Shown one piece after another: positions 1 to 64,000 of a stretch of 64,000 nt of DNA; position 1 is the stretch's first letter, and each line of letters starts with the position of its first letter. Below the pieces are notes generated by a model that did not search any database, was not told the DNA's origin, and was given only the letters and a program-made list of their open reading frames with translations. The stretch spans positions 1 to 64,000 of the IMG/VR virus record IMGVR_UViG_3300032038_000016. One strand, given 5' to 3'. Source of the DNA: a virus (taxonomy: Duplodnaviria; Caudoviricetes). The position numbers and the translations under genes were made by a program.

Positions 1-61
1 TCAATACATATAGTACTATTATACATTTAAAACCCAATCATAAAGTTTCATATAGAAGGGA

Positions 62-1357
62 GTGAATAAAGCCTTGGCTAAATTAATCTATGATGAAGCA
101 GCTTTAACAGATTCTCAGATGTATAAATATGATATGTTTTTACATTCAAGAATCAATAAATATACAGGTGATGGAAGAACGATTGTAACATATTACAATA
201 TCAATGATCAATATACATCCACATCATTGGGTATGGAAACACATTATCAGATCTTGGGTAAAGATTCTCCATTGCGATATGATAAGATCATGAAGTTTGC
301 TTTATTGGGATTTTCACAATTATCTCCAAATGATTCACAAGCTTCCACAACAGAAGTTCGTAATTATTCATTAGATGGAGAAGCGTTTATTATTCCAGGA
401 ACCATCATGCCAAAAGAAAATGATTTCTTCATCATTAATCATTTACATATGAATCATTTATTCCGTGTTACGCAAGTAACACAGGATGGTTTAAATACCG
501 ATGGGTCATACAAAATCAGTTACTCATTATTCACCACAAATCCTCCAGAGATTGATGCATTAGAACAACAAGTTCTCAATACATATCATATGGATTTACA
601 AACAATTGGTGGAGAAGATTTAACTCCAATCATTGGAAAAGAAGAATATGAGTTACGTTCACGCCTAATCAAGATGATTGATGATATGGTGGAGAATTAT
701 GTTTCTCGGTTTTATGATCGAACAAATAATTGCTTCTTATTACATCTGAATGGTAGAACATTGTTTGATATGTGTGGGAATTATTTCATGGCAAAGAATA
801 GTGTGATGATTCGTGATAATGCGAATAATAACATTATGCTGAATCCTGATAAATGTCGTGATCCACGATTGGAGAATCTGTATCAGAAGTCTCCTTATAA
901 GTGGATCGAGAGAGATGCTCCAATTCGGTATTTAGACACATTCAAGTTCCATATTCTCAAGGGAACATCGTATGTTGATTCTTCTTTTTATAACTATGGG
1001 ACAGATGTTGATGTAATGGTACCGAATGATCCATGGTGTCACTCCCCATATTGTGAAGCATTTTTCCCAATGGAAGTATATGAGATATTAGATCATGAAA
1101 ACGATATTCGAACATGTGCAGTCGAAGAATGTCGACATTGCCAACATCGACATGAATGCATTCATGCACAGTACAAATTGAAACGTCATGATTATATTTC
1201 CATCATTCATGATTATATTTGGGGAAAGCTGACGAATATCAACAAGTTGTCTTTATATACCGGGGATCAATTATTTGATTTAACCGATTCCCAAGAGATT
1301 TATTTATGGACACCGATTGTCATTTATATTCTGAAGCAAACACTAAAATTGAAGTAA
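62..1357 (+). CDS. Putative virion structural protein (jumbo-phage type)
   Basis: 431-aa ORF with GTG start after AGAAGGGA. The GEAFIIPGTIMPKENDFF...LFRVT segment resembles jumbo-phage head/neck proteins (recognition by eye). First gene of a structural operon. Confidence 0.5.
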   Translation: MNKALAKLIYDEAALTDSQMYKYDMFLHSRINKYTGDGRTIVTYYNINDQYTSTSLGMETHYQILGKDSPLRYDKIMKFALLGFSQLSPNDSQASTTEVRNYSLDGEAFIIPGTIMPKENDFFIINHLHMNHLFRVTQVTQDGLNTDGSYKISYSLFTTNPPEIDALEQQVLNTYHMDLQTIGGEDLTPIIGKEEYELRSRLIKMIDDMVENYVSRFYDRTNNCFLLHLNGRTLFDMCGNYFMAKNSVMIRDNANNNIMLNPDKCRDPRLENLYQKSPYKWIERDAPIRYLDTFKFHILKGTSYVDSSFYNYGTDVDVMVPNDPWCHSPYCEAFFPMEVYEILDHENDIRTCAVEECRHCQHRHECIHAQYKLKRHDYISIIHDYIWGKLTNINKLSLYTGDQLFDLTDSQEIYLWTPIVIYILKQTLKLK

Positions 1358-1370
1358 AGGAGAGATCTAT

Positions 1371-3440
1371 ATGTTTCGACATCATCCGGAGTTGTTTAAG
1401 CCTCCCTACCCACCTCCTGGACCACCCTTCCCCCAGGATCCGTGTTATCCAGCCGCATCTGATTTTCCGTATCGTCCGTTACCTCCGAGCTATCCATATA
1501 TCAAACCAATTGTAGATAACACATATGCTGGTGAAGTATATCATGAGCACAATCGATTCCCCGTTCCAGGTCAATTACCTGCATCTGGTCCATTAAAGGG
1601 TAACGCATTTGTTGTTAAGAATTATTATCCATATTTGGTTGATACTTCATTTATGCGTTATGGTCATTTTTTAAGTATGCCTGAGAATGTGGTGACTCGT
1701 ATCTCCAGACGACCAAATGATACATGTGTTGATTTGTTTGGCACATTCGATCTGACAACAGGTATTAACAAGAATTCTATCTTGGCTGATTATCTGAAGA
1801 AATGCATTGCACATAAATGTGAAGAAATGCATAATGTATTTCCGATTATAAAACCCACATTGACATTCCGTCTGTATTATCAGATTCTGGATGAGATGGG
1901 TCAGATTGTTCATTCTGCTGTTTCATCTGCAATGGTCAATGACATCGTGTTCCATTTTACGGATGTTCGTGATTATTATATTGAATCTGCAAAATCAATC
2001 TTCTTGACCAATATTCCGACATTGGATTATGCCGGTATTTATCGTTTACGCTTAGAACGTTTAGAAGTATATGCTGATGTGGTAAATACTTATGATCACA
2101 TTACTGGTGATCTGAATCCATTCTATGCATTCACAGATAACAATACCAGAATCGCATTACAACCCGAAGCAATTGAAGCAGTCGGTGGTGATGAATCCAT
2201 TATGATTTCTTCAACAGAAATCAATCAAGTAATCGGATTCCAAGCAAAGATCACAACAAAGTTCAAGTTGAGCTTTACAGCATTCTTGTCCGACTTGGTC
2301 GTTTTACCAGATACAATGCCAATTTATTCTGCAATGTATGAACCAAATGAAGTGACATTAGCAACACTGAAGAAGGATGTTGTTGATTTACGTGAATCCA
2401 TTATGTTGATCAATACATCATTAGCAGATATGAAGAATGCAATTAACGAGCTTCGTTCTAAGGTGGGTGATCATGAAGAACGTATCACCAATAACACCAA
2501 GATGATTGAAGCACTGAATCAAGATATGGAAACCAATATTGATACATTGGAAACTCGTGTTGAGAGTCTGGAGAATCGGGTAACAATTCTTGAGAGTCGC
2601 CCATTGGCATTGAACAAATATAAGACTGGTACAGCATATGTTGCATCACAACTTGTATACAACAAGTATGGTCAACTGTATCAAGCAACCAAGGCATTCA
2701 ATGCAAGTGGTAATATGAATACCGAAATTGCTGCTGGTAGACTTGTTCCATTGGTAGTGGATGGTGAAGTATTCGAAAATGCAAATGCTGTTGTTGTGGA
2801 TGAACTCGTAACAAGAGTAGAAGCTGTTGAAAATGATATGTCAAACGCAAAGAGTGATATCACATCCAATAGCAAAAAGATCCAAATTAATGCGAATAGA
2901 ATCACATCAGTTGCTGAAAGAGTTGATACTGCTGAAACAGATATTGACAATTTGAAGACACGTATGACAAGTGCAGAATCCAATATTGCATTGAATCAAG
3001 CATCTATTACAAGTCATACCACAAGCATTGCAACAAATACAACCAATATCAGCAATCTTCAAACATCACTTGGTACAATGTCTGACAACATCACAACATT
3101 ACAAGGTGATGTTGAAACACTGAAGACTGATGTTCAATCCAATACATCTACAATTGGTGTATTGTCAACAACAGTTACACAACATACAACTGACATTGCA
3201 ACATTAAGAAGTGATACAGAAACAGCATTGGGAACCAAAGCAAATACAACAGATGTTGATGCAGCATTGCTGTTGAAGGCCGATGCATCAGCATTAGAAG
3301 ATTATGCAACAACAGAAGCATTGTCAGCTGTTGAAACAAAACTTGATACATTGGATGGATCTGTTGTTCAATATGTAACTACCGAAGAATATGAAGCTCT
3401 TGTAAATAAGAGCGGAATTTATGCAATTAAAGATGAATAA
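1371..3440 (+). CDS. Fibre-like virion protein (Pro-rich N-terminus, long coiled coil, small carbohydrate-binding-like module)
   Basis: RBS AAGGAG; PPYPPPGPP N-terminus; heptad-rich C-terminal half; YKTGTAYVASQLVY...LYQA resembles CBM5/12-like repeats. Confidence 0.55.
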   Translation: MFRHHPELFKPPYPPPGPPFPQDPCYPAASDFPYRPLPPSYPYIKPIVDNTYAGEVYHEHNRFPVPGQLPASGPLKGNAFVVKNYYPYLVDTSFMRYGHFLSMPENVVTRISRRPNDTCVDLFGTFDLTTGINKNSILADYLKKCIAHKCEEMHNVFPIIKPTLTFRLYYQILDEMGQIVHSAVSSAMVNDIVFHFTDVRDYYIESAKSIFLTNIPTLDYAGIYRLRLERLEVYADVVNTYDHITGDLNPFYAFTDNNTRIALQPEAIEAVGGDESIMISSTEINQVIGFQAKITTKFKLSFTAFLSDLVVLPDTMPIYSAMYEPNEVTLATLKKDVVDLRESIMLINTSLADMKNAINELRSKVGDHEERITNNTKMIEALNQDMETNIDTLETRVESLENRVTILESRPLALNKYKTGTAYVASQLVYNKYGQLYQATKAFNASGNMNTEIAAGRLVPLVVDGEVFENANAVVVDELVTRVEAVENDMSNAKSDITSNSKKIQINANRITSVAERVDTAETDIDNLKTRMTSAESNIALNQASITSHTTSIATNTTNISNLQTSLGTMSDNITTLQGDVETLKTDVQSNTSTIGVLSTTVTQHTTDIATLRSDTETALGTKANTTDVDAALLLKADASALEDYATTEALSAVETKLDTLDGSVVQYVTTEEYEALVNKSGIYAIKDE

Positions 3441-3454
3441 AGGAGGGTCATGTT

Positions 3455-5728
3455 ATGGCTTTTAATGGATCATTGGACCATCTCGTTCCACAGATGGGAC
3501 GAGTATTAACGAATGACAAATCAAAATTGAATCAGTTAAAGTTTGGCTATAACAGCACATATGTTAGACCAGCTGTCAATCGAGAACCAAAAGTTGATGA
3601 TAATAGCAAATTCAATTTCAGCACTTTTACCAATTCGATTCTCATTCAAGGTGTTGATAAAGCAGACCATGCATCAAATATGATGTATACATTTGACAAC
3701 TTTGGTGATCTGACGGATGAAAATAATGCATTTCTCAATAAGCTGAAAAGTCTTGAAGCTGATGGAACATTATACGCTGTTTTGATTGGTGATAATGTTG
3801 ATATCACAAAAATCCCAGATGGATTATTTGCAAATAATAAGTGCCTAAGATATGTTTATATCGGAAAGAAGATAACGGAGATTGGGAATACAGCATTCAA
3901 AGACTGTACAAATCTGAGCACTGTTACTGGATTTGATAATGTCGCAACCATTGGTCAGGAAGCATTCAGTGGTTGTGCTTCATTAGTAGAAATTCCAATT
4001 CGTTCGACATATCAAGCTTTAACAACGATTGGAAGTAGCGCATTTTTGGGATGTGCATCATTAACATCCATTACTCTCAATGATAATATTACAACTATTC
4101 CTGCTTCGACATTTTCTTTATGCAAATCACTCAGCGAAGTGAATGGCGGTATAAGTGTTGAGACAATTGGTTCATCTGCATTTAATGGTTGTGGAAAATT
4201 AATTTCACTTGGTAATATTGGTACATCTTTAACAGAGCTAGCTGCTGGCGGTTATCAATTCTATGGTTGTGAAAGTCTTTCATCAGTCAATCTTGGTGAA
4301 GCAATTACAGCTATTTCAAATTCAGCTTTTAAGGGTTGTAAATCTTTAACATCCATTGAAATTCCCGCAACTGTTACAACAATTAAATCATCAGCATTTG
4401 CAAATACTGGTATCACAGATATAGAAATTGCATCAAATATCACAGAGCTTGGTACTGAAGCATTTGCAAACTGTGAGAATCTTAACTCTTTCACTTTTGG
4501 ATCAGATAGTGAATTAACAACATTGGGCGATCGAGTATTTTCTGGTGATACATCAATTACTCACTTTAATGAAATCCCTTCTGGGATTACTACAATTTCC
4601 GTTGGTTTGTTTGATGGGGCTTCATTGCCACAAACATATACTCTCCAAGATACAATTACGGAAATCAATAGTAAAGCATTTGCAAATACACGCAATATTG
4701 AAACATTGTACATTGGTGAAAATATTGAAACAATTGATCCACATGCATTTGATAACACATCCATCAAGACGATCGTCATCAATAAGGGACCTGGTCAAGT
4801 TGATGGTTTTGAAACCAAGTGGGGTGCAAACGAAGATACCATTATTCGTTGGACTGGGAAACTCACAACAAATGCCGCAAAGGTTTCATTATTCAATACT
4901 GAGACACTAGAATTGACAGAATATGATACTATCGCAGATGTCAATAATGCATTAACTGAAGCATCTGAAGATGCTCGTTATGAATTGATCTTTGGTGATG
5001 ATTGGTGTTCTGCTAATTCATCAACATTCACACAAAGTATTCAAATTACAACTAATAATAGAGCAAAGATTTCAAAGATCACAATTGGTGAAGGTGTTAC
5101 TGCAATTGGTAATGGACTGCTGAGTGGATTTGTGAATGCCAATGAACTCGTATTACCATCAACTTTGGAAACAATCGGTAATGGATCATGTCAGATGGCA
5201 ATGATTGAAGATATTGTTATTCCTGATAGTGTTACATCAATTGGTGATGGAGCATTTGCAGGATCTCACGGTCTTCGTTCCATTACATTTGGCTCTGGTT
5301 TAACTGAAATTGGTTGTGGTGCTTTTAGTAATTCATTACCAGAGAATGGCAGCATGTATGATGATACCATCACAACACTAAATATCCCAGCTGCTACTAC
5401 AAAAATCAGCAATGGTGCATTTGCATTTAGATATACAATCAACACTGTCAATATTGGTGATGAAAATCATGCGTCACAATTGCAATTATCTGGTATCACT
5501 TCTAGTGAATATAGCAGTACTGGTGCATTTGTATTTATTGATCCTCGTGTATCTCGAACTGGAACATCGGAAAATCTTACAATCAATATTTATGGTAAAA
5601 CTGCTGAAGATTACACAAAGGAAACATTATTCAAAACAATTACTACTGGCGATTTGGATGTTCCAGCAGATATTGATGCATTCTTTACAGAGCATCATAT
5701 CCAAATTAACTTCATTCCAGTTTCTTAA
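3455..5728 (+). CDS. BspA/TpLRR-family leucine-rich-repeat protein
   Basis: Many repeats of type IGxxAFxGCxSLxSIxIPxxVTxI; RBS AAGGAGG. Confidence 0.9.
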   Translation: MAFNGSLDHLVPQMGRVLTNDKSKLNQLKFGYNSTYVRPAVNREPKVDDNSKFNFSTFTNSILIQGVDKADHASNMMYTFDNFGDLTDENNAFLNKLKSLEADGTLYAVLIGDNVDITKIPDGLFANNKCLRYVYIGKKITEIGNTAFKDCTNLSTVTGFDNVATIGQEAFSGCASLVEIPIRSTYQALTTIGSSAFLGCASLTSITLNDNITTIPASTFSLCKSLSEVNGGISVETIGSSAFNGCGKLISLGNIGTSLTELAAGGYQFYGCESLSSVNLGEAITAISNSAFKGCKSLTSIEIPATVTTIKSSAFANTGITDIEIASNITELGTEAFANCENLNSFTFGSDSELTTLGDRVFSGDTSITHFNEIPSGITTISVGLFDGASLPQTYTLQDTITEINSKAFANTRNIETLYIGENIETIDPHAFDNTSIKTIVINKGPGQVDGFETKWGANEDTIIRWTGKLTTNAAKVSLFNTETLELTEYDTIADVNNALTEASEDARYELIFGDDWCSANSSTFTQSIQITTNNRAKISKITIGEGVTAIGNGLLSGFVNANELVLPSTLETIGNGSCQMAMIEDIVIPDSVTSIGDGAFAGSHGLRSITFGSGLTEIGCGAFSNSLPENGSMYDDTITTLNIPAATTKISNGAFAFRYTINTVNIGDENHASQLQLSGITSSEYSSTGAFVFIDPRVSRTGTSENLTINIYGKTAEDYTKETLFKTITTGDLDVPADIDAFFTEHHIQINFIPVS

Positions 5729-5745
5729 TTATAGATTACTCAATA

Positions 5746-5769
5746 TCCCCCGGATATGGATCCGGGGGA
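5746..5769. terminator. GC-rich hairpin (terminator or processing site)
   Basis: TCCCCCGGAT-ATGG-ATCCGGGGGA just after the LRR gene. Confidence 0.6.
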
Positions 5770-5796
5770 ATACATAATTGAAAGAGGTGTTAAACG

Positions 5797-7035
5797 ATGA
5801 GAGATTATGTAATTTCATCGATTGATGAAGCATATGAATTTACAAAATTTGATACAGCATTAGCAATTATGGAATGCTATATCAAACAACTTGATATGCA
5901 AATATATTTTGAAGGAGCGGCCACAGCAACAGAGGCTCCTCCTACACAACAACCGGCTGCAGAAACACAGCAAGCAGCTTCACCTGATCCGGCAGCACAG
6001 GCACAAGCAACTGACCAGTCACAGCAACAAATGGGTGGAAATATGAACATAAATCCCAATTCATTGATCCAGGTTCTTATGAAGCTGATTGAAACATTAG
6101 TCGCTGCAACTGAAAAATTTGCACAAGCAACAGCAACACAAGTTGCGATTCAGCAAACAATCAAACAGGAAAATGAAATTGATCAAACCATCGATCAAGC
6201 AATTCAACAAGGTACAATTGATCCGAATGACGACAATTTGGTCAATGAAATTCTAGCTCCTGAAGAAGGTGAAGAACCAGATCCGGAAGATTCAAAACCA
6301 GAAGTTGTTGAGCGAAAGAAGAAGCTTGTGAAATGTGTTCTAGTTGGTGACTTTACAGGTGCTGGTATCTTCTCTCCAGATAGTATGTCAGCATTGCAGC
6401 AAGGTGTTGAAATTCTGAATGGATTGGTAAGCGAGTCAAAGCATATGAGAGGCAAGGATCCAAATGCAGTTTGCCAAGAAATCACCGCACAATTGAAGAA
6501 GAACAATGAAGCATTAGCAGCACTTCACGGGAACAATGCAAGAACCCAAGTGGATAAGTTTGGCACAACACAAAAGATGAGCAAGAAATCATTCCGTGAA
6601 GCTGAACAACAAGCAACAAAGATGATTGCAAAAATGTCTTCTCAATTGAAAACGATTGAGCAGATGTTTAAGCAGGGTGGATTCTGGAATGCTCTTGGTA
6701 ATGCTTTCACGAAGGATCTCGGTGCAAAAACAATTGCTACTGATGCTTATAAAGAATTGAAAAAGACTTTATCGGTTATTAGAAACACAATGTCATATGT
6801 TATGAGTGATATCAAACTTGTTAGAAAAGTAAACAAGAAGATGCTGAAGAAGTTAAATGTTATTATCGTCAACGGTAATAATGGTGTTCAAGCATATGCA
6901 AACAGAAAAGGTGTTGCAAAACAAGGTATCACAACACAGATGCTGGAAAGAAAAGATAAGAAACGTGTTTCTACATTTGATGGTAATGGTTATATGGATG
7001 CTAGTGCAGCTTATAATGCTGCTCCTGCTGTATGA
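5797..7035 (+). CDS. Putative internal head protein with shared N-terminal leader motif
   Basis: IDEAYEFTKFDTALAIMECYIKQ motif, then YFE|GA, a Q/A/P-rich linker and a basic helical C-terminus. Confidence 0.6.
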   Translation: MRDYVISSIDEAYEFTKFDTALAIMECYIKQLDMQIYFEGAATATEAPPTQQPAAETQQAASPDPAAQAQATDQSQQQMGGNMNINPNSLIQVLMKLIETLVAATEKFAQATATQVAIQQTIKQENEIDQTIDQAIQQGTIDPNDDNLVNEILAPEEGEEPDPEDSKPEVVERKKKLVKCVLVGDFTGAGIFSPDSMSALQQGVEILNGLVSESKHMRGKDPNAVCQEITAQLKKNNEALAALHGNNARTQVDKFGTTQKMSKKSFREAEQQATKMIAKMSSQLKTIEQMFKQGGFWNALGNAFTKDLGAKTIATDAYKELKKTLSVIRNTMSYVMSDIKLVRKVNKKMLKKLNVIIVNGNNGVQAYANRKGVAKQGITTQMLERKDKKRVSTFDGNGYMDASAAYNAAPAV

Positions 7036-7205
7036 TGAATCAAAAATATAATCAGTTAATCACTCCACGAGAAGAAGCAAAACCACTAAAACAGCAAAAA
7101 GAATCGTGGGTGAAAGTCATTGGGATATTTGATAAATCAACTGATCGACCAATTGATCAACTCAAATATCCTAATGAAACAAAAGAAGATAACGATGAAT
7201 CATAG
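7032..7205 (+). CDS. Small hypothetical protein (57 aa, not in ORF track)
   Basis: ATGA overlap with the upstream stop; MMNQKYNQLITPREEAKPLKQQKESWVKV...; ends at a hairpin. Confidence 0.5.
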   Translation: MMNQKYNQLITPREEAKPLKQQKESWVKVIGIFDKSTDRPIDQLKYPNETKEDNDES

Positions 7206-7232
7206 ATGTGTCGGGGCGATGCCCCGACATAT
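7206..7232 (+). terminator. Intrinsic terminator
   Basis: ATGTGTCGGGGC-GAT-GCCCCGACATAT followed by TTCTTTT. Confidence 0.75.
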
Positions 7233-7274
7233 TTCTTTTCGTTTGAACAATAATTTACAAAACAATTTAAGGAG

Positions 7275-7577
7275 ATGATTTGTATGATTACTGTTATCAA
7301 GGGTGGGAATATGACCCATGAAGAACAGAAAATTTACGAAGACTATATCAAGGAAAAATTCCCAAGATTTAATATTACCGAGTTAACCATCACACTGGAA
7401 ACTGATGAAAGAACTGGTGAAGAGATGGTGAAGCTCGAATATCATTATGAGAACAAGCCGGAGTTTAATATTCCATTTGAGAGAATCCGTAGAATTTCTG
7501 GTTATTTATCTCAGATTCCAAGAATCAACCAAGCAAAACAAGCTGAAATATCAGAACGATTGAAGCACAATACCTGA
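7275..7577 (+). CDS. Stand-alone NrdD C-terminal-like glycyl-radical domain protein
   Basis: FERIRRISGYL...NQAKQAEISERLKH matches the C-terminal glycyl-radical loop of class III ribonucleotide reductase; only about 100 aa. Confidence 0.75.
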   Translation: MICMITVIKGGNMTHEEQKIYEDYIKEKFPRFNITELTITLETDERTGEEMVKLEYHYENKPEFNIPFERIRRISGYLSQIPRINQAKQAEISERLKHNT

Positions 7578-7622
7578 TTTAATAATATTCGATATCGTGT
7601 AAAGCATGATGCTGAGTAATAA

Positions 7623-7645
7623 ATTGCGGGGCAATGCCCCGCAAT
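7623..7645. terminator. Bidirectional hairpin between convergent genes
   Basis: ATTGCGGGGC-AAT-GCCCCGCAAT. Confidence 0.7.
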
Positions 7646-7646
7646 A

Positions 7647-7997
7647 TTAATCATTATATTCATCTTTTACTTCACTAATTAGTGTGTTGATAACAATAAT
7701 AGAATCCATGATTAGTGTAGTTGATAATCGATAATCCCCATCATTTAAATGGTAATAATCTACCAAAGGAATTCCCATACCAGCTAAGTATTCAGAACCC
7801 TTGGAGATTGCATAATTTTGAATCTTCTCACGATTATGATCTGTGGATGCAATAATATCTTGTAACAAAATATACAGTTCATTCAAATCTCGTTTTAGAA
7901 TATCAACATTCTTTAATATGTTTTCTTTGTCAATATTCCCTGGGATGATTCTACCATTGGACAAATGGAATTCAATATCCGTGGTTTTGTTTTCCAT
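7647..7997 (-). CDS. Hypothetical protein
   Basis: RBS AGGAGAG before the ATG at 7997 (MENKTT...). Confidence 0.7.
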   Translation of the reverse strand: MENKTTDIEFHLSNGRIIPGNIDKENILKNVDILKRDLNELYILLQDIIASTDHNREKIQNYAISKGSEYLAGMGIPLVDYYHLNDGDYRLSTTLIMDSIIVINTLISEVKDEYND

Positions 7998-8130
7998 ATA
8001 GATCTCTCCTAACATAACATAATAAATTTCTATAAAAAAGTCTTGAAGCAACTATTTATTACACATAGAACGTAGTATTGATTTGTATCACTCATTTTAC
8101 CGTCAAAAGTTTTTATGTATTTTCTGTCCG

Positions 8131-8236
8131 TTTTTCATGCATAAGCACCAATTGTATTCGACAATTGGTTTACAATGAGAAGGGCTCATAACCCAAATCT
8201 TATTGTTGTTGAACATCAATCAGTTTCTATGAAGAT
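8131..8236 (+). ncRNA. Candidate structured RNA with an initiator-tRNA-like anticodon arm
   Basis: Hairpin 8147-8169 (ACCAATTGT-ATTCG-ACAATTGGT) and hairpin 8172-8206 capped by GGG-CTCATAA-CCC. Intergenic, followed by a palindrome at 8245-8264. Confidence 0.35.
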
Positions 8237-8273
8237 ATATTGTGACGGGGGCTTAAGCCCCCGTACATATATT

Positions 8274-9080
8274 TTATTCATTTTCAATTTCCAATAAAGC
8301 GATTAAGCATAACTTAATTTGATATAAAATGATTAAACAATCCATCACAATATTTTCAATATGCTGTTTTTCTTTTTCCATCACCATATCACAGGTACTG
8401 CACAATCCCAATGTATACGTATATTTTGAAAGGTATGCTGATAAATCAATATTCAAATCTGATAGATGTTTGATGGCTCTGTTATACATTTCAGAACTAT
8501 AGCGTTTTGTTGTTTCTCTATCATCTGCAGAATAATAATACATGTATAAATTAAATAATTCATCATAGTCATCTTCGATTTCCTGTAATGCTGTTTCCCG
8601 GTTATTGAACTCTCGGCAAATATTTAAAATTTTACCATTGTGAACATGAACTGTTGTATCAACAACGATTGACTTCTCATCGTTAATAATCAAACCATCA
8701 CGAATCAAATCATTCACTTCCTCGGAATCCAAATCAAGCAATTGGCAATTCTGGCGATATTCATGGATGTCTTTTTTTGTTGGGAGTTGTTTCCCCAGTT
8801 GTTTCATACAATGCAACATGTAACGGTATCTTGGGATTTGCCAATCTTTAAAATACATACGGTTTATATCTGGATTGATCATATTCCATCCCTCGAGTGC
8901 CGTACTGAGTTTGATATACTTATTATTGACATTCCATTCATCCGAAGGCTCAGGTTTTGGGAAATTTAACATTATTAATGCAAAGATGCATGACTCTTCA
9001 TCAGCATATGGATGCTTTGTTTTGGTTAGATCCAGCAAACTTTCTTTTGTTACCATGGGATTTGGTTTAGTTTGTTCCAT
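8274..9080 (-). CDS. Hypothetical protein
   Basis: 268-aa ORF; RBS AAAGGAG. Confidence 0.75.
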   Translation of the reverse strand: MEQTKPNPMVTKESLLDLTKTKHPYADEESCIFALIMLNFPKPEPSDEWNVNNKYIKLSTALEGWNMINPDINRMYFKDWQIPRYRYMLHCMKQLGKQLPTKKDIHEYRQNCQLLDLDSEEVNDLIRDGLIINDEKSIVVDTTVHVHNGKILNICREFNNRETALQEIEDDYDELFNLYMYYYSADDRETTKRYSSEMYNRAIKHLSDLNIDLSAYLSKYTYTLGLCSTCDMVMEKEKQHIENIVMDCLIILYQIKLCLIALLEIENE

Positions 9081-9166
9081 AATATACTTCTCCTTTCGGA
9101 ATTAAAATTGTAATATCACGTTAAATAAAACCCATCAATAATTTATCATTGTTAGGAGATGATCAT

Positions 9167-11113
9167 ATGGCAGGTACAACGAATACAAATGAATCTGTCA
9201 AAGTAATATTGGATCGAATTTTACAAATGGATCCAAAAGATATTAACATGACATTCTTGCAAAATATGTTTGCAGCACATCACAATCGTGAGACTGGACA
9301 GTTTACAGAACCCAATTTCAAACCAACATCCAAGATTGTATTAACGCCACAAATGTACAAGTATGTCAAAGAACCAACAGAAACAACATTGGGTATTTTA
9401 ATTCTGAATCGATACTTATTGGAACAAAATGGAATTATTCAATATATCGGATATCAAAACATATCAATCGATAAAAAGGGTTTGGATAAGCTCAATACAA
9501 AAGTAAATGACTTGGTTGTTATTGATAAACTCACAACGGATGATTTGGTTAATTATGTTGATTCTCGTGATAGATTGGGATTTTGGTGTGCTGGATTCTT
9601 AACGGTATCTATTACACCAGCATTGTTATTACCAATGGAAAATGTGAATAAACGAAAAGCTGAGTTATTTAAACAACGTCAAGCTGACTTGGAATCCGAC
9701 AGTCCAGTTACACAAATTATGGCGAATAATGAAATTGAAAAAGAACTCATGGGGATGGTTCGTGAGAATCTAAAGAGTGATTCCGGATATGATTTCTATC
9801 GTAGTGGTGATGGTAATTTGGATAACAACTATAAGACGATCAATGTCATGAGAGGTGCTGTATTTGATGAAGCTACCAAAAAATATCATGTTGTGGATTC
9901 TTCCTTGATGCAAGGAATTAAACCTCGTGATATTACTCCATTTGCAAACTCTGTCATTGCTGCAGCATATCCTTCTGCGGTTGGTACTGCAGAATCAGGT
10001 TATATGTCAAAACAGTTAATCAATCTATTACAATCTGTCAAATTAAATTCTGACCCAGCATCAGATTGTGGAACACAAGTAACGATTCCGGTTAAAGTAA
10101 CAGATAAGAACAAACAATATCTCATTTATCGTTATATCAAAGAAGGAAGTAAAGTAAAAGAAACAACGATGGAAAATATCGATTCTTATGTTGGAAAAAC
10201 GATTAATATGTTTTCCCCGCAGTGTTGTTTAAATAAAACGATATGTGCAAAATGTGCTGGTTCGTTGTTCTATCGTATGGGTGGTAATGGACGAATCACA
10301 GACATTGGTGTATTCATGTCAGTTATCACACAAAAGATGTTGAATATTAAATTGAAATCCAAGCACGACTTGTCACAGAGTGCATCATTTATGGATGTAA
10401 ATCATACATTCTTAACACCAACAAAACATGTTACTGTTACTCCAGATGGATGGTTGCAGACAAATGCATTATTGAAATTATATATTCCCAAATATGCACA
10501 AGATGAAATTACATCATATTATATCGAAGCAACACATATGTTCTGTTTGGGAATTGCACAAGCATCATTCTGTGATGCACATGGTAATGAGATTGAACAC
10601 AATCTTATGACTGTACCAACAATGATTGACTTAATGATTTATGGTGACCTACAAGAAGATGAAGATAATTACATCTTAACATATGAGCCAGGTGCAAACA
10701 TCACATCATTGGGTTTCCAACAAAATATACAATCTGTCGAAACTTATTTGAATCTGGTTTATTTACATTCCAAAGTTCCGTTGATCCCATATCATCTGAT
10801 GACCGACATGATGTTCTCCAATCTTGCATTAAATGCACAAGATATTGAAGGGCCTGCATTGGTATATGAATTGATGGCTCGTCGATTATGTTATACTGAT
10901 AATCGTGAAGTATTTGCATTAACATATGGCAAAGGTGGAGTAGATCCTTTGTCATATAAAAAAATAACATACCGAGAAGCTGTACAACAATCTGGTGCAT
11001 TACAAGCAATCCTGTTCGAAGATATCTCGAAAGGTATTAATGTAAACTTGGCTGCAACATTGAATGGCTATGAACCAGAAGATACTCCATTTGATAGAAT
11101 CTTAAGAGCATAA
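9167..11113 (+). CDS. Phage multisubunit RNA polymerase, beta-prime C-terminal subunit (split RpoC-like)
   Basis: Bridge-helix-like VGTAESGYMSKQL, DCGT and the Zn site ICAKCAG. No NADFDGD, so the N-terminal half is a separate gene. RBS AGGAG. Confidence 0.85.
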   Translation: MAGTTNTNESVKVILDRILQMDPKDINMTFLQNMFAAHHNRETGQFTEPNFKPTSKIVLTPQMYKYVKEPTETTLGILILNRYLLEQNGIIQYIGYQNISIDKKGLDKLNTKVNDLVVIDKLTTDDLVNYVDSRDRLGFWCAGFLTVSITPALLLPMENVNKRKAELFKQRQADLESDSPVTQIMANNEIEKELMGMVRENLKSDSGYDFYRSGDGNLDNNYKTINVMRGAVFDEATKKYHVVDSSLMQGIKPRDITPFANSVIAAAYPSAVGTAESGYMSKQLINLLQSVKLNSDPASDCGTQVTIPVKVTDKNKQYLIYRYIKEGSKVKETTMENIDSYVGKTINMFSPQCCLNKTICAKCAGSLFYRMGGNGRITDIGVFMSVITQKMLNIKLKSKHDLSQSASFMDVNHTFLTPTKHVTVTPDGWLQTNALLKLYIPKYAQDEITSYYIEATHMFCLGIAQASFCDAHGNEIEHNLMTVPTMIDLMIYGDLQEDEDNYILTYEPGANITSLGFQQNIQSVETYLNLVYLHSKVPLIPYHLMTDMMFSNLALNAQDIEGPALVYELMARRLCYTDNREVFALTYGKGGVDPLSYKKITYREAVQQSGALQAILFEDISKGINVNLAATLNGYEPEDTPFDRILRA

Positions 11114-11120
11114 AAAGAAT

Positions 11121-11139
11121 TCCCCGGCTAAGCCGGGGA
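11121..11139. terminator. Bidirectional terminator hairpin
   Basis: TCCCCGGCT-A-AGCCGGGGA between convergent genes, with an A-tract upstream. Confidence 0.75.
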
Positions 11140-11145
11140 TAATTC

Positions 11146-11394
11146 TTATTCATCACATTCCATAGTAAATCCATTGGTACACTGTATAACGGGAACATAT
11201 TCCTCTTTTTTAGAATCATAATTAAACATGATTGAAAAGTTTTGTTCATCGGAATCTTCTGGCATTGGAGTGTTGTCAATCTTTTCCAATGCTTTTGCAA
11301 AAGCATCATGGAACTGATACAATCTAATGCGATACTGGTAAAACGTTTTACAGCCCAAGCGTCTACTCAGCTTTTTTCTCAGTCTCCATTTCAT
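11146..11394 (-). CDS. Hypothetical protein
   Basis: 82 aa; last gene of the thyX operon. Confidence 0.6.
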   Translation of the reverse strand: MKWRLRKKLSRRLGCKTFYQYRIRLYQFHDAFAKALEKIDNTPMPEDSDEQNFSIMFNYDSKKEEYVPVIQCTNGFTMECDE

Positions 11395-11578
11395 TCTTCA
11401 GCACCTCCAGTTTTTGTTTCATCTTAACAAGAACATCGAGGAAGTATGTGTTCATTAAGTCGTAAACATCTTCTTCACCACGAGTTTCAAACATGACATC
11501 TTCGGGAATATGTTCTCCATGTTTTACGGTATCATATACTTCATCAACGTATTTCATTAATTCTTCCATATCATTCAT
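11363..11578 (-). CDS. Hypothetical acidic protein
   Basis: 71 aa; overlaps both neighbours in the operon. Confidence 0.6.
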   Translation of the reverse strand: MNDMEELMKYVDEVYDTVKHGEHIPEDVMFETRGEEDVYDLMNTYFLDVLVKMKQKLEVLKNEMETEKKAE

Positions 11579-12560
11579 CCTTCTGAAAATAATTATATTC
11601 TAACCATCCCCCAGCCGCTTTAAGATGTCCGCCACCGTTGAAATACTCTTTACAACATTTTGCACAATCGAATTCGGAATCATTACTGGAATAGAAGGTA
11701 TATCTCCATTTCTTCATATTACCATCATAGGCATACTTAACAACGAAATCATATTGGTTAATCAACTCACCGAACAATCGAGAATTACCAGATGGACAAT
11801 TGACTGCATATCCCTTATGCCCATCGATTTCTACTTCAAAACCACTACGACGGATACGTTCATTTTGTTTTTCTTGATAACGATAAATCACTTCACCATT
11901 TGCTACCATATTCATTGTCTTTGTGATTCTAGAGAATAAGTCCACCCAGAAGTCAGCATTCTTTGGATGGTTATCTTCCATTCCATATGCTAATGCAAAA
12001 TATTTGCTATCCGGGAGTTTATGTCTCCATACGTCGTTGTCATCAATATAACGAATTGCCATGGGAATAAAGCATTCACGCATATTCTGTTCTCCGGGAT
12101 AGAATCCGATATGAGAGTAATCTTCAGTAAAGTCAACCGGTATTTCGTTTGGATGCATTCTTTCGTCATCTGTCATATTCGCATACACCCAAGTCAGCAT
12201 CGATGCAGAAATATCTGCACGATAGTAGTGAATAATCTGATCCAATAATGCCTTATCTTCATCATTAAGTTGCTCAATATATCTCTCACCACCAATATGA
12301 TGATCGATATGCACAATCTTGCAATCATGCGACAAGAATTGACGAATCGCATTCATGATTGTGTCATCCATTGCCAAGTCCACGATATATACATTTTCCT
12401 TATCACGGATATGATCTGGCTCAAGATTCAACTTACCATCATGATTATATTCAATAAAGTCCTTATCGGGATCAAAAGGTTCAAATGGGTTGCGGAGCAA
12501 CCCATTGACAATTGCAGCGGAACAATGTCCATCTGCATCATTATGATGTAAAATCTTCAT
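11571..12560 (-). CDS. DHH-family phosphoesterase (NrnB/oligoribonuclease-like)
   Basis: HHNDADG, IVDL, HIDHH, DVW and the C-terminal GGGHLKAAG (DHHA1). Confidence 0.9.
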   Translation of the reverse strand: MKILHHNDADGHCSAAIVNGLLRNPFEPFDPDKDFIEYNHDGKLNLEPDHIRDKENVYIVDLAMDDTIMNAIRQFLSHDCKIVHIDHHIGGERYIEQLNDEDKALLDQIIHYYRADISASMLTWVYANMTDDERMHPNEIPVDFTEDYSHIGFYPGEQNMRECFIPMAIRYIDDNDVWRHKLPDSKYFALAYGMEDNHPKNADFWVDLFSRITKTMNMVANGEVIYRYQEKQNERIRRSGFEVEIDGHKGYAVNCPSGNSRLFGELINQYDFVVKYAYDGNMKKWRYTFYSSNDSEFDCAKCCKEYFNGGGHLKAAGGWLEYNYFQKDE

Positions 12561-12577
12561 CTTCTAAACCTCCATTA

Positions 12578-13732
12578 TCAATCATCATCTTCGTCATCTT
12601 CGCAAAAGAGATCAAACAAGTTTCCGTGATCACAACCATCCATAAAATGAACCTTGATATTATCACCGAAAATCTTCTTGATCATCTCGAGCAATTCATC
12701 ATGACGCTTCTTATCCAAAGAATTCAAATATTCTTCATCATCTTCATCATTCATACTAGCTGTCATTTCCTTTGTTTTATCATTCTCGAGATTCTTGAAG
12801 AAGTCCTTGGGATAAAATTCCTCCGCAGACAATTCACCAATCATATACTTGTACATATCGGACAATTTCTTTTCAACAATTTTCAGACGATGTTCAAGCT
12901 GTTCATAATTCGGAACGGACAAATTCGGAAGCTTCTGTTTGCGATCAACATATTTGTTTACACTCTCAGGTGTTTTGTCAATTGTAGGAGAAACAACCTT
13001 CATTCCAATCACAGTTGCATCAAGAATTGCTTTGTAGTCACGATAGAATACATCATCATATTCCAAATCAGAAAACAAATCCGGTAACATAGAATTGAAG
13101 TATCTCAACAGAGGAATCGCAATCTGTTTGATATGTGGATGAGCACTCGGAGCACAACGTAAGATGAAGAAGTGTCTCCATGCACGAATGTTCATAGTAA
13201 CCTTCATGTCAACCTTCAAAGAGTTGTTCAATACAGAACGAGCTTCTTCCGGTTTTGCACCATCCTTTATCATTTCATTATATGCCTTGACAGATTCACA
13301 ACAAGCATGCTTCCACATATTCTTTCTCTGTAACAACTTTGCAGATTTACCAGAGTAATCCAAATCGGGATTGATATTAGCATATTCGATTGGGTTAATC
13401 ATTGTAAATCCCTTGGTGTTGTAATTACAATATCTGGTACTTTCCACGGAATAACCAACACCGATTCTATGACGGGTCAACTCCGACAATACACCACGAT
13501 CCGTTACAATCTGAACAGAGATAGATACATGTTCCAGAATACTTTCATGTCCACTCTTAATACAGCTTTTGATCAAGTTAGAACCACTACCTGTCTTCTC
13601 ATAGCTCTGATAACAAGTTCTTGCACACTCTTCCAACTTTCCCATGATTTCAGCAGTATCAATCGGATCAATTACACGTACAAAAGGATTGATAAACTTT
13701 ACTTCATTAGATTCATTAATATTAAATTCCAT
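12578..13732 (-). CDS. thyX: Flavin-dependent thymidylate synthase with acidic C-terminal extension
   Basis: GHESILEH, ELTRHR...SVESTRY (ThyX motif), EEARSVL, NIRAWRHFFILR. Confidence 0.92.
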   Translation of the reverse strand: MEFNINESNEVKFINPFVRVIDPIDTAEIMGKLEECARTCYQSYEKTGSGSNLIKSCIKSGHESILEHVSISVQIVTDRGVLSELTRHRIGVGYSVESTRYCNYNTKGFTMINPIEYANINPDLDYSGKSAKLLQRKNMWKHACCESVKAYNEMIKDGAKPEEARSVLNNSLKVDMKVTMNIRAWRHFFILRCAPSAHPHIKQIAIPLLRYFNSMLPDLFSDLEYDDVFYRDYKAILDATVIGMKVVSPTIDKTPESVNKYVDRKQKLPNLSVPNYEQLEHRLKIVEKKLSDMYKYMIGELSAEEFYPKDFFKNLENDKTKEMTASMNDEDDEEYLNSLDKKRHDELLEMIKKIFGDNIKVHFMDGCDHGNLFDLFCEDDEDDD

Positions 13733-13802
13733 AATTATTCTCCTCACTTATATAAAAAAATCAGCCGGGGTGTTATCCCCCGGCTATGTTTGTTTGGTTT
13801 GA

Positions 13803-14360
13803 TTATTCAGTTTCAGTTTCCTTGTTCTTTTTACCAGTTGCCAAGTCTGCCATATTCTGGATCATCTGGTCAAGAGTCATTCCGTCAGTAGGAGCCGTCA
13901 GTACTTCAACCTCAGCAGTACGCAGGATGTTGGAGATGAGCACATAAGAATCATACAGCATCAGCATTGCCTTTTCAGTAATCGGAATGTTTTCACGCAT
14001 CTCATAATTGATACGGGGTACACCAACAGATTCAAAGAACTGGGTGATGGTTTCGATGCTGCTTTTTGCCATTTCTTCACGGGCGGATTCGTCTGTCTCA
14101 ATTGCCATCTTGTGCAACATAGAAGTGGATGCCAAAGCATTGTTAATCAGATCTTCACGTGCGTCGTTCCAGATGTTAGTCCAGTTCATTTCGTCATAGT
14201 TGATACTGAGTGTTGTGCCATTGCACAGATATACATCGAGTGTTTCGGGTGTTTCCATGATGTCACCAGTTGTCGGGATTTCACCGATCACGTCGTCCGG
14301 CATATTACCGGTCATTGCCTCATCGAGGGCTTCTGCGTTTGTTTTGATTTCCTCACTCAT
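13803..14360 (-). CDS. Hypothetical early protein
   Basis: RBS AAGGAGGT before MSEEIKTN; downstream of an early-type promoter motif. Confidence 0.75.
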   Translation of the reverse strand: MSEEIKTNAEALDEAMTGNMPDDVIGEIPTTGDIMETPETLDVYLCNGTTLSINYDEMNWTNIWNDAREDLINNALASTSMLHKMAIETDESAREEMAKSSIETITQFFESVGVPRINYEMRENIPITEKAMLMLYDSYVLISNILRTAEVEVLTAPTDGMTLDQMIQNMADLATGKKNKETETE

Positions 14361-14438
14361 TGTGGGATACCTCCTTAAATATGAAAGATTGTATTCGATT
14401 GTTGACGATAATGTAAAATATACACATTCATCCTCAAT

Positions 14439-14463
14439 CCATAATAATATTATATATTTCAAA
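14439..14463 (-). promoter_or_regulatory. Putative early (virion RNAP) promoter
   Basis: TTTGAAATATATAATATTATTATGG aligns ungapped with copies at 17907, 24554, 29169 and 33101. Confidence 0.55.
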
Positions 14464-14490
14464 ATAATAAAAAAGAAAGGGTGGAGAGTT

Positions 14491-14763
14491 ATGCAAGGTA
14501 CAATTATTGCGATTACATCATTTGTTACATTAATTAATGATGCCATCATTTATATTGCAAAACACACATTCGATTTCGATATCAAGAAGTATATTCCATT
14601 GATATCCGTTGTACTTGGAATGCTTCTTGGAATCATATGTTATTTTACACCCGATGTGAATACAGGTGAGACATGGATTGAAGCTGTATTTATTGGTATA
14701 TCAGCTGGAAGTGCAGCAACAGGAATTAACCAGATTGGAAAGCAAATGGAAAAGGATGAATAA
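14491..14763 (+). CDS. Holin (Firmicute-phage type)
   Basis: 90 aa with 3 hydrophobic segments; KYIPLISVVLG...GISAGSAATGINQIGKQ is typical of clostridial phage holins. Confidence 0.8.
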   Translation: MQGTIIAITSFVTLINDAIIYIAKHTFDFDIKKYIPLISVVLGMLLGIICYFTPDVNTGETWIEAVFIGISAGSAATGINQIGKQMEKDE

Positions 14764-14792
14764 TGGAAGCCGGCATATGCCGGCTTCATTTA

Positions 14793-15278
14793 TCAATATC
14801 CCGTTTCACCATTTAAAGAATCATCATTCACAATCCAATCAATCACGGAATATGTATGTAATTCTTTCTTATCACATGTAATGACTTGGTAGATTCCGGA
14901 GTTGATTAAAATACGTTTGCACATTGAACAGCAACATGGATTGTCCACAAGTTCACCAGTCTCTTTTTCCAAGCCAATCAAATACATCGTGGCATTCATC
15001 ATTTCTTCTTTTGATGCATTAATAACTGCATTCATTTCCGCATGGACAGAACGACACAATTCATATCTCTCACCACGAGGAATGTTCAATTCGTTACGAA
15101 CACACTTACCAAGGTCACAACAGTTTGCACGTCCTGATGGAGCACCTGTATAACCAGTTGCAACAATACGATCGTTGTTAACAATTACAGCTCCATAGTT
15201 GCGGCGTAAGCATGTACCACGAGCTGCAACTGCTTTTGCAATATTCAAATAATATTCTGTCTGTGAAATACGTTCCAT
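14793..15278 (-). CDS. dCMP deaminase
   Basis: TCLRRNYGAVIV...TGYTG, SVHAEMNA, PCCCSMC Zn motif. Confidence 0.9.
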   Translation of the reverse strand: MERISQTEYYLNIAKAVAARGTCLRRNYGAVIVNNDRIVATGYTGAPSGRANCCDLGKCVRNELNIPRGERYELCRSVHAEMNAVINASKEEMMNATMYLIGLEKETGELVDNPCCCSMCKRILINSGIYQVITCDKKELHTYSVIDWIVNDDSLNGETGY

Positions 15279-15282
15279 ATGA

Positions 15283-15519
15283 TCAATCCTCCAATTCAAT
15301 CTTATTACCATTAACGATTAATTCAAAATCCAAATGAATACAATCCGGATGTGAAAACATTTTACGAATCTGATCAAAATATGTGCTCGATTTGTAATTG
15401 GATAATGTATGACGTTCCGCTCTTGTGATCTTAATTTCTGTACCATCATCCGCATAAGCTTTGATACGTCCATTGTTGATGACCACTTTCTTTAATTTCA
15501 ATCCTTTGTGAAGATGCAT
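15283..15519 (-). CDS. Hypothetical protein
   Basis: 78 aa; RBS AGGGAGGT. Confidence 0.7.
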   Translation of the reverse strand: MHLHKGLKLKKVVINNGRIKAYADDGTEIKITRAERHTLSNYKSSTYFDQIRKMFSHPDCIHLDFELIVNGNKIELED

Positions 15520-15634
15520 TTTGTATGCTACCTCCCTTTCTTAAAATAGTTACATCAGGTTGTGTGATTTTCACCCAAATATAATTGTTGCATCTGGTGC
15601 AATATTATTTTTATATCACATAAAGTAAGGAGAG

Positions 15635-16159
15635 ATGATTATGAATCTCGAAGGATTAATTGGATTAGTCGTCGCAGTAATTGGTTCTGGCGGTATTTCA
15701 TCTGTGATCACAACAATCTTGCAAGCAAAAAAACATACTGTTGAAACAGAACAGTTGCGTCAACAGGTTGAAGAATCCAGAGTAGAAACCAAGATTAAGC
15801 TGGATGAACATTTCCAAGAGCAAATGGTACAGTTAACAAAGACATACCAAAATGAGTTCGAGAATTATCGAACAGAAATTGAAAATCTGCGAACACAGAA
15901 TCAAGAGTTGGCAAAACAAGTAACAGAATTATCAGCCAAAATTAACCAGTTGATGTCGTGGGTTGTTTATGATAGTATGCGATATCAAGATTGGTTAGAG
16001 CAAGAACTGTTGAAACGGGAGCCGGGAATTATATTCCCAACATTCCGAAAACCACCAAAGTTTGTACAGAGTTACATGGATGATAATGATGACGCACCAG
16101 ACGTACCACCAATCGGATATTCTGAACATCCTACCGATGAAGAAGATAATGATGAATGA
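15635..16159 (+). CDS. Membrane-anchored coiled-coil protein (possible lysis accessory)
   Basis: N-terminal TM segment GLIGLVVAVIGSGGISSVI, then a coiled coil; RBS AAGGAG. Confidence 0.6.
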   Translation: MIMNLEGLIGLVVAVIGSGGISSVITTILQAKKHTVETEQLRQQVEESRVETKIKLDEHFQEQMVQLTKTYQNEFENYRTEIENLRTQNQELAKQVTELSAKINQLMSWVVYDSMRYQDWLEQELLKREPGIIFPTFRKPPKFVQSYMDDNDDAPDVPPIGYSEHPTDEEDNDE

Positions 16160-16204
16160 ACAAAAAAACAAACGGAGGTGGGGCGTAATGCCCCACCAAC
16201 ATTT

Positions 16205-16573
16205 TTATTTCTTGTCACTACTATTGTCACATGCACTGAAATCAAAGTGCTTTTCTTTAGCAACTTTGATTGCGGTCAGAATTTCAATAGAACGGTCGAC
16301 ATCAAAGTCTCCCATTTTAGTCAGAACCTGATACAGGTCGTAAGCCTCTTTATCGAGTTCCTCATTCATCTGATCCAGCAATTCCTCACGGTGCATTCTT
16401 GTCCCAGTAGAGTATACAACAATGGACAATACACCACAGATGATATGTGCAGCGATTCTGTAGCTGGTATTTTCAAAGTAGAACGGTACTGCGTTCATCA
16501 GCACTGTAACCAAAGTCCATCCAGCGTCTGACTTCTGGATGGACTCGATGTAATTTTCAATTCTGCTTAGCAT
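16205..16573 (-). CDS. Hypothetical membrane protein (2 TM)
   Basis: RBS GAGGAGGTG; two hydrophobic segments. Confidence 0.7.
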   Translation of the reverse strand: MLSRIENYIESIQKSDAGWTLVTVLMNAVPFYFENTSYRIAAHIICGVLSIVVYSTGTRMHREELLDQMNEELDKEAYDLYQVLTKMGDFDVDRSIEILTAIKVAKEKHFDFSACDNSSDKK

Positions 16574-17051
16574 GAATTGTCACCTCCTCTCCATCATCGT
16601 CATCATCCTCGAAGACATCGAAGACCTCCTCGTTATCGTCAAAGATTTCTCCGATATCTGGATGACACATGCGGGTGACTCGTTTTGCAAGATTAACACA
16701 TCCCATAAAACTTTTGGGATTAATCTTCAAACCAGTTGCCTTCACCATGCCGGCGATTTCAGCAATGATATCAGGACGATTTACAACGTCCGTGTTATAG
16801 TATTCATTGAATTCTCCTGTTAATGCGATATTCGCCAATTCTCTTCCGAGGAAGTAGAATCCATAACGAGAGAATTCAGGCATACTGTGGTTCCATACAG
16901 ACAGCATATATCCCATATTATTCAATGTATTAAACGTTTTATCTTGAATGATAATACCGAATAATTTACCCTTCAGAGGAATATCCTTTACCATCTTTCT
17001 GTAATCATTCGGATACAGTTTCTTGTCACAAACAACGTACATCTGCTTCAT
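16557..17051 (-). CDS. Hypothetical early protein
   Basis: RBS AAAGGAG before MKQMYVVC; acidic tail. Confidence 0.75.
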   Translation of the reverse strand: MKQMYVVCDKKLYPNDYRKMVKDIPLKGKLFGIIIQDKTFNTLNNMGYMLSVWNHSMPEFSRYGFYFLGRELANIALTGEFNEYYNTDVVNRPDIIAEIAGMVKATGLKINPKSFMGCVNLAKRVTRMCHPDIGEIFDDNEEVFDVFEDDDDDGEEVTIHAKQN

Positions 17052-17207
17052 AATTTTTCTCCTTTCGAATATCAGACAAAAAAGAATCGCGTATAATCGG
17101 GTGTTAGCCAACGCGACTCTTTTAATTAATAGGGATCTGCTCACATATAGCTGGCATCTTTTTTACGGAATGCCAGCTACTGCGAACTTACTACCGAGCC
17201 AAGCAGA

Positions 17208-17768
17208 TTAGTCGATACGAACATCGTCACTGCTCAACACCACGTCGAGGCGGTTGAACAAACGTTCGTAATCATAGTCACTGCCATGGAGTACTACATT
17301 GATTCCGAATTCATCGCAGACTTCTCTGAGTTCCTGTACGTTCTGCGATGTGATTCTGAAATCACCTTTCCAGCCGCTGGAACGGCCTTCGGAAATCAAG
17401 TATGCAAGTTCTCTGCCCATGCGACGTGCATAATCGTGACTGTAACGGCTTGTCTGAATAGCCACCGCAATGCGGCGGAACAGACTTACCGCTGTATCAT
17501 AAGACACAACGATTCTGTGGTCATAGCTGTTGTAGTTTGTAGAGAACTGCGGTCTTCCATTGCCGTGGCAACCATAAGTGGTAGTAGTTGCGGGGGTGCT
17601 GTAGTTGCCTCTGGTTGTAGTTGTGGGGGTTGTTGCAACATAGGTAGTTGTGCGGCGAGGAGCAGGAGCAGGTGCTGCGTAAACGTTTCTTTCCTCACGT
17701 ACTTCACGTACTGCACGTTCCAGTGCAGCCTCAGCTACCAGACCCATGATAAAACTCTTTTTTCCCAT
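17208..17768 (-). CDS. Hypothetical early protein with Thr/Pro-rich linker
   Basis: RBS AAAGGAAG; higher GC; first gene after an early promoter motif. Confidence 0.75.
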   Translation of the reverse strand: MGKKSFIMGLVAEAALERAVREVREERNVYAAPAPAPRRTTTYVATTPTTTTRGNYSTPATTTTYGCHGNGRPQFSTNYNSYDHRIVVSYDTAVSLFRRIAVAIQTSRYSHDYARRMGRELAYLISEGRSSGWKGDFRITSQNVQELREVCDEFGINVVLHGSDYDYERLFNRLDVVLSSDDVRID

Positions 17769-17906
17769 AATAACACTTCCTTTACGGAAAGGCTTACCTC
17801 ACACGGATGACTAGTCCGCGGGAAATCCAGTTACGGAATGTAAGGAGCCCCGACATCATTTTGACGTCTTAATCTTTGACAATTCTTGAAAGATATTATC
17901 TCTGAT

Positions 17907-17931
17907 TCATATTAATTATATATATACAGAA
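17907..17931 (-). promoter_or_regulatory. Putative early promoter
   Basis: TTCTGTATATATATAATTAATATGA; the last 19 nt are identical to the 33101 copy. Confidence 0.65.
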
Positions 17932-17943
17932 ATTTGAAATAAT

Positions 17944-17969
17944 AGAAGCCGTCCATTAGGACGGCTTCT
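17944..17969 (-). terminator. Terminator hairpin overlapping the helicase stop
   Basis: AGAAGCCGTCC-ATTA-GGACGGCTTCT. Confidence 0.7.
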
Positions 17970-19490
17970 CTATATCTTCTACCCATTCAATGAAGTTTGT
18001 CTTTGTTGCTGCATTAGAAAAGTATTTCTTTCGAGAGCGTAACCAGTATTCATCCATCTTAACTGACATATCATAGATGTCGTAATAATGGCATTCTTTT
18101 CCACAATAACGGATTCGACCAAATACTTGTTTTGCAACAATCTTTGATACAAATGGAGAACAACATATGATGTCCGTAATCCCAGGAATATCAGTACCAG
18201 TACCACAGGAAGAGATTGTCGTAACAATTACATCTGCATGTTTATTATCATTATTCTCCGATTTGGAATTCTTAGAATTAATTGTACGGATTGTCAAATC
18301 ATATGGGAAGGATTCATCATAGTTCAATCCTTTGGTTAAGAAGTATGCACACTCTGTACACAAATCAATCAATGGCATAAACAACAATACTTTCGCTGTC
18401 TCATTCTTTTCATAAATCATTTTCAAGATGTCACGACAGCATTTGAAATGTCGTTGTTGTTTGTCATATTGAATCACCCATTTTCCATATGATACCGTAT
18501 TCATCCCACGTCCACCATTTACCTTGTATCGATAGATGTTTGGTTTGACATGGGTGTTCAAAGCCACGATGTTATACTCCACCCATTTGGATGGTTGGTT
18601 GGATGTTAATAACATGGATGGTTTGTAGAATGTCGTATTCGCAAATACATGGCGGAAGATTGCATTCTCACTCTTGGATGAACGACCATCGGTTGCTGTG
18701 AGATATAAGTTTCTACCAACGTTGAATACAAAGTCCATCATCAACGTATCACGGAATTCCAAATGTGCCTCATCAATAATTTTCAATCCAATTCCAAGAT
18801 TCTTAGTGATGTTTCCAGCATCTTTTAAGTTACCAATTCGCTTTAATCCAGCACGGAAGGTTGCATGCGTCATTAGGTAAACATCGTAATCAAATTCGTG
18901 GTTGTCATGTGCAATATCATACAACTCTTGAGAATCTGCAATCTCGTGAACTTCATCATCTGATAAACCACACATGTTGTACAATGAATTCAACCATTGC
19001 TTTCGTAATGAATCACGATGCATAATAATCAATGTTTTCATACCATATTGACATGCTGCAACACCCGAACAATAAGTTTTGTCATTTAACCGAAACCGGG
19101 ATCTTTGACCAAGAAGATTTGTCGATCATTCTGATTGGATTCATGATGGTTTCTTCCAACGATAAAGTTGATACAATCCACTTGCTCGTTGTTACGAGGA
19201 GCAACAATCTCCTCGTATTCAAATTGCATGGGACGAGCATCATCCGCTGGTTCATAAATCACTTTTGCATTTCCCAATAATCGGTGAATATAGCTAATGT
19301 CAACTCCTTTGTGGAAGTATAACAAGTCTTGCGGCTCGTCATAGATATATCCCAATGTCTTGGTTTCTTCCACATACTCATCATCATATGTTAATAAGTT
19401 AATCAGTGGAGTTAACAATTCCGAAGCTTCACCTCCAGGATATACAGTAACAGACGTACATCTTACATGAATTTCAAACCCAGTATTCAT
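17956..19490 (-). CDS. SF2 (UvsW-like DExH) helicase interrupted by an 8-nt insert in Walker A
   Basis: N-part 19490-19089 ends ...PRNNEQ...KDPGFG; the insert is 19088-19081; C-part 19080-17956 starts KTYCSG and contains DEAH, LTAT, GTGTDIPG and QVFGRIR. The joined product is 508 aa. Confidence 0.85.
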
Positions 19491-19521
19491 ATGGCATCAC
19501 CTCCTTTCAAATTCTAATACA

Positions 19522-20232
19522 TTAGTTAAGTCCACATTGATGATAGATCTCTTCTAATTCTTCGTTTGTAAACTCCGCATATTCGTTGGCACGTCTCTCT
19601 GCGGGAATCTCATTGTAATACATCATGTTGCAAACGTATTTGACGTCTTCTTGGGTTACACCTTTCCATTCACGATTGCGGTAGTCATCCATCTTCTTAT
19701 GAACTTCCTTATCGATTCTAGTTTCATCTTCTTCTTGTTGATCAAATTCGTCATTTGTCATTCCGGATTTCATGATATAATCAATCATATGTCCAAGTTC
19801 ATGACCAACCATCAATGTGAAATGTCTCAATACTGCATCTTCTTTACCGGGATTTCTCAAGAGGGTTCTGCAGATATCATCCAATGATACATAAATCACA
19901 ACATGATTGCAAACCAATATTCCGTCATTAATAATTCCATATGAACAATTTGCCATCGCTGGAGTTTTAGCACTCAGATAATGACGATTCTTAATATCAT
20001 TCAGAATTGTTTCATGAACATCATCCTCAGTATATCCCTTGATATTCTTTAATCGATCCATTTCAAAATTGAAATATTCACTTTCATGACAAACAATCAT
20101 ATCAATTTTCAAGTCGATGTTACCAAACTTCTCACGATGAGATTTCACAGGATCTGATTCTAAAATACGATTTACTTCTTTTCCTGCAAATTCTACAAGT
20201 TCATCGGAAATGTCATATTCATTTTTGATCAT
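19522..20232 (-). CDS. Zincin-like metallopeptidase
   Basis: GHELGH motif plus downstream ERRANEYA. Confidence 0.7.
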   Translation of the reverse strand: MIKNEYDISDELVEFAGKEVNRILESDPVKSHREKFGNIDLKIDMIVCHESEYFNFEMDRLKNIKGYTEDDVHETILNDIKNRHYLSAKTPAMANCSYGIINDGILVCNHVVIYVSLDDICRTLLRNPGKEDAVLRHFTLMVGHELGHMIDYIMKSGMTNDEFDQQEEDETRIDKEVHKKMDDYRNREWKGVTQEDVKYVCNMMYYNEIPAERRANEYAEFTNEELEEIYHQCGLN

Positions 20233-20284
20233 AATAAAAACTCCTTTCAAATGAATGTCCCGGGATATCCCGGGACATAATGGT

Positions 20285-22549
20285 TTATTCTACGGATGCT
20301 CTGATAACTTTTACCCCAGGTACATGTTTCGGACGAGTCGGCGGGGTGTTCATCGTCGTTGGTTGGATACTTTCTACATTGATAGATGATACACGACCAT
20401 CTGCATGATTCAGCGTCACTTTCTGGTCTTTCGATACACAGAAGACGGCAATTAAATCATCTTTCTCAGTCAGCTTGATGATGGGACGGAGATCACCAAA
20501 CTTCTTACCGGAGATCAAGAAGCGAGATTCATTCACTCTCACACGTCCCAATTGGGTGACATACATTAACAATGGCTTCTTGGGATTGATCATAAACATT
20601 CCAGCAGCACCATGGTCTTTAATGATGAATTGGCCCTGAGCATCAACACTCGATACCTCATTCAAATCGTTTAATGAGAAACGCTTTCCATATCCATCTG
20701 GAGTATACATCAACAAGTCACAATTGTTATCATGTACTTCTATGATGGATACTAATTCTTCACCATCATCCAACGGGATTAATGGCTTTCTCGTTGAACC
20801 AGTTGGAATACGATTAATTGGCATATACTTAATACGTCCACGATTACTCAACATGACAATTTTATTATCACTACTGGAAATGGCAGAGATGCATCTTCCC
20901 ATTTGTCCTTTGCCGATTGATGTTAATGTCAACTTGGTACTGTGTGGAACCTTATTCGTATTAACCCAAATGAAGTTACCAAATTCATCAATCAAACAAA
21001 CATCATCACCCGTAATGGGAATTACATCCGATGATAAATGTTCCGGATTCTCTGTTTCTGTGAAGATAAATGAACCATTCGGAAGAATCTGTACAACACC
21101 AATATTGGGATTCTCATCATCATTCCGATTGATAATCTTGGATCTTCTGGGATATCCATACTTCTGTTTGATCTCCTTTAATTCGTTAATGATAACATCA
21201 TTCACCTTTTGGGGATCTTTGACAATCTCTTGAATACCGGTGAGTTCTTGTTCCAATTCTTTGATCTTATTTTCTGTCTTTAAGAACTCTTCATGTGTCA
21301 ACTGATACATCTTAACATCCATCATATATCTGGCTTGTGATGTTGATACATGACCCTTGAATACTGTCGTTAATGCTGGGATAATCTCATCACGTTTCTT
21401 ACAACCTTTGATGGTATTGATTGTCGTTTGCAGATTCTCGGGAGATAACATAAACATCTTACCTTCCAACATGTTGAGTTCCGTTGTCAATGCAACAATT
21501 CTACGCAAGAACCAAGAACGTTTCGATTGTACACGAGAACGAATCCACGCCAACAGAATCTGCTTGATGTTATACTTATGCGTCATTCCACCATCTACGA
21601 CAACCATGTTTCTTGTTGATATGGAAGAACGTAATCCATCCACACGTTTGAACAGCTTATTCAGTACCTGATACAAATTACACGGTTTACAACGAATCAC
21701 ATATCTCACTTCGCCTTTGACCAGATTTGATTCATCATCTGCAGATATAATTTCAGAGATGGGATTATTCGAATCTTGGATTGCGCATAAACGCTTGTGG
21801 ATATCGGTTAAGAATTCTTTGTACGGAGTATTCTTGAATGTGATTACATAATTGACATTGTCAATATCAAATGTTGATTGGAACCAAAACGATTCATCAT
21901 CTTTAATAATGATATCACACCCTGTTGGAGAGTCTGGTACAAGATGGATGTTTGCTTTCGGGTTCTTTAACAGTTTGATGGTGGCATCTGCAATCTCATT
22001 CAGATTATACGGATAGATTTCACTACTTAAGGTATATCCAATTCCCATACTTCCGTTCAATAAGATGATTGGGAATTTCGCAGGGAATCTAACGGGTTCT
22101 TCTGCTGTGTCATCATAATTGGGCTTCATGTCTACCTTACCATCAAATTCTGACAATAATACATCATATGCAAATTCGGAGATAGACACCTTCCAATATC
22201 TACCAGCTGCAGAGTCATAACCAGTCGTTGCCGTACCAGCATTACCATGTGCGGTTAATAACGGAATATTGTTGGAGAATGTTTGTGCCAATCCCGCAAA
22301 GATATCTTTCATACCAAGTTCACCATGAGGAGAATACTTCAACGTCTGACCACCTGCTGTCGCAACAGTTGCGGCAGCATTCTTTGCATAGTTCTTGTAC
22401 AAGGTATACAGAATACGACGATGAATCAGTTTTAATCCATCATACACGTCAGGGATACTACGCTGGAGGTTAATGTTAATTCCATACAATTGCATATATC
22501 GCTCTGACATGGGATACATTTCTTCGGTTGTGATTCTTTCATCATTCAT
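20285..22549 (-). CDS. gyrA: Type II DNA topoisomerase (gyrase/topo IV) subunit A
   Basis: RSIPDVYDGLKLIHRRILY, YSPHG, AAGRY (catalytic Tyr), PIILLNG and beta-pinwheel-like C-terminal repeats. Gyrase versus topo IV is not resolvable by eye. Confidence 0.88.
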   Translation of the reverse strand: MNDERITTEEMYPMSERYMQLYGININLQRSIPDVYDGLKLIHRRILYTLYKNYAKNAAATVATAGGQTLKYSPHGELGMKDIFAGLAQTFSNNIPLLTAHGNAGTATTGYDSAAGRYWKVSISEFAYDVLLSEFDGKVDMKPNYDDTAEEPVRFPAKFPIILLNGSMGIGYTLSSEIYPYNLNEIADATIKLLKNPKANIHLVPDSPTGCDIIIKDDESFWFQSTFDIDNVNYVITFKNTPYKEFLTDIHKRLCAIQDSNNPISEIISADDESNLVKGEVRYVIRCKPCNLYQVLNKLFKRVDGLRSSISTRNMVVVDGGMTHKYNIKQILLAWIRSRVQSKRSWFLRRIVALTTELNMLEGKMFMLSPENLQTTINTIKGCKKRDEIIPALTTVFKGHVSTSQARYMMDVKMYQLTHEEFLKTENKIKELEQELTGIQEIVKDPQKVNDVIINELKEIKQKYGYPRRSKIINRNDDENPNIGVVQILPNGSFIFTETENPEHLSSDVIPITGDDVCLIDEFGNFIWVNTNKVPHSTKLTLTSIGKGQMGRCISAISSSDNKIVMLSNRGRIKYMPINRIPTGSTRKPLIPLDDGEELVSIIEVHDNNCDLLMYTPDGYGKRFSLNDLNEVSSVDAQGQFIIKDHGAAGMFMINPKKPLLMYVTQLGRVRVNESRFLISGKKFGDLRPIIKLTEKDDLIAVFCVSKDQKVTLNHADGRVSSINVESIQPTTMNTPPTRPKHVPGVKVIRASVE

Positions 22550-22572
22550 GATATCACCATTCCTTTCTTCAT

Positions 22573-24399
22573 TTAAATTGTACCTATATTGGCATCGATA
22601 AATTCACAATAATCCGTGATACTTGGAAGATGGAACCACTCATACACCACTGATGCAATGTTTCCATTCTTATACGCATTGAAGATTGGACCACTCATAT
22701 CCTTCTTGTGAATTTCTTTCTTTTCCTCACTCGTCCAAGTATACTTCTGATTGAACGACCGATTCAATACACGTGTATCCGGACTTGTGAATACTGCATT
22801 ATCAATGATACATTTATATTCCAACGACATAGGATCTTGATTCTCACCCATCTTCGTGGATGGATAATATGCCTTCGCATCAGCATCCAATGAACCATAA
22901 ATGATATTGTTTGTTCGTTTCCCGTTAATCACCAAGCCAGTCTTTGCATTTAAAGATGTTTCGGCAACAAACGCACCCTCATATGCCGTATCAATTCCTT
23001 CGGGCACTAACAAACGACAAGACTGAACAAATCCCTCTTTCTCAAAATAATATTCTCGAGAATTACGGACGATGTGTGTCTCTTGGAAGCACTTTGAGAA
23101 TTGTGTACAGAACGTATACGAACGAGAAGCAAACGCACCAGCATCTCCACTATTGATGGCGACTGCTAACTGAGCAACAGTATCACGCATATTATACAAC
23201 AGGAACTTGATAAAGTCGGTATATGCGAATTCACGGAATGTACCACTTTTCGTATCCGATAACTTTGTGATTCCTGATGTTGTTTTCGCCACATAGTTTA
23301 AGGAATAAGAACGCAAGGCTTGTTGTGACTTTCTGGTTGCTGCATACAGTCTCTCTTGACAAAGATACTGAGTATAAGATGATGCATAAAAGAAGTCTTT
23401 CGAGTTCTTAATTTCCGCATCTGGATTATGATCCATTGAGAAGTATAATGAGCTTGTCTTAAATTCTTTTGGGATCATAAATTCACGAGGATCATACCCC
23501 AACCAAGCAATCCGGTTCATCAAGTAATTGTCATCAAACGGGGCATTCCACGACATAGTGAACCAAGGACGATACTTGCGAATATACTCGAATATCGTTT
23601 TGATCATAACAATTTCTTCTTCGAACGGATACAAATGCACACGCACCTCATATCCTTTCAAGTATTTCTGATTGTCTTGATCTGTGTCAATGATCATACG
23701 TTTAAACTCATCCAAATGTCCATTTAACCATTCCCATGCAGAACGTTGCTTATTTAATAATTCATGGAACTTCGGATGCAATTGTGAATTCGGACGGGGA
23801 CCTAACACAAATAATACTGCAATCTTTGCTTCTTCAAGAATCAACGATACTGCATTGATGGGTTGTGGTGCTTGCTCATAATTTCGTGGATCAATACTAC
23901 GGTCCAAAACATCAACCTCAATATCCAAGTATGCTGATTTTACCTTTGAGATATCATAATCCTTTCCAAACTGGTTGATCCATCTCAATCGGAAGTACAC
24001 ATCTTCTTTGAAGTCTGCTTTGAATACCCATGGACACTCACACATCTTCTTTTTGACTTCGAATGGTCCAACTTGGTCTTTGAGTTGATAATAAAGTTGC
24101 CCCCATTCTCCACCAATCTCTTTTGCAATGGTTTCTGCAATCTTGGATGGTTTACACAGTACAGGATAACAATCCTCCATCTTCGCTTGAGCAATCTGAT
24201 ATTGATTATCCCTCTTATCAGGTTTCAAGAACCAGATGTCAACAATTGCTTTTTCATATTTGACTTCTAAACGATTTGTGATTCCATCATAATAGACTAC
24301 TTCAAATTCTTCAGATGGTCTTCTCACGTATCTGACATCAAACAGCATACTTCCCTCTGGGTATTGTAATGGTCGATATACTGAAACTGGATCTGTCAT
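22573..24399 (-). CDS. Family B DNA polymerase, N-terminal subunit (exonuclease to motif A)
   Basis: ExoI LDIEVD, ExoII WNAPFDDNY, SYSLNYV, ExoIII YNMRD, YEGAFV and motif A DADAKAYYPS. Motifs B and C are absent. Confidence 0.85.
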   Translation of the reverse strand: MTDPVSVYRPLQYPEGSMLFDVRYVRRPSEEFEVVYYDGITNRLEVKYEKAIVDIWFLKPDKRDNQYQIAQAKMEDCYPVLCKPSKIAETIAKEIGGEWGQLYYQLKDQVGPFEVKKKMCECPWVFKADFKEDVYFRLRWINQFGKDYDISKVKSAYLDIEVDVLDRSIDPRNYEQAPQPINAVSLILEEAKIAVLFVLGPRPNSQLHPKFHELLNKQRSAWEWLNGHLDEFKRMIIDTDQDNQKYLKGYEVRVHLYPFEEEIVMIKTIFEYIRKYRPWFTMSWNAPFDDNYLMNRIAWLGYDPREFMIPKEFKTSSLYFSMDHNPDAEIKNSKDFFYASSYTQYLCQERLYAATRKSQQALRSYSLNYVAKTTSGITKLSDTKSGTFREFAYTDFIKFLLYNMRDTVAQLAVAINSGDAGAFASRSYTFCTQFSKCFQETHIVRNSREYYFEKEGFVQSCRLLVPEGIDTAYEGAFVAETSLNAKTGLVINGKRTNNIIYGSLDADAKAYYPSTKMGENQDPMSLEYKCIIDNAVFTSPDTRVLNRSFNQKYTWTSEEKKEIHKKDMSGPIFNAYKNGNIASVVYEWFHLPSITDYCEFIDANIGTI

Positions 24400-24550
24400 A
24401 TACCATTCCTCCTTTTCTGTATTTTGTATTTAACTGTCTTTTCTTACCTTCTTTCTATATTAACCTATCTACTACTTCACCCCGTCAATTAAACAATATA
24501 CATGTGTAAAAAACTTTTTCCAGTACCATACAAAATTTGTATTTTTTTTA

Positions 24551-24657
24551 ATTTTTCATATATGTACTATTAATATGACATTGGGAAACCAATTGTCTTA
24601 TTTAGTTCCAGGGAAATACAAATCACGATCCCTGTTTAATATAGTCCGAACATCCAC
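24551..24657 (+). repeat. 107-bp direct repeat copy 1: early promoter plus structured 5' leader
   Basis: 105/107 identical to 29166-29272. Contains ATATGTACTATTAATATGA, a GAAA-capped hairpin and a CAGGGA/TCCCTG stem. Confidence 0.92.
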
Positions 24658-24688
24658 CCTTATCCCATTCATTGAAGGAGGACGTCCA

Positions 24689-24898
24689 ATGAACAAGTTA
24701 ATCGAAAAAATCGGCAGAAGAACGTTATCTGCCGAGGAACGTGCTGAAATCTCCAAGAATTGGAAATCTCTTTCTCCATTAGAGAAACTCGAGATTGCAT
24801 GCCGAATCAGAGGAGTTAGCCGCTCAAGCACAGACACTGCGATGCTTTACATCGAAACAATCGAGATTTTGGAGGATCTCGAGAAGCGTTATGTGTGA
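24689..24898 (+). CDS. Small hypothetical early protein (69 aa)
   Basis: RBS AAGGAGG; MNKLIEKIGRR... Confidence 0.75.
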   Translation: MNKLIEKIGRRTLSAEERAEISKNWKSLSPLEKLEIACRIRGVSRSSTDTAMLYIETIEILEDLEKRYV

Positions 24899-25107
24899 CA
24901 GATTCTCTCTCCATATTGTGGAACATGATTTGTATACATTGGCCTGTTACAAGACCAGTGGGGCATCACGAGCCCATCATGTTAAACATGCCATTGTACA
25001 TTCGCATCACGAGCGAGGTAAACCGAGTACAAGGAAGTTAGGGTAGTCCCTTGCAATGGTTATGCCATGATAAAATTGTCCGAATAACCCGCCCCTAGGG
25101 GCGGGTT
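24899..25107 (+). ncRNA. Candidate structured ncRNA with repeated AUCACGA hairpin loops
   Basis: About 200 nt with no RBS-supported ORF, multiple stems, two GC-ATCACGA-GC hairpins, ending at a 22-nt perfect palindrome. Confidence 0.55.
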
Positions 25108-25141
25108 CCGAACTTTCATGTTTTAGAAAGGAGGTCCCATT

Positions 25142-25258
25142 ATGCATGAAACCAGAATTAATTGGCCACAGTTTACCATTCTCACGGCCAATTATAAGTT
25201 TCCCATTCTGTGCGGCGTTAAGCAAATCAGATGGGAGTTCGTCCCAAAGACGAATTAA
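25142..25258 (+). CDS. 38-aa peptide (not in ORF track)
   Basis: Strong RBS AGAAAGGAGGT; MHETRINWPQFTILTANYKFPILCGVKQIRWEFVPKTN. Confidence 0.55.
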   Translation: MHETRINWPQFTILTANYKFPILCGVKQIRWEFVPKTN

Positions 25259-25284
25259 AATAATGTAAGAAAGGAAGTGTTAAT

Positions 25285-25875
25285 ATGGCACTCGATCAAA
25301 ATGACAAGCAGTTCATTGCCGATATGATTCAGCAGAATAATCAAGCAATGATGACAAATGTCACACAGATGATTCAGCAATTGCAACCGCAGCAGATTCA
25401 GCAGGCTCCGGTACAGCAGTATGTTCCCCCACAGGTTCAGCAGGCACCAGTACAGTATATGCCTCAGCAGCAGCAGACCCAGCCACAGATTCAAATTATC
25501 CAGCCATCTAATGCAAACAGCTTCGGGAATATCACCCTTGAGCAATTAGCAACAATGCCGGATTATATGCGTCAGGCGTTCATTAACTATGCTGGGGAAG
25601 GTTCAGTAAGTCCGGAAGTACAGCAGTTGAAACAGGAACTTCAGGACTTGCGTGATGCCCAGATGATGCTGCTGTGGCAGAATCAGGCAAACCAATCCCG
25701 TCACCATTCTACCAAGAAAAAGGTTGCTATCGGTGTTGGTATTGTAGTTGGTGTCGGTGGTGTGGCGTATGCAGTTCATAAGATTTCTCACCGTCACGAC
25801 AAGGACAGAATGTTTGAAGCTGGTTTAGCAACCGCTAATCGCTTCATTGATGCAAAGTATGGCAAACCCGAATGA
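25285..25875 (+). CDS. Gln-rich protein with C-terminal TM helix
   Basis: QQAPVQ repeats; VAIGVGIVVGVGGVAYAV TM segment. Confidence 0.8.
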   Translation: MALDQNDKQFIADMIQQNNQAMMTNVTQMIQQLQPQQIQQAPVQQYVPPQVQQAPVQYMPQQQQTQPQIQIIQPSNANSFGNITLEQLATMPDYMRQAFINYAGEGSVSPEVQQLKQELQDLRDAQMMLLWQNQANQSRHHSTKKKVAIGVGIVVGVGGVAYAVHKISHRHDKDRMFEAGLATANRFIDAKYGKPE

Positions 25876-25907
25876 TGCATCAATGAATATGAAAGGAGGT
25901 GAACACC

Positions 25908-25994
25908 ATGACAGATATCAGACTTTTCCACGGAGACGATGATGATGACTTCGGCTTTGGTGATTTGGCCGAAACATTGGGTTCTGTAATGTAA
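25908..25994 (+). CDS. 28-aa acidic peptide (not in ORF track)
   Basis: RBS AAAGGAGGTGA; MTDIRLFHGDDDDDFGFGDLAETLGSVM. Confidence 0.6.
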   Translation: MTDIRLFHGDDDDDFGFGDLAETLGSVM

Positions 25995-26076
25995 GAAAAA
26001 ACATTCCCGCCCATATGGGCGGGAATACATATAATACTTCAAATGTGAAATTCAAGACAAAAGGAGTTGATCACAT

Positions 26077-26220
26077 ATGCATACCATCAATCAGTACACA
26101 TTGCGTGACTGTAAGCTCACAAAGTTTGCAGTTGTTAATAAGCACGCATCAAAAATCAAAGCTGAGCCAATTTCAGCTGTTGTAAAAAGACTGAATAACG
26201 CACTTGAAAAGAAAGTGTAA
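26077..26220 (+). CDS. 47-aa basic peptide (not in ORF track)
   Basis: RBS AAGGAG; MHTINQYTLRDCKLTKFAVVNKHASKIKAEPISAVVKRLNNALEKKV. Confidence 0.6.
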   Translation: MHTINQYTLRDCKLTKFAVVNKHASKIKAEPISAVVKRLNNALEKKV

Positions 26221-26299
26221 ATTCAGTAGTATGAAATCCGCAAATAGTCAAACTCACATTGAAGTTATTATATTTGTACATATGAAAGGAGTGAAAGTA

Positions 26300-26695
26300 A
26301 TGACTTGGAGTGAAGTAATCAAAGCAATTATTGACCTGGGTAGTTACCTGCATGATGTTGGAGCACCTGGTAAGGTCATGATTGACTTTGGAATCTACTA
26401 TGACGTGAACAATGGATTCGACCCTGTATTTGACAGGTATGATCCCATCGTCGGTATTCCTAATTCATCAAGATGCTCAGCTTGGTGGATTTTCAATGAC
26501 ACTGAGAATGACTGTATCTATCAGATTCGTTATAATGTTCTGGAAGACACAGCCAAACGCACAACCGTTTCGGAGGAAATTACGATCCGTAAGCCAAACG
26601 GTAAAATCGTATCAGCAAATAGTCGTCCGATTAAGAATATCAATGAGATTGGACGCAGACTTTGTTTACACAGAAAGGAGAAAAATCATGAATAA
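26300..26695 (+). CDS. Hypothetical early protein
   Basis: RBS AAAGGAGTG; MTWSEVIK... Confidence 0.75.
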   Translation: MTWSEVIKAIIDLGSYLHDVGAPGKVMIDFGIYYDVNNGFDPVFDRYDPIVGIPNSSRCSAWWIFNDTENDCIYQIRYNVLEDTAKRTTVSEEITIRKPNGKIVSANSRPIKNINEIGRRLCLHRKEKNHE

Positions 26696-27248
26696 GTATG
26701 ACGTGTTTGCAAAAATTGAAGAGGTATTTCGCAACCTCATTTCCAACCCTTGCTGGGGAACCCGCTCCAAGGAATTCATCACCTATCATGGAACTGATGA
26801 AATGAGAGCCCTATTCGGAAATCGCACATACCTCTCTGTCACAATCGACGAGACTTCAATGGAGTTCACCTGGGGAGTCATTGATGATGAAGAGGGTGAT
26901 GTTATCAGTTGTGTGTATGCCCTGATGCAGAATGGTGATGGACCGGTTGGATACGCATTGACTGAGAGCTATAAGGAACATGACTGGTATTCTCCGAGCT
27001 ATGATGCATATGCATTTTCATCTGACTTCATGCCGATGTTCATCAAGGAAATTGTTGGTCACATTCCGCCTATGATGAATTGGGACCCGATCGAGGAGGA
27101 CGATACCGAATGCACAACGTGCTCATGGGAAGACCTCGGCAGTTTCATTGGTGATGTCCTGAAGGAGACAATCGATGAGGGTATTATGCTGGATGATGAC
27201 GACGACGCTGACATTGCTGAGGTAGGAGGTGATGACAATGATGAATAA
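26688..27248 (+). CDS. Hypothetical acidic early protein
   Basis: RBS AAAGGAG; MNKYDVFAK... Confidence 0.75.
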   Translation: MNKYDVFAKIEEVFRNLISNPCWGTRSKEFITYHGTDEMRALFGNRTYLSVTIDETSMEFTWGVIDDEEGDVISCVYALMQNGDGPVGYALTESYKEHDWYSPSYDAYAFSSDFMPMFIKEIVGHIPPMMNWDPIEEDDTECTTCSWEDLGSFIGDVLKETIDEGIMLDDDDDADIAEVGGDDNDE

Positions 27249-27462
27249 GTATACAATTGTAAACCCCCGCTCTAGAGCGGGGGTTTACACCAAGGATGAA
27301 AATGTCCCTGTGAAGAAGTATACATATGAACCACCGAAGCCTAAGCACCATTGGCTCGTTACTATCTTTGCAAGTGCTTATCTAATCAATAAAATTATAA
27401 TCAGATGGGCCCACGGGCCCATCTGTATCATTTAAACTTAAACTGAAAAGAGGTGAATACAC

Positions 27463-27642
27463 ATGAATGCAACACCCGTTGAAATTAGTTGGAACGGTAA
27501 AGCCCCCGAAACAACCGAGGGCCAAACCACAACAGAATTCGACAAACCGTTTGTAATCAGCAAATTGGATTTGTCTATGGTAAATAGTTTGTTAGGAACC
27601 AATTTTAGACCAATGGTCTGGATTGGCATCCCTAAGAACTAA
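27463..27642 (+). CDS. 59-aa protein, paralogue of 31088-31270 (not in ORF track)
   Basis: RBS AAGAGGTGA; 44/59 identical residues to the 31088 ORF, with synonymous differences. Confidence 0.85.
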   Translation: MNATPVEISWNGKAPETTEGQTTTEFDKPFVISKLDLSMVNSLLGTNFRPMVWIGIPKN

Positions 27643-27689
27643 ACCATTAATATATTGCCTGTTAATATATTGTCTGTTGACCGTTTATC

Positions 27690-27717
27690 AAACAACCGGG
27701 GTATATCCCGGTTGTTT
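27690..27717. terminator. Bidirectional terminator
   Basis: AAACAACCGGG-GTATAT-CCCGGTTGTTT between convergent units. Confidence 0.8.
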
Positions 27718-27727
27718 TTCTTGTTCG

Positions 27728-29116
27728 TTAATCTTCTTCTAACAATCCAGAGTATTGATGATCATCAATAATCAATGTGATTTTCTTTTTTGTTTTCTCG
27801 TCATTTTTCTGTGCTACCTGGGAAATATCAGGAGCTGTTTCGACAACAATTGGTGCAGGAGGTGGTTCCAACTCTGGTCCACTATCAGTGCTATCACCAT
27901 CATTGTTACTGTTCTTTGGATATCCGTTCAATCCTGCTCTTTTGATGATAGATGGGAAATCCTTGTAACAATAATCCAAGTCAACCTTGCCATTGATTCC
28001 CGGAATACTGCCTGTGAAAGAATATTGCCACATATCATATGCTCCACTATATGTGGTTTGTGCAATATTAATCTGAGCAACCCATACAGTATAATCGGTC
28101 TTTACCGCGTCATTCATATATGTGAACCCACTCTTGGAAGAATAGATCCCAACAAAGTAACCAGCTTGTTGTACAATATTCATGAATGCAATTGCCATTG
28201 CTGAGCATACGTTATTACCTAACTTGAATTGGGATTCTTCTTCTAGATCCAAATATACAGGATATTCAAATTGTTTTCCTTTGATGACTTCTAAGAATGC
28301 GCGAGCCTCTTGTTGTGCTTCGGTAACACTCTTTGCATAGGAAAACCAATAACAACCAACTGGAATCCCAACACGTTTTGCATTTGCATAATTGGTTTCA
28401 AATGTTTGATCCTTTTGAGATGTTAGTTTTCCATAACCAGCTCTGAGGATGACATAATCAACTTGACCAGATGCTTTTAATGTATCCCAATTAATTGTTC
28501 CATTGTGTTTTGATACATCGATACCACGTAACTTTGTACTCATATTGATCTCTCCTTGTTGTTGTGGAAGGGGTGGATGTTCATCCAATACAACTTCATC
28601 ATCCATACATAGATCAACATACTTCTGATAAAATCTTGTACCAAATGCAGCACGACCAGCTTTTGCCGCATCAGATTGATCAGCAGGGTTCTCATAATCG
28701 GTCATAACAATATTAGATGCTTCTGCAACAGAGTTTGTTGAACGAAGAACTCCAATAATCGTAGCAGGGAAGTCATGTTCCAATTCATAGATAATGAAGT
28801 CAAGTTGCATATCCAAATCGCCAATGGACGAATTACGATTCTTGGCATATGTCAACAATGCTCCTTTGCGATAATGATGTGTCCATTGTGCCAAACCATA
28901 ACCAGCTTGATCACGAATGAAGTTTTGATATGTCCCATTATCAACTGCTTGGGTATACGATTCATCATCATACCCCAATGAACGTTCGTACGTATTCTGG
29001 AGATTATGTGGGTTCAATGCCGATTCGGCATACAAGTTGCCCATTAAACCAGCAGCTCCAGCTTTGGTGAAACCATATGAAATGAGCTTACACCAAATTC
29101 GTTGTTCGTTATCCAT
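27728..29116 (-). CDS. Endolysin: phage-tail-lysozyme domain plus GH25 muramidase
   Basis: AAGLMGNLYAES...GYGLAQWT (tail lysozyme), then GIDVSKHNG...VYLDLEE...WQYS...VDLD (GH25). Confidence 0.92.
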   Translation of the reverse strand: MDNEQRIWCKLISYGFTKAGAAGLMGNLYAESALNPHNLQNTYERSLGYDDESYTQAVDNGTYQNFIRDQAGYGLAQWTHHYRKGALLTYAKNRNSSIGDLDMQLDFIIYELEHDFPATIIGVLRSTNSVAEASNIVMTDYENPADQSDAAKAGRAAFGTRFYQKYVDLCMDDEVVLDEHPPLPQQQGEINMSTKLRGIDVSKHNGTINWDTLKASGQVDYVILRAGYGKLTSQKDQTFETNYANAKRVGIPVGCYWFSYAKSVTEAQQEARAFLEVIKGKQFEYPVYLDLEEESQFKLGNNVCSAMAIAFMNIVQQAGYFVGIYSSKSGFTYMNDAVKTDYTVWVAQINIAQTTYSGAYDMWQYSFTGSIPGINGKVDLDYCYKDFPSIIKRAGLNGYPKNSNNDGDSTDSGPELEPPPAPIVVETAPDISQVAQKNDEKTKKKITLIIDDHQYSGLLEED

Positions 29117-29165
29117 AATTCGTTTCTCCTTTCGAAAAAGATTTTACATTTTGGTGATTTTTTAT

Positions 29166-29272
29166 ATTTTTCATATATGTACTATTAATATGACATTGGG
29201 AAACCAATTGTCTTATTTAGTTCCAGGGAAATACAAATCACTATCCCTGTTTAATATAGTCCGAATATCCAC
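29166..29272 (+). repeat. 107-bp direct repeat copy 2: early promoter plus structured 5' leader
   Basis: 105/107 identical to 24551-24657. Confidence 0.92.
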
Positions 29273-29306
29273 ACATAACCAAAAAAAAATTAGGAGGTCA
29301 TTAACA

Positions 29307-30119
29307 ATGGCAAACAACAATCAGAAACCCACAAACAATCAGGAGAGAGCTACGGCTATCTTCGACCTGGCCGTATCCATTAACCACAATACTCGTCTGG
29401 CCAACGAGCTGGAAACCCGCAAGGAAGCATCCGACAAAGCAAATTGGCAGGCTGAGGAATTCTTCCGTGAACTTCCGGAAGCTATCGGCAGTAACAGCAC
29501 TGTGAATATTGCTGGCAATGCTATTGCACGTAATGTGCCTGGTATTGAACAGCTCCTGGACGTTCTCGACAAACTCGGTGTCAAATACTATGAATCTCTG
29601 GAAGCGTCTCAGGTTCTCCCGAAACTGAATAGCTTTTATGCTCAGTTGGTAGGAGATGCTCTCGGTATTGATGATACGAGATTCTTTGAAACACTTGCTC
29701 CGGCTGGTGACATCACAGACTTTTCGAAGATTGCCGACAAGGATTCCAAGACCAACCCCGCTGAGGACGGTATTCGTGAATTCAATCCCGGTGCAGGTGC
29801 AGAACCTGAGGAATGCGGCTGGCATAAGTTCATCCAGGAACTCGATGAGGAAGACGACTATGGTGATGATGACGATGATTGCTGTGTTGAGTTCGACAAT
29901 ACCGATGCTATGCGTTATCTCCGTGAGCATATCGCTGACAAGTCTGAGGATGAGACAGGACATAGCACAGACACTACAGCTGCTGAAAATGCTACCATTG
30001 GCGATATTGTCAGAACCGGAGACATCTTCAAGGTCGGAGACATCTTCAAGGTCGGAGACATCAACATCTCCGGGAGTGTCAATCTCACAATCTCCAACAA
30101 CGTTGTGAATGATGATTGA
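29307..30119 (+). CDS. Acidic hypothetical early protein
   Basis: RBS AGGAGGT; high GC3; GDIFKV repeats (18-nt tandem at 30017-30062). Confidence 0.8.
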   Translation: MANNNQKPTNNQERATAIFDLAVSINHNTRLANELETRKEASDKANWQAEEFFRELPEAIGSNSTVNIAGNAIARNVPGIEQLLDVLDKLGVKYYESLEASQVLPKLNSFYAQLVGDALGIDDTRFFETLAPAGDITDFSKIADKDSKTNPAEDGIREFNPGAGAEPEECGWHKFIQELDEEDDYGDDDDDCCVEFDNTDAMRYLREHIADKSEDETGHSTDTTAAENATIGDIVRTGDIFKVGDIFKVGDINISGSVNLTISNNVVNDD

Positions 30120-30183
30120 TTGACAAAGCAAATGACCCCGCCCAGTTACGGGCGGGGTCTCTCATTAAAGAAAGGAATTAATT

Positions 30184-30990
30184 ATGCTTAGAAAGTATAT
30201 CGATGAGTTGGAAAAGAAACTCAAAGCATTTGTAAACGAAGCCACCATCAAACTCAACAGCTACAAAGAAGTCTGCAGAATTATTGATGATCTTGCTGAT
30301 GAAATTGGAGACGAAATTGGTGTACGGCCACTTTCTGATAGTTACAGAAACAAAGGCTCGGAAATTGAATATTACGAGAAGACTTTCGTTTACAAACCAA
30401 AAAACATTACACCAGCGTTTTATGTAAAATTCTTTGTAGAATTGAATACTCCTGGTATCACCGGAGGGTATCACCATTTAGAAGACATTAACGATATCTG
30501 CGAATTTGTTCAGCAGGAAGATGACTATCCGATGTGTGTTCAGAATATTGGATTTTCGTTAGCATTTGCAGAACTCGATCCATTGCTTCCATTCGACAAT
30601 TTCAGAGGATGTGCGAAATTCACAATTGCACCTATCTATGACATTATCAATGATGAATTCAATGGTGCTCAGTACTTCATTGATGATGAAGACGGTTCCG
30701 TTGAATTCATCCATCTTGTATGGGATGCACTTGATGACGATGACATTGAAGATTACAGACATGATTATGGTGATGAAGCAGCAACTTGGTTTAAGAACTG
30801 CCTGAAGAGTGTTGTCGAGATGTTTGATAAGCTGTTTGGTCGTAATTGGCGTGAATGCGATGAAAACATCTTAGAATTCTACGGTGACCGCTATACTGTT
30901 GTGTTGACTGATGAAGAATTGGGCGAGGAAATCGAATTCGTCAAGAAGATGTTTGAACAGGTTAATGGAGCATTCCCGTTCAACGAATAA
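30184..30990 (+). CDS. Acidic hypothetical protein
   Basis: 268 aa; RBS AAAGGA. Confidence 0.8.
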   Translation: MLRKYIDELEKKLKAFVNEATIKLNSYKEVCRIIDDLADEIGDEIGVRPLSDSYRNKGSEIEYYEKTFVYKPKNITPAFYVKFFVELNTPGITGGYHHLEDINDICEFVQQEDDYPMCVQNIGFSLAFAELDPLLPFDNFRGCAKFTIAPIYDIINDEFNGAQYFIDDEDGSVEFIHLVWDALDDDDIEDYRHDYGDEAATWFKNCLKSVVEMFDKLFGRNWRECDENILEFYGDRYTVVLTDEELGEEIEFVKKMFEQVNGAFPFNE

Positions 30991-31021
30991 TTTGTATGCT
31001 GTACTGTGAAGAAAGAAATAG

Positions 31022-31044
31022 GAGTGGGGCCAATGGCCCCACTC
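31022..31044 (+). terminator. Intrinsic terminator
   Basis: GAGTGGGGCCA-A-TGGCCCCACTC followed by TGTTATTTTTCTTTT. Confidence 0.75.
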
Positions 31045-31087
31045 TGTTATTTTTCTTTTGTTCTTTTATTAAAGGAGGCGAATGTAC

Positions 31088-31270
31088 ATGAATACAATAC
31101 CCGTTGAAATTAGTTGGAACGGTAAAGCCCCCGCTGAGAGTGACGAGGGCAAAACCACGACTAGCTTGGACAAGCCTTTTGTCATCAGCAAATTGGATTT
31201 GTCCATATTAAACGATTCTTTGGGTACTCAGTTTAGACCGATGGTCTGGATTGTAAGCCCGCAGAATTAA
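31088..31270 (+). CDS. 60-aa protein, paralogue of 27463-27642
   Basis: RBS AAAGGAGG; PVEISWNGKAP...DKPFVISKLDLS...FRPMVWI shared with its paralogue. Confidence 0.85.
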   Translation: MNTIPVEISWNGKAPAESDEGKTTTSLDKPFVISKLDLSILNDSLGTQFRPMVWIVSPQN

Positions 31271-31294
31271 ATTAATGTAAAGGAGTTAGATATT

Positions 31295-31894
31295 ATGATG
31301 AAACCAAAATTTGTTAGTGAGTATTTTGAAACACATGACACTAGTGAGAAACCTGAAATTTGTGCAAAATGTAACGGTCAGTGCTGTCGCAACTATGCAG
31401 GTGGCTTTGCACCATGGCAGTTGTTTGACGACGAAAAGGATATCACAGTTGAGAACATCAAGAAGTTGTTGAAGGAAAATCCATATGTTCTTGATTGCTA
31501 CGAGGGATATGAACTCGATGAAGAAAACTGGGATGTATCCGGTTGGTATATCCGCCCAAAGCATAAGCCGTATACTCATTTTATGGACACTGACCTTTTT
31601 GGTATGATGAACATGTTGAGTGCAATCTTTGGTGTATCGACACCCAGCTTCAACAATCATGACGATTTCATCGACCGCTCTTACGGTGGTGAGTGTGTTT
31701 ACTTCGTATCTCATAAGGGTTGCCAGTTGCCGTATGATAAGCGTCCCATCATGTGTCAGAGCCTTGTGGCCATCGATGGTAATTGTTCTTCTGCATTTGG
31801 TAAGCTTGAGTTAGCGAGAATGTGGGAGCCTTGGTTCAATGTAATTGAGGAAGCAATCGAGGAGCTAAACGAAGAGAAGAAAGGAGGCGATTAA
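31295..31894 (+). CDS. YkgJ-like Cys-cluster (Zn/Fe-S) protein
   Basis: CAKCNGQCC...ECVYF...GCQL...RPIMC. Confidence 0.8.
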   Translation: MMKPKFVSEYFETHDTSEKPEICAKCNGQCCRNYAGGFAPWQLFDDEKDITVENIKKLLKENPYVLDCYEGYELDEENWDVSGWYIRPKHKPYTHFMDTDLFGMMNMLSAIFGVSTPSFNNHDDFIDRSYGGECVYFVSHKGCQLPYDKRPIMCQSLVAIDGNCSSAFGKLELARMWEPWFNVIEEAIEELNEEKKGGD

Positions 31895-31895
31895 T

Positions 31896-32621
31896 ATGAC
31901 CAAATTAGATATAACCATCATTGGTCAAGACAACATCATCTATGGTCAAGACAACATCATTTATGGCATGAAACTGTTGTTAGAGCAGGCAATGGAGATT
32001 AATGACACCGAGTATGAATTCTCAGTGCTGTTGAAATATGAAGATGGGACTGAGCATTATGTGCCGGTTATTATTGGAATCGATAGAGAGGAATTCGATG
32101 ACCTGATAGCCTGCACACCTCGGTATTTTGATAATCCCAATTACCCAAAATTCATCAGCCTTCGTTATTTTGATAATATTGAAACCCGCATGTTAAGTGT
32201 AGCGTATATGGATTTCACAGCATTTGTTAAATCTATTACGTCATATATCCAATTATATACACACGATTTCAGCGAAATCTTCAATACCAGAATATTTGAC
32301 ACTGTTTATTTGGGACATTCTCCATTGACATTTGGGGATATTGCTTATGCTAAACACAACGATTATGCATTAAAATCGTTGGTTGAATATCTCAATGTGA
32401 TTTGGGAAAAGTGTGACAGAAAAAGAAAATATGTCGGTGTTGAGACAATCTGGCTGATCGATCAGATCCATGAGAATGACAACACCGATTGTTTCAAGTA
32501 TCTTAGTGATGAATTGCGTGATAAACTGATTGACTTTTATGTGGATGCAAATCCTGAAATTGTTGTCTACTTAATTGAGACAGCACCGCACACCGACCCA
32601 TTAGAGAGATTCAAATTATAA
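31896..32621 (+). CDS. Hypothetical protein
   Basis: RBS AAGGAGG; 21-nt tandem duplication (GQDNIIY x2) at 31922-31966. Confidence 0.75.
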   Translation: MTKLDITIIGQDNIIYGQDNIIYGMKLLLEQAMEINDTEYEFSVLLKYEDGTEHYVPVIIGIDREEFDDLIACTPRYFDNPNYPKFISLRYFDNIETRMLSVAYMDFTAFVKSITSYIQLYTHDFSEIFNTRIFDTVYLGHSPLTFGDIAYAKHNDYALKSLVEYLNVIWEKCDRKRKYVGVETIWLIDQIHENDNTDCFKYLSDELRDKLIDFYVDANPEIVVYLIETAPHTDPLERFKL

Positions 32622-32633
32622 GGAGATGAGATA

Positions 32634-33083
32634 ATGAAAATCGATTTAAACTTCTTTGACGATTTGATGGAGTCGAGTATGATGCTTCATGATATGCCTG
32701 ATACGGTTGTGGCTGATAACCACAACTGTGTTACGACATACACACATCATATCGTATACAATGAGGAAGTCATCAAGGTGAAGATTATTAACCGTATCAA
32801 GATGGGTTTGAACTTGATAACAGCACATCCTGACAATATTCTTGCGGACAGTATGCCGGATGAAGACACACAGGTGGAATGCATTTCCAAGTATGGCGTG
32901 GTCAAAAGTAATGGAATGGATTATATGGTTTTTATGTGCGGATATCTCACCGTGTTATTTGGTAAGGAGAACATCCCACAGAAAGTTGCTGATTCATTCT
33001 ATTGTATCGAAAAACCAATGACAGAAATCATCATGGATGGAACAGATGACCGAATGAAACAGAAAATGAACGAAATGAAATAA
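32634..33083 (+). CDS. Hypothetical protein
   Basis: RBS AAGGAG. Confidence 0.75.
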   Translation: MKIDLNFFDDLMESSMMLHDMPDTVVADNHNCVTTYTHHIVYNEEVIKVKIINRIKMGLNLITAHPDNILADSMPDEDTQVECISKYGVVKSNGMDYMVFMCGYLTVLFGKENIPQKVADSFYCIEKPMTEIIMDGTDDRMKQKMNEMK

Positions 33084-33100
33084 TTGCGGATATTTACTCC

Positions 33101-33125
33101 TTTCAAATATATATAATTAATATGA
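33101..33125 (+). promoter_or_regulatory. Putative early promoter
   Basis: TTTCAAATATATATAATTAATATGA; 21/25 identical to the 24554 copy. Confidence 0.65.
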
Positions 33126-33167
33126 TATAGAAATATATTAATTTATATATAGAAAGGAGTGATTCGT

Positions 33168-33677
33168 ATGCAAGAACTTTATATCAAACTTAGTAAAGAT
33201 CAGATAGTCTTTAAGTATGAGCACTGGGGTTTCACACCATATGAAATCCTCGATGAACATCAGGAGATCAAAGAACTCCGTGACAGAAATCTTACACTCA
33301 TTTATCAAGCACCATTATTCGTGACTAGTCCATATGCTCCTCTAGTAGAAGGTGGTTTGACTTCCATCTCTGAGAATGTGATTCTTATTAATCCCAGAGA
33401 TTTTAGAAGTAAATACTTTCTGGAGTTCTGTTTGTTACATGAATTTGGACATATCACAAGTGGCAGCGGTGATGAGAAAGTTGCCGATAAGTTTGCAGAA
33501 CAACAACTGTTACAGAAATATGACAGAATCAAAACAGATGTTATCATCGGCGAATGGATGCTGGAATACTATCAGTACGACTACGACACTGATGATTTCA
33601 AACAGCATATACCAACTGTTTACAAACATAGGGAGAAAATCATGCGTGATTATCTGAAGAAAAGAATCGCTCCGTAA
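33168..33677 (+). CDS. ImmA/IrrE-like zinc metallopeptidase
   Basis: LLHEFGHI...EKVADKFA; followed by a terminator at 33660-33692. Confidence 0.7.
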   Translation: MQELYIKLSKDQIVFKYEHWGFTPYEILDEHQEIKELRDRNLTLIYQAPLFVTSPYAPLVEGGLTSISENVILINPRDFRSKYFLEFCLLHEFGHITSGSGDEKVADKFAEQQLLQKYDRIKTDVIIGEWMLEYYQYDYDTDDFKQHIPTVYKHREKIMRDYLKKRIAP

Positions 33678-33732
33678 AGGGCGATTCTTTTTTGTACCGT
33701 CTATTACATATTTTTTGAAAGGAATGATTTGT

Positions 33733-34140
33733 ATGCAAGTTTTGAATTCTTGGTTTGATACAAAGTCTTTTATTGCACATTCAATTGGTCAAATCCACAA
33801 TTATTTTTTGTTTGTTTTTCATGATATTAAAGCACTTGACCAAACAGCATCGAAATTTGATCACATATCCAATGTCTATTTTACAAATGATTATCAATAT
33901 CTTAATCTGAATAATTGGGACATCGTAACTGGATATCATTTGAAATTAACAGTCCATAAAGAGGAGAATATGAAATTCGTGACAACAATCCATGTGACAT
34001 CAATTGATCATGATACAGAAACAGAGATTATCAAGGAATACAAACATGATCAATTTGCAAATATTGAATTTGTGATATTTGATTTGATGTATCTATGTGA
34101 AACGAATACCATCGAAGGACTCATTGACAAATTAAGATGA
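33733..34140 (+). CDS. Hypothetical protein
   Basis: RBS AAAGGAATG; ends at the palindrome 34146-34163. Confidence 0.7.
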   Translation: MQVLNSWFDTKSFIAHSIGQIHNYFLFVFHDIKALDQTASKFDHISNVYFTNDYQYLNLNNWDIVTGYHLKLTVHKEENMKFVTTIHVTSIDHDTETEIIKEYKHDQFANIEFVIFDLMYLCETNTIEGLIDKLR

Positions 34141-34191
34141 ATGGAGAGCCCCATATGGGGCTCCTATTAATATTAATCATTTTATAAATAT

Positions 34192-35379
34192 TTATTTCTT
34201 TTTATATTGAATCATTGCCTTGGATGGTGCTGGTGATATCGTGCATGAAAATGTGTTACTACCGATATTCGTTGGAATTTTTTGTGAGAGTGGTAATACT
34301 TCTTCTTCTGGCGTATCGAGGACATACCAAACTGTCACGGGGGTTCCGGCGGAGTATTGGGTGGCGAGGTAGGTTTTGAAATCGTCGTCAAATAATCTTG
34401 TTCCAAAATATAACTTCTGTAGATCGAGTCTGATGAACGCATAACCAAATCTGTATGCATCAGCTGGAATCGTGGGCGTGCTCATAAAATGTGTGCAAAC
34501 TACTTGTAGTGTTGCCGATATCGTTGTAAGTTGGACATTCACGGTGTTAGTCATACTATCCGGCGTCACTCGTTCTTCCCCTGTAAGCACCAGCTTCTTA
34601 ATCCTTCTCACAACCACACCACGATTGTAATCGACATAATCCGCATAGTCGTCAATCTTGTGAAGAGGTTCAGAACCAATATAGACGGGAGTAGTAACAG
34701 TGTTCGTTCCGTTTGTCACCACCACCGGAATTTTGTAGCCGTAGGGAATATAATCACTTCTGACAGAGTCACCCTCAACAAGCATCAGTTCGCTTAGCCA
34801 CTTATTTACAACGGAAAGATTTGACTGAAAAACAATATATTTTGCATTTTCACTTGTTTTAAAAGTATAGTGTGATTGATCTTCGCCACGCATGATAAGA
34901 ATGCTTGGTATTTGGGGGTATCTGTTTTGTTTGGTTGGAACATCATCTGATTGTATTTCGAGAATTCGAAAAATCTTATATGTTCCCTCGGTGGAAAGTG
35001 TGTATTGCGTGTTTGGCTTAACTTGAATCCTAACACTTCTGGAATCACTAGCGTAAAACCAGTTTCCATTACTTAGTATCCAAGCACTATATACTACCGC
35101 CGTATCTTTATCAAATAGATTCTCCGTCTGTTCCCCGCACCCCTGAACCTCAACCGGAGTTTCCGGAGTAGGAGTTCCATCTTGAATTGTGTTTCCATAA
35201 ATGCGATAATTTCGTAATTTGTTACTCGATGTGAAGCATTCTATTGGAAACGGTCCTTCTAATGTCTTCCAATTTTTAAAAACCAGATTCCCAGATCTAT
35301 CATAGATTCTTTCAATATCTTTACCATTCGCATCTTTAATTAATACAACATTTTTACTAATTATAGGATCGATAATCAT
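34192..35379 (-). CDS. Tail fibre/appendage-type protein
   Basis: YGNTIQDGTPTPETPVEVQGCGE..NLFD and YIPYGY...TVWYVL blocks resemble Firmicute phage tail proteins. Confidence 0.6.
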   Translation of the reverse strand: MIIDPIISKNVVLIKDANGKDIERIYDRSGNLVFKNWKTLEGPFPIECFTSSNKLRNYRIYGNTIQDGTPTPETPVEVQGCGEQTENLFDKDTAVVYSAWILSNGNWFYASDSRSVRIQVKPNTQYTLSTEGTYKIFRILEIQSDDVPTKQNRYPQIPSILIMRGEDQSHYTFKTSENAKYIVFQSNLSVVNKWLSELMLVEGDSVRSDYIPYGYKIPVVVTNGTNTVTTPVYIGSEPLHKIDDYADYVDYNRGVVVRRIKKLVLTGEERVTPDSMTNTVNVQLTTISATLQVVCTHFMSTPTIPADAYRFGYAFIRLDLQKLYFGTRLFDDDFKTYLATQYSAGTPVTVWYVLDTPEEEVLPLSQKIPTNIGSNTFSCTISPAPSKAMIQYKKK

Positions 35380-36344
35380 TATGCATCATCCTCCTCATAA
35401 ATACAATAAAAATCGTATTCATTAGTCGATGTTAATTGCTGATATTCGCTTTGTGTTCCAGTCCAAATTGTTTTCATTTTGGACACGTCGACACCGGTTT
35501 GTGCATTGTTGACGTAAATTAATCCATTCCAATCAACAGCAAATGCATTGGAACGATTTGAATCATCCGTTCCATTTCCTATAATAAAAGCATATTGGCC
35601 AGCTTCATCTTTAATATTGTTTCGTCCTTGAACATGTTGTGTAGATGATGATGCGGTTGTACCAATTCCTTCAGCATGAGAATAATCACCTGATGCAGTT
35701 GTACTAAGTCCCTCGGCATGAGAATCCAAGCCTGATGCGGTTGTACCAATTCCTTCAGCATGAGAACACTCTCCTGATGCAGTTGTACTAAATCCTTCAG
35801 CATGAGAATAATCACCTGATGCAATTGTACCTTGTCCCTCGGCATGAGAACACTCTCCTGATGCAGTTGTCCTAAGTCCCTCGGCATGAGAATAATCACC
35901 TGATGCGGTTGTACCAGCTCCTTCGGCATGAGAATAATCACCTGATGCGGTTGTATTTTGTCCCTCGGCATGAGAATAACGTCCTGATGCGGTTGTACCA
36001 GCTCCTTCGGCATGAGAACACTCTCCTGATGCAGTTGTACTAAGTCCCTCGGCATGAGAATCCAAGCCTGATGCTTTATTGGCGGTATAATTATTAAATA
36101 TTTCAGCACCATCACCAGCGGTGACAGTTGAACCATTTATTGTATATTCAGTCCCTGTGACATTTTTACCAACTGCTGTTGCATTTTCCTCTATTCCAGA
36201 TAGTTTTGTTTTTTCAGCAGTTGTATAATCCTCTGTCGATAATCCTTTTCCAGTAATCTTATCAACCTTGATATCAAGGTTGATAAGAATTTTCTGAATA
36301 AGTTCTGATGCGTTTATGTATGACACAAAATTTTCTTTTGCCAT
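35379..36344 (-). CDS. Adhesin-like fibre with YadA-head/Hep-Hag repeats
   Basis: KVDKITGKGLSTEDYTTAEKTKL, about 11 copies of TASGxxSHAEGxxT, then IIGNGT...RSNAFAVDWNG. Confidence 0.85.
   Translation of the reverse strand: MAKENFVSYINASELIQKILINLDIKVDKITGKGLSTEDYTTAEKTKLSGIEENATAVGKNVTGTEYTINGSTVTAGDGAEIFNNYTANKASGLDSHAEGLSTTASGECSHAEGAGTTASGRYSHAEGQNTTASGDYSHAEGAGTTASGDYSHAEGLRTTASGECSHAEGQGTIASGDYSHAEGFSTTASGECSHAEGIGTTASGLDSHAEGLSTTASGDYSHAEGIGTTASSSTQHVQGRNNIKDEAGQYAFIIGNGTDDSNRSNAFAVDWNGLIYVNNAQTGVDVSKMKTIWTGTQSEYQQLTSTNEYDFYCIYEEDDA
35650..36075 (-). repeat. 42-nt coding tandem repeats (14-aa SHAEG unit)
   Basis: Near-identical 42-nt units containing GCATGAGAA...CCTGATGC. Confidence 0.9.
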
Positions 36345-36361
36345 AATTTACACACCCCTCA

Positions 36362-36922
36362 TCATTCGAGAAGAGCAGTTAATGTTGTCATTTGCTCAGT
36401 TGTAAGTGGTTCCGGTGTTGCCTCATCAATCAAATCAATAATAGTAACAGCGTCGGCATCACTCGCATTCCAATCTCCAGCAGCATGACTTTTATTGAAC
36501 TCATATAATGTATTATTATATTTGACAATATCACCAGTTTCATAAGTTTTTTTCTTATCGAAATCATCAACTGAGATCATATCGGAAATCTTTTCGATTT
36601 CAGCATAAATTGCATCGACATCAACAAAAGAACTAATGACATCGAATTTCATGGAGGGTGATTGATCTGTTCCGACATTTACAATTACGACGTTGGTTCC
36701 AGCTGGATACTTCTTACCAGCACCTTCTACGAAATTCGCAGTTGTAGTAAATTCATCGGTTACATTATACACATAACCAGTCATTGCCTTGGTCGGACTT
36801 GCTGGAAGACTTGCAAAAGCTGAATTTCCTTTGACAACATAAGCACCGTTCAGGGCCTTCAGTTTATTACCGATATTTGTCATAAGTTGTTGCGCGTCTG
36901 CATAAGATACAAAATTAGCCAT
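36362..36922 (-). CDS. Virion appendage protein with CBM5/12-like module
   Basis: N-terminus MANFVSY shared with the next gene (MAKENFVSY); FDKKKTYETGDIVKYNNTLYE. Confidence 0.65.
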   Translation of the reverse strand: MANFVSYADAQQLMTNIGNKLKALNGAYVVKGNSAFASLPASPTKAMTGYVYNVTDEFTTTANFVEGAGKKYPAGTNVVIVNVGTDQSPSMKFDVISSFVDVDAIYAEIEKISDMISVDDFDKKKTYETGDIVKYNNTLYEFNKSHAAGDWNASDADAVTIIDLIDEATPEPLTTEQMTTLTALLE

Positions 36923-36984
36923 AATTAACATCTCCTAAATAATATTTTTTTGTTTGGCTTTAAATTGTGAATTTATTAAAGTTA

Positions 36985-37386
36985 TCATGACTTTAATAAG
37001 TTATTGAGTTGTTCATCTGTCAAATTCACAATGCCAATTTCAGCAATAGTTTTATTTCCAGTTAACGTAACACCATTAATTTTTGGCTTATTTGTTAATT
37101 CATTATAGTCAAACGTTCCAGAACCGGAACTAGATTGACCACTACCGCTAGATGATGACCCATCATCATACTCCGGAAAATACTCTTTAATGTTATTCAT
37201 CGTTATAAGTTTTTTCGTTCCAGCTGCGAAAATTAAAAGATTGGCATAGTGCCGTAATATGAGAAAATCGGCTAATGACAGATCATATCCCAGTACAGGT
37301 GATTGCTTAGAGACAGGTGACGGAACCCATTCATGTGCATGATACTTTGATCGTGCATAAATATCAACAGTTGTCATGTATTTCAA
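36985..37386 (-). CDS. Small virion appendage protein
   Basis: TTG start after AAGGAG; Ser/Gly linker, then DYNELTNKPKINGVTLTGNKT. Confidence 0.65.
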   Translation of the reverse strand: MKYMTTVDIYARSKYHAHEWVPSPVSKQSPVLGYDLSLADFLILRHYANLLIFAAGTKKLITMNNIKEYFPEYDDGSSSSGSGQSSSGSGTFDYNELTNKPKINGVTLTGNKTIAEIGIVNLTDEQLNNLLKS

Positions 37387-37468
37387 CTCCTTTATGAAAT
37401 TTTATAAAAGCGTGCCGATTAATAAAATACACGAAGTTAATTTTATTATCTTAGAAATGAAGATAGTT

Positions 37469-37734
37469 ATGAGCACATCAAAACATTTAACAATGTGGAG
37501 ATTAATGCGGACTTTTCGACATATACAAATCACACGGATAACTTAGTATCACAAGAAAGTATTCGAACATCATTGGGTAAGATTCAGAAATGGAAGAATG
37601 ATTTTCATTCCGTTGTATGGGATGGAGATGCAGATACAGTTGGTGGATTTACGGTTGAAACAAATGTTTCAAGTGACTGGGTTGATTTATTAAAAGAAAT
37701 AATGTGGGGGTTAACCCCCACATTATTTGATTAA
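37469..37734 (+). pseudogene. Frameshifted tail-fibre-like fragment
   Basis: The ATG at 37469 needs a -1 shift at TCA-AAA-C to read MSTSKTFNNVEI...ESIRTSLGKIQKW; the frame runs through the palindrome 37697-37728. Confidence 0.45.
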
Positions 37735-39077
37735 GTAGTCATCATAGTTTGTTGCTGATTTTGATTTGCCGTTGGTTGCACATGAATTTGTCCTCTGGCA
37801 ACAGCTCTTCTTTGTGGTGGCATATTGGCATCTTCTGGATGTGCAGTAATCCATTTTTGCCAAGCATCCCATTTTAATTTCCATATATCATATTTATTAA
37901 TATCTTCAACGATTTTGAATATCGTATCATTTGTGAATAATATACAAGATTTAATTGTATTGGAAATTGTTTGAATAAAGGATAATAGAATAGAAACTGT
38001 TTTCTTTTCCATATTCTTTCCAATAAAATTTATGTTATTATATTTTGACGTATCTGTGATTTCTTTGTATTTTTGCATGTATGCTTGGATGTCTGCGATT
38101 GCTCGCATGGTTATTTTCATTGCATTACTTGGTGCTGTTTTGTCTTGTATCTTAAAGAAACCAAATCCCTGTTCACGTTCAATTCCCATCAGAATTCCTT
38201 CTTTTGCAGATTGACTCCATCCATTGTTATGAATAACTTGATCTTGTTCAATAGTAGTTTGCAATTGTTGTAATAGCTTATCAATATCGCCATGGTGAAC
38301 ACCTTTTGCAGATTTATCATATAATAAATTAAGAAGTGCCAATACATTGTCTAGCATTCGATGTGTTGAGTAATCGAATTCCGAAGATCTCTCGAAGAAT
38401 GTGTGTAAAAATACATTGACTTGTTCCATAATCCTTTGAGTGTCATCTTGTGGATTTGATATCGCACTTGTTAATTTTGGAATCTTGATATCTGTCAATT
38501 GTTTGCTCTCATCTAGATTTAGCCACATACTTTGGAAGTCACCTGGGTTTTCGGGTTTGACTACTGGCACATTATTTTCTGCAGTAGCAGGTTGTGATGT
38601 ATTTTGTTGCTGTGTACCAGTAGTTGTTTGTTGCGTATTAGTAGTCGCTTGTTGTTGCTGTTGTGCTTGTTGTTGCTGTTGTGCTTGTTGTTGCTGAACT
38701 TGTGATTGAGCCTTTTCAAAGAACTTCATTAACAAGTTACAAATTACTTTAATGATATTGGCGATTGTTGTCATGTATTTAAGCATGATAGTTGCATCAG
38801 GATTATTAGTTGTTTGCATTTGCTGATTTTGGTTCATAGTTGGAGCTGCATTGTTTTGTGCTGTATTTGTTGTGGTTTGTTGTTGTGATGGTGCTGATGA
38901 TTGCTTCACTTGTGATGATTGTTGCATCGCTGGTTGTGACGCAGCTGTTCCATCTTCTAATATCAATGCATAATAGTCAGACGTATCTGCTTCTTTTAAT
39001 AAGTATCTAGTTTGTTCCAATAATACTTCTGTAGAAGAAACTGCACATAGAAAATCTAATTCATTCAAATCAATCAT
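37731..39077 (-). CDS. Gln-rich putative internal head protein with leader motif
   Basis: LDFLCAVSSTEVLLEQTRYLLKE, then ILE|DG. Confidence 0.65.
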   Translation of the reverse strand: MIDLNELDFLCAVSSTEVLLEQTRYLLKEADTSDYYALILEDGTAASQPAMQQSSQVKQSSAPSQQQTTTNTAQNNAAPTMNQNQQMQTTNNPDATIMLKYMTTIANIIKVICNLLMKFFEKAQSQVQQQQAQQQQQAQQQQQATTNTQQTTTGTQQQNTSQPATAENNVPVVKPENPGDFQSMWLNLDESKQLTDIKIPKLTSAISNPQDDTQRIMEQVNVFLHTFFERSSEFDYSTHRMLDNVLALLNLLYDKSAKGVHHGDIDKLLQQLQTTIEQDQVIHNNGWSQSAKEGILMGIEREQGFGFFKIQDKTAPSNAMKITMRAIADIQAYMQKYKEITDTSKYNNINFIGKNMEKKTVSILLSFIQTISNTIKSCILFTNDTIFKIVEDINKYDIWKLKWDAWQKWITAHPEDANMPPQRRAVARGQIHVQPTANQNQQQTMMTT

Positions 39078-40695
39078 GTTTTTCACCACCATCATTAATC
39101 ACATTTGTAATTTTCGTGTCATCACCATTTGTTCTTTTGTATTCTTCAATTTTCTTTGTTGCTCGTTTTTCCATCTTTTCATTAGAAGAGGAATCACGTT
39201 GACCAAGTCCATAGTCAATACAAACCCAACAATTACGATCGGATGACCACATGATGTTTCCATCATTAAAATCGGTTACAACTAATCTTAATTCAGGATG
39301 ACGAGCGGTAAAGTCTTTGAATTGATTCTTAACAGTTGTTAGCATTTGTGGGGTTGGATGTTTTCCTGCGCGATCCACAATACGCTCCATATCAATCACA
39401 GCACAATCTTTTCCATATTTCCCAACAATCGCAGCAGAAGCTTTGATCATATCTTCTTCCTTGGAACGTTGTAAGAATTCTGACATACGAACTTCATTCT
39501 TGTTGGATGTTAGACCACGTCCACTAAAAGCGATTTTTGTAATGATCTTCTTATCTCGTGGGAATAATACCATACGTGTCTGACCCATTGGGACTTTTTC
39601 GAAATCAGTTTTATCACCACGAATCTCCACATTGGCAATGAGCCATGTGTTATATGCGACAAACTTTGGAGGAACACCAGCATCAATACACATCTCCACA
39701 AACTTTGCCAAGTCATTTTTATTAGTAATGGAATTGACATATTGTGCTTTGATCATGTATACCTTACCAATCTCATTAGATAAACCATTTAACCCATGTT
39801 GACAAGTCTCCAATTCACGAACCAATTGATTCATTGCATCAATTGTTTCTCCATCCATATGAGAAATGACATGATTTGCATTTTGAAAATGATCCATCAT
39901 ATTGGTTAACTTGTTAATTGTTGCGGAGAATGTTGTGAATTCTTTCATGCTAATTTTTGTTCCACCAGCATTTAGTTCCGCACCAAGCTTGTGCGATTTC
40001 GCAATTGCTTTTTTAATATCATCACGAAGCTGTTTCTGATTGATTTCCTGTTTGTCAACCAGATCAACAGCTTGTTCAACAATTCTTCCCAAGTTTTCCA
40101 AAGCATCAGGATGTTTGATGTAATATACCATGTTCTTATAGACGATGGTATTGTCTTCTAATCCATGTACACCATGTGAATTGGATACATGTTTTAATTT
40201 TCCTTCATCATCCTTTTCGTAATTAACCCCGATTAATCCAATATACAGACTATCATCTTCTGTAATTTCTTTGATGAATATTGGTGTTGCGGATAACACC
40301 ACATTCTCTTTACCTTTGAATGGCGTCTTTAAATTACTTTCTGCTTCTGCCATTCGTTTCGGTAAATTCTTTTTTGGGACAACTTGTGATGCAACTTCAT
40401 TCGGTGTCTTGGAAGAACCCTTTGGCTTTTCCTTACGTTTGAAATTAAACATGCCTTTCAACAAGTTTGATGCATGATCAGCAACTCCATTCATGGCTTT
40501 TGTTGTTTTCTTTAATAATTGCCATGTACGAATACCGATATCTCCCTCTTGCACAATCTCATCATAAGAATGATGCATCAAATATTGTTCAATTAACAAA
40601 TATTCTTTGTGATTTTGCTCGAGCAATGTATTGATCACATTCTGTTGAGAATCATACATTGCTTCATCTAATTCTTCAAAAATGTAATCAATCAT
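39070..40695 (-). CDS. Protein-kinase-like enzyme with virion leader motif (paralogue 1)
   Basis: GQTRMV, ITKIA (Lys), NKNEVR (Glu), MERI hinge, TDFNDGNIM catalytic loop, IDYG. Confidence 0.8.
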   Translation of the reverse strand: MIDYIFEELDEAMYDSQQNVINTLLEQNHKEYLLIEQYLMHHSYDEIVQEGDIGIRTWQLLKKTTKAMNGVADHASNLLKGMFNFKRKEKPKGSSKTPNEVASQVVPKKNLPKRMAEAESNLKTPFKGKENVVLSATPIFIKEITEDDSLYIGLIGVNYEKDDEGKLKHVSNSHGVHGLEDNTIVYKNMVYYIKHPDALENLGRIVEQAVDLVDKQEINQKQLRDDIKKAIAKSHKLGAELNAGGTKISMKEFTTFSATINKLTNMMDHFQNANHVISHMDGETIDAMNQLVRELETCQHGLNGLSNEIGKVYMIKAQYVNSITNKNDLAKFVEMCIDAGVPPKFVAYNTWLIANVEIRGDKTDFEKVPMGQTRMVLFPRDKKIITKIAFSGRGLTSNKNEVRMSEFLQRSKEEDMIKASAAIVGKYGKDCAVIDMERIVDRAGKHPTPQMLTTVKNQFKDFTARHPELRLVVTDFNDGNIMWSSDRNCWVCIDYGLGQRDSSSNEKMEKRATKKIEEYKRTNGDDTKITNVINDGGEKHD

Positions 40696-42407
40696 TGGCC
40701 CACCTTCTTTTCGTTGTCATCATCATTTTTCTTTTTATTTGTCACAACATCACGAGATTCAAGGTTTTCATCTAATTTGGATGCTTTCTTTTCACTCTTC
40801 TTGGATTGTTTATCTAACTTTTCTTGAGTTGCAGAATTGCGTTTACCCAGGCCATAGTCGATACAAACCCATCTGTTTTTATCAGAAGACCACATAACAT
40901 TCCCATCATTAAAGTCGGAGATCACTAATCTTAATTCTGGATGACGTTTTGTGAAATCGGCATACTTCTGTTTTATTTCATTCAGAATCAATAAGTCGGG
41001 ATGTTTTCCGACACGATCCACAACACGTTCCATTGCAACAATTGCATCTTCATAATAGGAATTTGTAATCATTGCGGAAATGTCAATCATCTCTTGTTCT
41101 TTAGAGCGTTTTAAGAATTCTGCAAAACGAATCTCATTCTTGTTTGATGTGATACCAATACCACTAATCGCAATCTTTAAGATTTCTTTCTTATTATCAA
41201 TTGGGAAGAAAATACAACGAGTCTGTCCTGCAACCGGTTTGTATGTTGCTGCACTTCCACGAATCTGTTCATTTGCAATTAACCATGTATTGTATGCAAT
41301 ATACTTTGGTGGAATGCCATTCTGCACACATTCATACACAAACTTGGATAATACGTCACGATCATCAATAGAGTTCATATATTTCAAATCAATCAAATGC
41401 ACATTTTGCATTGCGTTTGTTAATGACGTTAAACCAAATTGAATATGTTCTGTGATGGATACGAGATTATTTAATGAATCAATCACACGAGAATCTACAT
41501 CATCCAAATTGTTATTACCATTCTGAGTAAAGTCTAGCATCTCTTCCAACTTATTAACTCTTGATTGGAATGCTGTTAATTCTTTCATTGTCATTTTTGT
41601 GTGTGATAAATCACGTAATGCATTTGTTTTTGCATCTGCTTTCTTCATTAATGTTCTAACTTTTTTGTGATAATCCATTGGATCCAAATCACCATTATTA
41701 TTCACAAATTTAAAACCTTGAACAATTAATTCTACAAACTCATCCATTTCACTTGGATTCTTTACAAAGAAAATTAATGCATTGGTATAAACAAATAATG
41801 ATGCGGTTGCTTTTACACCTTCGCCTTTATCTGCAATGGCATGTGCTTTTCCTTTATCATCTTTTACATAGTTAACACCCATCAAATCAATCATAAAGGA
41901 ATCATCATCATTAAATTCTTCAATCAAATATGCAGAATTGATTAATTCGATTTCTGATTGTGTTTCTTTTCCTTTGAATGGTAACTTCACACGTGCTTCT
42001 GATTCTGCTAACTTCTTATTTGGATCAAGCTTTTTACGTAATGCTTCATGTGCAATCGCAGAGGCACTTTTCTTTGCACCACTTTTTCGAAACTTACCAC
42101 TCATTCCTTGCATGACATCTTTTACATGTCCTAACAATGTTTTGATAACGGTAATATTTCTTTTGGATAAGGAACGCAATCTCATGAACAGATTTCCACT
42201 TTTTCTTTTTACTGTGGATAAAGCTTTTCCAATTCCTTCTTGGTATAAAATGTCAACTGGTTCCCGATGATGCTTGATACAAAGATCCAAGTATTCCCAT
42301 TCCTTATAAGATTCCATCACCATCTGTTCCAGAATCTTTTGTTGGGAACGTAATTTTGTTTCTTCCAATTCATCAACTTTTTCCATGATTAAATCTTCAA
42401 TCTTCAT
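40692..42407 (-). CDS. Protein-kinase-like enzyme with virion leader motif (paralogue 2)
   Basis: GQTRCI, ILKIA, NKNEIR, MERV, SDFNDGNVM, IDYG; clear paralogue of 39070-40695. Confidence 0.8.
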   Translation of the reverse strand: MKIEDLIMEKVDELEETKLRSQQKILEQMVMESYKEWEYLDLCIKHHREPVDILYQEGIGKALSTVKRKSGNLFMRLRSLSKRNITVIKTLLGHVKDVMQGMSGKFRKSGAKKSASAIAHEALRKKLDPNKKLAESEARVKLPFKGKETQSEIELINSAYLIEEFNDDDSFMIDLMGVNYVKDDKGKAHAIADKGEGVKATASLFVYTNALIFFVKNPSEMDEFVELIVQGFKFVNNNGDLDPMDYHKKVRTLMKKADAKTNALRDLSHTKMTMKELTAFQSRVNKLEEMLDFTQNGNNNLDDVDSRVIDSLNNLVSITEHIQFGLTSLTNAMQNVHLIDLKYMNSIDDRDVLSKFVYECVQNGIPPKYIAYNTWLIANEQIRGSAATYKPVAGQTRCIFFPIDNKKEILKIAISGIGITSNKNEIRFAEFLKRSKEQEMIDISAMITNSYYEDAIVAMERVVDRVGKHPDLLILNEIKQKYADFTKRHPELRLVISDFNDGNVMWSSDKNRWVCIDYGLGKRNSATQEKLDKQSKKSEKKASKLDENLESRDVVTNKKKNDDDNEKKVGQ

Positions 42408-42413
42408 GTCTCA

Positions 42414-44606
42414 TCACCTCTTCTTTTTCATATGATAAGATTCCGTTACAAGAATGCCATTATTCAGAATCAAGTTTTGAACATGTTTATCCAAATCACC
42501 AGATTCACCCGGATCGAATGTTGTTTTATTATAATCATCCTTGATATTCGTCTTTTCAATATTGGAATAATTTTTAACGATCCATTCACAATATTTCTTT
42601 TGTTCGGGTGAAATCTTTTCTTTGCCACTTAAAATTTTTTTTGCAATTTGATATGCAGCATAATTGCGTTCACCAAATGTTGGATATGATGATAACGTAA
42701 ACTGTCTTAATTCTTTTTCCAATTCACTTAAGTATTTTAATTTATCTTCTGAAATATCATTTGCGGTAAATTCACGTTTGTTATAGCCGTATGTGAAAGA
42801 TAATGGTAAATTGTACATACCAGCAAACATATCACAATAGTATTCTTCTTTGTTTGCCCGATTCAAATAATCAGCGTAAGCTTGAGCTAATGCGGCATCC
42901 GCTTTATTTGGTAATAATTTGATCATGGGTAATCCGATGACTGAACCAACACCGGTACAACATAATGCAGAAGCCAAACGATTTAGCATTCTCGAACCTT
43001 TAGGATTCTTGAGATATTTATTACCCTTCTTAACAGAATCGGGTATCTTCTTTTCATATTCTTTCAAAGCCTTCTCATATTGAATGATCAAAGCCTCTAC
43101 TTGGCGATCTGCTTCACTCAATGATTTAGACTCTAATGCAGATTCTACTTTATCTAATTCTTGTTTATTATTTGCTAATGCGGAAATGTAACAAAGTTTC
43201 TTTACTAACTTTTTCTTTTCCATACGATTCAAGTCTTTACCATCAACAGATACTGTGTCGGAAAACATTTCAAAGATCTTACGTCTTTCTTCCGCATTTT
43301 CTGTTGACAATGCCATTGTCATTGCAGAAGTAGAAGTGTAGATAAACATATTTGTTCGACAACGAATTGCATTGACAATGTTATGGAATATTTCATGACA
43401 AAGTGATGCGCACATGAATTGACCAAACAGATCTTTATCGGTGTTCTTTTGCATCTCTTCGTCAATCGCATTATTCACACATACAATTGTAATTGGTAAT
43501 CCATTTAACTGGAAACCTTTTGATTTTGATACATAGATTTTGTCAACGTGATGATGATCAAATGTGTATGTAAACAAAGCATTTGTATTTTCTGTTGAAT
43601 CTTTAAAATGAATTGCTAATTTACAATCGAATTGTTTTTCCAAACAATTGATTCCCTCTTTGTAATGAGGAGATGAAACAAACTTAGTTAAATTCATTTC
43701 ACCTTTACCAGCTTCTTTTTGTTCATCACGAGCTTTGTTAAAGCATTGAATTGCTTTTGTAATGTATGTATTATCAAACTTCATATGCTTGACATCTTCT
43801 GGATTTACCTTCGCTTTTTGATCTTCAATTTCTTCTTCTAATGTAAATGATTCTGTTGGACGAACAAAATCAAATCCTTGTTCTTGTAATAATTCATATC
43901 CAAGAAAATCAGTATCATGATAATGTGACATTAAATCAATATGAAATGCACTTTCTTGAATATCAGAAGAAACATCTGTTGGAGTTGGTTCATTAGAATT
44001 CATGGTCTTTTCATCGATATTAGCATCTGTTTTTAACTCAATATCATCTTCTTCATTGAAGTATCCATTCTTCTTTCTTGTCATCGCTTCTGGATTATAC
44101 ATCGGAACCTTCATGGCATTTTTTAATTCATCTGCTTTGAGATGTGCTTCCTTTGTATTTGCCATATCCATTAATCCAGAATCATATACAAGAATTTCGT
44201 CTCCATTAGAATCTAAGTATCGGCCAATGACTTTCCCTTTGGCGGGGTTTGCATTTGTTGCGATATGATGTTCTTCTCTTCCTAATTTTGTTTCTATATC
44301 ATGTCTCTCATCTAATTTATCATTAATACGTTGAGAGATATGATCCAACACACCACCGATGGAACAAACAATTGCTTTCGTGTTCGGACGGACATCTGGT
44401 GGTGACATAATTTTATCATCGACTACCTTTAATGATGTTAATCCAGGTTGTGCCATGATATGTGTTGGGGCAATACCATACATTGCCCCAACACATTCTA
44501 ATGCAGTGATCATATCTGGTGATTCCGATACAATCTTTTTGATTTTGGATTTTGCTGTTTCATTAAAGGAATCGATATCAATTGTATCTACTTGATATTG
44601 TTCCAT
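42414..44606 (-). CDS. Zincin metallopeptidase-domain virion protein
   Basis: LCHEIFHNI...KEEYYCDMFA...YPT; IQES/PTES/VTES putative maturation sites. Confidence 0.7.
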   Translation of the reverse strand: MEQYQVDTIDIDSFNETAKSKIKKIVSESPDMITALECVGAMYGIAPTHIMAQPGLTSLKVVDDKIMSPPDVRPNTKAIVCSIGGVLDHISQRINDKLDERHDIETKLGREEHHIATNANPAKGKVIGRYLDSNGDEILVYDSGLMDMANTKEAHLKADELKNAMKVPMYNPEAMTRKKNGYFNEEDDIELKTDANIDEKTMNSNEPTPTDVSSDIQESAFHIDLMSHYHDTDFLGYELLQEQGFDFVRPTESFTLEEEIEDQKAKVNPEDVKHMKFDNTYITKAIQCFNKARDEQKEAGKGEMNLTKFVSSPHYKEGINCLEKQFDCKLAIHFKDSTENTNALFTYTFDHHHVDKIYVSKSKGFQLNGLPITIVCVNNAIDEEMQKNTDKDLFGQFMCASLCHEIFHNIVNAIRCRTNMFIYTSTSAMTMALSTENAEERRKIFEMFSDTVSVDGKDLNRMEKKKLVKKLCYISALANNKQELDKVESALESKSLSEADRQVEALIIQYEKALKEYEKKIPDSVKKGNKYLKNPKGSRMLNRLASALCCTGVGSVIGLPMIKLLPNKADAALAQAYADYLNRANKEEYYCDMFAGMYNLPLSFTYGYNKREFTANDISEDKLKYLSELEKELRQFTLSSYPTFGERNYAAYQIAKKILSGKEKISPEQKKYCEWIVKNYSNIEKTNIKDDYNKTTFDPGESGDLDKHVQNLILNNGILVTESYHMKKKR

Positions 44607-44632
44607 TCATAACACACCTTTCTGGTGAATTT

Positions 44633-47600
44633 TTATGCCTCAGCTAAAATAGTATGACCTACTGGAATATTCATCCCAGTTGATGGCTGCTTTGACTTAG
44701 ATGTTTTTTCTAATGTTGGTTCTTTCTTTTCCTTTGTGGTGGGTTGTTTAGAAACCCTTTCTTCCTTTGTGTGATGTTGACCCTTGAATACTGTGATTGT
44801 ATCACGATAAAGATTATAACTTACCATGTAGAATTTGTTTTGCAATGCATTTGTAAAAGCCGATGTGTATTCATTAGATATTTCCATAACCGATTTCAGT
44901 AATGCTTGTGCTTGTGCTAATTTTCTTTGCGTTATGGTATTTTCTGTTAATGGATCCCAATTTGGTGCTATTCCACCATTGTATTCATATGAGGTATATT
45001 GCTCCAGATCTCGTGTATCATTTATCATTCTTGATGATATGTGATTGATTTCTTCTTTTAATAGTGCAATGGATTTATTTAAATCCTCTGATACAAGTTT
45101 AGATATAATTTCAAGAGCTTTTCCTGAATCCAACAAATTATCTACTAATTCATCCCATAATTCAACGGATAATTCTTTTGCCGGTTCTGGTTTGTCAGTT
45201 GTTCCATATAAGAAATAATTTGATAATAGTTTTGCATTATTAGTAAGATTCTCTTTGTCAGCAATATTTCTGGCAGTTATTTCTTCAGCTGTTTCAACAT
45301 TTTCTGCTGTTTTTGCAGTAATTTCTTTTGCCATTGCCTGTAATTTAGACATTGCAGTGTTTTCTCGATAATCATTAGCATCACCCTGGAATACCTTAAT
45401 CCATCGATCCGGTGCTAATAATGCACCAGTGCTTACATCATTTGGTGATCCTGATGATCTGTTAGTGACTTCAACACCGGCTGCATGCAATGCCGCGATA
45501 ACGATTGATGAACACACATAACTGTTTCTAACATCTTTTGGTGCCCCTTTTGTATCTAATTTTTTATCAGTTTTGAAGAATGATTTTGCAATTTCTGCCC
45601 ATGAGTATTTAACTTTTTCAACATTTGCCCGAAGATCATGTAAAAATTTATTCAATTTTTCATATGATTCTTGAGTTAACCATGCTCCATATACAATAAT
45701 TGAAGATTGTTGAACTGGTTCATTTTCTTCTGATCCGTAATAATCAGGTGCTAATTTTCTACCATGTTTTGGTCCGCCTTCTGCTGTAATTACAACTTCA
45801 TGCGGTGCATTTTTTGGTCTTTTTGTGATATTATCATTTTTCGTAACCATTGCTGGTATTGCATCTTTTGCAATATTAGAAAATGGAGTAATTGAATAAC
45901 ATAATTCCAATTTCGGATCCAAGGATATTACACAATGAGAAACAGAACTACCGGTCGCCATCAAAATTCCTTTTGTGACTTTTGATTCTTTTTCTGTTAT
46001 ATCATGATTGTGTAAAATTACAAACACTGGGTGTTTGTCGGATGTGTCAAAAGATTCTGTGAATATTGTTTGATTTTCTATTTTTCGCGAAAAATATTCA
46101 GCAATAGCTTCATTATTTTCACCTTGATTCGTTTTATTGTCTTCCGGTTTTGATGTTGGTAATAACTCCTTCTGTTTATTTTCATCAGGTTTCGGTTTTG
46201 GACTTGTTGATTTGTCACCACTAAGTTTGCCAATAACTTCGTCTGGATAATACATTTTTTTCAATTCAAATGTTGTTGGTACATCATTAGTATTTCCACT
46301 ATCTATGCAATGTTTTATTATATCAAACATTTTCTTTTTGGTAATATTCTTGACTTGCAATTTGAATCTCGGCCAACCAACAATTGTTGGTTTAAATTTA
46401 CCAGCTTTGATTGCTTCACTAATTTGGTGATTTAATTCGGAATTCTTTTTAACAAATTCAATTTCTTGTTTATGATTCTTTGCGAACGAAATACCAAGTT
46501 TGGATAATGTATTCTGAATCCATGAAATGAACTTATTAATCATTCTCTTGATCCATTCGATGAGTTTCTTAATGTGCTCTTTAATTGTTTTTGCTTTACC
46601 AGAAGAAACACTCGGCTTTTCTTTCTTTTCCTTTGAACTATTACTATCAGAAGCTTCCATAACAAATGTATGGAATTCTTCAATTTCAAACGGTGTAAAG
46701 AAAGATTCGGTATACATATAACCAGGAGCATCTACATCATCCATATTATCAGATGCAATGATTGTCATATGATTTGTATATAATTTAATCATAGCGCGAG
46801 TCATAATCTCACCCAATACAGCAAGAATATCACGAACCATTTCCCAGTTATTCATTCCACATGCACCATATGATTCACAAATGCTTTTCATTAAATGTGC
46901 AATCTTGATGATATGTTCACTCAATTCTTCTTTTGTTGTAAGATCCTTTTCGGTGAACATACGGTACAACATTTCGAGTGTTTGTTGAATGGGATGACGA
47001 TGATCATTTCCTACCGCATCTTCACCACGATAATCTCCATCGATAAATGTGTTACCATAAGCAATCTTATCCAACCAATTCACATCGGTATGGAAATCAG
47101 TTTCATGAAGTTTATTGTTCAATTCGTCATAATTCATTTCGATACCACAGTGACCATTCATGAACATCTTGCAAATCATCATACCATCCAATCCATTGAT
47201 TACTTCGGAAGGATGTCCATAACGATACAACATTTGGGCAATTGGTGAACGAGTATCTGTTGTGATAAACTCAATTGCGGACACAGTATCCTTGAAATGT
47301 GGATGCATATCTTGCAATACAATATTTCTCATATTGATATCGAATGGGAGTTTTGATGTACATCTCATGGTGTTTGTTTTTAATAAGCAACATTCTGTGA
47401 CAACATTTCCACCCTTTTCCAAACGTTTTGATTTAGAACGTTCAGCAAAAGCTCTCATTCTCTCCATTACATCTTCTTCATCATATTCATCATATGTACC
47501 AGAGTAAACATGTTCAAACATATTCATCTTTGTCATGACAGACTTTTCAAAATCTCCAGGAGCTGGATAATTCTTTTCAGTAACATTAATGTTTGCATGT

Positions 47601-48823
47601 TTCAGAATCTCATTGACAAATGTGGAACAAATTTGATGTGATGATTTACGATTAACTGGTTTATCATCATTAAACAATTGACGAATCACAGAACCGATGG
47701 AATATTTTGTTTTTGGTGCATTCTTAATTTCATCTGCATATTTCTTCATTAACTTATATTGATCTTCTGTGACATATGCACCGTATACTGTGAATTCAAC
47801 ACCTTTGTGATGATCATTTCCCATATCATCCATACGGAAACCATTATCACTTTTTGTGTCTTCATTTAATGGATTTGACATACCGAATGAATACACTTTT
47901 CTTAATGAAGGATCAAATGATAATCCAGCATGAGAGAATCTACTCATGGTATGTTTCTTCACTTGCTTAGAAACCCATTCAGTGCCTTCTGTTAATACAA
48001 TATAAATATCATGTGATTTTGTTAAATCAACAGATTCTGTGACAACATCATCATCCACATTTTCATCCGGAATCAAATTGTTTGTATCATACTTTGATTT
48101 CCCATCCATTAACCTGGTATCAAATGTTGACTTGGGGACACAGAAAAAGATCATGTTACTCATGATAACTGTATTCATCATGATTGTAAACAAAATGAAT
48201 TCTTCAATGTATGTTTGAATGACTTTCTGTTCAAGATATGGCATTGATGCAAATTCTGTTTGATTCATCAAATTTGGTAAACCTTCGATGATCTTCTGGA
48301 TGTTTGTTGAGAAATGCATATCTGCGATTGTTTTATAATCATCTTTAATTGCCTTGGCTCTTTGTTGCATTTCGTACTTGGATACAACAGTTGTATGATA
48401 GAAATCATTTTCACATAACACAAGCAAATCTTTCAATGTCATGTTGTCTGTGGTATAGTTGTATAATCCATAAATAGAGGAATGCTCAATAGGAACACAA
48501 CTGTGATCAATCATGAATTGCTTTACAGACATTACAGAGAATTTCTCTAAGTCAGCAATCTGTGGATGAATCATGTGACTGTGCAATACCTTGATTAGGT
48601 TTGATGTGTATGTTGCAATATCGGATGGAGTGATATAACGAAATTTGTATAAGTTGTTGCAAATACCATAATCTTCTTTGCATTCATTTTTCCCAGCATT
48701 GATACTTGTTAATTCTTTAAACACACGATCGTATGCTTTCAAAGCAAGTGTCACTTCATTTGGAAATTCGTGACTAAATGCAAACTCTCGCTTTGGAATA
48801 TCAGTTGGCTTTTTTGTTTGCAT
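44633..48823 (-). CDS. Large virion protein with two permuted papain-like (YiiX/NlpC-P60) domains
   Basis: Two His-before-Cys units: FSHAGLSFD...ICSTFV and VSHCVISLD...YVCSSIV, each directly preceded by a TES site. Confidence 0.75.
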   Translation of the reverse strand: MQTKKPTDIPKREFAFSHEFPNEVTLALKAYDRVFKELTSINAGKNECKEDYGICNNLYKFRYITPSDIATYTSNLIKVLHSHMIHPQIADLEKFSVMSVKQFMIDHSCVPIEHSSIYGLYNYTTDNMTLKDLLVLCENDFYHTTVVSKYEMQQRAKAIKDDYKTIADMHFSTNIQKIIEGLPNLMNQTEFASMPYLEQKVIQTYIEEFILFTIMMNTVIMSNMIFFCVPKSTFDTRLMDGKSKYDTNNLIPDENVDDDVVTESVDLTKSHDIYIVLTEGTEWVSKQVKKHTMSRFSHAGLSFDPSLRKVYSFGMSNPLNEDTKSDNGFRMDDMGNDHHKGVEFTVYGAYVTEDQYKLMKKYADEIKNAPKTKYSIGSVIRQLFNDDKPVNRKSSHQICSTFVNEILKHANINVTEKNYPAPGDFEKSVMTKMNMFEHVYSGTYDEYDEEDVMERMRAFAERSKSKRLEKGGNVVTECCLLKTNTMRCTSKLPFDINMRNIVLQDMHPHFKDTVSAIEFITTDTRSPIAQMLYRYGHPSEVINGLDGMMICKMFMNGHCGIEMNYDELNNKLHETDFHTDVNWLDKIAYGNTFIDGDYRGEDAVGNDHRHPIQQTLEMLYRMFTEKDLTTKEELSEHIIKIAHLMKSICESYGACGMNNWEMVRDILAVLGEIMTRAMIKLYTNHMTIIASDNMDDVDAPGYMYTESFFTPFEIEEFHTFVMEASDSNSSKEKKEKPSVSSGKAKTIKEHIKKLIEWIKRMINKFISWIQNTLSKLGISFAKNHKQEIEFVKKNSELNHQISEAIKAGKFKPTIVGWPRFKLQVKNITKKKMFDIIKHCIDSGNTNDVPTTFELKKMYYPDEVIGKLSGDKSTSPKPKPDENKQKELLPTSKPEDNKTNQGENNEAIAEYFSRKIENQTIFTESFDTSDKHPVFVILHNHDITEKESKVTKGILMATGSSVSHCVISLDPKLELCYSITPFSNIAKDAIPAMVTKNDNITKRPKNAPHEVVITAEGGPKHGRKLAPDYYGSEENEPVQQSSIIVYGAWLTQESYEKLNKFLHDLRANVEKVKYSWAEIAKSFFKTDKKLDTKGAPKDVRNSYVCSSIVIAALHAAGVEVTNRSSGSPNDVSTGALLAPDRWIKVFQGDANDYRENTAMSKLQAMAKEITAKTAENVETAEEITARNIADKENLTNNAKLLSNYFLYGTTDKPEPAKELSVELWDELVDNLLDSGKALEIISKLVSEDLNKSIALLKEEINHISSRMINDTRDLEQYTSYEYNGGIAPNWDPLTENTITQRKLAQAQALLKSVMEISNEYTSAFTNALQNKFYMVSYNLYRDTITVFKGQHHTKEERVSKQPTTKEKKEPTLEKTSKSKQPSTGMNIPVGHTILAEA

Positions 48824-49010
48824 AATATATTCTCCTTTGCATTATAATTTTTATCTATATAAAAATAGTATATAGACAAAGTTAACATCTCGTTTGGTGG
48901 CCATACGGCCACCATCCATTATCTTAATTTTCATATTAAATATGTTCCGTGTTTAATCCAGCAACGAAAAGCTAAAACCTTTCATGATGAAGAAGGGTGG
49001 TGATTTGCAT

Positions 49011-49754
49011 ATGCGCAACACACGATGTCTTTTTTGTAACAGAATCTTTGATGACAAACATGCATATTGTCATCACATCGCATACAAACATAATGATCAA
49101 ATTCCGGAAGAAAATGAACCATTAGAATTTGCATATTCATTGTTGGTTCATAAACCAATTGGAAGATTGTGTTTGATGTGTCGGAAAAACCTTGTTCACT
49201 TTAATAAAGAGACATTGAAGTATGAGAGGTTGTGTGAAAATCCCGCATGTAAAGAAGCATATGTGCACCAAATGAAACAACGTATGGTGAATGTTTATGG
49301 AAAAGAACATCTGTTGAATGATGCAGATATGCAGCGTAAGATGATCTTTAACCATCCACAAGCTCGTGATTATGTTTGGGATTCAACGCACAAATTCAGA
49401 GTCATTGGTTCATATGAATCCAATTTCTTAGATGAGTTAAAAAGCTTGGACTGGAGTCCGGATGATGTCATCGCTCCATCTCCAAACAATTATTGGTACA
49501 AGTGGAAAGATGGGTCGACCCATCTTTACATTCCTGATTTTTTTATTCCGTCATTATCATTGGAAGTTGAAATCAAGGAAAGTGATAACACACATCCACG
49601 TATGGAACATTCTCGAGAAATTGAATATTTAAAAGATGCACGAATGGCTGTTGAAATGAAAAAGACCAGTATCAACTACATTAAGATTGTCGATAAGAAA
49701 TATGAAGAATTCTTAGAGACATATGTTCAGTCTGATACAAATAAACCTGAGTAA
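49011..49754 (+). CDS. Zn-finger plus PD-(D/E)xK nuclease (TnsA/head-completion-like)
   Basis: CLFC...HIAYKH, CLMC...C..C, SYE, YIPDFF...VEIKE. Confidence 0.7.
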   Translation: MRNTRCLFCNRIFDDKHAYCHHIAYKHNDQIPEENEPLEFAYSLLVHKPIGRLCLMCRKNLVHFNKETLKYERLCENPACKEAYVHQMKQRMVNVYGKEHLLNDADMQRKMIFNHPQARDYVWDSTHKFRVIGSYESNFLDELKSLDWSPDDVIAPSPNNYWYKWKDGSTHLYIPDFFIPSLSLEVEIKESDNTHPRMEHSREIEYLKDARMAVEMKKTSINYIKIVDKKYEEFLETYVQSDTNKPE

Positions 49755-49769
49755 AGGAGAGATATCACA

Positions 49770-52310
49770 ATGAATAAGTTAAAAGCCGATATCATGCTAC
49801 AGCAGCAAGGATCATATTATCAAGAAGAAGATATTGATGATGTTGAAAACAAAGATATCGATATCAAGCCGAAGAGAAAGAAAAAGAGAAGTAAGAAAGT
49901 TTCTTTTAATGATGAATGTGGTGATGGTGCAAATATTGGAACTAAAGAAGAGTGTGGTGATACTGACATTAGCTCTGTTCAAGAAACATCAAAACCTCGT
50001 AGAAAGAAGAAACCCAAGAAGGATATTACAATTGATACAGAAATTGATGATGTTGAGGAATCAGCTGTTCAAGCAACCAATAGAATGTCCATGAATGTTG
50101 GATCCAACAATATCACATTCGCAGGAAAAGATAATGAATGTGGACCAATCAAATATCATCTTTCGGATGGTGATGATGCAATGGCATCTCAAGATGTTGA
50201 TACAGATATTGACACTACCACAGAAGGATTTGGTTCTGGTTTAAAAGAAACTGTGAAACAGCCATTCAAGCAAGGTAAGAAAATTCTCAAAAGACAAATG
50301 GATTATGTCGGTGATGCAATTGATGTTTTTAAAGATGATCTGAAAGACATCAAGGATGATGGTATCAAGGGTGTATTGAATTTACCAGTTAGGCATTATA
50401 AGAGAGCTGTTGATACTGTGCAAAAGCACGATATCAAAAGAGCACATGATATCATGGATAACATGCAAGAATGGGAAGACGCATTTACATCAGACGGAAA
50501 AGTTGACAAGGCTGGCAAGAAAGTAAAGCGTGATTTAAAGAAAGCCGCAAGAAAGGCTTCTGATAAGATCGAAGATATGACAGAAGCAGCGGAAGTTGGT
50601 GTGGAAGATCAAACATCTGAATTTGATACTGAATGTGGTGATGGTTGTAATACAACAGGATTTAAAAAAGAATGCGGTGATTCTAAGGTTGGTTTCGATC
50701 AAGAATCAGCAAAACCTCGTAAAAAGAAAAAGAAGATTCCAAAAATTACTGAAGATGATATTGATTTCGAAGATGAAGCATCCGTTGAAGCAACCAATCG
50801 AATGTCAGCATCAGCGGGTTCTTCTAATATTACAACAACTGGATCTGGCAATAAAATTGAATCAATTGATTATACAAATGAAGATGTTGATCCGACTACT
50901 GAAACAACAGAGGGTGATGCATACAAGCCAGGTTATCACGACGAATATGCTGTGTATTTGATTAATCAAATTGATGAAGAACGATTACATTCCGAAAGAC
51001 AAGCATTAACGTCTATGATTGAATCCATTTATAAGGAATACGCAATGAGTGGGTTTGAAATGTCCGAAGATGCATTTATGGAAATGGATTCTGACGAAAA
51101 TGAAACAGAAGATGAATATTACCAAGAACGATTCTTCGGTGGAACAGGTAAGCAAGTAGAAGGTTTGGCTAAACCATTTGTCAAGGGTGCTAAGAAATTG
51201 AATGATATGCGTCATGGTGTTGGCAAGCCTGGTATCATCAGAAATGTGATTCATCGTACAAGTAAGGATTTGAAGAAGGGTGGTATTCTGTATAAATTAC
51301 TTACATGGCCATTCTTAGTTGTCAAGAATCTTGTACAAACAATTTATCACAAAGCAAAGTCATTTATTCAATACAAAGGGTTGTTATTAGGCATTGAAGT
51401 TAAGGTGAATCGTGAAATCTCTAAGATCAAGAAACGTGGTCGTGATTTACCAAAAATGGCTGTTGCAGGTGGTATTGGTTATGTAGCAACAGCAGCAGCT
51501 TCTATTGCAAAGGGTGAAGGTCTGCCATTAAATCCTATTGATTTCATCACAAGTGAAGGTGCTAAGATGATTAATGAGCTTGGTCGTGATACCATGATTC
51601 GCGCATTAACTTCTAAATTAGCAGATGCAATCGAGGATTCTCCAGAAGCAATCCGTGCTGTGTTAGCAAAGAAAAATGCAGTAAAAGGTAAGTTAACACC
51701 CGAAGCTGGTAAAAATTCCCCACCCATTATTACAATGAACAACAGCAAGATTACTGTTGAGAATTTGATTAACATGAAGGGTGTTGAGCAGTTGTTAAAT
51801 GATATTGACAACTGGGCTGATTTGGCAGAAACAACAGTTGTGAATGCAAAAGCTGGAGATGAAGCTACAATTAGAAGTTGTCTCACCAAAGCAAAGGATC
51901 TGGAATCCAGATATCTGAAAGATGGAAAACTTGACTTATCTGCAATCTTCAATAAGAAATCTGGGGCTGTTAAGATCTCCGAATTTTACGATGAATTATC
52001 TTCCAAACTGACAGAAAAGGCTCATGTCCTCGAGAAGGGATTAAATAAGTTGACCGAACTTGAGGGATCAATTAAGGAAGGTAACATTAGTATTACAGAA
52101 GATACACAAAAGACATTATCCGAGATTAATGTAGCATTACAACACGCATGCAATGCATTTGTAGAAGCAATCGAATCAATCGAAGATCTTGGTAAGTATG
52201 TCATGAGTACAATGGAAACTTATCTTGATTGCTTAAAGGAAACTTCCAGTTCCATGGTAAAGGGTAAGAACTCAAAAGCTCCTACTACTGCTACTGAGGA
52301 TGAAGAATGA
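49770..52310 (+). CDS. Putative internal head protein with repeated acidic/basic N-terminal region
   Basis: Duplicated ECGD-ECGD-KPRKKK-ATNRMS blocks; internal copy of the leader motif (IDEERLHSERQALTSMIESIYKE). Confidence 0.65.
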   Translation: MNKLKADIMLQQQGSYYQEEDIDDVENKDIDIKPKRKKKRSKKVSFNDECGDGANIGTKEECGDTDISSVQETSKPRRKKKPKKDITIDTEIDDVEESAVQATNRMSMNVGSNNITFAGKDNECGPIKYHLSDGDDAMASQDVDTDIDTTTEGFGSGLKETVKQPFKQGKKILKRQMDYVGDAIDVFKDDLKDIKDDGIKGVLNLPVRHYKRAVDTVQKHDIKRAHDIMDNMQEWEDAFTSDGKVDKAGKKVKRDLKKAARKASDKIEDMTEAAEVGVEDQTSEFDTECGDGCNTTGFKKECGDSKVGFDQESAKPRKKKKKIPKITEDDIDFEDEASVEATNRMSASAGSSNITTTGSGNKIESIDYTNEDVDPTTETTEGDAYKPGYHDEYAVYLINQIDEERLHSERQALTSMIESIYKEYAMSGFEMSEDAFMEMDSDENETEDEYYQERFFGGTGKQVEGLAKPFVKGAKKLNDMRHGVGKPGIIRNVIHRTSKDLKKGGILYKLLTWPFLVVKNLVQTIYHKAKSFIQYKGLLLGIEVKVNREISKIKKRGRDLPKMAVAGGIGYVATAAASIAKGEGLPLNPIDFITSEGAKMINELGRDTMIRALTSKLADAIEDSPEAIRAVLAKKNAVKGKLTPEAGKNSPPIITMNNSKITVENLINMKGVEQLLNDIDNWADLAETTVVNAKAGDEATIRSCLTKAKDLESRYLKDGKLDLSAIFNKKSGAVKISEFYDELSSKLTEKAHVLEKGLNKLTELEGSIKEGNISITEDTQKTLSEINVALQHACNAFVEAIESIEDLGKYVMSTMETYLDCLKETSSSMVKGKNSKAPTTATEDEE

Positions 52311-52334
52311 TAGTTTGTATTGTTATTGTAGGAG

Positions 52335-52844
52335 GTGGTCATGATGCTTGATGTAAAAGGAATCACGTTAGCTGAGGTAAACAAGAGGTACCATCCGTTG
52401 TATCAAATATTGGGATATGATGTGTTAATGGATAATGATGAATTTGGTAAACCAAGAGTGATTTCAACATATGAAATGTGTGTCAATATCATCATTACAT
52501 TATTATTGATGAAACCTGGACAATATCCATCCATTCCAGATTTGGGGATTTATATTGAGCAATATCTGTTTGAATATTCTGATGATGAAAAGCTTTTGAA
52601 TAAAATAGTGAATCAAATCTATGATCAATGTAATCGTATTCAAATGACTGGAATTGAAATTAATGTCTTTTTCAATAAGCTTGAACCTTCACGACATGAA
52701 TTGTGCGTGGAGATTCGTGCCACGGATTTCTTAATACATGGACAAGATAAACCACCAATTGCAATTATTGGTATTTCACATGATAAACTGAATCAGCTGT
52801 ATATTCAACGATATACAGCTGATCAATTACAAGTAACGAAATAA
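52335..52844 (+). CDS. Baseplate wedge protein, gp25-like
   Basis: LLLMKPGQYPSIPDLGIYIEQYLFE resembles the gp25 LLxTxxGExxxxPxxG motif. Confidence 0.7.
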   Translation: MVMMLDVKGITLAEVNKRYHPLYQILGYDVLMDNDEFGKPRVISTYEMCVNIIITLLLMKPGQYPSIPDLGIYIEQYLFEYSDDEKLLNKIVNQIYDQCNRIQMTGIEINVFFNKLEPSRHELCVEIRATDFLIHGQDKPPIAIIGISHDKLNQLYIQRYTADQLQVTK

Positions 52845-52853
52845 ACGAGGAAG

Positions 52854-53747
52854 ATGGTGATAAAAATGTATGAAGCTGATATCCTATCAAAGATTGACGA
52901 ATTGGAATTGACCAATTTAGAAGCAAAAATCCAAACATATGATGCTGTGGGCGACCAATTGCTTAAGGAATATTACATGTATTCTTCAGGAGTTGTTCAA
53001 GAAGGTGCAGTAACAAATGGTGTTAGAGATGATGGTAGAGTTCCTACATTAAATAAGATTGCAAACTGGTTTGGTAGAATGGTTACACAAATTGCATCAT
53101 GGTTAGCTAAAAGACATATTGACCGAACTTTGAAAAAAATCTATGAATCTGATCGTTATTCTGATAATGATATTTTCGAAGGATTGTTTGTTGATAACGA
53201 TTGGTATCGTGATAACGTAATCAATGCTAGAACATATCTGAATGAACAGATTCAAAGGTACATGGTTAACGAAGCGGGTGGATCTAGAGATCCTGGATTA
53301 AATAATGTCTTTAGAGATCGCAGAGCTTTCACATCTGCGGTTCGTGGTGTTGACAAACTTCGCTCTGAATTACATGAATCCCTGTCGGATATTCGACATA
53401 TTACAGCGATTAATGATAACACCCATCACGTCAAAGACAAAAGAAAACAAGATGTGTTTAACTTCATGAGATCTGTTGCAGAAGATAATGAACATCTAAC
53501 TGATATGGTTAGAGCAATGCGTAGATCCATTCCGTATGTAAAAGAAGTTGCAGATCGATTAAGTGCAAATGATTTAAATTTGAAAAAGAACAATGAAGCT
53601 GTCAAAGATCAGTATGTAAAATTTGTATCAGATACAACGCGATGTGCGTTGATGCTTGCACAGATTCAAGCAGTCATTTGTGATCGAATCAGACATACGA
53701 TTGGTCGTGTCCATAACAATGGAGAGGGCGGTGACGAACCAGCATGA
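52854..53747 (+). CDS. Putative internal head protein with leader motif
   Basis: LELTNLEAKIQTYDAVGDQLLKE...VQE|GA, then an amphipathic W-rich helix. Confidence 0.65.
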   Translation: MVIKMYEADILSKIDELELTNLEAKIQTYDAVGDQLLKEYYMYSSGVVQEGAVTNGVRDDGRVPTLNKIANWFGRMVTQIASWLAKRHIDRTLKKIYESDRYSDNDIFEGLFVDNDWYRDNVINARTYLNEQIQRYMVNEAGGSRDPGLNNVFRDRRAFTSAVRGVDKLRSELHESLSDIRHITAINDNTHHVKDKRKQDVFNFMRSVAEDNEHLTDMVRAMRRSIPYVKEVADRLSANDLNLKKNNEAVKDQYVKFVSDTTRCALMLAQIQAVICDRIRHTIGRVHNNGEGGDEPA

Positions 53748-54805
53748 TTAATGTAGAATCAATGGTTGATCGTTCTCAAGTAGAAGTATTACTTGCATTA
53801 GGTGATAACTTATTAAAAGAACAAGCTTATGTAGAATCTTTCTACAATGAAGCCGCAAGTGAAGTTGGTTTATTTCAAAAGGCATTAGATTTTATTTCAA
53901 GAACCATTACAAAATTTCTTGCATGGTTACGTAAAAAGAAATTGGACAGATGTAAAGAACGATTGACAAAGCTCAAAGATAATGTAAAAGTTAATGACCA
54001 ATTTGCTGATCCAAAAACGATGTACACATATTTTTATCCAGACAATTGGTTTGGTCCCGAGGTAATGAAACCTTGTCGTGAATTACATGAATTATCATTT
54101 GCAAAAATAATTGCAAGTGGTCAAGTAAAAGATATTCATAAGATTTTGGTGAATCGTGATATGCCAAAATTAGAGCATATTTGTCGAATATTAAAAGAAG
54201 CTGTTAGTAAAGTCAACAAGTTTTCTGTTCCAGCAGGACCTGTTAATGTGAGTCACGAGGGAAAAGGTAGTATTGAAACAGCCATTAAGTTCATTGATCA
54301 TTGTTCCACGACGGTTTATCAAGATTTACAAAAGTCATTAGCTTCTATTAAGGTTATTAAAGATTATGAGAAAGGGAAGAATCTTCAAGATAGCAAAGCT
54401 GTTTCTGATTCTTGGACACACGCCATGACACTTCTTGCACAAGCATATTTGAATGAGATGGCAATTGCAATTGATGTTGAGAAGACACTCACAGCAGGTG
54501 CTACTGTTCGCAGAATTTCTTCCATGGGTAAACAAAAAGTTTATAATGAATTGGAATTGAATGATTTATACACCGCGATTAATGAAATCTTTAATAATGA
54601 TATTAATCCAGCATCCAAAGCAGTTTATGCCAATACAGTTAAGATGGGTGAAAATGCCATTCGTGTTGATATTGTATATTCAGCAAAAGATGGAACAAAT
54701 AAAGTTGTGTCATTAAATGCAAAGAAATTAGCAGATGCAACATCACGTTTCATCAATAAGGGTGGAGTACAAGGTCGCCCCATCACTAAGGGGATGTTGA
54801 AATGA
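53744..54805 (+). CDS. Putative internal head protein with leader motif
   Basis: VESMVDRSQVEVLLALGDNLLKE...YNE|AA. Confidence 0.65.
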   Translation: MINVESMVDRSQVEVLLALGDNLLKEQAYVESFYNEAASEVGLFQKALDFISRTITKFLAWLRKKKLDRCKERLTKLKDNVKVNDQFADPKTMYTYFYPDNWFGPEVMKPCRELHELSFAKIIASGQVKDIHKILVNRDMPKLEHICRILKEAVSKVNKFSVPAGPVNVSHEGKGSIETAIKFIDHCSTTVYQDLQKSLASIKVIKDYEKGKNLQDSKAVSDSWTHAMTLLAQAYLNEMAIAIDVEKTLTAGATVRRISSMGKQKVYNELELNDLYTAINEIFNNDINPASKAVYANTVKMGENAIRVDIVYSAKDGTNKVVSLNAKKLADATSRFINKGGVQGRPITKGMLK

Positions 54806-55542
54806 CACCAAAACGAAAAAAGATTCAAGACAAAGTAATTGAAGTTATGTCATTAATGGATCCCACACAGATCAATGCAAAGAAATATGCATCCATGTTC
54901 AATGGCATGTCAGATCAACAATTTTCAAAATGGATTACGGATTTCTTGAAAGATGAGAAATCCAATTTCCGTTTGGATATTGAAGAATTCGGCAGTAATG
55001 GTTCCCGTGTATTAAAATTTGAAAATGTAACGAAAGCTGCTGAAGCATTACAAGTTCCATTGTTTGAGTATGTTTACATGCCACATATCTCAGCAAATCC
55101 AAAAAATCCGATTCGTACAAAACAAAAAGTATTGGTTGGGTATTTGAATATTAAGCGTGTACAGCAATTTGTTACGAAGAAGACTGGATTAACAATGTCC
55201 GATTCCAACCGTGATGAAATTACTGGACGTCTCAAAGGTAAATCCAAAGGTGGTGTCAGTACAGCAATTGAAAATGAGGTATTGGCCGGCATGGGAGCCG
55301 ACCAAGTTATGTCCGAATTCCTTGGGTCTCGTGCTGATAACGTACAAGAATATGACGCGATGTTACAATCAATCGCTGAGCGAGGGAATGTCAAATTAGA
55401 AGATATCAAAACCAGCACATTTGACAAGCCATCATTATTATTAGCGGATACATATTTAATGTGTATGGGTTTAAAGACAGATCTTGTGTCTGAAGCATAT
55501 TATTCCATTGATAAGATTCGTGCAGCGATGGGTCGTGAATAA
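54802..55542 (+). CDS. Phage RNA polymerase beta C-terminal subunit (probably virion RNAP)
   Basis: VLVGYLNIKRVQQ...RDEITGRLKGKSKGG...E...EFLGSRADN parallels the RpoB C-terminus; embedded among head genes. Confidence 0.8.
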   Translation: MTPKRKKIQDKVIEVMSLMDPTQINAKKYASMFNGMSDQQFSKWITDFLKDEKSNFRLDIEEFGSNGSRVLKFENVTKAAEALQVPLFEYVYMPHISANPKNPIRTKQKVLVGYLNIKRVQQFVTKKTGLTMSDSNRDEITGRLKGKSKGGVSTAIENEVLAGMGADQVMSEFLGSRADNVQEYDAMLQSIAERGNVKLEDIKTSTFDKPSLLLADTYLMCMGLKTDLVSEAYYSIDKIRAAMGRE

Positions 55543-55556
55543 TATAGAAGAAAGGA

Positions 55557-56075
55557 ATGAATGATATGAAAGTTAATGTAAATGGTAGAGGTGTAATTCC
55601 GGGTGTCGGTGTTCTCGCACCACAAAGAGGAATTGATTTAACACAACAACAAGTCAGAAGAATTCTGAATTATCGTCAGTTCACAGTCAGTGTTGCTGAA
55701 ACTGGTAAGTTGATCACAAAGACAAATATTGCGACAGTATTTGACACAGATCCAATTGAAAAATTCAAGAAGGAATACGAAGAGAAGACGACAAAAGTAG
55801 CTCCAGCAGTCAAAGTAGTTGTCGAAAAACCAGTTGAAGAAAAGAAGGAAGAAGTTGTAAAAGAAGAATATGTTGCACCAGTAATTGAAATTATTGATGA
55901 TTCTTTTACAGTTGAAAAGCCAGTTGAAGAGAGACATGCTCAGATCATTGGTAATAATCCAGATATGGAATTTGAATATGAAGACGAAGTGGAAACAAAC
56001 GCTGAAGAATCTAATGATGATGATGTAGCAGATCGTCCGAATAAGAAAAAGAAGAAAAGAAACAGACATTGGTGA
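55557..56075 (+). CDS. Hypothetical protein with acidic region and basic tail
   Basis: 172 aa; ends KKKKKRNRHW. Confidence 0.75.
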   Translation: MNDMKVNVNGRGVIPGVGVLAPQRGIDLTQQQVRRILNYRQFTVSVAETGKLITKTNIATVFDTDPIEKFKKEYEEKTTKVAPAVKVVVEKPVEEKKEEVVKEEYVAPVIEIIDDSFTVEKPVEERHAQIIGNNPDMEFEYEDEVETNAEESNDDDVADRPNKKKKKRNRHW

Positions 56076-56078
56076 GAG

Positions 56079-57281
56079 GTGATCCATATGTACATTATGG
56101 AACAAGAACTCACCGAATATGACATCATGTCATGGTTTCAAGAAGCAGTGGCAGATCCAGATTCTCCATTACGGAAAAAGATTATTGATCCGATTGTGCA
56201 GGTGTTAGAAACACCTGCTGGTCGGAAAGAATATATTAAATATGGAACCGAGTTTCTTGATTCTAATGCGGAAATGTTGGCAAAAGAATTCCCAACAAAA
56301 CGTGTATCTTATCCAAGAATGTATGTTGATCGAATATTGGATTTGTTTGGTTTCACCAGTCAACAATTGAAAGCTGATTTTAAAGAATTGGCAAAAGAGG
56401 TTAATGATAAAACGGATTTCAAAACATTAACATCCACGCCAACAAACATCATTCATGCGATTGCATTATTTTATTCCGATGCAGTACAGCATGCACAATT
56501 ACGTGAATCAGCAAAACAACAACTTGGTTTAACCACATACGGTTTGGTGTTCAATCACCAATTTCCAGATGCAGAACCGGATGTTGCGACGATGACGTAT
56601 ACTTACATGCATTTGGACAATTCATGGGGATTGGTTAAGAGTGAGAATGTTATGAATTGGATCGGTCAAACAACCGAAACATCATTCGCATTTTGGAGAT
56701 CAAAATTATCATTGAATATGAGTACGAAAACACTGATTGATTTCTTGAATCGTGTTCGTTCATCATTCCAACAGAATATGCGTACATTAGCCCGTCGCTA
56801 TTATCAAGATATTGCTGATAAGAATCGTGTTGGTGATGATTTAATTGGTGATGAAGATCATGTTGCAACATCAAATACTACAACATTACGAAACAATCTT
56901 GTTCGTTTAATTACAACAGGTGATCGTGATTATAAGACAAAAAGCAACTTGTATAAAGCTACCGCAGAGCAAAAGAATGTTCGTGTGGATGATTTATATG
57001 AATTGGCACAACGTGTTGAAACAAAAGATATTGCGAACATTATTGATTTAATCTTTTATGTGTTTATTGTAAAAGAAAATCATACCGTTGATGAGATCAA
57101 TACATCAGCATATATTTCTAGAATCACCAAAATGCCAACTGCGATTGATCGTGCAATTGCGGGGAAACCTGTGATTGATCCATTTGTGAAAAAATATAAA
57201 TGTACCGATTTATTGGCAAAGGCATACATTTGCTTATTAGCAACATTTATCATTATGAAAATTAATCAAGTGAAGAAGTGA
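56079..57281 (+). CDS. Hypothetical (probably virion) protein
   Basis: 400 aa in the head operon; FQE|A near the N-terminus. Confidence 0.7.
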   Translation: MIHMYIMEQELTEYDIMSWFQEAVADPDSPLRKKIIDPIVQVLETPAGRKEYIKYGTEFLDSNAEMLAKEFPTKRVSYPRMYVDRILDLFGFTSQQLKADFKELAKEVNDKTDFKTLTSTPTNIIHAIALFYSDAVQHAQLRESAKQQLGLTTYGLVFNHQFPDAEPDVATMTYTYMHLDNSWGLVKSENVMNWIGQTTETSFAFWRSKLSLNMSTKTLIDFLNRVRSSFQQNMRTLARRYYQDIADKNRVGDDLIGDEDHVATSNTTTLRNNLVRLITTGDRDYKTKSNLYKATAEQKNVRVDDLYELAQRVETKDIANIIDLIFYVFIVKENHTVDEINTSAYISRITKMPTAIDRAIAGKPVIDPFVKKYKCTDLLAKAYICLLATFIIMKINQVKK

Positions 57282-57282
57282 G

Positions 57283-58395
57283 GTGACGACGATGATTGAT
57301 GATACAGTGTTTAAATCCGAAATAAATGTTTTACTAAAAATGGGTGAATACTATAGTAAGCAAATTGTTATGGAATCCGAATTAGTTACACCTGTCCCAA
57401 CATCGGTAGATTCTGTTTCAAAGTGGAATCAATTCGTCAATTGGGTGACGAGATGTATTAAAACAATTCTTGCTAAGATTAGTAAAAAACGACTGGAGAA
57501 ACAAATTAATGATTTGACGTCGAAAAGTTTAAATGGTAAAGAATATCGTATCGATGCATCAACACTTCGAACACTTAATAATTTGATTGGCATTGGTGGA
57601 CGAATGCATGTGAATCCATACGGATATCAATATGATTTCAAGAATCCATCATTTGATAAAAATGATGGGAAATTGTATCAACAACGTGCGGATTATTTAA
57701 CACAACATCGTTTCAAACCAATCGAAAGGTCTGGAACACTTCGAACATTATCTGCTGACGAACTTCGAAAATATCTTGATGCTATTAAAGATAATAGCAT
57801 CAAAATTGCCAATCGACTTGTTGGAATTCAATCACATATCGATGAAACAAAAAAGCAATTATCTGATGAAGATCGTAAGAATGAGGCATTCCAGCAATAT
57901 GTTAGAATGTTGACATTTGAATTATCCAATGATTTAAAGATTGTACAATTTATCAATGGCTTTTTGGATGCTGCAAAATTATTTTCCAAAAAGGCATCAG
58001 ATGATGGTGTGATCGAAATTGATGGTAATGAATCCACAGAAGATGATAATAAAACAACTGATGACACCAATAATGATGCATCATCAAAATCAGATAATTC
58101 ATTTCCGCCAAAAATAAAATATGAAATTAAGAATGCAATTGTGAAAAAAGCAGTTGACGGATTTGTATTTAAAAAGCATACAAAATGTGAAGCTGTTTAT
58201 GCAAAATTACAATCTGATGGAGACACGCTACTTGTTCAATATGATTTAAACGAGGGAACTGATAATGATCTTCATGAGTATCGATTCTCTGTTAATAAAT
58301 ATAAAAATGAATTCCCATGGAGTATGGTATTAAAAGCCATGGGAATTGATAAAGTAATGAAACAAATCAAGGGTGGCGTTGTTATTAGACGATAG
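57283..58395 (+). CDS. Putative internal head protein with leader motif (paralogue of 59635)
   Basis: IDDTVFKSEINVLLKMGEYYSKQ; VSKWNQFVNWVTR and LSDEDRKNEAFQQYV shared with 59635. Confidence 0.7.
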   Translation: MTTMIDDTVFKSEINVLLKMGEYYSKQIVMESELVTPVPTSVDSVSKWNQFVNWVTRCIKTILAKISKKRLEKQINDLTSKSLNGKEYRIDASTLRTLNNLIGIGGRMHVNPYGYQYDFKNPSFDKNDGKLYQQRADYLTQHRFKPIERSGTLRTLSADELRKYLDAIKDNSIKIANRLVGIQSHIDETKKQLSDEDRKNEAFQQYVRMLTFELSNDLKIVQFINGFLDAAKLFSKKASDDGVIEIDGNESTEDDNKTTDDTNNDASSKSDNSFPPKIKYEIKNAIVKKAVDGFVFKKHTKCEAVYAKLQSDGDTLLVQYDLNEGTDNDLHEYRFSVNKYKNEFPWSMVLKAMGIDKVMKQIKGGVVIRR

Positions 58396-58412
58396 AAAGG
58401 AGTGATTCATAA

Positions 58413-59615
58413 ATGGATATTATGATATTAGAATATATCGATGATATTGAACATGGTTCTTTGATCAGCGAATATGAAGTAATTCAATCATTATGTGATT
58501 CATATATCAAGCAGATCCATATGAATCAATTTGTTTTGGAAGACGGAGAATCCAAACCAGATGATGGTAAAAAGAAAGATTCCGATAAAGGAAGTACAAG
58601 TAAGCCACCGTCATTCTTAGAAAAAGCAATTAATTTTGTAAAAAGACTTATAGTGAAAATAAGAACAATGATTGGTATGAAACGAGTTGGTGCTTTTCAA
58701 AATATTTACAAAAGAAATTGGGATATGTTTGAAAATAAATATCAAGAGACAATGTATAAAAATATTGATAACCTTGTCTATGTCAAGAGAAAAGAGATAG
58801 TGCATGATGATGGTGTTGAGAAAGAATTAGAATATGATACCGCTGTATATCCAATAAAAGATATCATCGCCATCAAACCAAAATGGATAGAAAATATATA
58901 TAATACACTTGATTCATTTATTAATAACTGCAGTAAATCATTATCCGCTGGAGAAGCAAGTTCATCAAGATTATTATTAACATATTATCATGATATTAAA
59001 TATGATACTCTTGTGAAAAAAATTGAAAGTTACGAATCTAAGATTAATGAAAAATATGAAGAACTTGGTAAACTTGAAAAAGATATGCGTGATAATAGTG
59101 AAAATCCAGAAGTATTGGTTCCGAGATATAAATCTATTCTGGAAAAAATAAACATGCCTGATGCGATAGAGCAAAAGACTAATGAAGAACATGTGTTCGG
59201 TGTTTTTTTTGCTAGAGAGGGTAGCAAACATTTTTCAAAAATAAGGATGATGTATTATTATATCAATGATGCAGAAAAAAGTATAAAAGATGCAAAAGCC
59301 GTAGAAAAACTTTATGGTGAAGAAAAAAATAATGACAACTTATCATTTTTTGCAAAATACATAACAAAATTTATGATTCTCATGCATAAATTTACATTAA
59401 TATTCGTTAAAGTTTTATCAGTATCAGCTTTAGAATTAAAGCATTTATGTAGAAAAATAGGAATAAAGGATATTGGTAAAATAAATACATTTTATGATCC
59501 AAACACACTTGAGGATCATCAATCAAAATATACCGTGGATGACACATACCATACCACTAGAAAAGATCTAAAATCACAAAATGTTAGCAAAAATGAAATC
59601 AGAGCATTCACATAA
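58413..59615 (+). CDS. Putative internal head protein with leader motif
   Basis: IEHGSLISEYEVIQSLCDSYIKQ...VLE|DG. Confidence 0.7.
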   Translation: MDIMILEYIDDIEHGSLISEYEVIQSLCDSYIKQIHMNQFVLEDGESKPDDGKKKDSDKGSTSKPPSFLEKAINFVKRLIVKIRTMIGMKRVGAFQNIYKRNWDMFENKYQETMYKNIDNLVYVKRKEIVHDDGVEKELEYDTAVYPIKDIIAIKPKWIENIYNTLDSFINNCSKSLSAGEASSSRLLLTYYHDIKYDTLVKKIESYESKINEKYEELGKLEKDMRDNSENPEVLVPRYKSILEKINMPDAIEQKTNEEHVFGVFFAREGSKHFSKIRMMYYYINDAEKSIKDAKAVEKLYGEEKNNDNLSFFAKYITKFMILMHKFTLIFVKVLSVSALELKHLCRKIGIKDIGKINTFYDPNTLEDHQSKYTVDDTYHTTRKDLKSQNVSKNEIRAFT

Positions 59616-59634
59616 ATAAAAAGGATGATGAAAC

Positions 59635-60735
59635 ATGAATTATTTGGACATACTTGATTGCCAAACATACGTTTCTGAAGCTGACGTATACATCTCACAA
59701 ATTGAATTGTTACAGAAGCAACTCATCATGGAGCAAGAAACTTCTGATGAAGAGTCTAAACCCCAGAACAGTGATAACCAATCAACAGACATTGGAACAG
59801 CTCCAGATCCAGTTAGTAAATGGCAACAATTTGTCAATTGGATTACTCGTTTGATTATGAAATTACGAACCTTCTTTTTGAGTAAAAAGGTTGAAAAGAG
59901 AATTGGTAAACTTAAAGATGCTCATAGATATTTATCAGACAATGATAAAGACACATATACTGTTCCAGCATATGTAGAGGTGTATTGGAAAGCTGTTAGT
60001 GAAATAATATGGTTGGATGAATTTAGTGTATCAAAGGGAAAAGAATATCAAAAGCATGCAGCTAAAGTCGAAAAAGATATGGCTTTTGTAAAAAAATACA
60101 GCAGTATTCTCACAGGAGAAAACGATAAGACAATTAATATTAATAAACGACAATTCGCACTTGCGCTTACGAATATTGAAAAATTATTCAATAATGCTAA
60201 GGAATATATCAGTAAAGCAAATTCTTCTATTAAATCATTAAAAGGGTCATTATCTGAAGAAGATCGCAAAAGTCCAGCATTTCAGCAATATGTAAATTGC
60301 TTAACAAAAGGCATCCAAATGTATTTCTATTATATGAAATTCATTAATAAAACATTACTTTGGATCATGGACGATGAAAATATTTTCACAGCAACTCTTG
60401 ATGGAAAATATTCACATGATGCAGGTGGTGGAATCTCTGGACTGTATGACGCTGTTGCAATCTCTGCGATTAAAGCGAAAATCTCTCGTGAACAGGTCAA
60501 ATCATACAAAACAATTTATGTGTTCTTGAAGGATAATGACATGCTTGTTGCATTTTCAAATGCAAAAGATGCAAATGATACCGACAATATGAAAGTTGTT
60601 AATTTAACACTTGCCTCTCATTATGATTATAACACATTACCGGATCAGGCAATTAAGCAATTGAAAAACCGTGATATTTTTGCTCTTGATAGTGATAAAG
60701 ATCGAGAGAAAATTATTAGCAGAATGCCGAAATAA
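59635..60735 (+). CDS. Putative internal head protein with leader motif (paralogue of 57283)
   Basis: LDCQTYVSEADVYISQIELLQKQ; VSKWQQFVNWITR, LSEEDRKSPAFQQYV. Confidence 0.7.
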   Translation: MNYLDILDCQTYVSEADVYISQIELLQKQLIMEQETSDEESKPQNSDNQSTDIGTAPDPVSKWQQFVNWITRLIMKLRTFFLSKKVEKRIGKLKDAHRYLSDNDKDTYTVPAYVEVYWKAVSEIIWLDEFSVSKGKEYQKHAAKVEKDMAFVKKYSSILTGENDKTININKRQFALALTNIEKLFNNAKEYISKANSSIKSLKGSLSEEDRKSPAFQQYVNCLTKGIQMYFYYMKFINKTLLWIMDDENIFTATLDGKYSHDAGGGISGLYDAVAISAIKAKISREQVKSYKTIYVFLKDNDMLVAFSNAKDANDTDNMKVVNLTLASHYDYNTLPDQAIKQLKNRDIFALDSDKDREKIISRMPK

Positions 60736-60757
60736 CATAGAACAGGAGTTGATTAAG

Positions 60758-61600
60758 ATGAAATCTACTCAAACTGGTGCAACAAAATACAACACGGCTT
60801 GTTTTATTCAAGAAGCACCACAATCATCAGAAATGAGCCATAATGGTTTTGAAGTGAAGAAGTCATCAACAGGACAACCTTTCTGTATCTTCGAAGCAAC
60901 ACTTCAAACATTCAATTGTTACAATAGAATGGGTCGTCGTTATGATGCTCAAAATGTATGCTCTGTGATTGATAACGATGAGCGTATTCAAACATTATTA
61001 AGGCAGAATAAATGGAGAGGAGAATTAAATCATCCCAATCCAGATATCAAGGGTCAACAATATTCCGATATTCGTATGACCATTCCAGAACCGTTAAACT
61101 CTTCGCACTTTATTTCTCACAACCGTCTCGAAGGAGATAAGTACAAAGGAAGAATCACAACACATCCCGGCACAAAAGCCGGTATTTGTGCATCATCCGA
61201 AGTAATCGATTTGGGAATTGTTCCATCATTCTCCGTTCGTTTATTGGGCAATATGATTCCGGGTGCTCCTCATAATCAACCCAACATGAGAGTGACAAAA
61301 GTCATCACATGGGATATGGTAGACTTCCCATCCCATCGTGGTGCAGATGCAGATATTGATGCAAAGATCATGGAATCCGCAGATGTGTTTTTCTTAAAAG
61401 AATTGGCAAATTATTGTGCTGAAGAATCGGAAACATTGTCAGTTGTTTGTGAGTCATTCCAGATTTCTCCAGATGAAATTACAGGAATTAAGAATGGTAA
61501 TATTGTGGTTGAACAAGTAGATTCTTCTAAGATATTCATTCCTCTCCCTAATGATATTCGTAGAGAAGCAATGTCTATTTTGAGAGAAAGGAATTGGTAA
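60758..61600 (+). CDS. Prohead maturation protease (T4 gp21/phiKZ gp175-like)
   Basis: NRMGRRY, GELNHP (His), PSFSVR (Ser), ITWDMVDFPSH (Asp); IQE|A and IME|S possible self-cleavage sites. Confidence 0.85.
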   Translation: MKSTQTGATKYNTACFIQEAPQSSEMSHNGFEVKKSSTGQPFCIFEATLQTFNCYNRMGRRYDAQNVCSVIDNDERIQTLLRQNKWRGELNHPNPDIKGQQYSDIRMTIPEPLNSSHFISHNRLEGDKYKGRITTHPGTKAGICASSEVIDLGIVPSFSVRLLGNMIPGAPHNQPNMRVTKVITWDMVDFPSHRGADADIDAKIMESADVFFLKELANYCAEESETLSVVCESFQISPDEITGIKNGNIVVEQVDSSKIFIPLPNDIRREAMSILRERNW

Positions 61601-61603
61601 TTT

Positions 61604-64000
61604 ATGAAGAAGATTGAGTTTAAAGTTGATCCAGTATACTTTGAGAATATTGAAAAAGCGATTACTTCATTAAACGATTTCTTCAAATCCAATTTTAAAC
61701 AAAAGAATTTTCCCATTGATGATGACGATGATGATATGGAGCTTGAACCTTGTTTGAGCTCCATCATTCGTTGGATTAATTATGTTGATCCATCATGGAT
61801 TGATAATACTTCCAAAATGGAAGAAACGTTAGACAATATCCACGATCGTGCCGGAAAAATGGGAAAGTATGATGATTCATTTGCGGATGGATCTGATCGT
61901 GATACAGATGAAGATGCAAATATCAATGATTTAAATGCATATATTGGATTCCAAGTATTGCAATATATTACAAAGAATCAAAAAGAATTTGGTAGTTTAC
62001 TGGAAGGAATTCATACATTGGAATTATTCTTCAATCCATCAAAATACAAAGACGCATTGAATACATTTACACAACCAATTGAATTATCCGATGTTGCTGA
62101 TTCATTGGGTGATGATGTATATACAGTATTCGATATCAAAACATATGTCAATGGTATTTTCCATTCTTCGGAAATTGAAATTCCATCTGGGATGAATCAA
62201 CAGAAGGAAATACAACGTATTGAAAATCGTATTGATATTCCGGATTATGAAATTATTACAACAGATGAAGATGATGAGACATACCAAGAACAAGCAGAAA
62301 TTAATTTCTTCTCCATGGTAAATCCAAACCATATTCGATATCATCAGAATCGTTTCCAACCTTCGCAACAATTTGTGAAAGTCATTAAGCAATTAATTAC
62401 TGGATTACGGAAATGCAATACACCGGAAGATGTTCGTAATTATTTGAATGACAAAAATAATCACGTGAATCCGGATGATTATACATCAATGGTATTACCA
62501 TCGATCTTAGCACGTGTATTTGCTGATAAGAAAATGTTTGAGAATCGATTGTTTGATGAAAAGAATCTGAAGAAGTATACAGACTCATATGATTCAATTA
62601 TGAAACAGAATGACGGAGCAAAACGTTTTAAAGATTATGATTTATTATCCACTTTCAAATCAGATAAAGATGGAACGATTCAATTCTTGGAAGACTTTCT
62701 TTCATTACGATTGGTTTCTGATCAAAATGCTGCAATTACGAATCATACATTGTTGGTGATTTTCAATATCTTCGATTCTCGAATCTATTTGGATATTCTG
62801 TATAATATATTACCCCAATCCGAAAAGAAGGGTGAATATGAAACTGAAGATGGTTTTGTAAAAGCTGTTCGTGCAAGAATCAATGAGAATTCTAAGAAAG
62901 CAACGCCATATTCTAATGATAAACCAATTGATCAAGCAGCTGATAAAACCGTCAAGACATCACAAGAAATCACGGAATACGTTTCATTATTATTCAAATC
63001 TATGGGTGATATTTCATTGGAAGAACTTCCATATTATGAAAACTTAATCACAGAAGCTGTACATATGGAGATTAACACAATTGGTGATAAAGCATATAAT
63101 GTTGGAGTATCTGAATCTGATATTGAACATTATATCGGTGAAGCAGCATTAGCTCCTTATAAGAAAAAGAATTTTGCCATCTCAGGAAAAGTCCCCACAT
63201 ATATGCAAGATCGTATTGATGGATATGGTGATGACAAGCCACAAACATCTGTTGAGGATGTGGATTTGCCAGAGGGAGTTCCCACAAATGATATTGGTGA
63301 CTTAATTGATTCTATTGATGAACGTGTGGATACTGTCGAAGATAATGAAGAAAAAGATCCAGATTTGTCATATGGATTTGGTAATGATGCTGATGTAACA
63401 CCAACCGATTCTAATGATAAGAAACAAGATGGACATGTTGTTTACAACATCACATACAACTATCACAATTCCAACAATACAACGACAACAACAGACTCAC
63501 ATAATACGACAACCACAACAAGAACAACGAGAGATTCTCATGATAAACATGATTCCCATAATATCCATGCAAGATACGATAATGATTTTTCTGTTAATAA
63601 AACATCTGGTGGAGAAGCAAAGAACACTTATAATCCACAAAAGAAGACCAAAGCTAAAGTAAGGTCAAACAATTATAATAATGACACATCTTCCTTGAAT
63701 ACCAAGGATGATACTAGAGATACACCAGAATCAGATACCAACTTTTCCACCGGTAAATCTGTTCAAGAAGTATTTGCTATGTTACAATCCAAAGAGCCCC
63801 TATTTAATGAGGGTGCGTCAGAAATTGCTGGTTCTATGATTGGTTCATTTGGTGCAGACATGGGTCTGCTACCAGATACAAATCCTGAACCGAAAGTTCC
63901 ACTTAATGTGAGACTTCAAGATGTTGATCGAAAGATGCTTGGAAAGCAAGAAGAAATGCGTAAAAATTTACAAGCAGTCGATCATACTGTGAGAGCTGCG
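61604..64000 (+). CDS. Large head-associated protein, partial (runs off the window)
   Basis: ATG at 61604 after the protease; the frame was open wherever spot-checked up to 64000 (up to 799 codons); acidic with YQE/ITE sites. Confidence 0.8.
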   Translation, partial: MKKIEFKVDPVYFENIEKAITSLNDFFKSNFKQKNFPIDDDDDDMELEPCLSSIIRWINYVDPSWIDNTSKMEETLDNIHDRAGKMGKYDDSFADGSDRDTDEDANINDLNAYIGFQVLQYITKNQKEFGSLLEGIHTLELFFNPSKYKDALNTFTQPIELSDVADSLGDDVYTVFDIKTYVNGIFHSSEIEIPSGMNQQKEIQRIENRIDIPDYEIITTDEDDETYQEQAEINFFSMVNPNHIRYHQNRFQPSQQFVKVIKQLITGLRKCNTPEDVRNYLNDKNNHVNPDDYTSMVLPSILARVFADKKMFENRLFDEKNLKKYTDSYDSIMKQNDGAKRFKDYDLLSTFKSDKDGTIQFLEDFLSLRLVSDQNAAITNHTLLVIFNIFDSRIYLDILYNILPQSEKKGEYETEDGFVKAVRARINENSKKATPYSNDKPIDQAADKTVKTSQEITEYVSLLFKSMGDISLEELPYYENLITEAVHMEINTIGDKAYNVGVSESDIEHYIGEAALAPYKKKNFAISGKVPTYMQDRIDGYGDDKPQTSVEDVDLPEGVPTNDIGDLIDSIDERVDTVEDNEEKDPDLSYGFGNDADVTPTDSNDKKQDGHVVYNITYNYHNSNNTTTTTDSHNTTTTTRTTRDSHDKHDSHNIHARYDNDFSVNKTSGGEAKNTYNPQKKTKAKVRSNNYNNDTSSLNTKDDTRDTPESDTNFSTGKSVQEVFAMLQSKEPLFNEGASEIAGSMIGSFGADMGLLPDTNPEPKVPLNVRLQDVDRKMLGKQEEMRKNLQAVDHTVRAA

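What the first reader, a model, noticed from the sequence alone, without database searches (positions are those of the whole stretch)
5797..60735. Ten dissimilar proteins share an ungapped 23-aa leader motif: candidate capsid-loading address tag
Seen: the pattern Phi-[DE]-x5-[STA]-x3-[VITA]-x9-K-[EQ] occurs with identical spacing near the N-terminus of nine ORFs: 5797 (IDEAYEFTKFDTALAIMECYIKQ), 39077- (LDFLCAVSSTEVLLEQTRYLLKE), 40695- (LDEAMYDSQQNVINTLLEQNHKE), 42407- (LEETKLRSQQKILEQMVMESYKE), 52854 (LELTNLEAKIQTYDAVGDQLLKE), 53744 (VESMVDRSQVEVLLALGDNLLKE), 57283 (IDDTVFKSEINVLLKMGEYYSKQ), 58413 (IEHGSLISEYEVIQSLCDSYIKQ) and 59635 (LDCQTYVSEADVYISQIELLQKQ). It also occurs internally in 49770 (IDEERLHSERQALTSMIESIYKE). 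It is followed within about 4-25 aa by a Phi-x-E site (YFE, ILE, VQE, YQE, YNE, VME, VLE, IME), and often by a linker and an amphipathic W/F-rich basic helix. The downstream cargoes differ (kinases, Gln-rich, helical). Known: T4 internal proteins use a capsid-targeting sequence, and T4 gp21/phiKZ gp175 proteases cut propeptides after Glu; such a protease is encoded at 60758. Inference: a modular, cleavable signal that loads diverse cargo into the prohead for ejection into the host, and potentially an engineerable delivery tag.
Basis: partly seen in the sequence, partly recalled or inferred. Interest (0 to 1): 0.88.

Follow-up and report, generated by a model that had tools for sequence, protein, structure and literature searches.

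The report
Shared head-loading leader on jumbo-phage proteins
Thirteen mostly unrelated proteins of an uncultured giant phage, and more than 300 protein families in its relatives, begin with the same helical peptide ending in a protease-type cutting site, which probably acts like phage T4's "load into the head, then clip off" tag, although no experiment has shown this.

Summary
The regex hits exactly 11 ORFs in the 130.7-kb contig, against 0.72 expected by shuffling. These are the ten listed plus one beyond the window, and profiles add two more.

In the relatives this window's leader is a degenerate copy of a strongly conserved module. It has a 25-residue helix ending in an invariant Lys, then I-[LM]-E with the Glu exactly six residues after the Lys in 122 of 129 families. 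A second site, I-F-Q-E, follows, then a polar linker and a basic amphipathic helix. A profile of the module finds 300 protein clusters among 1.84 billion, almost all at residues 3-20.

Leader genes sit in structural-gene slots, and they diverge or are replaced while their neighbours stay 50-91% identical. In one relative the leader replaces the first 244 residues of a protein that has no leader in this window. Two genes of another relative share 92 identical bases confined to the leader.

The capsid protein, a scaffold-like protein, another head protein and the S80 protease all carry conserved N-terminal Phi-x-E sites.

Some cargoes are paralogues, so "ten dissimilar proteins" overstates the case. 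Cleavage, packaging and ejection are all inferred.

The scan has noted similar tags in T4-like jumbo phages on other DNA, but not this leader sequence and not beside an S80 protease.

The parts
5797..7035 (+). Leader-bearing gene (412 aa). Leader aa 9-31 = nt 5821-5889. First Phi-x-E is YFE|G at nt 5905-5913. A Gln/Ala-rich linker follows, then a hydrophobic helix.
   Evidence: Weak in leave-one-out. A leader variant matching it occurs in relative L035.
37731..39095 (-). Leader-bearing gene (454 aa; the true start is probably 39077). Leader nt 38991-39059. ILE|D at nt 38955-38963. Gln-rich linker.
   Evidence: Weakest member by profile. Its leader and the SDYY..E tail match a canonical leader in L035.
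39070..40695 (-). Leader-bearing gene (541 aa) with a kinase-like C-terminal domain. Leader nt 40603-40671. LIE|Q at nt 40588-40596, and VQE|G further on.
   Evidence: foreign-only profile E 1e-3. Invariant K..E..DxxxxN..DYG columns in alignment A6.
40692..42407 (-). Paralogue of the previous gene (571 aa, 42% identical), kinase-like. Leader nt 42300-42368. YQE|G at nt 42237-42245.
49770..52310 (+). 846-aa protein with an internal leader (aa 401-423 = nt 50970-51038), followed by MSE|D, FME|M and YYQE|R. The N-terminal 400 aa are charged and contain an internal repeat.
   Evidence: In orthologues the leader is internal at residues 206-431, while the leader-to-C-terminus length stays 445-472 aa.
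52854..53747 (+). Leader-bearing gene (297 aa). Leader nt 52902-52970. VQE|G at nt 52995-53003. Conserved helix VPTLNKIANWF.
   Evidence: (A5).
53744..54805 (+). Leader-bearing gene (353 aa). Leader nt 53753-53821. YVE|S at nt 53828-53836, then YNE|A.
57283..58395 (+). Leader-bearing gene (370 aa). Leader nt 57295-57363. VME|S at nt 57367-57375. Amphipathic helix aa 47-80 (nt 57421-57522).
   Evidence: A4; AlphaFold2: helix 2-26, disordered 27-46, helix 47-80.
58413..59615 (+). Leader-bearing gene (400 aa). Leader nt 58446-58514. VLE|D at nt 58533-58541.
   Evidence: foreign-only profile E 5e-6.
59635..60735 (+). Leader-bearing gene (366 aa), paralogue of 57283. Leader nt 59653-59721. IME|Q at nt 59725-59733.
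60758..61600 (+). Prohead protease of MEROPS/Pfam family S80 (phiKZ gp175 type). It has an invariant N-terminal C-F-[IV]-Q-E|A and a conserved C-terminal IVVE|Q.
56079..57281 (+). Conserved head-module protein without a leader. Its N-terminus carries YIME|Q and SWFQE|A, a second, short type of putative propeptide.
42414..44606 (-). 730-aa HExxH protein with no leader. A paralogue in relative L012 carries the leader in place of residues 1-244.
   Evidence: (E 1e-52; L012 residues 53-509 align with window residues 245-722).

Best explanation
The motif is the core of an N-terminal propeptide module carried by internal head proteins, probably ejected ones, in a lineage of uncultured jumbo phages. 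These phages have an S80 prohead protease and a split multisubunit RNA polymerase.

Proposed mechanism:
1. In the precursor, the 25-residue amphipathic helix docks the protein onto a component of the assembling prohead core. This step is inferred and the partner is unknown.
2. The S80 protease then cuts after the Glu of the fixed Phi-x-E sites that end the helix: I-[LM]-E, then I-F-Q-E, and often V-I-M-E. This step is inferred from sequence.
3. Cutting frees a mature protein that begins with a polar linker and a conserved basic amphipathic helix, and that stays in the capsid with the DNA.

Because the module is short and self-contained, recombination can place it on new cargo. Leader genes therefore form a fast-turning set that includes kinase-like, zincin-like and helical proteins.

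Shown: the motif, its fixed position, the fixed sites, its spread, cargo turnover and leader swapping.
Inferred: binding, cleavage, packaging and ejection.
For: Motif specificity and N-terminal position:
- 11 regex hits against 0.72 expected.
- Leave-one-out and foreign-only profiles recover the members.
- 300 clusters at E<=1e-3 among 1.84 billion proteins, and about 144 of the best 149 start at residues 3-20.

Site placement:
- The Glu lies exactly 6 residues after the invariant Lys in 122 of 129 families.
- Phi-x-E density is 0.10-0.135 per residue at K+0..9 and K+20..29, against a background of about 0.027. It falls to 0.004-0.013 over the linker and helix.

The same kind of site is conserved at other head-protein N-termini:
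- Major capsid protein, SWFQE|Q, in 22 orthologues.
- Scaffold-like 206-aa protein, invariant F..[VI]ME|A.
- The 56079 family.
- The protease itself, FIQE|A.

Protease family: S80, above the Pfam cut-off.

Genomic context: leader genes lie only among structural genes, in this contig and in a complete 231-kb relative. Whole relatives carry 6-9 copies each.

Turnover: backbone genes are 50-91% identical, while leader genes are 22-50% identical or have no match, and the number per slot varies.

Modularity:
- The leader replaces 244 N-terminal residues of an HExxH cargo.
- 92 identical bases are confined to the leader in two genes whose products are otherwise unlike.
- hhalign finds only the leader shared between the 57283 family and the kinase-like family.

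Structure: the AlphaFold2 model shows leader helix 2-26, a disordered stretch 27-46 that holds the site, and helix 47-80.

Precedent: T4 internal proteins are diverse and share only a capsid targeting sequence (PMC3012670). Giant-phage propeptides have been proposed to act likewise (PMC5694885, PMC10052503).
Against: - There are no proteomic, virion or expression data, so cleavage and packaging are untested.
- The lineage has no cultured member. tblastn finds none of the tested leader-bearing proteins among 50,697 cultured-phage records.
- Part of the similarity comes from common descent. There are two clear paralogue pairs. 72-80 of 133 cargoes chain into one supercluster under iterative profile searches. 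Weak Pfam and fold leads point to phiKZ internal head proteins.
- One family carries the leader 200-430 residues inside the protein, so an N-terminal position is not obligatory.
- The inferred P3 preference (I/F/V/L) differs from the A/S/G-x-E measured for the only studied S80 proteases (PMC10052503).
- A sister subclade with the same protease (50-55% identical) has no detectable leader.
Confidence: 0.6

Rival explanations
1. The leader is simply the best-conserved part of one large, fast-diverging paralogue family of inner-head (inner-body or core-building) proteins. It serves as a structural or oligomerising helix that builds the core, and is not a portable address tag. The apparent cargo diversity would then be divergence beyond recognition.
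For: - 72-80 of 133 cargoes link into one supercluster under iterative profile searches, even at 1e-10.
- The 57283 and 52854 families align at 96.8% probability over 232 columns.
- Paralogue pairs exist: 39070/40692 and 57283/59635.
- PF12699 (phiKZ internal head proteins) matches 3 of 117 relatives weakly.
- Weak fold matches of the 57283 model are dominated by virion proteins of phiKZ-like phages and AR9.
- The helix has a heptad-like hydrophobic pattern.
Against: - The HExxH cargo occurs with the leader in one genome and with an unrelated 244-residue N-terminus in this one.
- The kinase-like family shares only the leader with the others, and its only family match (phrog_4301, a 225-position profile) covers only its C-terminal part.
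- A 92-base identity stops abruptly at the end of the leader.
- With the first 110 residues removed, only two pairs of the 13 proteins stay above 35% hhalign probability.
- PF12699 scores are below the cut-off in this genome.
Confidence: 0.22
2. The leader is a pro-domain that keeps packaged enzymes or membrane-active helices inactive, or folded correctly, until the protease removes it. On this reading it provides zymogen control or an intramolecular chaperone, and targeting is done by another part such as the amphipathic helix.
For: - Some cargoes look like enzymes: kinase-like motifs and HExxH.
- The conserved amphipathic helix lies directly after the cleavage region, and it is at least as well conserved as the leader within orthologue groups.
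- In the model the leader helix is separated from the body by a disordered stretch.
Against: - The same leader heads many proteins with no enzyme signature.
- One inhibitory peptide is unlikely to fit so many different cargoes.
- In T4 the equivalent short peptide is sufficient for targeting (PMC9026906).
Confidence: 0.08
3. The leader addresses the proteins to something other than the prohead, for example a phage-built compartment, the host membrane or a secretion route. On this reading the Phi-x-E sites are incidental.
For: Some relatives of phiKZ sort proteins into a phage nucleus (general knowledge). The amphipathic helix could bind membranes.
Against: - The sites are position-fixed, and they match sites at the N-termini of the capsid protein, the scaffold-like protein and the protease.
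- All leader genes lie in structural modules next to the protease and head genes.
- No signal-peptide-like hydrophobic core is present in the leader.
Confidence: 0.05

Closest known systems
Capsid targeting sequence (CTS) of phage T4 internal proteins IPI, IPII, IPIII and Alt, removed by the gp21 prohead protease
   Same: A short N-terminal peptide is shared by otherwise diverse head-internal proteins and ends in a hydrophobic-x-Glu site. The cargo genes are poorly conserved between related phages while the tag is kept (PMC3012670, PMC9026906). The capsid, scaffold-like and protease proteins of this phage also carry short N-terminal Phi-x-E ends, as T4 head proteins do.
   Different: - The T4 CTS is about 10-20 residues (PMC5694885). 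Here the module is 30-55 residues, with a 25-residue helix, two or three nested sites and a conserved downstream amphipathic helix.
- I saw no resemblance to the T4 CTS by eye. The T4 sequence was recalled from memory, and no formal alignment was run.
- The protease is Pfam S80, not the T4 gp21 family.
- The phage belongs to the lineage with multisubunit RNA polymerases, not to T4-like phages.
- Targeting and cleavage are experimentally shown for T4 and not here.
Propeptides of head and ejection proteins of phiKZ, 201phi2-1 and SPN3US, cut by S80 proteases gp175 and gp245
   Same: The protease family is the same. Many internal head proteins carry N-terminal propeptides that were proposed, but not proven, to act like a CTS. 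Paralogue families of internal proteins occur. In SPN3US the paralogues gp53 and gp54 share identical N-termini (PMC5694885, PMC10052503).
   Different: - Measured sites there are A-x-E or S/A/G-x-E. Here P3 is I/F/V/L.
- Propeptides there are mostly 111-254 residues, and the papers I could read report no consensus shared across unrelated proteins.
- Here one consensus spans 300 or more protein clusters.
- Sequence membership in PF12699 is not met.
CTS-like leader tags noted earlier by this scan in uncultured T4-like jumbo phages (for example e1-5467528 and e1-5651009)
   Same: The idea is the same: short shared N-terminal tags ending in [ILV]-x-E on many unrelated proteins of giant phages.
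   Different: Those are described as T4-related phages with 14-25-residue tags. No look-alike of this leader was found in the scan's index by sequence. I did not check those reports.

Membership tests
T4-type capsid targeting sequence system | One N-terminal peptide shared by otherwise unrelated head-internal proteins | tested here: met
   13 proteins in the contig and 300 clusters in the database. By BLASTP the cargoes fall into 82 groups out of 133. Only the leader is shared between the 57283 family and the kinase-like family. Location inside the head is not shown.
T4-type capsid targeting sequence system | The tag ends in the cleavage motif of the prohead protease (hydrophobic-x-Glu), and the motif recurs on other head proteins | tested here: met
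   Met at the sequence level only. The Glu is at K+6 in 122 of 129 families. Conserved N-terminal sites occur in the capsid, scaffold-like, 56079 and protease proteins.
T4-type capsid targeting sequence system | The tag is actually removed by the protease | not testable with these tools
   Needs an in vitro cleavage assay or virion mass spectrometry.
T4-type capsid targeting sequence system | The tag is necessary and sufficient to load a protein into the prohead | not testable with these tools
   Needs a cultured phage or a reconstituted assembly system.
T4-type capsid targeting sequence system | The protease belongs to the T4 gp21 family | tested here: not met
   Pfam reports only Peptidase_S80. 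PHROGs gives phrog_3014 at 3.7e-12 and phrog_207 at 1.2e-8, both named head maturation protease.
phiKZ-like internal head proteins (Pfam PF12699) | Match to PF12699 above the curated cut-off of 27 bits | tested here: not met
   Best score in this genome is 16.9 bits. Three of 117 relatives match at E of 1e-4 or weaker.
phiKZ-like internal head proteins (Pfam PF12699) | An S80 prohead protease is encoded in the same genome | tested here: met
   PF20034 at 32.8 bits against a cut-off of 23.4. His and Ser residues are invariant in 23 orthologues.
phiKZ-like internal head proteins (Pfam PF12699) | Cleavage motif with a small residue at P3 (S/A/G-x-E or A-x-E) | tested here: not met
   P3 at the conserved sites is I (159), F (117), V, L or Y. 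The motif for SPN3US is taken from PMC10052503.
Peptidase S80 (protease gene 60758-61600) | Profile match above the cut-off and a conserved His/Ser pair | tested here: met
   Which His and which Ser are catalytic was not assigned.
Protein-kinase-like fold (cargo of 39070 and 40692) | Lys, Glu, DxxxxN and D-[FY]-G motifs in order, plus a kinase fold | tested here: inconclusive
   The motifs are invariant in six sequences, and protein-atlas leads point to kinase-like families. No Pfam or PDB sequence match was found, and the AlphaFold2 model was too poor to search with (pLDDT 51).

The most novel reading that the evidence does not exclude
The leader, its nested cleavage sites and the anchor helix form a self-contained, recombination-competent loading cassette. 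A lineage of giant phages with phiKZ-type S80 proteases uses it to pack an ever-changing set of ready-made effectors (kinase-like, zincin-like and others) into the capsid for delivery with the DNA. This would be the first defined consensus targeting signal for giant phages outside the T4 group, and it could carry foreign proteins.
Probability: 0.35. Interest if true: 0.8.

Novelty: new variant of a known kind. Interest (0 to 1): 0.62.

Why it matters
How giant phages sort dozens of proteins into the head is an open question. For phiKZ-type phages, propeptides are suspected to do the targeting, but no shared signal has been defined. This lineage shows a clear consensus signal on hundreds of protein families, and it gives a predicted protease specificity that differs from that of the studied S80 enzymes.

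Both points can be tested with synthetic genes, using recombinant protease and tagged substrates, without culturing the phage. The fast turnover of cargo behind a fixed leader marks these genes as candidates for injected host-takeover or counter-defence proteins. The leader profile also gives a simple way to list such cargo in metagenomes.

Tried and rejected
- Complex prediction of the leader with the scaffold-like 206-aa protein gave no verdict, so it counts neither for nor against binding.
- The AlphaFold2 model of the kinase-like protein 40692 was too poor (pLDDT 51) for a fold search. Sequence and profile searches against solved structures gave nothing.
- megablast of a 10-kb stretch (window 52000-62000) and tblastn of the 61604 ORF, one window leader gene and one consensus-like relative against cultured phages gave no match.
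- Only the capsid protein matches cultured phages: Staphylococcus jumbo phages at 21-23% identity. Their head region shows no shared leader by eye.
- PF12699 membership was tested and not met.
- An internal FFQE in the capsid protein is not conserved, so I dropped it as a site.
- Searches for orthologues of 5797 and 37731 in five relatives found none, or one weak match. The neighbouring genes of that weak match did supply matching leader variants.
- An internal translation start just upstream of the internal leader of 49770 was considered. No Met or start codon is there.
- The phiKZ papers PMC3323674 and PMC3719823 are not held, so I could not check whether they describe a shared propeptide motif.
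- Chance or low complexity as an explanation is rejected by the shuffle test, the position tests and the independent profiles.

Full report
**What the window is.** The window is the first 64 kb of a 130,667-bp viral contig with about 35% G+C. CheckV rates it 48% complete. It encodes:
- pieces of a multisubunit RNA polymerase, at 9149-11113 and 54802-55542;
- a DNA polymerase, a topoisomerase and an endolysin;
- a prohead protease at 60758-61600, which matches Pfam Peptidase_S80, the phiKZ gp175 family, at 32.8 bits against a cut-off of 23.4.

Just beyond the window lie a 952-aa protein, an acidic 206-aa scaffold-like protein and the major capsid protein at 65124-67331 (phrog_20655, 1e-12). The nearest cultured phages are Staphylococcus jumbo phages, with capsid proteins only 21-23% identical. 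IMG/VR holds 28 related contigs of up to 294 kb whose proteases are 50-91% identical.

The regex was fitted to the data, so I ran independent tests:
- Leave-one-out profiles rank the held-out member first among non-training ORFs in 8 of 11 cases.
- A profile built only from 144 foreign proteins ranks six leader genes as the six best of 779 ORFs, each at the right place.
- The weakest members, 5797 and 37731, have close leader variants in a relative.
- Two further members lie at 71625 and 74036.

**The leader in the wider clade.** The window's leaders are degenerate copies of a strongly conserved module. An alignment of 40 leader segments (A1) was searched against 1.84 billion representative proteins. 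It found 300 clusters at E<=1e-3, and about 144 of the best 149 begin at residues 3-20.

The consensus reads I-D-N-I-D-x-V-x-M-E-S-E-M-N-V-L-x-S-L-x-x-S-Y-D-K-A-x-M-I-[LM]-E|N-Y-x-G-D-D-x-x-S-F-x-I-F-Q-E|[SGA], often followed by V-I-M-E|A. A polar or acidic linker comes next, then a basic amphipathic helix of the type ..IIKRILMFIPRLI...

- The Glu of the first site sits exactly six residues after the invariant Lys in 122 of 129 families.
- Phi-x-E density is four to five times background at the two site positions.
- It drops to a fifth of background over the linker and helix.

None of these proteins carries a name in any source. Pfam has no model for the leader.

An AlphaFold2 model of 57283 shows a leader helix at 2-26, a disordered stretch at 27-46 that holds the site, and a confident helix at 47-80.

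**Evidence for cleavage (inferred).** The same type of site is conserved at the N-termini of other head proteins:
- SWFQE|Q in 22 capsid-protein orthologues;
- an invariant F..[VI]ME|A in the scaffold-like protein;
- M-F-F-M-E.. and F-[QV]-E|A in the 56079 family;
- C-F-[IV]-Q-E|A in the protease, together with a conserved C-terminal IVVE|Q.

This pattern mirrors T4 head maturation. The inferred P3 preference (I, F, V, L) resembles T4 and not the A-x-E measured for the S80 protease of SPN3US (PMC10052503).

**Evidence for a head role (context only).** Leader genes lie only among structural genes, both in this contig and in a complete 231-kb relative. None lies in the replication or nucleotide-metabolism blocks. 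Whole relatives carry 6-9 copies each. One sister subclade has none.

**Modularity.**
- In a conserved backbone that is 50-91% identical, leader genes are 22-50% identical or unmatched. Their number per slot changes between genomes.
- A 524-aa protein of relative L012 has the leader fused directly to the domain that forms residues 245-722 of the leaderless 730-aa HExxH protein of this window (E 1e-52).
- Two genes of a complete relative share 92 consecutive identical bases inside the leader. Identity then falls to chance level, upstream DNA is unrelated, and the proteins are alike only in their first 140 or so residues. This looks like recombination confined to the leader.
- The kinase-like pair 39070/40692 shares only the leader with the 57283 family. 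It has invariant K, E, DxxxxN and DYG columns and kinase-type atlas leads. Its only family match (phrog_4301, a 225-position profile) covers only the C-terminal part.

**Limits on "dissimilar".**
- 39070/40692 and 57283/59635 are paralogues.
- The 57283 and 52854 families align at 96.8% probability when the N-terminal module is included.
- 72-80 of 133 cargoes chain into one supercluster under iterative searches.
- Weak Pfam and fold leads point to internal head and virion proteins of phiKZ-like phages, but membership in PF12699 is not met.

Common descent therefore explains part of the pattern. Leader swapping explains the rest.

**The internal copy.** In 49770 and its orthologues the leader lies 205-430 residues inside the protein. 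It follows a charged, repeat-bearing extension of variable length, while the distance from the leader to the C-terminus stays at 445-472 residues. The module therefore does not have to be N-terminal. The extension may be a long propeptide.

**Comparison with what is known.** The closest working analogue is the T4 capsid targeting sequence. T4 internal proteins are diverse and share only that tag (PMC3012670). The tag is sufficient to load foreign proteins (PMC9026906). For giant phages with S80 proteases, the propeptides are suspected to target proteins to the head. The papers I could read describe no shared consensus across unrelated proteins (PMC5694885, PMC10052503). Two phiKZ papers were not available. 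This scan has noted comparable tags in T4-like jumbo phages on other DNA, but nothing with this sequence.

**Verdict.** I class it as a new variant of a known kind, with interest 0.62.

Noticed in passing
window 49914-50129 and 50670-50849: The N-terminal 400 residues of the 846-aa protein contain an internal repeat, ECGD..[VF]-x-Q-E-[TS]..KP[RK]KKK.., each copy followed by an acidic stretch and a Ser/Asn-rich stretch. The length of this extension varies from 205 to 430 residues among orthologues. It may be a long, multiply cut propeptide or a source of small basic peptides.
   Followed up: partly
L030:3017-3829 and L030:4354-5316 (minus strand, relative G002): Two leader genes share 92 consecutive identical bases confined to the leader. 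The flanks are unrelated and the cargoes are unlike. A second pair in L023 shares 38 identical bases just after the leader.
   Followed up: yes
window 42414-44606 (minus) and L012:8359-9933: A HExxH (zincin-like) virion protein has a 244-residue N-terminal extension here, and the short leader in its place in a relative. The window alignment starts right after ...PTES|FTLEE, which may be a processing site.
   Followed up: partly
contig 64474-65094, beyond the window (L029:4474-5094): An acidic 206-aa protein lies between the 952-aa protein and the capsid gene. It has an invariant N-terminal F..[VI]MEA, a Pro/Asp/Gly-rich middle and a conserved helical C-terminal half. By position and composition it is scaffold-like.
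   Followed up: partly
contig 90219-92609, beyond the window (L033:2219-4609, minus): A 796-aa virion structural protein (phrog_23804) has HFFQE|S at residues 178-182. It could be a portal-type protein with a long propeptide. In relative G002 two leader genes are inserted next to its orthologue.
   Followed up: no
loci L025 and L027, record G003: A sister subclade has the same head-gene backbone, with a protease 50-55% identical, but no detectable leader in 240 kb. It keeps the short N-terminal Phi-x-E ends on the capsid, scaffold-like and protease proteins.
   Followed up: partly
window 60758-61600: The protease has a conserved C-terminal IVVE|Q about 40 residues from its end. This fits the C-terminal self-processing reported for related proteases.
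   Followed up: no
I did not examine it.
   Followed up: no

Follow-up and report, generated by a model that had tools for sequence, protein, structure and literature searches.

A predicted structured RNA with recurrent heptaloops, conserved downstream of an orphan 69-residue protein gene in a jumbo phage and its relatives

The window, the whole 64,000-nucleotide stretch of DNA analysed here, is the first 64 kb of a 130,667-base IMG/VR virus record which CheckV estimates to be ~48% complete, a size and completeness that identify the virus as a jumbo phage. Its B-family DNA polymerase shares only ~26% identity with the enzymes of the Bacillus phages AR9/PBS1 and of Staphylococcus jumbo phages. 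Across a promoter region from the polymerase gene lies the gene for p69, a protein of 69 residues, followed by an RNA element and then by the gene for p196, a Gln-rich protein with a C-terminal membrane helix. Querying with the polymerase recovered seven IMG/VR loci, four of which (L004, L005, L006 and L010) carry the RNA element, and all four retain the same gene order of a p69 homologue, a gap of 230-300 nt and a p196 homologue. GenBank phages yielded neither a DNA match to 24400-25300 nor a protein matching p69. A two-domain lysin, combining a phage tail lysozyme with a GH25 muramidase, is encoded on the minus strand at 27728-29116; the GH25 lysin and the strong GGAGG ribosome-binding sites (RBSs) suggest a Gram-positive host. 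ARAGORN detects no tRNA or tRNA-like gene anywhere in the record, the window included. The locus is laid out as follows.

22573-24399, minus strand: DNA polymerase gene, divergent from p69 with a common promoter region, ~500 bp from the RNA element
24609-24634, plus strand: leader hairpin CAGGGA-N14-UCCCUG, with a 14-nt loop ending in AUCACGA (24622-24628)
24689-24898, plus strand: p69, 69 aa, directly upstream of the RNA in every homologue
24914-25072, plus strand: probable full RNA element of ~160 nt, closed by helix P1 (24914-24921 with 25065-25072), from MFE folds
24922-24983, plus strand: 5' domain, in which helix P2 (24922-24929 with 24976-24983) encloses Ha and Hb, from folds
24924-24929 with 24977-24982, plus strand: stem CATGAT/ATCATG, from ViennaRNA
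24937-24960, plus strand: hairpin Ha, CAUUGG...CCAGUG, from the alignment, with a longer loop in the window than in L004 or L005; also predicted by ViennaRNA as stem CATTGG/CCAGTG
24961-24975, plus strand: hairpin Hb, GGGC-AUCACGA-GCCC, with a 4-bp stem
24987-25064, plus strand: 3' domain, in which helix Px (24987-24998 with 25052-25064) forms a four-way junction with Hc, He and Hd
24990-24998 with 25052-25060, plus strand: stem GCCATTGTA/TGCAATGGT, from ViennaRNA
25001-25017, plus strand: hairpin Hc, UUCGC-AUCACGA-GCGAG, with a 5-bp stem
25023-25036, plus strand: He, an invariant CC...GG around the 8-nt loop GAGUACAA, from the alignment
25040-25051, plus strand: hairpin Hd, AGGG-UAGU-CCCU, helix 7 of the covariation count
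25086-25107, no strand assigned: perfect 22-nt GC palindrome without a U tract, from the sequence
25285-25875, plus strand: p196, 196 aa, the downstream gene in every homologue

The sequence-only reading of this DNA, from which our analysis departs, had singled out two hairpins that carry an identical ATCACGA loop on different outer stems. Both are present, the first being Hb and the second Hc, and they have in common the exact 11-mer GCATCACGAGC at 24963-24973 and 25004-25014. Across the 64 kb this 11-mer has two exact copies and one site with a single mismatch, against 0.56 expected when up to one mismatch is allowed. All the other stems that the reading placed around them are likewise there, each predicted by ViennaRNA in a fold of -68.7 kcal/mol (z = -2.45; 3 of 200 shuffles as good), and the region does close on a perfect palindrome of 22 nt at 25086-25107. 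The reading had also proposed counting stem-flanked copies of the loop genome-wide. When both strands of the whole 130,667-base record were scanned for A[CT]CACGA loops on stems of at least 4 bp, Hb and Hc were the only such hairpins, base shuffles giving 0.43. Apart from the leader loops, the record thus offers no further AUCACGA hairpins that a titrated factor could bind.

The bare motif behaves differently from the hairpins. ATCACGA occurs at 24 sites in the window where 12 are expected, and this excess is an artefact: the mRNA reads UCGUGAU at 33 coding sites of the 130.7-kb record, and each of the 33 arises from an Arg-Asp codon pair, NNT-CGT-GAT, always in the same frame; a dispersed ATCACGA motif was rejected on these grounds. 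The strong NNT-CGT-GAT preference in G000 doubles the ATCACGA count. The same sites bear on a trans-acting antisense regulator, in which U-turn-type loops (U-N-R at positions 2-4) would present CAC(G)A seeds for kissing with (U)CGUG sites in mRNAs. The repeated C-rich loops of Staphylococcus aureus RNAIII and RsaE act by such loop-mRNA kissing, and two identical exposed loops on stable stems, UNR at positions 2-4 in most loops and 33 phage coding sites reading UCGUGAU would all suit a regulator of this type. However, every one of those 33 sites is a codon-usage effect, and the translation-initiation regions of the record (n = 103) show no enrichment, with 0 UCGUGAU, 1 UCGUGA and 2 CGUGAU. As the seed is also not kept in L005 (ACCACGA) or in L006, we regard antisense action as quite improbable.

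The element divides into two sub-domains, the first comprising Ha and Hb and the second a four-way junction of Px, Hc, He and Hd. Together they probably form a structured RNA domain on the plus strand, with a core at 24937-25071 and a full extent of 24914-25072. MFE folds of all five homologues end in a long-range outer helix, P1, of unrelated sequence. P1 beats shuffles in L005, L006 and L010 (z = -5.0, -3.5 and -3.1, respectively) but not in the window or L004, and for this reason the limits 24914-25072 are only probable in the window. Within P1, an analogue of P2 can be recognised by eye in L005 (UGCGAU/AUCGUA) and L006 (CACU/AGUG); L004 is without P2. The 5' strand of Px reads GCCAUUGUA in the window, CUGCAUUGUGGUA in L004, CAUAUUAAUAUG in L005 and CAUACCGAUAUG in L006. 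He sits within a conserved purine stretch, ACRAGGRA (25029-25036). Hd takes the form GAGGA-CAG-UCCUC, GGUC-AAAA-GACU or GGUC-GAGA-GACU in the relatives, and its outermost pair is G-U in all five sequences of the tool's alignment.

Support for this architecture comes from five sequences that represent four lineages, L006 and L010 being near-duplicates. The p69 proteins are 47% to about 31% identical across the relatives, yet the gaps between p69 and p196 align. RNAalifold applied to a sequence-only MAFFT alignment recovers the helices of the earlier reading, with 13 of 33 pairs changed on both sides. In the model-fitted alignment of the five sequences, 87.8% of pair cells are paired compared with 33-41% when partners are slid by 1-3 columns, and 14 of 33 pairs are changed on both sides compared with 1-4 when slid. 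None of 500 shuffles reached the observed values for pairing or for two-sided change, a control that overstates significance for related sequences. The alifold energy of -19.1 lies ~7 sd below that of column shuffles (-4.4 ± 2.1). Two-sided changes are found in Px (6 of 11 pairs), Hc (4/7), Ha (3/6, helices 1-2) and Hd (1/4). The Hb stem and He show no covariation; as both are invariant, covariation neither proves nor refutes these two helices. Nucleotide identity is 62-77% in the core against 53-66% in the flanking coding sequences, and a 24-nt stretch around Hc is the same in the window and in L004 even though their p69 proteins are only 47% identical. Covariation in relatives had been named beforehand as a check on the candidate RNA, and it has come out in favour: the predicted helices are maintained by compensatory change in the five phages, and a conserved structured RNA is well supported by the comparison.

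The sequence-only reading had pointed to the overlapping ORF at 24795-25046 as a possible refuter. Both this 83-aa ORF and a 48-aa ORF at 24895-25041 exist in the window, and either could in principle make the region protein-coding. Against this, every forward frame through the core contains at least one stop in all five homologues. No frame is kept open through the core in any of them, which dismisses the 83-aa ORF, and the local ORFs of the window and L004 take different frames through the stretch that the two have unchanged in common. Alignment of the gaps requires indels that are not multiples of three, and substitutions compensate one another within helices instead of tracking codon positions. 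On this comparison the predicted RNA region is non-coding, and the chance of the coding alternative is negligible. A mini-ORF starting from an AUG in the 3' strand of Px runs from 2 to 50 codons and, judged by eye, is conserved in neither length nor sequence; it was set aside.

Assignment to the plus strand follows from 14 G-U cells, spread over 7 pair positions, against 3 C-A cells, and from gene context, p69 and p196 both flanking the element on the plus strand. The call rests on these two observations given that thermodynamics picks no strand: RNAalifold scores slightly better on the minus strand (-22.3 versus -19.1) and, of the five sequences folded singly, only three have the better MFE on the plus strand. 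That the minus strand folds equally well would also be expected of a DNA-level element, in which 11-bp direct repeats or palindromes act as protein-binding iterons or as single-strand hairpins of a replication origin. Its position ~500 bp from the divergent DNA polymerase gene and a 41-bp repeat spacing, close to four helical turns, fit such an element. However, stems that change while loops stay constant are the opposite of what duplex-DNA recognition predicts and, together with frequent G-U (G-T) pairs, one of them invariant, argue against a duplex-DNA binding site. The repeat spacing shifts to 51 bp in L004 and ~58 bp in L005, and the element tracks p69 and p196 rather than the polymerase, which G003 and G004 possess without the element. 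A role at the level of DNA is accordingly most improbable.

Across the relatives the loop motif recurs more faithfully than its position. Ha, whose loop is longer in the window, carries AUCACGA in L004, ACCACGA in L005 and GAGCAA or GAACAA in L006 and L010, respectively. Hb aligns to GGC-GUCACAG-GCC in L004, GGC-AUCGCAA-GCC in L005 and GGC-GUCGCAA-ACC in L006. Hc is CUCUGC-ACCACGA-GCAGAG in L005 and CCAUGC-AUUCACAU-GUAUGG in L006, and CAC is invariant in its loop in all five sequences, while the He loops of the relatives read AUCACAA, AUGACGA and AUUAACGA. The recurring loops also appear on other stems, as in CACC-AUCACGA-GGUG of L004 and UACUAC-ACCACGA-GUAGUA of L005, such that AUCACGA is carried by GGGC, UUCGC and CACC stems and ACCACGA by UACUAC and CUCUGC stems. 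The loops of Ha, Hb, Hc and He are mostly 7 nt, sometimes 6 or 8 nt, closed by C-G with a consensus of C[R-Y-C-R-C-R-A]G, and usually end in ACGA, ACAA or GCAA; those of L006 and L010 drift (GAGCAA, GAACAA, GUCGCAA). Of the conservation expected for the loops, what holds is the motif, which recurs on covarying stems, whereas the exact loop is not invariant and single loops differ between phages. The repeated-loop theme is, on this alignment, a trait of the predicted family, and the hairpin that bears the exact copy drifts.

The anticodon-loop geometry ascribed to the two hairpins at first reading is retained for Hc in the window and L004, and breaks down in L005, where two loops have C at position 2. 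Elsewhere, Hb has a 4-bp stem and L006 and L010 have 6- and 8-nt loops. A precedent for anticodon mimicry in mRNA is the Escherichia coli thrS operator, in which two anticodon-arm mimics are bound by dimeric ThrRS. The element resembles this operator in presenting, on one mRNA, two hairpins with identical 7-nt loops whose second nucleotide is U and whose sixth is a purine. Unlike thrS, it lies downstream of a gene rather than over an RBS and has no synthetase gene nearby, its U33 equivalent is unconserved (L005), and its relatives have up to four such loops.

Mimicry could alternatively serve a tRNA-Val anticodon-arm decoy (NAC: CAC, GAC or UAC) that occupies a host synthetase, a modification enzyme or a defence anticodon nuclease. 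ValRS identity rests mainly on A35 and C36, and the loops, 7 nt long with U in second and a purine in sixth place, show middle triplets of CAC, GAC or UAC in most cases across the homologues; Hc has, in addition, the 5-bp stem. However, two loops of L005 have C where U33 would fall, the triplet in Hb is CGC in L005, L006 and L010 and the stem of Hb only 3-4 bp, and ARAGORN finds no tRNA-like gene. The resemblance to tRNA-Val is putative, no Val-specific anticodon nuclease is known to us, and we consider the decoy very unlikely indeed. A broader variant is that a ~160-nt RNA with three to four anticodon-like heptaloops (C[AUCACGA]G, NAC core) would, alone or with p69, capture a host reader of anticodon arms such as ValRS or a defence nuclease that attacks tRNA; this too we hold to be very unlikely.

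The element is rare. The covariance model R1, built on a 131-position core, finds one copy each in the window and the four relatives L004, L005, L006 and L010, and nothing else. R1 was also run on ~100 loci retrieved with degenerate patterns, 80 genome loci and the near-complete relatives G003 and G004. It matched G000, G001, G002, L004 and L010 with one copy each, always 10-20 nt after the p69 stop, and gave no copy in G003 (100% complete) or G004 (92%). The ~100 loci, which came from two degenerate RNA patterns, were all rejected by the covariance model except those already known. Polymerase and p69 searches of viral contigs for further homologues returned only the same four contigs, a scan of metagenome contigs returned only the L004 contig again, and neither the p69 query in prokaryote genome contigs nor the P0008 and P0011 queries in viral contigs gave a match. 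In all, the element was found in five contigs among 2.9 million in IMG/VR. The 17-nt Hc pattern, considered as a CRISPR-repeat mimic, gave single scattered genome matches and no arrays among the matches listed, and no member of the RNA family was present among the 80 loci listed.

Rfam 15 has no match at gathering scores in the 64-kb window, and none falls on the element between 24000 and 26000 at E values up to 10. At the homologous loci L115, L116 and L015 no sub-threshold family recurs over the element. An RNAI row (26.7 bits against a gathering score of 47) is nothing more than the palindrome read on the minus strand, and the only PrrB_RsmZ row (24 bits against 44) comes from the opposite strand of L015, away from the element; both were discarded. 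A long hairpin at L115 124-207, in G001 ~1.4 kb upstream of the RNA element, scores E = 8e-6 against a plant miRNA precursor model. It is far below the gathering score and is probably just a long perfect phage hairpin.

The sequence-only reading had likened the element to RNAs of the CsrB/RsmZ kind. Membership of that class is not borne out, as the loops AUCACGA, GUUACA and UAGU have no exposed GGA, the sole conserved ACRAGGRA has its GG paired in He, and there is no Rfam match. The likeness to the CsrB, RsmZ and RsmY sponges is one of design, in that a single RNA displays several hairpins with the same short loop in a manner that suits multivalent protein capture. It differs from CsrB-type RNAs, which rely on A(N)GGA, in its R-Y-C-R-C-R-A loops with one conserved AGGRA stretch, in having three to four sites compared with 7-22, in lying in the 3' UTR of a phage mRNA and in having no known link to CsrA. 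By eye, the He region shows some likeness to the sarcin-ricin loop of 23S rRNA (AGUAC...GGA), to the CsrA SELEX consensus and to the repeat hairpin of Cas13a, with each of these fitting only a subset of the homologues. As for the ROOL and GOLLD candidates, the element is an intergenic phage-borne RNA recognised by covariation; unlike these it is much smaller, very rare and without an Rfam match. By these comparisons the predicted element represents a rare RNA family that is new, though its general kind is known.

Upstream, the transcript that would carry the element appears to start from a duplicated leader, present in the window at 24551-24665 and 29166-29280. The first ~30 nt of the leader (AT-rich, with CATATATGTACTATTAATATG) have five further occurrences in G001, five in G002 and another two in G000, and look like a phage-specific promoter consensus. 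That the leader loop contains ATCACGA at 24622-24628, and ATCACTA in the second copy, was correctly read from the outset; with AUCACUA in copy 2 (29224-29249) and AUCACAA in L004, only AUCAC-N-A is kept, and the leader hairpins of L005 and L006 have other C/A-rich loops. In the window, L004, L005 and L006 the second leader hairpin has a short motif, AUAUAGUCC, after it.

Downstream, the palindrome at 25086-25107 probably forms the 3' end of the p69 transcript or punctuates it. Tested as an intrinsic terminator, the site has a GC hairpin followed by the tail CCGAACUUUCAUG without a U tract, and the scan made no call on the plus strand. At the same site L004, L006 and L010 have unrelated strong hairpins and L005 has none. 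Intergenic GC-rich palindromes of one style, a G/C stem around CCAATGG, GCAATGC or similar, occur genome-wide, in the window at 7206-7232, 7623-7645, 13763-13785, 16177-16197 and 31021-31045 and in G000 at 75869-75897, 87740-87758, 109527-109549 and 122271-122289. They have no U tracts and read the same on both strands, and may serve the phage's own transcription system as terminators or as sites of processing. Given that the terminal palindrome belongs to this genome-wide class, the element in the window looks like a structured 3' UTR of a short leader-p69 transcript.

An alternative is that the element acts in cis on p196, as a leader, a riboswitch-like sensor or an antitermination signal whose fold gates passage beyond the GC hairpin. 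The element always lies between p69 and p196, with p196 co-occurring strictly, and an autonomous domain with a closing outer helix is typical of sensor domains. In L005 there is no strong hairpin between the element and the p196 RBS ~25-30 nt downstream, and the element there runs straight into that RBS, which would accommodate a cis-regulatory role for p196. However, the distance from the element to the p196 start varies from ~30 to 213 nt, with intervening sequence unrelated between phages, and in the window both the GC palindrome and a separate 38-aa ORF with a strong RBS come before p196. No conserved alternative pairing with a terminator or RBS was seen, conservation is concentrated in the repeated hairpin loops rather than in junction nucleotides, unlike known riboswitches, and Rfam again provides no match. 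We consider control of p196 unlikely, if the strongest candidate among the alternatives. The 38-aa ORF occupies 25142-25258, between the palindrome and p196, with its RBS (AAAGGAGG) at a 6-nt spacer; L004 and L005 have no ORF between element and p196, and L006 has an unrelated 50-aa ORF that overlaps the 3' end of the element.

Lambda nut boxB with N protein and the HK022 put RNA are early-transcript hairpin signals, and the element is comparable to them as a structured RNA, putatively in an early phage transcript, before a terminator-like hairpin and with a small protein encoded nearby as a possible partner. In contrast to boxB and put, it has no boxA, it has heptaloops rather than GNRA-like pentaloops, p69 has no arginine-rich N-terminus, and it forms a closed ~160-nt domain with a four-way junction that occurs once per genome.

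p69 is itself an orphan. Its family forms 8 clusters at 50% identity among 1.84 billion proteins, further contigs (up to 168 kb) encode the p69-family proteins P0002 and P0004-P0010, and p69 has no Pfam or PHROG family match. An AF2 model predicts four helices with a pLDDT of 91.7. Foldseek found no match to this fold in the PDB at E <= 0.001, the ESM Atlas nothing usable, and a wide VIA structure search gave a best Z of 4.8, with all values below 5. The charge counted from the translation is near-neutral and a recognisable RNA-binding fold was not found. Four residues are invariant, three of them R18, W25 and Y68, which, we infer, would lend themselves to stacking on bases and contacting phosphates. 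The profiles of p69 and p196 have the same presence and absence as the RNA, with three records containing all and G003 and G004 containing none, which makes the three parts one module. Strict co-occurrence and adjacency thus strengthen a putative link between the RNA and p69; as p196 co-occurs just as strictly, co-inheritance fails to single out p69.

Our preferred reading, to which we assign a probability of roughly 0.4, is that this is a new phage RNA domain within the p69 transcript that would act as a multivalent protein-binding platform, with p69 as the first candidate partner. An early transcript from the duplicated promoter and leader would encode p69, probably end at 25086-25107 and carry the element. 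The heptaloops would provide repeated binding sites and, taken as such, would make the RNA a multivalent platform. p69 would be the most likely partner in that it would be made from the same transcript and is always inherited with the RNA. The outcome may be a p69-RNA particle, or else p69 may be titrated or subject to feedback by way of the 3' UTR in its own mRNA. The data would fit a host protein as partner just as well. The putative sponge or autoregulatory operator put forward by the sequence-only reading is plausible, and decoy action would be a hypothetical variant of it.

The rarity of the element, five contigs, limits the present weight of the finding. Its interest lies in the same heptaloop being presented on unrelated stems, with covariation support, and tied to an orphan 69-residue protein and a membrane protein in what would be an early operon. 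To our knowledge, the non-coding RNAs of jumbo phages are almost unexplored. Were the capture of a host factor to be true, it would represent an undescribed kind of RNA-based counter-defence or translation-control device. If the loops bind protein, p69 and its 160-nt RNA would provide a simple pair for a new mode of RNA-protein recognition. It might also prove to be a new device of the phage for regulation or for use against the host, and would otherwise still constitute a new RNA family for the databases.
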